Shown piece after piece: positions 1 through 25,562 of a DNA stretch of 25,562 nt. Positions within the stretch are counted from its first letter, which is position 1, and each line of letters opens with the position of its first letter. The translations under genes were made by a program, and so were the position numbers. This stretch comes from a virus (taxonomy: Duplodnaviria > Caudoviricetes), in the IMG/VR virus record IMGVR_UViG_3300036546_000385, positions 1 to 25,562 of that record. One strand, 5' to 3'. The notes below the pieces were generated by a model. The model was given only the letters and a program-made list of their open reading frames with translations, searched no databases and was not told where the DNA came from.

Positions 1-462
1 ATGCGTACTCTTTCCCGTATTTTCATTCTGGCGTTTATGGCCGTTCTGCTTGTGCAGACGCAGGTACTGGCAAAGTCGTTTCATGAGCAGCCCCCCATGA
101 CCAATGCTGAGGTGGAGCAGTTCATCAAGGATTTTCCCGGATTCAAACAGTGGATGTATGACAGCAAGCTGAATGCGCAGGCTGCTCGCCCTGTGGTGGA
201 TAAGGACGGTAATCCCTCGTTCGTGTGGGACGACACCGTCGCAAAGTGGTTTGAGGGGAAAAGCTGGACCCCTGAGCGCTTTTTCTACACCATGACGCAT
301 TGTTCCGCGGCCATTGCGCTCGTGCTGCACGGTGACAAGTTGAGCGGAGCTAACCGCCCGCCTGACATGCCGTATATAAACGATTACGAAATGAATCTGG
401 TCAGGCAGTATCAGGAGCCGTTGATGGACGCACTGAGCGCAAAGGTAAAGAAGACTAACTAG
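1..462 (+). CDS. Host hypothetical exported protein (153 aa)
   Basis: ORF with a signal-peptide-like N-terminus (MRTLSRIFILAFMAVLLVQTQVLA), followed by an intrinsic terminator. It lies outside the phage end repeats. Confidence 0.75.
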   Translation: MRTLSRIFILAFMAVLLVQTQVLAKSFHEQPPMTNAEVEQFIKDFPGFKQWMYDSKLNAQAARPVVDKDGNPSFVWDDTVAKWFEGKSWTPERFFYTMTHCSAAIALVLHGDKLSGANRPPDMPYINDYEMNLVRQYQEPLMDALSAKVKKTN

Positions 463-486
463 CCAGAACGATCGCAAGATGCACAT

Positions 487-518
487 AACCCCGCCGGTAC
501 AAGGCGGGGTTTTTGTTT
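487..518 (+). terminator. Intrinsic terminator of the host gene
   Basis: AACCCCGCC-GGTACAA-GGCGGGGTT hairpin followed by TTTGTTT. Confidence 0.85.
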
Positions 519-528
519 GGATACGGGA

Positions 529-699
529 TATAGGGGGACAGCCTAGATGAGAAATGGCGTCGGGCCTAAACTTGATAGGACGAACACAGGGCTGGCATAG
601 GCCTGACCAGCCCCGGTTTTTTTGTATAGGGGGACAGCCGAGATGAGAAATGGCGTTGGGCCTAATATTGATAGGACAAACATAGGACCGGCATAGGCC
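529..699 (+). repeat. 75-bp imperfect direct repeat (529-603 and 625-699, period 96 bp) at the prophage left end
   Basis: TATAGGGGGACAGCC(T/G)AGATGAGAAATGGCG...GGCATAGGCC occurs twice; 8 mismatches in 75 nt by hand alignment. Confidence 0.95.
589..623 (+). terminator. Terminator-like hairpin closing repeat copy 1
   Basis: GGGCTGG-CATAGGCCTGA-CCAGCCC followed by CGG and T7. Confidence 0.55.
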
Positions 700-822
700 C
701 AAGTTAGGACTGGTGCGGACTTTCTGCGTTTTATGAAGCTGATGTTGCGTAAATTAAAGGGCGAAATCCAAAATGAGAAAAGCACACGGATTTCGCCCTT
801 TTTGCACTCTCGAAATGAGAAA
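626..822 (+). promoter_or_regulatory. Putative transposase binding sites L1-L3 (626-650, 756-780, 798-822; a further copy at 530-554)
   Basis: ATAGGGGGACAGCCGAGATGAGAAA, AAAGGGCGAAATCCAAAATGAGAAA and CTTTTTGCACTCTCGAAATGAGAAA, all in the same orientation. One site at the tip plus two about 130-170 bp inside resembles Mu attL geometry. Confidence 0.65.
756..803. terminator. 14-bp perfect inverted repeat, probable bidirectional terminator
   Basis: AAAGGGCGAAATCC (756-769) / GGATTTCGCCCTTT (788-801), T-rich on both exits; lies just downstream of the minus-strand gene 841-1332. Confidence 0.6.
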
Positions 823-840
823 GATGTCGGGGGGGCAAGG

Positions 841-1332
841 CTACTTGGGTGTTTTTTCCATTAGAATAAGACAGGCTGCTGCGGCTTCTGAGATATTCAT
901 ACTGTGGGTGTTCGGTTCGGAGAAGACATTGTCTAAACAATCGAGCAGTTCTTTTGATTCTTTGGCATCAATTTGGTGATTTGTGGCAGCAACAAAGTCA
1001 GCACACGTTGCGAGCTTATTCTGATAGGTTGCTGTAGCCCAAGCGGCTCCATTGTCTTTGTGAAGAGTCCCTCCCTCGTGCCATGCATTTGTATGGGGCG
1101 TTGGGGCGGTTTGCTGATCCTGCATTGAAGCGGGATTCGACGAATCCGTATGCTTATTCGCTGGAGTCGTCATGCTTGCTACGGCTACAAGCAGGAGGAA
1201 GCAGAGCGGATAGGCCTTAAGTACCTCTTTGCGAGATCTATTGCCCCACCACACGACGAGGCTTGGGCGTATCATGCCAATCACAAAGGCAAAAAGCGTT
1301 GCGGATGCCAGTAAGGATAGTAGGGTGGTCAT
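841..1332 (-). CDS. Membrane-anchored hypothetical protein (moron; possible superinfection exclusion)
   Basis: 163 aa with two N-terminal hydrophobic segments, a P/T/Q-rich linker and a Cys-containing soluble domain. AAGGGGA RBS upstream; separated from the repressor by a terminator. Confidence 0.7.
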   Translation of the reverse strand: MTTLLSLLASATLFAFVIGMIRPSLVVWWGNRSRKEVLKAYPLCFLLLVAVASMTTPANKHTDSSNPASMQDQQTAPTPHTNAWHEGGTLHKDNGAAWATATYQNKLATCADFVAATNHQIDAKESKELLDCLDNVFSEPNTHSMNISEAAAACLILMEKTPK

Positions 1333-1407
1333 AGCATTTCCCCTTTTGCTACAGTGTTGGTAATTATCTATTTGCTGTAATAATAACTAACATGCTATAG
1401 TGCGGTA

Positions 1408-1438
1408 TCAAAAAATAGCCTGTTGTAACAGGCTATTT
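1408..1438 (-). terminator. Intrinsic terminator of the repressor gene
   Basis: AAATAGCCTGTT-GT-AACAGGCTATTT inverted repeat; on the minus strand the stem runs into T6. Confidence 0.75.
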
Positions 1439-1467
1439 GAATAATTGAAGGATTTTTCCTTTCCCAA

Positions 1468-1932
1468 CTAAGCACTTCTGCGGGTGGCTTTAGTGGGGGC
1501 TGATGAAGCTTGCGCTTCCTCTCGCCCTTCAAGACGAGCAGCCCGCTCCCTAATTTCTGCGTTTTCCTTCCACAGTGTTCGGTTCTCGGCCACTAATTCC
1601 CGATTCTCTTCACGTTCTTTGCGTAGATCTTGACGCAATTCCGCAAGCTCTGTTTCTAGCCCGGCACAGCGAGGGCATGATTCGATATTGGTGTCTGCGG
1701 GCGTATGGTTGGATTTCGGGGATTGTTTGCTTTGCATTGGGCCATCGCCGACCAATAGCCAATCATAGGCAATCCCAAATTCTTTCGAGATAGAGACTAT
1801 CACATCGGCGTTAGGGATGCGTTCACCTCTCTCGTATCCGCCAAGGGTGTTCTGTGCGACCCCAATTGTCATGGCGAATTCTTTTTGCGGTATTCTGCCT
1901 CGAATTTGCTTTATTCTATCGCCAATGCTCAT
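1468..1932 (-). CDS. XRE/Cro-CI family HTH prophage repressor with C-terminal coiled coil
   Basis: IGDRIKQIRG..PQKEFAMTIGVAQNTLGGYERGERIP..YDWLLVGDG is a classic HTH_3 motif; gene is divergent from the early operon. Confidence 0.88.
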   Translation of the reverse strand: MSIGDRIKQIRGRIPQKEFAMTIGVAQNTLGGYERGERIPNADVIVSISKEFGIAYDWLLVGDGPMQSKQSPKSNHTPADTNIESCPRCAGLETELAELRQDLRKEREENRELVAENRTLWKENAEIRERAARLEGREEAQASSAPTKATRRSA

Positions 1933-2045
1933 GTGTTAAAGTTCCACGTCCAAAGTTAAACGATTGCCTTAACACGCCCTGTATTGCGTAACCATAAGCT
2001 TTCATTAGCGATATATGGATAACTCAAAAAGACGAACTTTAACTT

Positions 2046-2084
2046 AAAAACGCGTTGACTTGAACGCGTTTTTGCGTTTAAAAG
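2046..2084 (+). promoter_or_regulatory. Putative repressor operator overlapping the early promoter
   Basis: Perfect inverted repeat AAAAACGCGTT-GACTTG-AACGCGTTTTT (2046-2073) containing a TTGACT -35 (2055-2060); weak AT-rich -10 near 2078-2084. Confidence 0.6.
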
Positions 2085-2200
2085 TTGGTCGTGGGCGGTT
2101 GTAAAAAACACACATAATTTCAACAGCACTTTACAGCCGCACATCGAACTAGGTCAACGCCTCATTTCGGACGGCAAAGACCGCGACCTCGGACGGTAAG

Positions 2201-2650
2201 ATGAAGGCTGAACAACTCTCCCTGTTCCATAGCTCGGATGACGAGAAAGCAGCGGCTCTGCTTGCCGGAGTGCTGCCGCAGGTGCGAGCCGCCATGCATC
2301 GTGTGGCTGGAACGCAGCAAATTCTTTCGCGAGAGATGATTGCCGACAGGATGACAGAAGTATCCCGCTTTGCAGGTGTTCGGGTGAGTCCCGGAAATGC
2401 CAAGGGTATTACCCCGGCAATGTTGGAGAAATGGTTGAACCCTGTGGAGCGGGAGCATCCTCCCACCCTTTTAGCTGTTCTTACCTTCTGCATGGTCACC
2501 AAAGACCCAGCCCCATTACGGCCTCTCTTGGCTGCAATGGGGCTGGAATTAATGACGTCTGAGGACAAAGCATTGCGAGATTACGGCCGAGCTTGTGTTG
2601 AAGAGCGCAAGGCCCGGAAGAAAAAGAAGCAACTGGAGGCAGGGATTTGA
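2201..2650 (+). CDS. Early regulatory protein, phage CII-like
   Basis: First gene of the early operon; HTH-like segment SREMIADRM...ITPAMLEKWLNP; stop overlaps the next start. Confidence 0.6.
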   Translation: MKAEQLSLFHSSDDEKAAALLAGVLPQVRAAMHRVAGTQQILSREMIADRMTEVSRFAGVRVSPGNAKGITPAMLEKWLNPVEREHPPTLLAVLTFCMVTKDPAPLRPLLAAMGLELMTSEDKALRDYGRACVEERKARKKKKQLEAGI

Positions 2651-2892
2651 TGAATGTGAACGCTCATGCTGCGCGTGGTGCAGGACTTTTCCGTGACCCT
2701 TGGGGAATACGAAAGTTCCTTAGCTTGCGCGGGACCAATATGCGCCAGATCGCTCATGAGATGGGCAAGCATCCTCAGCAGGTTCAGGAAACCGTGCGCG
2801 GTATCAGGAACGACCGTGAGGTGTTGGCGAAGTTGCGCGATATGGGCTGCCCTGAAGAGTATCTTAGTCTCCCCAAAGATATGGTGGCGTAG
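2650..2892 (+). CDS. ner: Ner/Cro-like small HTH protein
   Basis: About 80 aa; IRKFLSLRGTNMRQIAHEMGKHPQQVQETVRG HTH; directly precedes the transposase, as ner does in Mu. ATG at 2650 is coupled to the upstream TGA. Confidence 0.65.
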   Translation: MNVNAHAARGAGLFRDPWGIRKFLSLRGTNMRQIAHEMGKHPQQVQETVRGIRNDREVLAKLRDMGCPEEYLSLPKDMVA

Positions 2893-2902
2893 GGAAATCA
2901 TC

Positions 2903-5029
2903 ATGGTTAAGGGCAAGGATTCATATACCGCGAAGGAACTAGCAACCGCACTAGGTGTGACGGTTATGACCGTCGCTCGCCGAGCTGAACGTGAGGGTTG
3001 GCAGTCCCGCCCTCGCGTCGGGCGCGGTGGGGGTAATGAGTGGCTGGTGAATTCCATGCCGGAGGCAACGCGCACGAAACTGCTTGCAGCCTGTGCGCAG
3101 GATCAGCTGGAAGCCACAGCCCACTCCATAAGGCCGTCTCTTGCCACAGCTGGCGTGAGTGAGTCGAAGAAGTCCAAGGCGTTGGCCCGTGCCGATCTGG
3201 TCGCGTTGTATACCGATTGGCTGGATAAATCGCCCTATGGTGAAAAGTTCGCTGCACGGGACAAGTTCATTCTTGCCTACTTGGGCGGTGCATGGCCTGC
3301 GCTGTTGAAAACACTTGGCGACAAGGTCAGCTGGAAGAGCATAGAGCGCTGGAAAATCCAGATTCAACGTGAAGGTTCGGTTGTCGCTTTGGTGGACCGT
3401 CGCGGCGGCGCAAATGCTGAACGCATTGCAATGACTGAATCCCATGCGGAGTTATTGCTTTCCGCAGTGCTGCGTCCGAATCATCCCTCCATCTCAGGTG
3501 CAATACGCATGGCGTCCGCAGCCATGAAGGCGCGGGGGCTGGAGGTTCCGGCAGAGCGCACGATGCGCCGTTTTCTTGATCAGTGGAAGGCTACGAACTT
3601 CGGAACGTGGATCTACACCCGCGAGGGCAAGAAGGCGTGGAATGACAAGGCAGCGTTCTTCATCGACCGCGATTACAAGCTTATCGAGGTGGGCGACATC
3701 CTCGTGGCAGACGGCCACGTCTTGAACTTTGAGACGCTGAATCCATGGACGGGCAAACCCCAACGTATGGAATTAGTGCTCTGGTACGACATGGCCTCCA
3801 ATTGTCCGGTGGGCTGGGAAGTAATGCCCACGGAGAACACGCAGGCTATTGCATCCGCTTTCCGGCGGGCCGTGCTTACTCTCGGCAAGTATCCTCTCAT
3901 CGCTTACTTAGACAACGGTAAGGCATTCCGCTCAAAGTATTTCAATGGGGTGGATTTCCGCCAGACCGGCATTGCCGGGCTGTTTCAGGAACTCAACGTC
4001 CACACCATTTTTGCATGGCCCTATCATGGGCAGTCCAAGACCGTGGAGCGCTTCTTCGGGACGCTGCATGATCTGGAGCAGTGGGTGCCGTCCTACGTGG
4101 GGCGCAACATCGAATCCAAGCCGCCGCGTTTGAATCGTGGGGAAGTGCTGCATCGCAAGGTTTGGGAGGCATCCGGTTGTCGGGCGCTGACCATGGAAGA
4201 GACACATGTGGCCGTGGCCCGGTGGGTTGATCAGTATATCAACCGGCCTCAGCGCGGCCACCTGAACGGCAGGTCTCCGGCAGAGGTCTTTATGGCTGGG
4301 CGCGGCCCCGGTGTGGATGAGACCAGGCTTCGCCATCTTATGATGGCCAAGGAAGTGCGTAAGCTTTCCCGCGAGGGCATCCGCATGTTCGGGGAACGCT
4401 ACTACGCGCCGGAGCTCTATAGCCGCACGCACGCCGTACAGGTTCGCTATGACATCGGCGACCTTTCCTCAGTGCTGGTCTACAGCGAAGATGGGCGGCA
4501 CCTCATCTGTGAGGCCCCCAAGGTTCGGGGCATCCATCCTGCCGCAGATTTGCTCGGCACCGAAGCGCATAGCGCTGATTTACGCCAAGCCATCGGCCTC
4601 AAACGGCAGCAGGAGCGTGAAGCTTCTGTCGTTGCAAGAGGGGTGCTCGAATCCGCGCTGTCAGATCAGCGGGAGCGTATGCGTGCCCTTCAGGCTGAAA
4701 GCGTGGAACCCAAGCCCGTATCTATAGCTCCGCTGCCTCAATCCAAGGTTACCAGTATTGAAGCTGCCAAGAGGCAGGCGCAGGCCAAGCGGGATGCTTC
4801 TCCTACCTATATTCCCCCGGCACAGAAGCCGGACATCGTGAACGAGCTCGACAAGTATGAATACCTTTTCAACTTGTCCGTTAAGGACGGCCTTGTCCTG
4901 CGTGAACCGGATCAGGAGTGGATGGAGAACCTTGAGCGCACGGAAGATTTCAAGCGGGATGCCGCTCATCGCTATGAACGGCTTCGTAAGTATTACGCCC
5001 GGAACCGGGTCAACACGGCAAACGCATAA
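2903..5029 (+). CDS. muA: MuA-like DDE transposase (708 aa)
   Basis: N-terminal Mu-type HTH (YTAKELATALGV..RRAEREGW..GRGGG); catalytic motifs LVADGH, YLDNGKAF, SKTVERFF; C-terminal VQVRYDIGDLSSVLVY. Start set at ATG 2903 after AGGGA. Confidence 0.95.
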   Translation: MVKGKDSYTAKELATALGVTVMTVARRAEREGWQSRPRVGRGGGNEWLVNSMPEATRTKLLAACAQDQLEATAHSIRPSLATAGVSESKKSKALARADLVALYTDWLDKSPYGEKFAARDKFILAYLGGAWPALLKTLGDKVSWKSIERWKIQIQREGSVVALVDRRGGANAERIAMTESHAELLLSAVLRPNHPSISGAIRMASAAMKARGLEVPAERTMRRFLDQWKATNFGTWIYTREGKKAWNDKAAFFIDRDYKLIEVGDILVADGHVLNFETLNPWTGKPQRMELVLWYDMASNCPVGWEVMPTENTQAIASAFRRAVLTLGKYPLIAYLDNGKAFRSKYFNGVDFRQTGIAGLFQELNVHTIFAWPYHGQSKTVERFFGTLHDLEQWVPSYVGRNIESKPPRLNRGEVLHRKVWEASGCRALTMEETHVAVARWVDQYINRPQRGHLNGRSPAEVFMAGRGPGVDETRLRHLMMAKEVRKLSREGIRMFGERYYAPELYSRTHAVQVRYDIGDLSSVLVYSEDGRHLICEAPKVRGIHPAADLLGTEAHSADLRQAIGLKRQQEREASVVARGVLESALSDQRERMRALQAESVEPKPVSIAPLPQSKVTSIEAAKRQAQAKRDASPTYIPPAQKPDIVNELDKYEYLFNLSVKDGLVLREPDQEWMENLERTEDFKRDAAHRYERLRKYYARNRVNTANA

Positions 5030-5038
5030 GGAGCAGGC

Positions 5039-5740
5039 ATGAGGCGTGATGTGTTCATAGAAACCCGTAACGTGATGGATTTTCGCCAGAAGGTGAGGGC
5101 CTTGGAAGATTACTCCGGCGAGCCGGGCTTTGCACTTGTCTTCGGGCAGGCCGGGCGTGGCAAGACCGAAACGGCCCGGAACTACCACGCCATTAACGGG
5201 GGTATTTTCCTCCGGGTCATGCAGGGCTGGTCGCAATGCTCTTTCCTGCAGGAGTTGTGTTTTCAAGTGTGTGGTGTGCGTCCCCGTTCTTCAGCGGCCT
5301 GCAAGGGGAAGATCATAGAGGCGCTTGATGCCATGCCGCAGACGCTGTTTGTCGATGAGGCAGACCGCCTGCATGTGGATCGCGTTGAGGATCTGCGGGA
5401 CATCTTCGACCTCACGAGCTCCCCCGTTGTGCTCATTGGAGAGCAGGAACTGCGTGGACTGCTCAGCACCCGTCGAAGAATCTGGAGCCGCGTGAAGCAG
5501 GTCGTGGAGTTTGGGCCGGTTGCTGAGGAAGACGTTGCTATATTGGGCGATGAGGCCGCAGGGCTGGATATAGCGCCGGAAGCCTGTTCACAGATTGTAC
5601 GGCTTGCTGACGGTGATTTTCGCCTTGTGTGGAGTTTCATCCGGCAGCTCGAACTGACGGCCAAGACGCATGAAACACAACGCATAGATTCGGCACTTGT
5701 GGCTCGTGTGGCCAAGCAAGTGGCCAACTGGAGGCAATAG
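5039..5740 (+). CDS. muB: MuB-like AAA+ transposition ATPase
   Basis: Walker A GQAGRGKT, Walker B LFVDEAD, VVLIGE, IWSRV; strong AAGGAG RBS; follows muA. Confidence 0.92.
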   Translation: MRRDVFIETRNVMDFRQKVRALEDYSGEPGFALVFGQAGRGKTETARNYHAINGGIFLRVMQGWSQCSFLQELCFQVCGVRPRSSAACKGKIIEALDAMPQTLFVDEADRLHVDRVEDLRDIFDLTSSPVVLIGEQELRGLLSTRRRIWSRVKQVVEFGPVAEEDVAILGDEAAGLDIAPEACSQIVRLADGDFRLVWSFIRQLELTAKTHETQRIDSALVARVAKQVANWRQ

Positions 5741-6354
5741 TGATCGGAGAGAAGATGGCTGGGCTGCGTGAGGCCGCCAGAAACCTCGGCAAGGGCGGGG
5801 CCGTGTTCTCCAACCGCATGCTGTATCAGGCGCTCGGCGGGGTGGATGAGCCGGCGAAGGATCGGATCAGGCGTCGTGCCGCGTCGCTTGTGACAACGGG
5901 AGAGTTCATCAGGGTCGGGCGTGGTGAGTACCGTTACAACCCCAAGGCTGCACCGGCCCGTAACGGCGAAATGATCACCCGCATGTGGCGAGCGCTTAAA
6001 TCGGCGAAACCCGGCTTCAGCGTGCAGGATTTGGCCAGGATATCCGGCGCGGGATACAGCAACACCCTTGGATACATCCGGTGCCTTGAAGAAGCGGGCT
6101 ATCTGCGCACCTGCGGCAGGAACGGAAACACCATTCTGTACCGTGCAACGGAAAAGGCCAGAAATCAGGTTCATGCGCATCAGCCCCCGCGACCGTTACG
6201 CGATCCCTTTGAAAACGAGAAAGAGAAGGTGCACGAGCTCGTCAGTTATTTCATGCTTCGTGACCTGTATCAGCCCGCTGTCCGCAAGTCCGTGGTGGCG
6301 TGCTGTAAAACCATACTGGACCGCTTTGAGCGACAGGAGGAATCCGATGAGTGA
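5740..6354 (+). CDS. Hypothetical DNA-binding protein (tandem winged-HTH-like)
   Basis: Two wHTH-like units (LVTTGEFIRVGRGEYRY; FSVQDLARISGA..YIRCLEEAGYL); coupled to muB. Start at GTG 5740 or ATG 5755. Confidence 0.7.
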   Translation: MIGEKMAGLREAARNLGKGGAVFSNRMLYQALGGVDEPAKDRIRRRAASLVTTGEFIRVGRGEYRYNPKAAPARNGEMITRMWRALKSAKPGFSVQDLARISGAGYSNTLGYIRCLEEAGYLRTCGRNGNTILYRATEKARNQVHAHQPPRPLRDPFENEKEKVHELVSYFMLRDLYQPAVRKSVVACCKTILDRFERQEESDE

Positions 6355-6556
6355 AACCACCCGTACCACCAACAACCGGGGCTGCGTGCTTGAAAGTGCT
6401 TTGGCCCGCGACATGCTCAGCCAGTTGGCAGCAGCCAAGGCCGCCATCCAGTGCGGCGACCGTGAGGCCGGAGTTGAACACATCAACATCGTCATGGACT
6501 ACGTCTCCGACGTGGACGCGCTGGCCGCTCAGGCCCATGTGGCAGGACGAGGTTAG
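6347..6556 (+). CDS. Hypothetical protein (69 aa)
   Basis: CAGGAGG RBS before ATG 6347 (MSETTRTT...); fills the gap before gam. Confidence 0.65.
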   Translation: MSETTRTTNNRGCVLESALARDMLSQLAAAKAAIQCGDREAGVEHINIVMDYVSDVDALAAQAHVAGRG

Positions 6557-6564
6557 GAGGAAGA

Positions 6565-7077
6565 ATGGCCCGGAAAAAACCTACGCCGTACATCATAGGC
6601 GATTTGAAGCAGGCTGAAGGTGCACTGGCAGAGATAGCCGAACTGGAGCGTTCTCTCAGCACCATTGAAAACCAGATGAACGAAGTCATCGACAATGCCC
6701 GCGCCCGCGCCAAAGAGGCGAGCGCCGAGTTTGTAGCCCGCCGGAACGAGTTGGGCAATGCGCTGGCAGTGTTTGCGCAGTTGAACAAGGTTGATCTGTT
6801 CGCCAAGCGCAAGTCGTTGGATCTTGGCTTTGGCACAATCGGCTTCCGTCAGTCCACCAGCTTGAAGACGGAACGCAAAGTTACCGTGGAAATGGTGCTG
6901 GAGCGGTGCCGCAGCTATGGCTTTAGCGAGGCTATTCAGACCAAGGAGAGCCTTAATAAACAGATCATGCACGAGTGGCCTGATGAACGTCTGGCCACCG
7001 TTGGCATGACGCGGCAGGTCAAGGATGACTTCTTCTATGAAGTTCATAGGCAGGAGCTTGATACACAAGCCGCGTAG
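6565..7077 (+). CDS. gam: Mu Gam-like host-nuclease inhibitor (DNA end-binding)
   Basis: 170 aa; coiled-coil N-terminus, KRKSLDLGFGTIGFRQS, ESLNK, DDFFYE; TAGGAGG RBS; Mu early-region position. Confidence 0.88.
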   Translation: MARKKPTPYIIGDLKQAEGALAEIAELERSLSTIENQMNEVIDNARARAKEASAEFVARRNELGNALAVFAQLNKVDLFAKRKSLDLGFGTIGFRQSTSLKTERKVTVEMVLERCRSYGFSEAIQTKESLNKQIMHEWPDERLATVGMTRQVKDDFFYEVHRQELDTQAA

Positions 7078-7081
7078 TCAA

Positions 7082-7150
7082 GCGAAACCGACCCCGTGCG
7101 GGAGCGGGGCGGTTGTCGGAATGTGGCGGTTCCGGCCTGATGAGCAGCCA
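7082..7150 (+). ncRNA. Type II hammerhead ribozyme
   Basis: GC-GAAA (7082-7087); stem III ACCG.CCCCG/CGGGG.CGGU; cleavage triplet GUU (7112-7114); stem I GUCGGAA/UUCCGGC; CUGAUGA (7137-7143); 2-bp stem II GC; loop-I UGGC pairs with 3' GCCA (pseudoknot). Confidence 0.88.
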
Positions 7151-7156
7151 ATCAAG

Positions 7157-7181
7157 ATAAGCGGCCAATCGAAATGAGAAA
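7157..7181 (+). repeat. Internal copy of the end-type motif
   Basis: ATAAGCGGCCAATCGAAATGAGAAA; intergenic, overlapping the RBS region of the next gene. Confidence 0.75.
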
Positions 7182-7186
7182 TTACC

Positions 7187-7642
7187 ATGGCAGAGTGTCG
7201 CAAATTTACGCATGCGATTTGCGTCAAAACTGACGCAAAAACAGAAGCAAAATTTGAACTTTTCCCCGCAGAGCAGTGGGGTGGCCCGGCAGGTTGTTAC
7301 CGGGTGCGCCGAAATCGTAGCTGGCTCAATACTGACCAGGGAACGCATCTCTTCATGCCCTTGCGGGTGCTGGGGGAGGTCATTGTCGGTGCTGTAGCCG
7401 GTGAAGAAATTGAACTCACAGAACCTTGCCTGCCCAAGGGAAGCCTGGTGCGCGTGCGTCGTGATCCCGATGATCCCTGCTCGTATCAGCGTGTGCACAC
7501 CAAGACGGAGCCTTGGCGCGGCTGGGACGGCAACTGGTATGTGCAGGTGCGTCTTTATGGCCGGGGCGATGTGATGGTGACGACGGACCAGTGTGAACCT
7601 GTTCCCGACGACAACGAGGTTGAAGGCAAGGAGAAGCAATAA
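7187..7642 (+). CDS. Hypothetical early protein (151 aa)
   Basis: ORF in operon orientation with phage-like codon usage; family not recognised. Confidence 0.7.
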   Translation: MAECRKFTHAICVKTDAKTEAKFELFPAEQWGGPAGCYRVRRNRSWLNTDQGTHLFMPLRVLGEVIVGAVAGEEIELTEPCLPKGSLVRVRRDPDDPCSYQRVHTKTEPWRGWDGNWYVQVRLYGRGDVMVTTDQCEPVPDDNEVEGKEKQ

Positions 7643-7731
7643 TGGGATGTGATCACATGGTTGCTGGCTGGTGGCACTGGTGCACAGCGGATTGTGGCCT
7701 CTCTGGTTATGGTGAGGGGGGAACCCCATGA
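7642..7731 (+). CDS. Possible 29-aa peptide MGCDHMVAGWWHWCTADCGLSGYGEGGTP
   Basis: Coupled on both sides (TAATG at 7640-7644, ATGA at 7728-7731), with AAGGAG upstream. Confidence 0.35.
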   Translation: MGCDHMVAGWWHWCTADCGLSGYGEGGTP

Positions 7732-8192
7732 GCCGTAATGCAGACCTCGCAAAGATCCACATGGGGTGCAAGCAGCTCGGCCTTGATGATGCCACCTATC
7801 GGGCTATGCTGGAGAATATGTTCGGTGTTACCAGCTCGGCCAGGCTCGACTTCAAGCAACGCTATCGGCTGATCTGCCATATGGAAAAGCTGGGGGCGCA
7901 GTTCTCGGCCAAGGGAACGACCAACCGTCAGCAGCCAGCCCGACTGCCCAAGCGTGGAAGCGCGGATTTTTATGTCATCCCTGACGATGTCCCTTATGTG
8001 AATCAGAAACGCTACATCCTCGCGCTGTGGAAAGCGCTGGGGTGGAGTCTGAGCGGAGTGGACACGCGCATGCGGCGTCAGTTTGGCGTGGACAGCCTTG
8101 TATGGCTGCAGGATCAGGCGCAACTGCAACGCATCACCAAGGACTTGCAGAACCGTTGCCGCAAGGCTGGCATTGATCCGGATAACGCATGA
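7728..8192 (+). CDS. gemA: GemA / Mu gp16-like (DUF1018) regulatory protein
   Basis: LAKIHMGCKQLGLDDATYRAML...GVTSSARL and YILALW..LG...FGVDSLVWL are typical of this family. Confidence 0.85.
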   Translation: MSRNADLAKIHMGCKQLGLDDATYRAMLENMFGVTSSARLDFKQRYRLICHMEKLGAQFSAKGTTNRQQPARLPKRGSADFYVIPDDVPYVNQKRYILALWKALGWSLSGVDTRMRRQFGVDSLVWLQDQAQLQRITKDLQNRCRKAGIDPDNA

Positions 8193-8536
8193 CGCGGGAA
8201 GCTGAGTTGCTGGCCCCGCAGGTGGCTTCTCTCATTCAGGATATCACCGCTCGTTACAGCACCGTGCATCGGTTCTGTAAACATCATAGAGAGCTGAACC
8301 GCTCGACCGTCTACATGGTGCTCAAGGGGCGCTATCCCGGCAATACCGAGCGCCAGTTGGAACGCATGAGGCAGGCGCTGAATGGTGAAGTCTCTACGGA
8401 AGAACGAGCCTATCAAGCCATACGGAAAGTCGCCTGTGCGCGATGCTCAGTTACCACCCAAGGGTGTCGCCGTTGTGACTCCCTGTTTCGGGATCAGGCC
8501 CGCGCCGTGGCCGCCGCTATTTCAAACCACACATGA
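8189..8536 (+). CDS. HTH plus CxxC...CxxC protein, putative regulator
   Basis: VHRFCKHHRELNRSTVYMVLKGRY HTH; CARC...CRRC; ATGA overlap with gemA. Confidence 0.7.
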   Translation: MTREAELLAPQVASLIQDITARYSTVHRFCKHHRELNRSTVYMVLKGRYPGNTERQLERMRQALNGEVSTEERAYQAIRKVACARCSVTTQGCRRCDSLFRDQARAVAAAISNHT

Positions 8537-8985
8537 GGTGCAGCATGAATGCAACCCTGTGCAGAACGCTCAAGAAGATGTTTGACGATGGGTTCCGCCA
8601 GTATGCCGGAGAGATTGATTCGCAGGTCTACGAGCAGCTTGGCTGCAAGGATGCCACGCGGGCCTATTGGATTTGCCGTTGGCCTATCCTGCATTGTCTC
8701 GGTTGCAACAGGCGTTGCACTCCTAAGACCCCCACGGGCTTTCAGGTGCCGCTGGTGACGTCCCCGGCCCGGCAGGGCAGCGGAAAGCGTTTTTCCCTTA
8801 CCCCGGAAGAAATGGTGGCCTCAAAGACGCTGTTGCGCGTCGATGAGGCCGCCTATTGTCTGAATGTATCCGAGCGTACTGTGCGCAAGCTCGTTGATGA
8901 AGGGGTGCTCGTCAGGCATCTCCGTCAGCCGATTCGGGTGACGGCTGAGAGTGTGCGGGAGGAGATGGAGCGGGTGGAGTGGTGA
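8533..8985 (+). CDS. Cys-rich protein with C-terminal excisionase-type HTH, candidate late-gene activator
   Basis: LLRVDEAAYCLNVSERTVRKLVDEG (HTH_17-like); last early gene, in the position of Mu C. Alternative start ATG 8545 after GAGGTG. Confidence 0.7.
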   Translation: MRCSMNATLCRTLKKMFDDGFRQYAGEIDSQVYEQLGCKDATRAYWICRWPILHCLGCNRRCTPKTPTGFQVPLVTSPARQGSGKRFSLTPEEMVASKTLLRVDEAAYCLNVSERTVRKLVDEGVLVRHLRQPIRVTAESVREEMERVEW

Positions 8986-9154
8986 GAATTTGAGATTTTT
9001 TGAAGTGCTGGGAGGGAGCTCTCAGTAATTGAACTTTTGACTGCGAAGAAACGATAATGTACGAGAATGAATTACGGATTGTCTTAGGGTGTTGTTATTT
9101 GTTTTTTTGTGTAAAATCTTTTTTTTCAATGTGTTATGTTGTCTAGGGGCAGGC

Positions 9155-10408
9155 GTGGTGGGCGAGAGTTTGACCGTATGTGAACACTGCTTGTCGCATC
9201 CTTCGCAACGAGCAATGCGCGACTATGTCATAAGTAATGGAACGATACAGAGGTGTTCAGAATGTGGCGTTTTTGCTTATTCTGTTCCTGTTGAATCGTT
9301 TTTTGACTACGTTAATGAATGTATTTCTCAATTATATCTTCCTACGGATGGTTTGGACCAGGTTGAGTTTCCTCCTGAGGATATTGAAAATAGTCATGTG
9401 TTGATTGATGTTTTTGATTGCTTGATGAGGTTTGAGGCTATTTCTAATCTTAAGGATGTGCATATTGAGTATATGTATAGACATGATTTTGGCATAGAGG
9501 AGAGGGTTAAGAAGAAAGATCTTTGTTTAAATAGAACTTCTTGGGATGAGTTTTGTGATGTTATAAAGCACGGAAGAAGGTTTTTCTTTTTTGATGAAGG
9601 TGTTGGAGAAAAAAGGCGTACACTTCTTTCTGATTTGTTTAAAATGCTTGAGGAAAATGGGAGGGTTGTTCATTTTAAAAGAGGTGGGACTGTGTATCGA
9701 GCTCGCCCTGTAAATGGAGGCGTGCTTTATTCTGCTCCTCGAGAGCTGGGTCCTCCACCTCCTGAGTGTGTTACACAGCAGAATAGAATGAGCCCCGCTG
9801 GGATAGCAATGTTCTATGGGGCAAATGATCCAACTACTGCCGTACTGGAGACAGCTTCAGGTGCTGTCAGAGAGCTTTTTTCTGTAGCGAGTTTTTATAT
9901 TAATCGCGATATGTTGTTGCTAGATATTTCAGATGAAATTTCAAGTCCAAATATTTTTGACAAGTATAAGTATGAATTTGTTAATAGTATTAACTTGTTT
10001 AATAGTATTAGGCTTATTTTTTCTGAGCCTGTAGATAGAGTTAATAATAAGCATAACATTGACTATGTTCCTACACAGATATTTACCGAGTATGCTAGGT
10101 GTCGCAAGTGTGGAGGGGCTGGTTGTGAATATAATATTGATGGAATAATATATAGAAGCAGTAAGACTAATGAAAAGTCATACGTTTTGTTTAAAACGTG
10201 CGATGATGTTTATGAGTTTTCAGATATGCCATGTGGGTATGTTGATGATAAGGAGTCTTTAATAGAATGCTTCATTATGTCTGAAGTTGCTTTGTATCTT
10301 TTGGAAAAAAATGATTCTGGTTCTACAGTTTTCCGCTATGCTGATTTTGAAATTGACCATATTGGCGGCAAGCATCAATGGACCATTAGGGTAAATAATG
10401 AGAAGTGA
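9155..10408 (+). CDS. RES-domain protein with N-terminal Cys (Zn) domain
   Basis: VYRAR, LGPPPP, NRMSPAGIAMFYGA..TAVLE, YVPTQIFTEY, DGIIYRSS; CEHC/CSEC at the N-terminus; AT-rich. Start placed at GTG 9155/9158 behind AGGGGCAGG. Confidence 0.85.
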   Translation: MVGESLTVCEHCLSHPSQRAMRDYVISNGTIQRCSECGVFAYSVPVESFFDYVNECISQLYLPTDGLDQVEFPPEDIENSHVLIDVFDCLMRFEAISNLKDVHIEYMYRHDFGIEERVKKKDLCLNRTSWDEFCDVIKHGRRFFFFDEGVGEKRRTLLSDLFKMLEENGRVVHFKRGGTVYRARPVNGGVLYSAPRELGPPPPECVTQQNRMSPAGIAMFYGANDPTTAVLETASGAVRELFSVASFYINRDMLLLDISDEISSPNIFDKYKYEFVNSINLFNSIRLIFSEPVDRVNNKHNIDYVPTQIFTEYARCRKCGGAGCEYNIDGIIYRSSKTNEKSYVLFKTCDDVYEFSDMPCGYVDDKESLIECFIMSEVALYLLEKNDSGSTVFRYADFEIDHIGGKHQWTIRVNNEK

Positions 10409-11384
10409 TCTTGTAATTAAATTGATTCGTGCAGCAGCAGCCGGAAATAGGGCGGAGCTTGAGCGAGTTTCGCTAGAGGCTGCATCAGAAGAACGAAAGA
10501 AAGGGCACGGCGTTTTAGCCGATAGGATGGAACGTGCTTTTAAGAATACGCCGCCCCCGCGAGTTAACGGTGTGGCATCTCCTGTAGCACCTGCTGTGAT
10601 ACATGCTGCACGCCCGGCAATCGTTGAGAAAAAGCCGGTTGTTAATTTGAATTCCCTTTTGCTGCCTGCCTCCGTTGTGATGCAAGTTAAAAACTTGGTC
10701 GAGGAGCAGGTGCGGGCTGGAGTTCTTTTGCAGCGGAATATTGAGCCTAGGCACAGGGTCTTGCTGGCGGGGCCTCCTGGAAACGGAAAAACCTCGCTTG
10801 CTGAGGCGATTGCAAATGAGTTGGATGTACCTCTTTGGATAGTGCGATACGAGTCTTTGATAGGGAGTTATCTTGGCGAAACGGCTGCCCGATTAAAAAG
10901 TGTAATTGATTATGCAAAAACAACTCATTGTGTGTTGTTTTTTGATGAATTTGACGCTATCGCGAAAGAGCGTGGAGATAAGCATGAGACTGGTGAGATT
11001 AAGCGGGTGGTTAATTCGCTATTGATGCAAGTTGATGATTTGCCATACTATACTGTTGTCATTGCTGCTTCAAACCACCCTGAGTTGCTTGATCGTGCTG
11101 TGTGGAGGCGATTCCAGATGAAGATGGAGTTGCCAAATCCATCTAGAGATCTTCTTGAGAATTTTATAGAACGACAGCTTTCTGAGCTTGGTGAGCTTGG
11201 ATATCAATGTTCAACGATAGCAAAAAAGTTGTATCCAACAAATTTTGCTGAAGCAGAGCAGTTTTGTTTAACAATTAAACGCCGCTATTATCTTGCTCAT
11301 GAGCTGGGTGATTTAAAGAAAATTATTCAACAAGAGATGCAATACTGGGGAGTGCAGTACTCTCCAAAAGATGTTGAGGCTTAA
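10398..11384 (+). CDS. AAA+ ATPase, IetA-like
   Basis: GPPGNGKT, SLIGSYLGETA, LFFDEFD, GEIKRVVNSLL, ASNHPELLDRAVWRRF; overlaps the RES gene by 11 nt. Confidence 0.92.
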   Translation: MRSDLVIKLIRAAAAGNRAELERVSLEAASEERKKGHGVLADRMERAFKNTPPPRVNGVASPVAPAVIHAARPAIVEKKPVVNLNSLLLPASVVMQVKNLVEEQVRAGVLLQRNIEPRHRVLLAGPPGNGKTSLAEAIANELDVPLWIVRYESLIGSYLGETAARLKSVIDYAKTTHCVLFFDEFDAIAKERGDKHETGEIKRVVNSLLMQVDDLPYYTVVIAASNHPELLDRAVWRRFQMKMELPNPSRDLLENFIERQLSELGELGYQCSTIAKKLYPTNFAEAEQFCLTIKRRYYLAHELGDLKKIIQQEMQYWGVQYSPKDVEA

Positions 11385-11386
11385 AT

Positions 11387-13990
11387 ATGTCAGAAATGCG
11401 TGAGCAGCGGCGAAAGCCCTTACTTCTTTTTCCACAGCCTACGATTATACCTCCTCAGAAAGGGAAGCCTATGTTTGTTCCTACTCTTCTTGTTCAGGGG
11501 AGTAGGAAGAATAGGCAAGCTGTTGGAAAGAGGACTCATGGCGTTTGGGATTCTCTGGAAAAGAATCTCATGGCATCGCCAGCAGTCTTACAAGAAGATG
11601 CAAGTAGTGTTGCTCCAGGACGAACGATTGTTTTTGAGGTTTTAACTTCTTTAACAGACTTTTATCGTGCTGCGGTTAAAGTTAAAGGGTTAGAATTTTT
11701 GGCTGAATATGAAGATGTTGATAATCCAATATCGCCTGATGAGATTGATGGTTGGGGGTATGAGCTTGACCCCAATTTCCTTGATGAGAAAAGGAGGTTG
11801 AAGAAGTCTGTTACCCCCTTTTTTTACTTGGCGATGCCAGACAAAAATGCATTGTCTGAAGTGTTAAGTTTATGGAAAGAATTTCAAGAAACAGGGACAA
11901 TTAAACGGTACGGATTGGCAGCATGGAAGAGTTTGTTTGAGAACTTAAAAGATGTTCGTCCCTGGGGGCCTCGTGATCGCGTACTCGCTTCATTTAAAGA
12001 GGTGTTAAGTAGGGCTGAAGAGGCTGGGGATGCTGTGACTCTTTTTCAGCTTGATATGTGGTGGAGCGCATCGCCAGCGAAGCGCGGAGAAATCCTAACC
12101 CATGTTTCAAGTGTTGTTGTTGATAATGGCGGTCAGGTTTTACACTGCTCTGAGATCGTTGATATCAAGTGGCACGGAATGCTTGTTGAAATGCCGACTT
12201 CTACTTTGTCTGGCATGGCTTCTGATGTGGAGAATCATCCCAGCGGGCTAGCTTTAGTTGACGATATACAGTTTATGTCATCATGCGTAAGAGGGATGGC
12301 CCCTGATATTGAGTTGGATAATGTGGTTTCTGTGGATGGGGCTGTTGGTGAAAGCGTGCAATATGGTGGAGATATCTGCGCGGTGTTGCTTGATTCTCGC
12401 CCACTCGTGGAGCATCAGGCTCTGGTGGGGCGTTTGGACGTTGCTAGCTCCCTGGGGGGGGATGAAACTCCGGGAAGCCATGGTACTCAGATGGCTTCGA
12501 TTATAATACATGGTGATCGGGCAAAGCCTGATCTCGACACGTTGGATATAAAACTTGGTTGTTTCCCTTTGCTTGAAGCTAATGACCGTACTCCGTCAAA
12601 CGTTTTGCTATTGGATCTATTTTATAAGGCGATAGTTTCTATATGTGAAGATGACGGAACTGGGCAGCCTTTGTATCCTTCTGCACGAATTTTTAATCTC
12701 TCAGTTGGCGATCCTGGACGTCCATTTGATGGGGGGAGGATTAGTTCTTGGGCTCGCCTTATTGATCATCTTTCTTGGAAATATAAAATATTATTTATTA
12801 TAAGCGCTGGAAATAGGCTTGGTGGGAATAAGTATATTCCAACAAATTACGAAAAATTTTCAGATTTTGATGATGATTCTACAAAGAATAGAGATTTGTT
12901 TGAAAATAATATTGTTAATGATTTGATTTGTGATGATGATAATAATTTGCTTTCTCCCGCCGAGTGTATCAATGGGATAACTGTTGGTGCAGCTCATTTG
13001 GATGGGGATTGTATAAATAATAGCAGGAGTTGTACTGAGTCTTGGAAGAATAATGCTGGATTGCCTGCTCTAACATCAAGAATTGGTTTTGGGTATAAGA
13101 AAACGATCAAGCCGGATTTAATTGCTCCAACAGGATTTGAGTATATAAGATGGATTAATGCTTCATATGGTGCAGCCATTCGACAGAGTCCTTGTGGTGG
13201 AATACAGCGAGCCATGTTGGGGGGGGAAGGAGAAGTAACTAAGTGGGGAAATGAGTTCTCTACAAGTGCTGCCACGGCTTTGGCTTCGCATGGGACAATT
13301 AAGATATATCAAATGTTGAATGATTTTGTACCAGAATTGCCAGAAGATCAAAAGGTTGTTTTGTTAAAAGCACTTGTCGGTCATGCTTGTCAATGGCCAG
13401 ATTCGGCACAGCTATTATTAAGCAAATTCAAATCTGAACGTTATCCAGCTAGACCTGATAGCGTTGCTAGATATTTAGGGTATGGAATTCCTAATTTTGA
13501 AAGAGTATTGTGGTGCGTTGATAATCAAGTAACATTGATTGGCTCGGGATATCTTGAAGCAGATGGAAAAACGCAGCATGAGTTTAGTTTTTCTTTGCCA
13601 GCTATTGCTGGAAGTAATCTGGAAGGTGTTGAGCTTCTCGTTAGTGTGGCATATTTTAGCCCAGTCAATCACGGAATTAATAGATATCAAGATGTACGAT
13701 TTTCAATAAAAACTGATCAGCCTTTTGATGAATTAAAGAGAATGTCTTCATCTATGCCGAGTCATTACGCATGTTCTCGCGGAACAATACATAATTATTC
13801 TTTGTATGCATCGGAATTGGCGGTTGGTGTTGATTCTATGTTTAGATTTTTTGTAAATTGCAAAGGGTATAATATTGATAAGACTGATGTAGTTCCATAC
13901 GGAATAGCTGTTTCTCTAAAAACAAAAACAGAGGTTGATATTTATACTGCTGTTGAGCAGAGATTGAAAGTGCACCCAGTTTATGCTTAG
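11387..13990 (+). CDS. S8 subtilisin-like serine protease, IetS-like (867 aa)
   Basis: Triad motifs VLLDS, SHGTQMAS and STSAATA; oxyanion ISAGN; also FNLSVG, IKPDL, LGYGIP. Starts 2 nt after the ATPase stop; no signal peptide. Confidence 0.88.
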   Translation: MSEMREQRRKPLLLFPQPTIIPPQKGKPMFVPTLLVQGSRKNRQAVGKRTHGVWDSLEKNLMASPAVLQEDASSVAPGRTIVFEVLTSLTDFYRAAVKVKGLEFLAEYEDVDNPISPDEIDGWGYELDPNFLDEKRRLKKSVTPFFYLAMPDKNALSEVLSLWKEFQETGTIKRYGLAAWKSLFENLKDVRPWGPRDRVLASFKEVLSRAEEAGDAVTLFQLDMWWSASPAKRGEILTHVSSVVVDNGGQVLHCSEIVDIKWHGMLVEMPTSTLSGMASDVENHPSGLALVDDIQFMSSCVRGMAPDIELDNVVSVDGAVGESVQYGGDICAVLLDSRPLVEHQALVGRLDVASSLGGDETPGSHGTQMASIIIHGDRAKPDLDTLDIKLGCFPLLEANDRTPSNVLLLDLFYKAIVSICEDDGTGQPLYPSARIFNLSVGDPGRPFDGGRISSWARLIDHLSWKYKILFIISAGNRLGGNKYIPTNYEKFSDFDDDSTKNRDLFENNIVNDLICDDDNNLLSPAECINGITVGAAHLDGDCINNSRSCTESWKNNAGLPALTSRIGFGYKKTIKPDLIAPTGFEYIRWINASYGAAIRQSPCGGIQRAMLGGEGEVTKWGNEFSTSAATALASHGTIKIYQMLNDFVPELPEDQKVVLLKALVGHACQWPDSAQLLLSKFKSERYPARPDSVARYLGYGIPNFERVLWCVDNQVTLIGSGYLEADGKTQHEFSFSLPAIAGSNLEGVELLVSVAYFSPVNHGINRYQDVRFSIKTDQPFDELKRMSSSMPSHYACSRGTIHNYSLYASELAVGVDSMFRFFVNCKGYNIDKTDVVPYGIAVSLKTKTEVDIYTAVEQRLKVHPVYA

Positions 13991-14058
13991 TGTATATTTT
14001 GTTTGGTTGTTTTTGTGACTAGTTTTCCCTTATTTCCCGACTGTTAATTAAATCCCCT

Positions 14059-14106
14059 ATACGCTGCATGACATCACACTCTTATGGAGGATGTCATGCA
14101 GCGTAT
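14059..14106 (+). promoter_or_regulatory. 17-bp perfect hairpin covering the endolysin start; overlaps the putative late promoter
   Basis: ATACGCTGCATGACATC (14059-14075) / GATGTCATGCAGCGTAT (14090-14106); GGAGG at 14086-14090, ATG at 14096. Confidence 0.8.
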
Positions 14107-14593
14107 TTCTCTTTCCCCCAATTTCTTCCTCGACGAATTCACCCGTAGCCAGACCGCTGAGCGGTTTGGCCATCCCATCGAAGTGGAGCTCGGCTCCACA
14201 GTCTTCAACAATCTCCAGTTCCTCTGCCTGACCCTGCTGCAGCCCATTCGGGAAGCGTTGGGGCCTATCACCATTTCCAGCGGCTACCGTCCCATATGGC
14301 TCAATGACCACATTGGCGGTTCCCCCTCATCCGATCACCTCACCGGCCTTGCGGCGGACATCATTGTTCACGGCCGTAGTCCGCTTGATGTGGCGCGGTT
14401 CATCAGTAGCCAGAACCTTGGCTACAAGCAGCTGATCAATGAGCATGACCGCTGGGTGCACATCGCTTCTCCCGGCCCTGACACTGTGCCGCGTCGGCAG
14501 GAACTCACAATCTGGCACAACGGCCAGCGGAACCTGACAGCGGTGGGCCTGCATTCCGTGAAGGAACTGCGGGAACAGGCGTTGAGGGGGTAG
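14096..14593 (+). CDS. Endolysin, peptidase M15A family
   Basis: LSPNFFLDEFTRS, ISSGYRP..LN..IGG...SDH..GLAADI, WVHI Zn motifs; first late gene. Confidence 0.9.
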   Translation: MQRISLSPNFFLDEFTRSQTAERFGHPIEVELGSTVFNNLQFLCLTLLQPIREALGPITISSGYRPIWLNDHIGGSPSSDHLTGLAADIIVHGRSPLDVARFISSQNLGYKQLINEHDRWVHIASPGPDTVPRRQELTIWHNGQRNLTAVGLHSVKELREQALRG

Positions 14594-14596
14594 CGT

Positions 14597-15205
14597 ATGG
14601 GACTTCTCAACATTGGTAAAAACCTCCTCAAGCTCGTTCCGGGCGTGGGGCAGGTTGTCAGCCTGATCGATACCGTTGGCGACATCGCGGAGGCTGTCGG
14701 CGGTGACACCGGCAAGAAGATCAAGGATGGCCTCTCCATGGTCTCCGATGGCCTCAACGAGGCCGGGGCACAGCCTCTTACCCCTGAGCAACGCACTCAG
14801 CTGGAGCTTGCAGGCCAGCGCCATAAGGAGCGCATGGCGGAAATCGAACTCTCCGATATTGAGGGGGGCCGGGGGCTTGCCAAGGCGGAACTGGCATCTC
14901 AGGACGAATATGTCCGCCAGACACGCCCCAAGCTGCTTCGTATCTACGCATGGGGCTTTCTGCTTTTGTGCTTTATCGCCGTCCCGCTTGTGGTCGCCGC
15001 CTGCGTGTGGGGGAGCCTGACTCCCGCCAGCGCCGACGTAATAACGTACGTGGTCTGCTGGCTCATCGGCACCATTGGCACAACCTTCGCCGCCATGTTC
15101 CGCTCGTACACCGGACAGCGCACTGCTGAGAAAATGGCGGAAGTGGGAATGCAGCCTGAAGGGCTTATGGATAAGTTCGCCAAGCTGCGCCGTGGAGGCC
15201 GCTGA
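14597..15205 (+). CDS. Holin-like membrane protein (3TM/GTA-holin type)
   Basis: Follows the endolysin; D..G.R......S.D.YVRQTRP then two TM segments and Y.G.RT.EK. Confidence 0.7.
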   Translation: MGLLNIGKNLLKLVPGVGQVVSLIDTVGDIAEAVGGDTGKKIKDGLSMVSDGLNEAGAQPLTPEQRTQLELAGQRHKERMAEIELSDIEGGRGLAKAELASQDEYVRQTRPKLLRIYAWGFLLLCFIAVPLVVAACVWGSLTPASADVITYVVCWLIGTIGTTFAAMFRSYTGQRTAEKMAEVGMQPEGLMDKFAKLRRGGR

Positions 15206-15531
15206 TGGAAATCAACTGGGACCTTCTCAACTTCCTGCTACGTCTCGCTCAAATCCTCTTCGTCCCCCTCGCCATGTGGCTGATCAAAGAAATCTGGTCC
15301 TTGCGCAAGGATGTCATAGAGTTGCGTGGCCGCGTGAAGGCCAATGAAGAAAAGCTGGATTGCGCACCGGACAGCAAAGCCCTGCATAATCTCGCGCTGG
15401 CCATTGAAGGGCTACGCGGTGATGTCCGCGCCACCAATGAAAAACTTGGTGGCGTGGAGCGCGTTGTGGACAAGCTGGACCGCGTGTTGGAGCGGCAGGA
15501 AAGCTATCTGCTTAACGGAGGAAGCAAGTGA
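15205..15531 (+). CDS. DUF2730 / Mu gp25-like membrane coiled-coil protein
   Basis: N-terminal TM segment, coiled coil, ends ESYLLNGG; Mu-like synteny. Confidence 0.7.
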   Translation: MEINWDLLNFLLRLAQILFVPLAMWLIKEIWSLRKDVIELRGRVKANEEKLDCAPDSKALHNLALAIEGLRGDVRATNEKLGGVERVVDKLDRVLERQESYLLNGGSK

Positions 15532-15824
15532 GCTACTCGGATCATGTAACGGAACATCTGCGCATCACCATTCTGCGCCTGCTGGATGAATTGCCTGCCA
15601 TGCGCTCTAACGAAAGCCTCATTGCTGATGCCGTGGGTGAATACGGTTTCGCTCCCAGCCGGGACAAGGTGCGCACGGAATTGGCGTGGCTTGCCGAACA
15701 GGGCCTTGTGACGCTGGAAGGAGATTCCTGCCTTGTGGCCACCCTTACCACCAGAGGCGAGGATGTGGCCAAGTGCCGCGCCACCGTGCCGGGCGTCAAG
15801 CGTCCCAATATGAGCCGGGGCTAA
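15528..15824 (+). CDS. Mu gp26-like winged-helix protein
   Basis: LRITILRLL..SNES..SRDKVRTELAWLAEQGLV..ATLTTRGEDVA...VPGVKRP. Confidence 0.8.
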   Translation: MSYSDHVTEHLRITILRLLDELPAMRSNESLIADAVGEYGFAPSRDKVRTELAWLAEQGLVTLEGDSCLVATLTTRGEDVAKCRATVPGVKRPNMSRG

Positions 15825-15828
15825 TACT

Positions 15829-16425
15829 ATGGCTATCATTCAGCGCGGGCGTGAACATCAGCCGGAAACAGTCTGGAAGGCGCAGGAACTCTACTGCGTG
15901 GCTCGGTTGTCCTTTCGGGAGGTCGCCAAAGAAGCCGGTGTCGCCGAGTCTACGCTCAAGCGGTGGTCCGAGAAGTACGGCTGGCGTGAAAAACGGGACC
16001 GCATCGCGCAGGCCGAGGCGGAACTTCGTGCGGACACCATTATGGCCCGGTCGGTCATGCTCAAGAAGCTTATAGACTCTAAAGACGCTCAGACCGGCTT
16101 TGCGGTGGCCTCGCTGGAAAGTCTGGCCATGCGGCAGGCCGAGGCAGAACGCGCTGGCAGGGCTCTGGAAGCTGCCACCCGAAATGAGAAACGCTCCATC
16201 CGCACCGCCGAGGACGCCGTCAAAGCACTGCGCGAGGGCATTGAAGCCAAGCTGGCCATGCTGCTGGCCGCGCCGGAGGATATCGACTTCAAGGCCGTGG
16301 CTGACGTTCAGAAAGCACTGAAACTGGTGGGAGAGATGGAAGCGGCCGCAAAACCCGCAGAGGATACCACCAAGACCAAGGGGCTCTCCGCTGATCTGGA
16401 AGCCCGCATCCGCGAGATACTGTAA
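15829..16425 (+). CDS. Putative terminase small subunit
   Basis: N-terminal HTH (LSFREVAKEAGVAESTLKRWSEKYGW); directly abuts TerL. Confidence 0.7.
   Translation: MAIIQRGREHQPETVWKAQELYCVARLSFREVAKEAGVAESTLKRWSEKYGWREKRDRIAQAEAELRADTIMARSVMLKKLIDSKDAQTGFAVASLESLAMRQAEAERAGRALEAATRNEKRSIRTAEDAVKALREGIEAKLAMLLAAPEDIDFKAVADVQKALKLVGEMEAAAKPAEDTTKTKGLSADLEARIREIL
16167..16191 (+). repeat. Internal copy of the end-type motif (within terS)
   Basis: GGAAGCTGCCACCCGAAATGAGAAA; 23/25 identical to 19270-19294. Confidence 0.8.
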
Positions 16426-17898
16426 ATGAGCAAGCTGCTGCCATACCAGAAACGCTGGATCAACGACCGCGCCCCGGTCAAGTTTTGGGAGAAGTCCCGC
16501 CGTATCGGTGCCTCTTGGGGTGACGCGGCTGATAGCGCTCTCGTGGCCTCCAAGGTCAAGGATGATGGCGGTATGTCCACATACTACCTCTCCTACAATA
16601 AAGACATGACCAAGCAGTACGTGGCCGACGTGGCGGGCTGGGCCAAGAAGTTCAACCTCGTCGCCGGGGAACTGGAAGAGATAGTGCTGGTGGATGAGGA
16701 CAAAGACGTCACCATCTATCAGGTGCGCTTTGCCTCCGGCCATGTGGTGCAGGGCCTATCGTCCAACCCGTCAAACCTGCGCTCCAAGCAGGGTAGGGTG
16801 CGGATAGACGAAGCCGCGTTTGTGGAAGATCTGAGCGAACTGCTCAAGGCCGCCATCGCGCTCACCATGTGGGGTGGCGATGTGGCCGTGATCTCCACGC
16901 ACAACGGTGAGGATTCCGAGTTTAACCAGTATATTCAGGATATCCGGGCCGGAAAGCGGGATTACTCTCTGCATCGCACCGACCTTGATGATGCGCTGGC
17001 GGAAGGGCTGTACAAGGCCATCTGCTCGGCCAAGGGAATCGCATGGACAGGGGAAGCGGAAGCACGGTGGCGACAGAAGCTCATCGCGGATTACGGCGAT
17101 GGCGCGGACGAGGAACTGTTCTGCATTCCCAACCGTTCCAGCGGTGCCTGGCTAAACCGCAATCTCATCGAATCCTGCATGAGCCCTGACATTCCGGTAC
17201 TGCGCTGGGCCCCACCTGCAGCCGACTTCGTGGACTGGCCGTTGGACCGTGCCTATCGCGAGGTGCGTGACTGGTGCGAGGGTGAGCTCCAGCCTCTGCT
17301 GGATAAGCTCCACCGTGAATATGGTGGGTGCCGTCATTTTTTCGGTGAAGACTTCGGCCGTTCCGGTGACCTGACCGTGGATGTGCCGCTGTTGGAGCTG
17401 GATAACCTTTCCCTCATCACGCCTTTTCTGCTCGAACTCCGCAACGCCCCATACCGCACTCAGGAACAGATGTTGGCCTACTTTGTAGACCGGCTGCCGC
17501 GATTTTCCGGCGGAGCGCTCGATGCTCGCGGCAACGGGCAGGCCCTCGCGGAATACGCCCGGCAGCGGTACGGCCCGGAGCTGATTCAAGAGGTGATGCT
17601 GTCACAGGGCTGGTACCGTGAGCACATGCCTCCGCTTAAGGCCCAGCTGGAAGACCGCACCATACTGCTACCCAAGGATGCCGGAGTGCTGGACGATTTA
17701 CGCGGCATCAAGGTGTTCAAGGGCATTGCCCGCCCGCCGGAAGCCAGCATCAAGGGTAAGGACGGGCAACGCCACTGCGATAGCGCTGTGGCACTGGCTT
17801 TGGCCCTGTATGCCCGCAACAGCATTGAGATTGGTGAGGAGTGGGGGTGCGCCACGGCTGGCGGTGGGATGGCTCGGAGGATGACACACGGATATTAA
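16426..17898 (+). CDS. terL: Terminase large subunit (Mu gp28-like)
   Basis: LLPYQKRW, EKSRRIGASW, VRIDEAAF, ISTHNG, GEDFGRSGD, HCDSAVALALA. Confidence 0.93.
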   Translation: MSKLLPYQKRWINDRAPVKFWEKSRRIGASWGDAADSALVASKVKDDGGMSTYYLSYNKDMTKQYVADVAGWAKKFNLVAGELEEIVLVDEDKDVTIYQVRFASGHVVQGLSSNPSNLRSKQGRVRIDEAAFVEDLSELLKAAIALTMWGGDVAVISTHNGEDSEFNQYIQDIRAGKRDYSLHRTDLDDALAEGLYKAICSAKGIAWTGEAEARWRQKLIADYGDGADEELFCIPNRSSGAWLNRNLIESCMSPDIPVLRWAPPAADFVDWPLDRAYREVRDWCEGELQPLLDKLHREYGGCRHFFGEDFGRSGDLTVDVPLLELDNLSLITPFLLELRNAPYRTQEQMLAYFVDRLPRFSGGALDARGNGQALAEYARQRYGPELIQEVMLSQGWYREHMPPLKAQLEDRTILLPKDAGVLDDLRGIKVFKGIARPPEASIKGKDGQRHCDSAVALALALYARNSIEIGEEWGCATAGGGMARRMTHGY

Positions 17899-17908
17899 CG
17901 AGGATTTC

Positions 17909-19480
17909 ATGAATACTCCTGTACTGTATCGACCCGATGGGACCGTGATTGATTTTTCCAACGCCGCCGATCGCGCTGCACTGGGAGAGCAACTCGCCAC
18001 ACGCCGCAATGCCCTCGGTGGTTTCGATCTCGGCGCGGCATTAGGCTGGCTGCCGGACCCTGATCCGGTGCTCCGTAAGCGCGGGGACAGCGTCCACGTG
18101 CTGGAAGACCTGATGGCCGATGATGAGGTCACACAGGCTATTCAGTCCCGCAAGCTCAAGACCTTGAACCGCCGTGAGTACCGCTTTTCTCCGGGGGCCG
18201 CCAAAGGAGAGGAGCCCACTGCACAGGCCGAACGACTGTGTGACGATCTTGTCCGGGACTTTGAGCAACTGGACATGGACGTGCTGATCAGTGGCATCCT
18301 CGATGCGCCGTACTTCGGCATGACGCCCGTAGAACTTGTATTCGTCCCGGATGGTGGACGGCTTCGCCTGGTCGCAGCTGACCCCAAACCGGTAGAGTGG
18401 TTTGCCTTCGATGATGACAACCGGCTCATGTTCCGGGGCGAGTTCTTCGGGCAGGCCCAGCCGGTGCACCCGTACAAGTTTGTGCTGGCCCGCCATTTTC
18501 CCACCTACAAGAACCCGTATGGCCTGCGTCTCCTGTCCCGTTGCCTCTGGCCCGTGGCGTTCAAACGTGGAGGCATCGAATTCTGGTGCCGGTTCACTGA
18601 GAAATACGGGCAGCCGTGGATGCTCGGCACGGCCCGCGCCAGTGCCACACAGCCGGAAATCAACCGTATGGCCGCCGACCTTGCCGCCATGGTGCAGGAC
18701 GCTGTTGCCGTCGTGCCGAACGGGGCCAAGGTGGAGGCCGTGGAGTTCTCTGCCAAGGGTGGCTCCCAACACCTTGAGTTCATCACCCACTGGGACAAGT
18801 CCATCAACAAGGTGATCAAGGGGCAGACCCTTACCAGCGATGTGGGGGATGGCCATTCCAACGCGGCCACGCAGACCCATTACCAGTTGCTCGGTGACTA
18901 CTCGGAGGCGGATGCCCGGCTTGTGGAAACCGCCATGAACAACATCGCGTGGGCCTACACGCAGGTCAACGCATCGGCAGAGTTCGCACCTCTCTTCGGG
19001 TACGTCGAACCAGAGGACTATGCCGCGCAGGCAGAATTAGACACCAAGCTGAAGAACCTCGGTGTGCGGTTCAAGAAAACCTATTTCGTGAGGACCTATG
19101 ATCTCACGGAAGATGAGTTCGAGCTGGATGGCGAAACTGAAGATGCGCCGGATCACGAAGACCGCAACGTCACTGCAGCCGGGGACAAGGACTTCGCTGA
19201 GCACGATGCGGCAGGCAATCCGGACGCGCACCAGCAAGCGCTGGATGCCTTTGTGGAAGCAAGTCTGCCGGAAGCTGCCAAGCGAAATGAGAAATTCATG
19301 GCTGAGGTCAAAGCCGTGCTGCAGGCCGCCGAATCGTGGGAGGACTTGCAGCTCATGCTGGCGGGGCAGCTTGGCAAGTCCATGGACGAGGATGAGCAAG
19401 CCGCTTTCATGGGCGACGTGTTGACCAATGCGGACCTCTTCGGCCGTTACGCCATGCAGAGCAAGTCCGATGACCGTTGA
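17909..19480 (+). CDS. Portal protein (Mu gp29 / DUF935)
   Basis: ILDAPYFG..PVEL, NPYGLRLLSRCLWPVAFK..W..FTEKYGQP, I.KVIKGQTLTS. Confidence 0.92.
   Translation: MNTPVLYRPDGTVIDFSNAADRAALGEQLATRRNALGGFDLGAALGWLPDPDPVLRKRGDSVHVLEDLMADDEVTQAIQSRKLKTLNRREYRFSPGAAKGEEPTAQAERLCDDLVRDFEQLDMDVLISGILDAPYFGMTPVELVFVPDGGRLRLVAADPKPVEWFAFDDDNRLMFRGEFFGQAQPVHPYKFVLARHFPTYKNPYGLRLLSRCLWPVAFKRGGIEFWCRFTEKYGQPWMLGTARASATQPEINRMAADLAAMVQDAVAVVPNGAKVEAVEFSAKGGSQHLEFITHWDKSINKVIKGQTLTSDVGDGHSNAATQTHYQLLGDYSEADARLVETAMNNIAWAYTQVNASAEFAPLFGYVEPEDYAAQAELDTKLKNLGVRFKKTYFVRTYDLTEDEFELDGETEDAPDHEDRNVTAAGDKDFAEHDAAGNPDAHQQALDAFVEASLPEAAKRNEKFMAEVKAVLQAAESWEDLQLMLAGQLGKSMDEDEQAAFMGDVLTNADLFGRYAMQSKSDDR
19270..19294 (+). 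repeat. Internal copy of the end-type motif (within portal)
   Basis: GGAAGCTGCCAAGCGAAATGAGAAA. Confidence 0.8.
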
Positions 19481-20747
19481 GCCTGTAGCGCTGCCGCCCA
19501 AAGAGGCCCTTGCCTATTGGCAGGACAAGGTCTCCGTCACCCCGGAGGAGTTCAAGAACCTTTCCGGGCAGGCCCGCGCACGGGCCTTCACCGTGTCGGG
19601 GCTGTCTCGACAGGACCAGATCGCCGCCGTGCAACAGGCTATCCATGAAGCCATGGCCAACGGGGAAACGCTCAAAGACTTCAAGGACCGTATGGATGCC
19701 GTACTGGAGGGTGCCAAGCTGCCCCGCTGGCGGCTGGAGAACATTTACCGCACCAACACCCAGAGCGCCTACATGGCCGGGCGTTATGCACAGATGCAAC
19801 GCACCACGGCTTTGCGTCCTTACTGGCGCTATGTGGCCGTGGCTGACAACCGCACCAGGCCGGATCATATGGCGCTGCATGGGCTTGTCTATCCCCACGA
19901 TCACGAATTCTGGAGTACCTATTATCCACCCAACGGTTTTGCCTGCCGCTGTACGGTCCAGACCTTGTCGGAACGACAGGTCACGCAGCGCGGCGAGGAA
20001 ATCCAGAAGCATATGCCAGATCTCATTGAGCCGGTGGACCCTCGCACCGGCAACCGCCTTCCGGCTCGTCGCCCGGTTCCTGATGCGGGCTTTGCCGGGA
20101 ACGTGGGTCGAGACTGGCTGCATGGGCTAGCCCCCTCGGAGCTGGACGCCAAAATCAAAGACCTATCTCTTCCCACGCTCTGCCGCACCGGCGCATCATT
20201 TGCCGATTCACAGGCCGGTGACCCGTGCAGGCCGCCGCTGGCCTCGCTGGCCAAGCGCCATATTCTGCCGGTTACGGCAAAGGACATTCTGCCCAGGGGC
20301 CTGAAGGCGGAAGACTACGTGGCCGCATTCCTCAAAGAGTTCGACCTTGCGGATATCAATACCAGCGCTGTGCATACAATTCCGGGCGGTATCCCCGTCG
20401 TTATCGGCAAGGGGTTGTTTATCGACAAGAAAACGGGCGCTTGGAAAGTGCTGAAGAGTGGCCGTGAGCAATATCTGAAGCTGTTAGGCAGAACTATCAA
20501 GGAACCGTGGGAGGTCTGGCAGGTGCCAGCGGAGGTGGCGGGGAAGCCTATGCCGGTGTTGCGGCTGATCCGGCTGTTCCGTGATGAGGAAGAAGGCAGG
20601 GTTGGGGGATTTGCCGTGTTCAATCTGGTGCGGGGCCGTGAATGGCAGGGGGCCACCGCCTTTACCCCCAAGCTCGGCAACGAAGCTGCCATGCTCAAAT
20701 ATATGGAGCGTCAGCGGCAGGGGGCGCTGCTGTACCGCGAGCCCTAA
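19470..20747 (+). CDS. muF: MuF (gp30) minor head protein with C-terminal PBECR2-like nuclease extension
   Basis: RLENIYRTN..SAYMAGR, PYWRYVAVADNRTRPDH, PPNGFACRC; ~200-aa extension with RE.YL.LL..TIKEP.EVW...W.GATAF...YME.QRQG.LLYR. MuF is secure; PBECR2 is recalled from motif. Confidence 0.85.
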   Translation: MTVEPVALPPKEALAYWQDKVSVTPEEFKNLSGQARARAFTVSGLSRQDQIAAVQQAIHEAMANGETLKDFKDRMDAVLEGAKLPRWRLENIYRTNTQSAYMAGRYAQMQRTTALRPYWRYVAVADNRTRPDHMALHGLVYPHDHEFWSTYYPPNGFACRCTVQTLSERQVTQRGEEIQKHMPDLIEPVDPRTGNRLPARRPVPDAGFAGNVGRDWLHGLAPSELDAKIKDLSLPTLCRTGASFADSQAGDPCRPPLASLAKRHILPVTAKDILPRGLKAEDYVAAFLKEFDLADINTSAVHTIPGGIPVVIGKGLFIDKKTGAWKVLKSGREQYLKLLGRTIKEPWEVWQVPAEVAGKPMPVLRLIRLFRDEEEGRVGGFAVFNLVRGREWQGATAFTPKLGNEAAMLKYMERQRQGALLYREP

Positions 20748-20845
20748 AAAACAATGGCCCGGAAGAACCGGGCTTCCGAGCCTGCGACACCCTTGTTTCT
20801 ACCCTCGCCCGGACGAGGTTCAGGGTACGCCGCATGAACTATCTA
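20746..20845 (-). ncRNA. Candidate ~100-nt structured small RNA convergent with muF
   Basis: Bounded by a near-consensus promoter and a GCCCGG-UUCUU-CCGGGC-CAUUG-U6 terminator; internal nested stems UGCGGC(GU)ACCCU/AGGGUGUCGCA and CCUCG/CGAGG. Confidence 0.6.
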
Positions 20846-20850
20846 CTCAA

Positions 20851-20879
20851 AGAATACGCCCGCCATTCCGGCGAGTCAA
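20851..20879 (-). promoter_or_regulatory. Sigma70-type promoter, antisense to the late operon
   Basis: Minus strand reads TTGACT-N17-TATTCT. Confidence 0.75.
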
Positions 20880-20901
20880 CCAATCCTCAAGGAGAAGCGC
20901 C

Positions 20902-21795
20902 ATGAAATGGACCAAGATAGGCCGCACCGGCCTGCATACCGCCATGTCCGGCCAACAGGTGCAACTGACGGAGGCAGACTTTGACAAAGTCGTGGCCACC
21001 TACAACCCCAAGGACCATGAAGCCCCGCTGGTGTTGGGCCATCCTGTGAATAACGGCCCGGCTTTCGGGTGGGTGGATAGTCTCAAACGTGAAGGCGAAT
21101 ATTTATTGGCACAGTTTGCCCAGGTTCCCGACAGCCTGAAGAAAGCCGTGGATAATGGCCACTATAAGAAGGTCAGCATGAGTCTCTACCCGGATGGAAC
21201 CCTCCGGCATGTCGGCCTGCTCGGAGCGACCCCGCCTGCCATCAAAGGCTTGGGTGATATTAACCTCGGCTCCGGGGAAGACACCACGGAGATTCACTTC
21301 GACTTTTCGGAGACGCCGGGTCAACCGGCACCAAACCAGCCGGATATCCCCGGCACGGAGAACACAATGGGCGACAAGGAACTCATTGAAAAACTGAAGG
21401 CGGACAACGCCCGGCTGGAAAAGGAAAAGGCCGATGCCGACAAGTCCGCAGCTGATGCCAACAAGGCCAAGGAAGCGGCAGAAAAGAGCTTTGCCGAGGC
21501 ACAGGCCGCGAAGGCCAAGGAAGCCCGCACCGCCAAGGTTGATGCCCTGATCAAGGATGGCAAAGTGCTGCCCGCAGAAAAAGACCGCATTCTCGCGTTT
21601 GCGGAGCGCCTCGGTGGCAAGCCCGGCGATGAAATCTGCTTCAGCGAGGGCGAAGGAAAGAAGGCCGTTGAAGATCATTTCTTCAACTGGCTTGAAGGGC
21701 GTCAGGCTCACGGGCTGTTCGATTTCTCTTCGCCCGATCAGAAGCCCGGCGGTGAAGAATCCATTAACACCAGCGGCCTTGCCGCCAAGTTTTAA
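20902..21795 (+). CDS. Mu gpI-like head maturation protease / scaffold
   Basis: EAPLVLGHP..PAFGWV..L, YKKVSMS, LRHVGLLGATPPAIKGL; coiled-coil C-terminus; AAGGAG RBS before ATG 20902. Confidence 0.88.
   Translation: MKWTKIGRTGLHTAMSGQQVQLTEADFDKVVATYNPKDHEAPLVLGHPVNNGPAFGWVDSLKREGEYLLAQFAQVPDSLKKAVDNGHYKKVSMSLYPDGTLRHVGLLGATPPAIKGLGDINLGSGEDTTEIHFDFSETPGQPAPNQPDIPGTENTMGDKELIEKLKADNARLEKEKADADKSAADANKAKEAAEKSFAEAQAAKAKEARTAKVDALIKDGKVLPAEKDRILAFAERLGGKPGDEICFSEGEGKKAVEDHFFNWLEGRQAHGLFDFSSPDQKPGGEESINTSGLAAKF
21367..21795 (+). CDS. In-frame nested scaffold protein (Mu gpZ-like)
   Basis: GGAG RBS then ATG 21367 (MGDKELIEKLK...) after a Pro-rich linker; same arrangement as Mu I/Z. Confidence 0.5.
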   Translation: MGDKELIEKLKADNARLEKEKADADKSAADANKAKEAAEKSFAEAQAAKAKEARTAKVDALIKDGKVLPAEKDRILAFAERLGGKPGDEICFSEGEGKKAVEDHFFNWLEGRQAHGLFDFSSPDQKPGGEESINTSGLAAKF

Positions 21796-21806
21796 GGGGA
21801 AGAAGG

Positions 21807-22154
21807 ATGGTACATGACGCTGTTGTCCGCGTCCGCCATACGGTCACCAGTGTGACCACCGGGGCTGGCCCGCACATAGAACGCGAATATCCCAAGAAGG
21901 CCGATGCCGTTATCCCTATGGGTGCTGTGGTGGCTCTGGATGCCGGGGAGGCCGTTGTCTACGATCCGGCAGGAGCTCTGCCCATCAAGGGCGTGGCTAC
22001 TCTTAACGCCAATGCCGATGAACCCGGCATCTCCCTGTGTGTGCTGGGCCGTGTCCGCGCTGATCTGCTGACCGTGTCCGGCGGCGCTGCACCGGATGCC
22101 GCAACCCTCGCCAAACTCGAAGAGCGTCACATCTACGCAGAGGAGAGTGTGTAG
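21807..22154 (+). CDS. Head decoration protein
   Basis: 115 aa between scaffold and capsid; IPMGAVVA...GVA...G.VRADLL pattern. Confidence 0.65.
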   Translation: MVHDAVVRVRHTVTSVTTGAGPHIEREYPKKADAVIPMGAVVALDAGEAVVYDPAGALPIKGVATLNANADEPGISLCVLGRVRADLLTVSGGAAPDAATLAKLEERHIYAEESV

Positions 22155-22157
22155 TCC

Positions 22158-23147
22158 ATGTTTGATCTGAAGCCGTATTTTACCGCAGCTCGTATCGCCA
22201 AACGGTTCGAGGTCGCTCCGCCTCTGGCCACTACGGTCATGGACCTGTTGTTCCCGGCGGACGTGCGGGCGAACTATGAATCCCCCGTCATTCCTGTCTC
22301 CGACATCAAGCAGGTTGTAGGTGCCGTACCGGTTGTGCGCCGTGGCAGTGCGTCCATTCCCCTGCGTGGCGAAGATACTGAAACCTCCTATATCGAACCC
22401 TTGCCGGTGCGTATCCATGACGAACTGAGCGCCGTGGATCTTAACAACCTCAAGATCGCCAGCCCCACCACGCTGGAGCAGTGGTCCAATCGCAAGCAGC
22501 TGGCTCTGCGAAGGGCGGCCCGCCTCACGTCGGAAGTTCTCTGCGCTCAGGCCGCATTCGATGGTCGGATTGCTTATCCTCTGTTGCAGTCCAACGGCTC
22601 TTTCACCACGTATCAGGTGGATTACGGGGCTCCGCTCGATCATGCCTTGGCAGCTGCCGAGAAATGGGACCATGCCGATGCCAGTCTCATGATTGTGTAC
22701 GGATTGTTGGAAGATATGGCCACGGACCTCGACAAGGCAGGGTATGGCGGTTCCAAGATCACGTTTGCCGGGAGACTGGCTTTCTCCACGGTGCTCAAGC
22801 TCATCGAGGCCACCGACAAACCCAAGATTCCCGTCCTGGTGGAAAAGGACGGCTCCATCTCGCTTGGTGGTCACACCATCCGCAAGATGGCCGAAACCTA
22901 CTATGACCCGTCCACCAAGACCACCAAGCCCAAGCTGGCCGACAAGGAAGTCCGCATGATTGCCACCGGCAATACGGCCTTCTTCTATGGCCCTGTGGAC
23001 GATCTGGACGCTAACCTGCACGCCATGCCCATGTTCATCAAGCCCATCAAGCGGGACAACCCTTCCGGCATCCTGCTGGTCGGTGAGTCCAAGCCCCTGC
23101 CTGCTGTCGCCCCCAAGGCCACCGTCAAGGCCACCGTCCTCGCCTAA
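22158..23147 (+). CDS. Major capsid protein (lambda gpE-like type)
   Basis: 329 aa; PVVRRG, EVLCAQA..G, YQVDYG, ESKPLP; position in the head module. Confidence 0.82.
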   Translation: MFDLKPYFTAARIAKRFEVAPPLATTVMDLLFPADVRANYESPVIPVSDIKQVVGAVPVVRRGSASIPLRGEDTETSYIEPLPVRIHDELSAVDLNNLKIASPTTLEQWSNRKQLALRRAARLTSEVLCAQAAFDGRIAYPLLQSNGSFTTYQVDYGAPLDHALAAAEKWDHADASLMIVYGLLEDMATDLDKAGYGGSKITFAGRLAFSTVLKLIEATDKPKIPVLVEKDGSISLGGHTIRKMAETYYDPSTKTTKPKLADKEVRMIATGNTAFFYGPVDDLDANLHAMPMFIKPIKRDNPSGILLVGESKPLPAVAPKATVKATVLA

Positions 23148-23169
23148 TCCCCCTCTGTGCGAAGACCGC

Positions 23170-23198
23170 TCCAGAGGGCCTGAACAAGGCCCTCTGGA
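23170..23198 (+). other. 12-bp perfect hairpin after the capsid gene
   Basis: TCCAGAGGGCCT-GAACA-AGGCCCTCTGGA; no T tract. Confidence 0.7.
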
Positions 23199-23260
23199 TG
23201 TCGGGCCGAGTCGAACCTGTAACACTAGTTCAAAACTAGTCCAAAACGCCCGGAACAAGC

Positions 23261-23692
23261 ATGTACTGCGAACGAACCGACCTGCACGACTACATTCCTG
23301 CCGCGTATCTGGATGCGGCAGACAAGGTAACGCCCGGCATCGTGGGTCGAAAGATAGCCAGCGTGTGTGGTGCCGTCGACGATGCCCTTCGCCGTCATTA
23401 CGTGCTGCCGCTCGTCACAGTGCCTGAAACCATCAAGCGCATGTCGGCTGTCATGGCGGCGTATGAAGCCATCGGCGGCATAACGGCTGTGAAGGACGAC
23501 ACCAACGCTGGCAACAAGCTGCTGGTGCTGCAGGATCTCTATAAGCAGGCCCGCAAGGACTTGGCTCTGATCCGGGATAACAAGCTGGAACTGGGATTGG
23601 ATGAGCTGGGGCTGGAACCTTCTGAAGGCGCGGACGGGACCATGGCTGTGGTGACACGCCCGGCAACACTGAACCTCAAGGGGTGGCGCTGA
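23261..23692 (+). CDS. Mu gp36-like (DUF1320) head-tail adaptor
   Basis: MYC...DL, VDDALRRHYVLPL..VP, YKQARKDL..IRD.KL.LG. Confidence 0.82.
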   Translation: MYCERTDLHDYIPAAYLDAADKVTPGIVGRKIASVCGAVDDALRRHYVLPLVTVPETIKRMSAVMAAYEAIGGITAVKDDTNAGNKLLVLQDLYKQARKDLALIRDNKLELGLDELGLEPSEGADGTMAVVTRPATLNLKGWR

Positions 23693-24183
23693 TGGCTGGT
23701 GCATCCTTCTCCATGCCCATGGACGGCCTGATGCGGGCCGTGGATGCGGGCATATCGCATGCCCAGCGCACCCAGCAGCTGGCCGAGGCTATCGGCGAGG
23801 CGCTCGTTTCCAGTACGCAACAACGTTTTGAAGACCAGGAGCGCCCGGACGGTTCCAAATGGGAACCATCACTCCGGGCCAAGAACGAAGGCGGCGTTAC
23901 CCTGACGGACAAGGGGACTCTCAAAAAATCCATAGGGTACGCTGCCAGCCCGGCTAAGGTCACGGTCGGCACCAGCATGAAATATGCGGCCATTCATCAA
24001 CGCGGGGGAACCATCAGGGGCAAGAAGGGCAAGCTTAAGTTTCCGTTGCCGGGGGGTGGTTTCGCCCAGGTTGATCAGGTGGCCGTACCGGAGCGCTCCT
24101 ATCTCGGTCTGTCCGAGGAAGACGTCAAGGAAGTGCGGGAGATGATGGTGCAGCACATGCGTCAAGCCCTGCTGGGTGGATGA
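23692..24183 (+). CDS. Virion morphogenesis protein (Mu gpG / P2 gpS family)
   Basis: TQQRFE.Q..PDG.KW.P, LTDKGTLKKSI, VGT..KYAAIHQ.GG, VPERSYLGLS.ED; TGATG coupling at 23690-23694. Confidence 0.88.
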   Translation: MAGASFSMPMDGLMRAVDAGISHAQRTQQLAEAIGEALVSSTQQRFEDQERPDGSKWEPSLRAKNEGGVTLTDKGTLKKSIGYAASPAKVTVGTSMKYAAIHQRGGTIRGKKGKLKFPLPGGGFAQVDQVAVPERSYLGLSEEDVKEVREMMVQHMRQALLGG

Positions 24184-24199
24184 CAACCAATATGAGAAA
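24175..24199 (+). repeat. Degenerate internal copy of the end-type motif
   Basis: GGTGGATGACAACCAATATGAGAAA versus the terminal site ATAGGGGGACAGCCGAGATGAGAAA. Confidence 0.5.
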
Positions 24200-24722
24200 T
24201 TTCCTTTTCGACCAGATCATAGAGGCCGCAGCGGCCGCCGGAATACCGGAGTCGGCTGTGGTGTTGAATCCCGAAGATGCCGACGACATCACTTTGCCGG
24301 TGCCGCGCATCGATGTTCGCTGGGAGACGCAGCGCCTGAATAAGGCGGGCGGCGTTGTGGGCAAATTCGCGTCTCCGGCAGAACCGGAGCGAAAGCGCAC
24401 CTTGCGGCGCAGGCTGTATCGGGTGCAGCAGCCCATCACCATCACCCTGTGGACGAATGATGAGTCCACGTTTGATGCCCTGTGCGAATCCTTTGTCCGG
24501 GCCTTGCCCCGACAGTTTGCAGACCCTTCCGGCAACCGTGTCACGTGTTCCGTGTCCAGTGCGGAGTGGGGAGGCTTCACTTCCGCGTTGGTGGAGGTGC
24601 TCAAGAAATGGTCGAAAGTTTACCATATAGAATTCAGCGCCATGCTGACGGAAGACACGGAAACCCCGTGGATTCTGGATGTAGCGCCTAATGCAACCTA
24701 TCAGGAGGCAGGACGTGAGTAA
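24180..24722 (+). CDS. Putative tail completion/terminator protein
   Basis: 180 aa; assigned by position between gpG-like gene and sheath; ATGA overlap. Confidence 0.55.
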   Translation: MTTNMRNFLFDQIIEAAAAAGIPESAVVLNPEDADDITLPVPRIDVRWETQRLNKAGGVVGKFASPAEPERKRTLRRRLYRVQQPITITLWTNDESTFDALCESFVRALPRQFADPSGNRVTCSVSSAEWGGFTSALVEVLKKWSKVYHIEFSAMLTEDTETPWILDVAPNATYQEAGRE

Positions 24723-24930
24723 GGGAAGAAAAGACGAGCCGCTCTCCAGCTCGGACCGCGCCGCATTGCAGCAGGTGGCCGAACTGGCTGCCATACACGG
24801 CCTGAAACCGTGGGAACTCGCAGGCATGGTCCGCGCAGAGGGCTGGACGGACGACAAGGCCGTTACCAAAGCCGAATTTGATGCCGCAGTCACCCGGCTG
24901 CGTGAACGCCGTGTCGGCGGCGGGAGGTAG
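24715..24930 (+). CDS. Small hypothetical pre-sheath protein (71 aa)
   Basis: CAGGAGG RBS before GTG 24715; occupies the gp38-like position. Confidence 0.6.
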   Translation: MSKGRKDEPLSSSDRAALQQVAELAAIHGLKPWELAGMVRAEGWTDDKAVTKAEFDAAVTRLRERRVGGGR

Positions 24931-24932
24931 CC

Positions 24933-25562
24933 ATGGCCCGTAAGGATGTATTTGAATTTCTGGTGGACGGCACCAGTGGCCTTGTTCCCGGCGATGTGAG
25001 TGGCAAGGCTCTTATTGTCGGTGTGTGCAGCGCCGGGGAAGTGGGCAAGGTCTACTATCTGGGTAAGCGCAGCGACCTGACCGGCCTGCTGGGAACCGGC
25101 CCTCTGGTGGACCGCCTGCAGCATGTCTTCGCCACAGGTGGGCAGGATAGCACAGTGCTGGCTGTTCCGGTGGCAGGTTCGCCCGGTGGCACCATCAGCA
25201 CGCTCAAGCATACCGGCACCGGTCCCGATGCCGATGTAAGCGGTCTTCCCGGTGGCAACGCTGATGTGATTGCCGAGATAGTGGATGCCGGTGCTCCCGG
25301 CGTTGCCACGTGCAAGTTGAGCAAGGACGGCGGGGCAACATTTGGGGTAGCCGCAGCCGTGCCTGCGAATGGCCAGATCAGCGTTGCCGATACCGGTACC
25401 ACCATCGTGCTGGCAGCGGGCAATCTCGTGGCGGGCGACCGCTACCGCTACTCGGTGCGTGGCCCCATCGGCCCTGTTACCCGCATCGGTTTGGGACCGG
25501 AGATCGCTGCAGCGGGAACCGTAAAGGCCGGGGCCGAAGTGGTGCTGCAGATCGTCAAGGGC
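24933..25562 (+). CDS. Tail sheath protein (DUF2586-like), truncated by the window end
   Basis: Not in the ORF track (no stop in window). GGGAGG RBS, MARKDVFEFLVDGTSG...LIVGVCSAG...LGTGPLVD; open for 210 codons to the edge. Confidence 0.75.
   Translation, partial: MARKDVFEFLVDGTSGLVPGDVSGKALIVGVCSAGEVGKVYYLGKRSDLTGLLGTGPLVDRLQHVFATGGQDSTVLAVPVAGSPGGTISTLKHTGTGPDADVSGLPGGNADVIAEIVDAGAPGVATCKLSKDGGATFGVAAAVPANGQISVADTGTTIVLAAGNLVAGDRYRYSVRGPIGPVTRIGLGPEIAAAGTVKAGAEVVLQIVKG

Follow-up and report, generated by a model that had tools for sequence, protein, structure and literature searches.

End-type sites within the interior of a Mu-like prophage family and their possible role in self-immunity

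The closest described system is phage Mu, whose termini carry MuA sites (L1–L3 in attL, R1–R3 in attR) and whose cis target immunity is strong over ∼5 kb and fades to 25 kb. The Mu transposase also binds internal DNA at the enhancer (IAS; operators O1–O3), which is one cluster between the repressor and ner genes with a consensus unlike that of the ends. In the published accounts drawn on here, sites for cis target immunity lie at element ends only, both in Mu (MuA/MuB) and in Tn7 (TnsB/TnsC); Tn7 immunity is mediated by TnsB sites in the target DNA (PMC9308760), and immunity from the Mu ends is too short-ranged for 37 kb (PMC7350765). Protection of the ∼37-kb replicating genome from self-insertion, known as ‘Mu genome immunity’, is accompanied by strong interior MuB binding and a separate domain (Ge, Lou, Harshey 2010; Walker and Harshey 2020). 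The prophage family described here has genes for a transposase A and an AAA+ B protein, and clearing of B would be the same; unlike Mu and Tn7, it carries single putative transposase sites throughout its coding sequence.

The DNA analysed (the window; 25,562 nt, IMG/VR record IMGVR_UViG_3300036546_000385) holds only the left end of a prophage, at 625, a position supported by sequencing run X4, in which 625–4873 is identical and the flank different. Among 52 assembled regions, 26 had an end pair, and 24 of these showed a 5-bp target-site duplication matching at 5/5 positions. Portal searches of viral and metagenome contigs yielded only four close loci. All 24 complete relatives carry the motif at both L1 and R1, and R2 follows at +22, the Mu distance; it occupies L1–L3 and, inverted, R1–R2, so that the inverted right-end copies anticipated by an earlier, sequence-only reading are present. 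An inverted R3 was found in only 3/24. The likeness to the Mu ends extends to inverted sites at both termini, the 22-bp R1–R2 period, an L3 ∼150 bp from the end, the 5-bp duplication and MuA-type transposase domains, and the same offsets were recovered for Mu itself. The sequence, however, is different (18-bp consensus G(A/T)CA-NN-C(A/G)A-NN-TGAGAA(A/T)), and a terminal TG...CA is not found at both ends: the right terminus is CA in 24/24 relatives and the left is TA in 16/24 and in the window. The motif is the end sequence of this Mu-like phage family. In one relative (G066) the end variant TGGGAA recurs in two of its three top interior sites. Multiple left ends in G031 were considered as mini-elements and rejected, as each coincides with the break of a contig and a prophage in several copies would account for them.

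The window transposase carries three domains above cut-off (PF02316, PF09039 and PF09299), gave a weak match to the MuA N-terminal domain in a PDB sequence search (E 0.027) and is the probable binder of the sites (Table 1). The B protein is without the ∼70-residue N-terminal appendage that has been proposed to aid occlusion in Mu (PMC3894238). A short B with an HTH gene after it, together with end-like interior sites, is shared with the D3112 group (Casadabanvirus: Ab30, MP22, Spike); in that group, however, the end motif is degenerate and only end sites are listed in the literature (PMC4378225).

Table 1. Coordinates of end-type sites, genes and other features in the window.
Feature	Position	Strand	Remarks
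Orphan 75-bp left-end scar	529..603	+	host chromosome, L1-type site 537-554; outside prophage
L1 left-end site	625..650, core 633-650	+	prophage begins 5'-TA at 625
L2 left-end site	755..780, core 763-780	+	+130 from end; most relatives +107 to +131
L3 left-end site	797..822, core 805-822	+	+172; relatives +149 to +176
XRE/cI-type repressor	1468..1932	-	variable among relatives, motif constant
Palindrome, candidate operator	2038..2081	.	between repressor and cII-like gene; unrelated to motif
Mu-type transposase A, 708 aa	2903..5029	+	HTH_Tnp_Mu_1, HTH_Tnp_Mu_2, Mu-transpos_C
Short B-type AAA+ ATPase, 233 aa	5039..5740	+	AAA_22 from residue 28; phrog_296; D3112-group type
HTH protein gene	5740..6354	+	adjoins B, as in D3112-group phages
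Interior end-type site	7164..7181	+	immediately 5' of ORF 7187; 19-20 bits; retained in G001/G002
Interior end-type site	16174..16191	+	in frame in terS (ATRNEK); position shared with G041a; absent from close relative G001
Interior end-type site	19277..19294	+	in frame in portal gene (AKRNEK)
Interior end-type site	24182..24199	+	junction of gene G and next gene (called K by position)

Exact copies of CGAAATGAGAAA, reported earlier at 811, 7170, 16180 and 19283, were confirmed. Allowing up to two mismatches, CGAAATGAGAAA matched eight times in the window, always on the + strand (shuffled sequence: mean 2.4, largest 6), and ATGAGAAA occurs nine times on the + strand and never on the - strand. 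The terS and portal 25-mers are indeed 23/25 identical, and the odd codon choice remarked on in both genes has a probability of 0.0027 under window codon usage (CGA AAT GAG AAA given RNEK). Further copies proposed near 530, 626, 756 and 24175 all scored 21–24 bits on the end-site matrix, although the first lies outside the prophage, and a supposed inverted copy at 2158–2182 was rejected at 3 bits; no minus-strand site in the window exceeded 11.3 bits. Four interior sites score like end sites, all following the coding strand and set apart by a clean gap (at least 18.4 bits, next 10.5). The proposed spacing of 3–5 kb was not borne out: gaps in the window are irregular (6.4, 9.0, 3.1 and 4.9 kb), and among relatives with at least three sites the median gap was 6.8–7.5 kb, with only 13–15% at 3–5 kb. 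Subtracting the cargo from this spacing is unjustified because relatives carry 4.7–5.9 kb of different cargo in the same slot. The original observation is thus partly confirmed, in that the motif is real and three details (2158–2182, 530 and the spacing) fail.

The copy at 530 belongs to the scar in host DNA, which was found free of prophage in a genome of the host species (G207) and in host contigs of 4/4 sequencing runs, and which a sister genome (G333) is without. The window prophage inserted ∼70 bp from this lone L1-type site, one event that argues against a single site being strongly protective.

Interior scans of the 24 relatives with leave-one-phage-out matrices (cut-off at least 16 bits) gave 65 matches in 906 kb of prophage, as opposed to 2 across the 443 kb of host flanks, a 16-fold enrichment; the reversed matrix gave 4. 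At least one interior site was present in 22/24 phages, with none in G037 and G035 using the family matrix. The 3.59-Mb chromosome of H. aestuarii has 11 copies of CRAAATGAGAAA, every one inside its two prophages (8 interior), and in five further genomes 24/29 consensus matches fell in mapped prophage (14 interior). The motif is accordingly rare in host DNA, as had been expected, but the predicted depletion is unsupported, the host being merely not enriched (0 host copies in H. aestuarii versus 3 for the reversed control). Only 6/80 interior sites have TG or TA at the end position. Placement is mildly even (mean p 0.26, Fisher 0.008, across 24 phages that are not independent); at a 14-bit cut-off the largest gap per phage had a median of 14.3 kb, with 2/24 phages having no site and 3/24 having one. 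A symmetric zipper arrangement was not seen.

Synonymous resampling reached the three in-gene matches observed in 0/1000 rounds (mean 0.032), which shows selection on the DNA itself and agrees with the expectation that the sites are conserved as DNA. At the column of the window site, NEK is kept in only 8/36 portals, and portal sites of relatives fall at four different alignment columns; sites also occur in tnpA, terS, terL, F and tail genes. Because of this scatter, the presence of a site seems to matter more than its exact position. Interior sites are closer to the ends of their own phage than to those of others (p<1/20000; GC-binned 1e-4), and the terS site has disappeared from a relative with a 92% identical terS. 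On these comparisons, interior sites have evidently arisen repeatedly and at different places, with repeated gain and loss; a phylogenetically independent test of co-variation obtained only four pairs and thus lacked power.

We consider it probable (roughly 0.6) that the interior sites bind transposase without being cut and keep B, and new insertions, several kb away. By analogy with Mu and Tn7 biochemistry, transposase would bind single interior end-type sites without cutting, which fits the absence of a terminal TG from most of them, and would clear the B targeting ATPase from nearby DNA; with B displaced, new insertions would be kept off several kb on each side. An array of sites would produce overlapping protected zones, and a genome of 35–45 kb, beyond the reach of end sites alone, would be shielded during replicative transposition. 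The core idea of the sequence-only reading, internal transposase sites serving self-immunity, is therefore partly supported: the end-type sequence, enrichment, conservation as DNA and the Ab30 insertion gaps described below favor it, whereas its periodicity and its copies at 2158 and 530 are not supported. Counting against this reading, B coats the interior of Mu and genome immunity is largely B-independent (PMC2837660, PMC7350765). Also against it are the wide gaps between sites in the relatives and the mildness of their evenness. Furthermore, some of the conserved sites extend over the start of a gene, as regulation would explain too.

Independent support for self-immunity comes from Ab30, in which end-type sites coincide with self-insertion gaps that its authors attributed to supercoiling (PMC5977238). 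Using a matrix built from Ab30's own ends, top interior matches (3846, 9900, 15324, 22410, 27083 and 30792) lie <200 bp from all six published gaps (boundaries 3800, 9900, 15200, 22400, 26900 and 30700, obtained by adding up the rounded sizes of the domains as published). The 20-column matrix, chosen first, was equalled by 0/1500 random boundary sets and 0–1/400 column-permuted matrices; with 12 columns the boundary sites are 6 of the top 10 matches, narrower matrices having been chosen after the matches were seen. AT-richness does not mark the boundaries, and larger domains have a higher density of insertions (rho 0.9, n=5). Judged from the paper's text, the valleys would be of kilobase scale as opposed to small footprints. 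All six sites are kept in MP22 (31–32/32 bases); in Spike a site lies at 27223, where the sequence is not alignable to Ab30.

By score alone the interior sites of these three phages are weak because their end motif is degenerate (P versus permuted matrices 0.09 for Ab30, 0.41 for MP22 and 0.09 for Spike; core matrix 0.025–0.04 for Ab30 and 0.56–0.62 for Spike). None reached significance by score in Mu, 3927AP2, RR1-B, MP22 or Spike, with Ab30 borderline; Mu has no full-strength interior copies (top interior match 12.8 versus 13.0 for the control; P 0.33), and the ends of RhkS_P1 were not located. The Ab30 transposase family is only ∼27% identical to the window transposase. RR1-B has a short B yet no clear array, and the link between short B proteins and site arrays is thus not established.

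Vergnaud et al. interpreted the Ab30 boundaries as fixed places at which four loops cross, and interior-bound transposase might likewise fold the prophage, anchoring loops that join the ends over 35–45 kb in place of Mu's central strong gyrase site (SGS), with the insertion gaps an occlusion by-product. Ab30 sites alternate in orientation, the site right after gene G is among the most widely kept interior positions and lies where Mu has its gyrase cut site, and few other gyrase sites can replace the SGS (PMC10052514). We nevertheless judge folding unlikely, since the sites are not symmetric about the centre, every site in the window, G041a and G041b faces the same way, even where the right end is only 2 kb off, and relatives differ freely in how many sites they have and where.

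Less likely still is that interior-bound transposase regulates transcription or translation, for instance as a roadblock holding back middle and late genes for as long as replication has not titrated the enzyme. Recurrent positions do overlap the starts or ribosome-binding regions of genes (those of the gene after G, of gemA and of ORF 7187), an inverted site recurs after a 115-aa gene, and 58/80 interior sites face the main transcription direction. Gene starts are merely permissive, however, because the motif contains ATG; many sites lie deep in terS, terL, portal, tail genes and tnpA at shifting positions, the terS site has been lost from a gene that is still 92% identical, and the Ab30 insertion gaps would go unexplained.

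The Mu repressor also binds end sites, and a different phage protein (the repressor, the HTH protein beside B or the product of an HTH_17 gene) could in principle use the end and interior copies as operators, the alternative that the sequence-only reading itself had raised; one relative (G001) does have a site within its ner-like gene. We find this improbable. The motif is non-palindromic, sits at terminal offsets and has the 22-bp R1–R2 period of Mu transposase sites; it stays constant while the repressors of relatives, where detected, are mostly only 30–45% identical (63% in G001) and while the immunity region is swapped in sequencing run X1. The interval between the repressor and the cII-like gene has its own palindrome, the window has no counterpart of the ner-gene site, and a matrix scan of the repressor–ner interval (1900–2250) found no motif; unlike the Mu enhancer, which transposase binds as it presumably does the window sites, the window motif is the end motif and is scattered. 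That the copies are chance words, neutral relics or dictated by the protein (NEK, MRN starts) is largely refuted: ATGAGAAA does make an easy gene start and the window copies all follow the coding strand, but the 16-fold enrichment over flanks, the gap between 18.4 and 10.5 bits, the 0/1000 resampling and the lack of residue conservation at the sites speak against it.

No published description of interior end-type site arrays was found in the literature searched. More tentatively, and at somewhat less than even odds, self-immunity through dispersed single transposase sites in coding sequence may be a third, hitherto unrecognised route, re-evolved many times over and used by short-B phages from Desulfovibrionaceae to the Pseudomonas D3112 group and replacing Mu's B-coat and gyrase-domain solution; the ‘four supercoil loops’ of Ab30 would then be a map of its array. 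With the Ab30 match, self-immunity can be tested straight away on Pseudomonas phages that are cultivable, and from existing reads. How a 37-kb phage copying itself a hundredfold through transposition avoids hitting itself matters because most of Mu genome immunity is unexplained (PMC7350765), and the interior sites offer a concrete, recodable candidate cause. If the self-immunity reading is true, long cargoes in delivery systems of the Mu or Tn7 type could be protected by means of single transposase sites, and DNA-level selection would lie hidden within the structural genes of these phages.

The window, a complete 25.6-kb viral record, contains one host gene followed by a Mu-like prophage, of which the left two-thirds are included; this part encodes a repressor, transposase A, a short B (AAA+ targeting) ATPase, gam, gemA, a 5-kb cargo (RES, AAA and S8 protease domains), and lysis and head genes. 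Close relatives were found in Desulfovibrionaceae. The cargo slot is, we presume, reminiscent of AAA-protease defence pairs, and the HTH gene beside B is a candidate target-selection partner.

Coordinates of features in the window, in relatives and in the Pseudomonas phage Ab30 (trimmed coordinates for the two weaker matches)
Feature	Sequence	Position	Observation
Orphan left-end scar in host	window	529-603	75 bp, left by an earlier phage end; current insertion 96 bp from its start
Orphan left-end scar in host	L238	1500-1690
Empty insertion site	L244	624/625 (window)	about 100 bp from tRNA-like sequence
Prophage start	window	625	right end outside window
Left terminus	window	625-626	5'-TA, not TG
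14-bp inverted repeat	window	757-800	overlaps L2, between L2 and L3; paired changes preserve it in relative G001
Immunity region	window	822-2091	unrelated DNA instead in near-identical phage of sequencing run X1
HTH gene	window	5740-6354	adjoins short B gene 3'; same order in D3112-group phages, RR1-B, RhkS_P1
Swappable cargo slot	window	9089-13990	after HTH_17 gene; RES-domain protein, AAA ATPase, S8 protease; other cargo in relatives
Large internal deletion	G023 (L031)	7425-8944	portal gene directly after truncated transposase
Several prophage copies in one genome bin	G031	contigs C13, C14, C19, C39, C40, C18, C32	at least 4 left and at least 3 right ends, at contig breaks
Inner domain boundaries	Ab30	3800, 9900, 15200, 22400, 26900, 30700
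Matrix matches	Ab30	3846, 9900, 15324, 22410, 27083, 30792
Weaker end-like match	Ab30 (L239)	about 935	D1/D2 boundary; rank 11
Weaker end-like match	Ab30 (L239)	about 18768	central insertion-free gap; rank 15

Among 52 regions assembled around relatives, 26 contained a left-right end pair, 24 of them with a perfect 5-bp target duplication. Ends were proposed using an 18-bp motif, with the duplication serving as an independent check; the other regions (fragments and more distant phages) were excluded from end-site and interior counts. The motif lies 8 bp inside both termini and is repeated at R2, the second right-end copy (+22), in all 24 complete relatives, as the sequence-only reading had expected of inverted right-end copies. 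Most of the 24 also show clear further left-end copies, L2 at about +108 to +131 and L3 at about +150 to +175, and 94/120 end sites score at least 14 bits on the end-site matrix. Mu, run through the identical procedure, gave matching R1-R2 and L3 offsets, and the transposase has MuA-type DNA-binding domains. From terminal placement, Mu-like offsets and these domains we infer that the motif is probably the transposase end site. The right terminus is always CA, while the left is TA in 16/24 relatives, with at least four TA/TG changes on the transposase tree; TA-ended prophage copies show perfect target duplications. A tRNA gene lies less than 500 bp from the insertion in 16/24 complete prophages (mostly 78-174 bp). 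As a raw count this hints that tRNA genes guide target choice in a Mu-like family, of which no clear report was found in the searched literature.

Interior copies were sought by scoring each phage with a matrix from the other phages' end sites. At a 16-bit cut-off, 65 matches occurred in 906 kb of prophage, while the 443 kb of flanking host DNA gave 2 and the reversed matrix 4, confirming that the motif is commoner inside; 22/24 phages carried at least one and none more than five. In the complete H. aestuarii chromosome the 12-mer consensus occurs 11 times, always inside one of its two prophages and eight times as an interior copy. Five further genomes hold 29 consensus matches, 24 in mapped prophage, four in end-like pairs elsewhere and one solitary, and the 4.1 Mb of the window's host species hold two, of which one is the scar. 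Eight sites stand out in the window, the next-best scoring 10.5 bits. The four exact 12-mers and related copies near 626, 756 and 24175 listed by the sequence-only reading are present above chance, and the 23/25 terS-portal identity was borne out; the copy near 530 exists but belongs to the host scar, and a proposed inverted copy at 2158-2182 was not confirmed, scoring 3 bits.

By analogy with end-bound MuA and TnsB, which clear their ATPase locally according to the available text of PMC7350765, PMC2837660 and PMC9308760, we consider it probable (roughly 0.6) that single transposases bound at points across the genome displace the B ATPase from their surroundings. One transposase per interior site would remove B nearby, and the cleared stretches would form overlapping protected zones. 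Gaps between interior sites have a median of about 7 kb, no periodicity and only mild evenness, rather than the regular 3-5 kb first proposed; the largest gap per phage has a median of 14 kb (14-bit cut-off). Some relatives carry at most one interior site, or none, and some gaps reach 10 kb or more, which shows that not every member depends on the array. The strongest contrary datum is the prophage insertion about 70 bp from the lone site in the host scar, which argues against strong protection by one site. This scar occurs without prophage in a genome of the host species (G207) and in contigs of 4/4 runs compared, and is missing from the sister genome G333. The phage may have been integrating for the first time, in a cell where no transposase was yet bound, or the insertion may reflect the preference for nearby DNA described without B in the available part of PMC3894238.

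The insertion map used to assess function is that of a distant relative, Ab30. In the available text of Vergnaud et al. (PMC5977238), 0.4% of Ab30 insertions land in Ab30 itself, within nine domains that the authors explain by supercoil loops, and the central insertion-free gap is ascribed to a gyrase site (background in the accessible part of PMC10052514). Inner boundaries were summed from the rounded domain sizes given there, and the matrix was derived independently of them, from the four end sites of Ab30 itself. With a 12-column core the six boundary matches all stand among the ten best hits, and with the first-chosen 20-column matrix they rank 6, 25, 16, 3, 41 and 9, within 150 bp; boundaries are rounded, and narrower windows were picked after the matches were known. 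The 20-column ranks were equalled by 0/1500 random boundary sets and, among 400 column-permuted matrices, by none at 150 bp and one at 250 bp. AT-richness was not seen at the boundaries, and insertion density grows with domain size (rho 0.9; five domains for which the paper gives a density, D1, D3, D4 and D9 excluded). All six sites are preserved in the related phage MP22, and Spike has a site within its non-alignable tape-measure region; by score alone, Pseudomonas-phage interior sites are borderline at best. Interior sites acting as loop anchors for synapsis is an unlikely account, and a regulatory role is less likely still; both are compatible with immunity. Binding of the sites by another protein is very improbable.

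Interior sites are under selection as DNA. Synonymous resampling of window genes gave 0.032 matches versus three observed, a number reached in 0/1000 rounds. The NEK residues are retained in 8/36 portals, portal sites occupy four different alignment columns, and other relatives have sites elsewhere (tnpA, terL, F and tail genes; an inverted copy after a 115-aa gene); the terS site is absent from the close relative G001. Interior sites follow their own phage's end variant in a label permutation, as also seen in G066, with only four pairs available to a tree-aware test of this co-variation. TG/TA stands at the would-be cut position in only 6/80 interior sites, a rarity compatible with binding without cleavage. 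Chance is scarcely credible as the source of the interior copies, given the resampling result.

Unlike the window's phage family, Mu and 3927AP2 have no interior end-type site, and RR1-B shows no clear array. The available text of PMC4378225 and PMC2628397 lists end sites only, and that of PMC12724379, on Desulfovibrio piger prophages, mentions no binding sites. The searched literature, in which subscription journals were thinly covered, contained no description of transposase sites inside the genome serving as an immunity device. The biochemical principle is known, its proposed genome-wide deployment is undescribed, and the Ab30 match is a new reading of published data.
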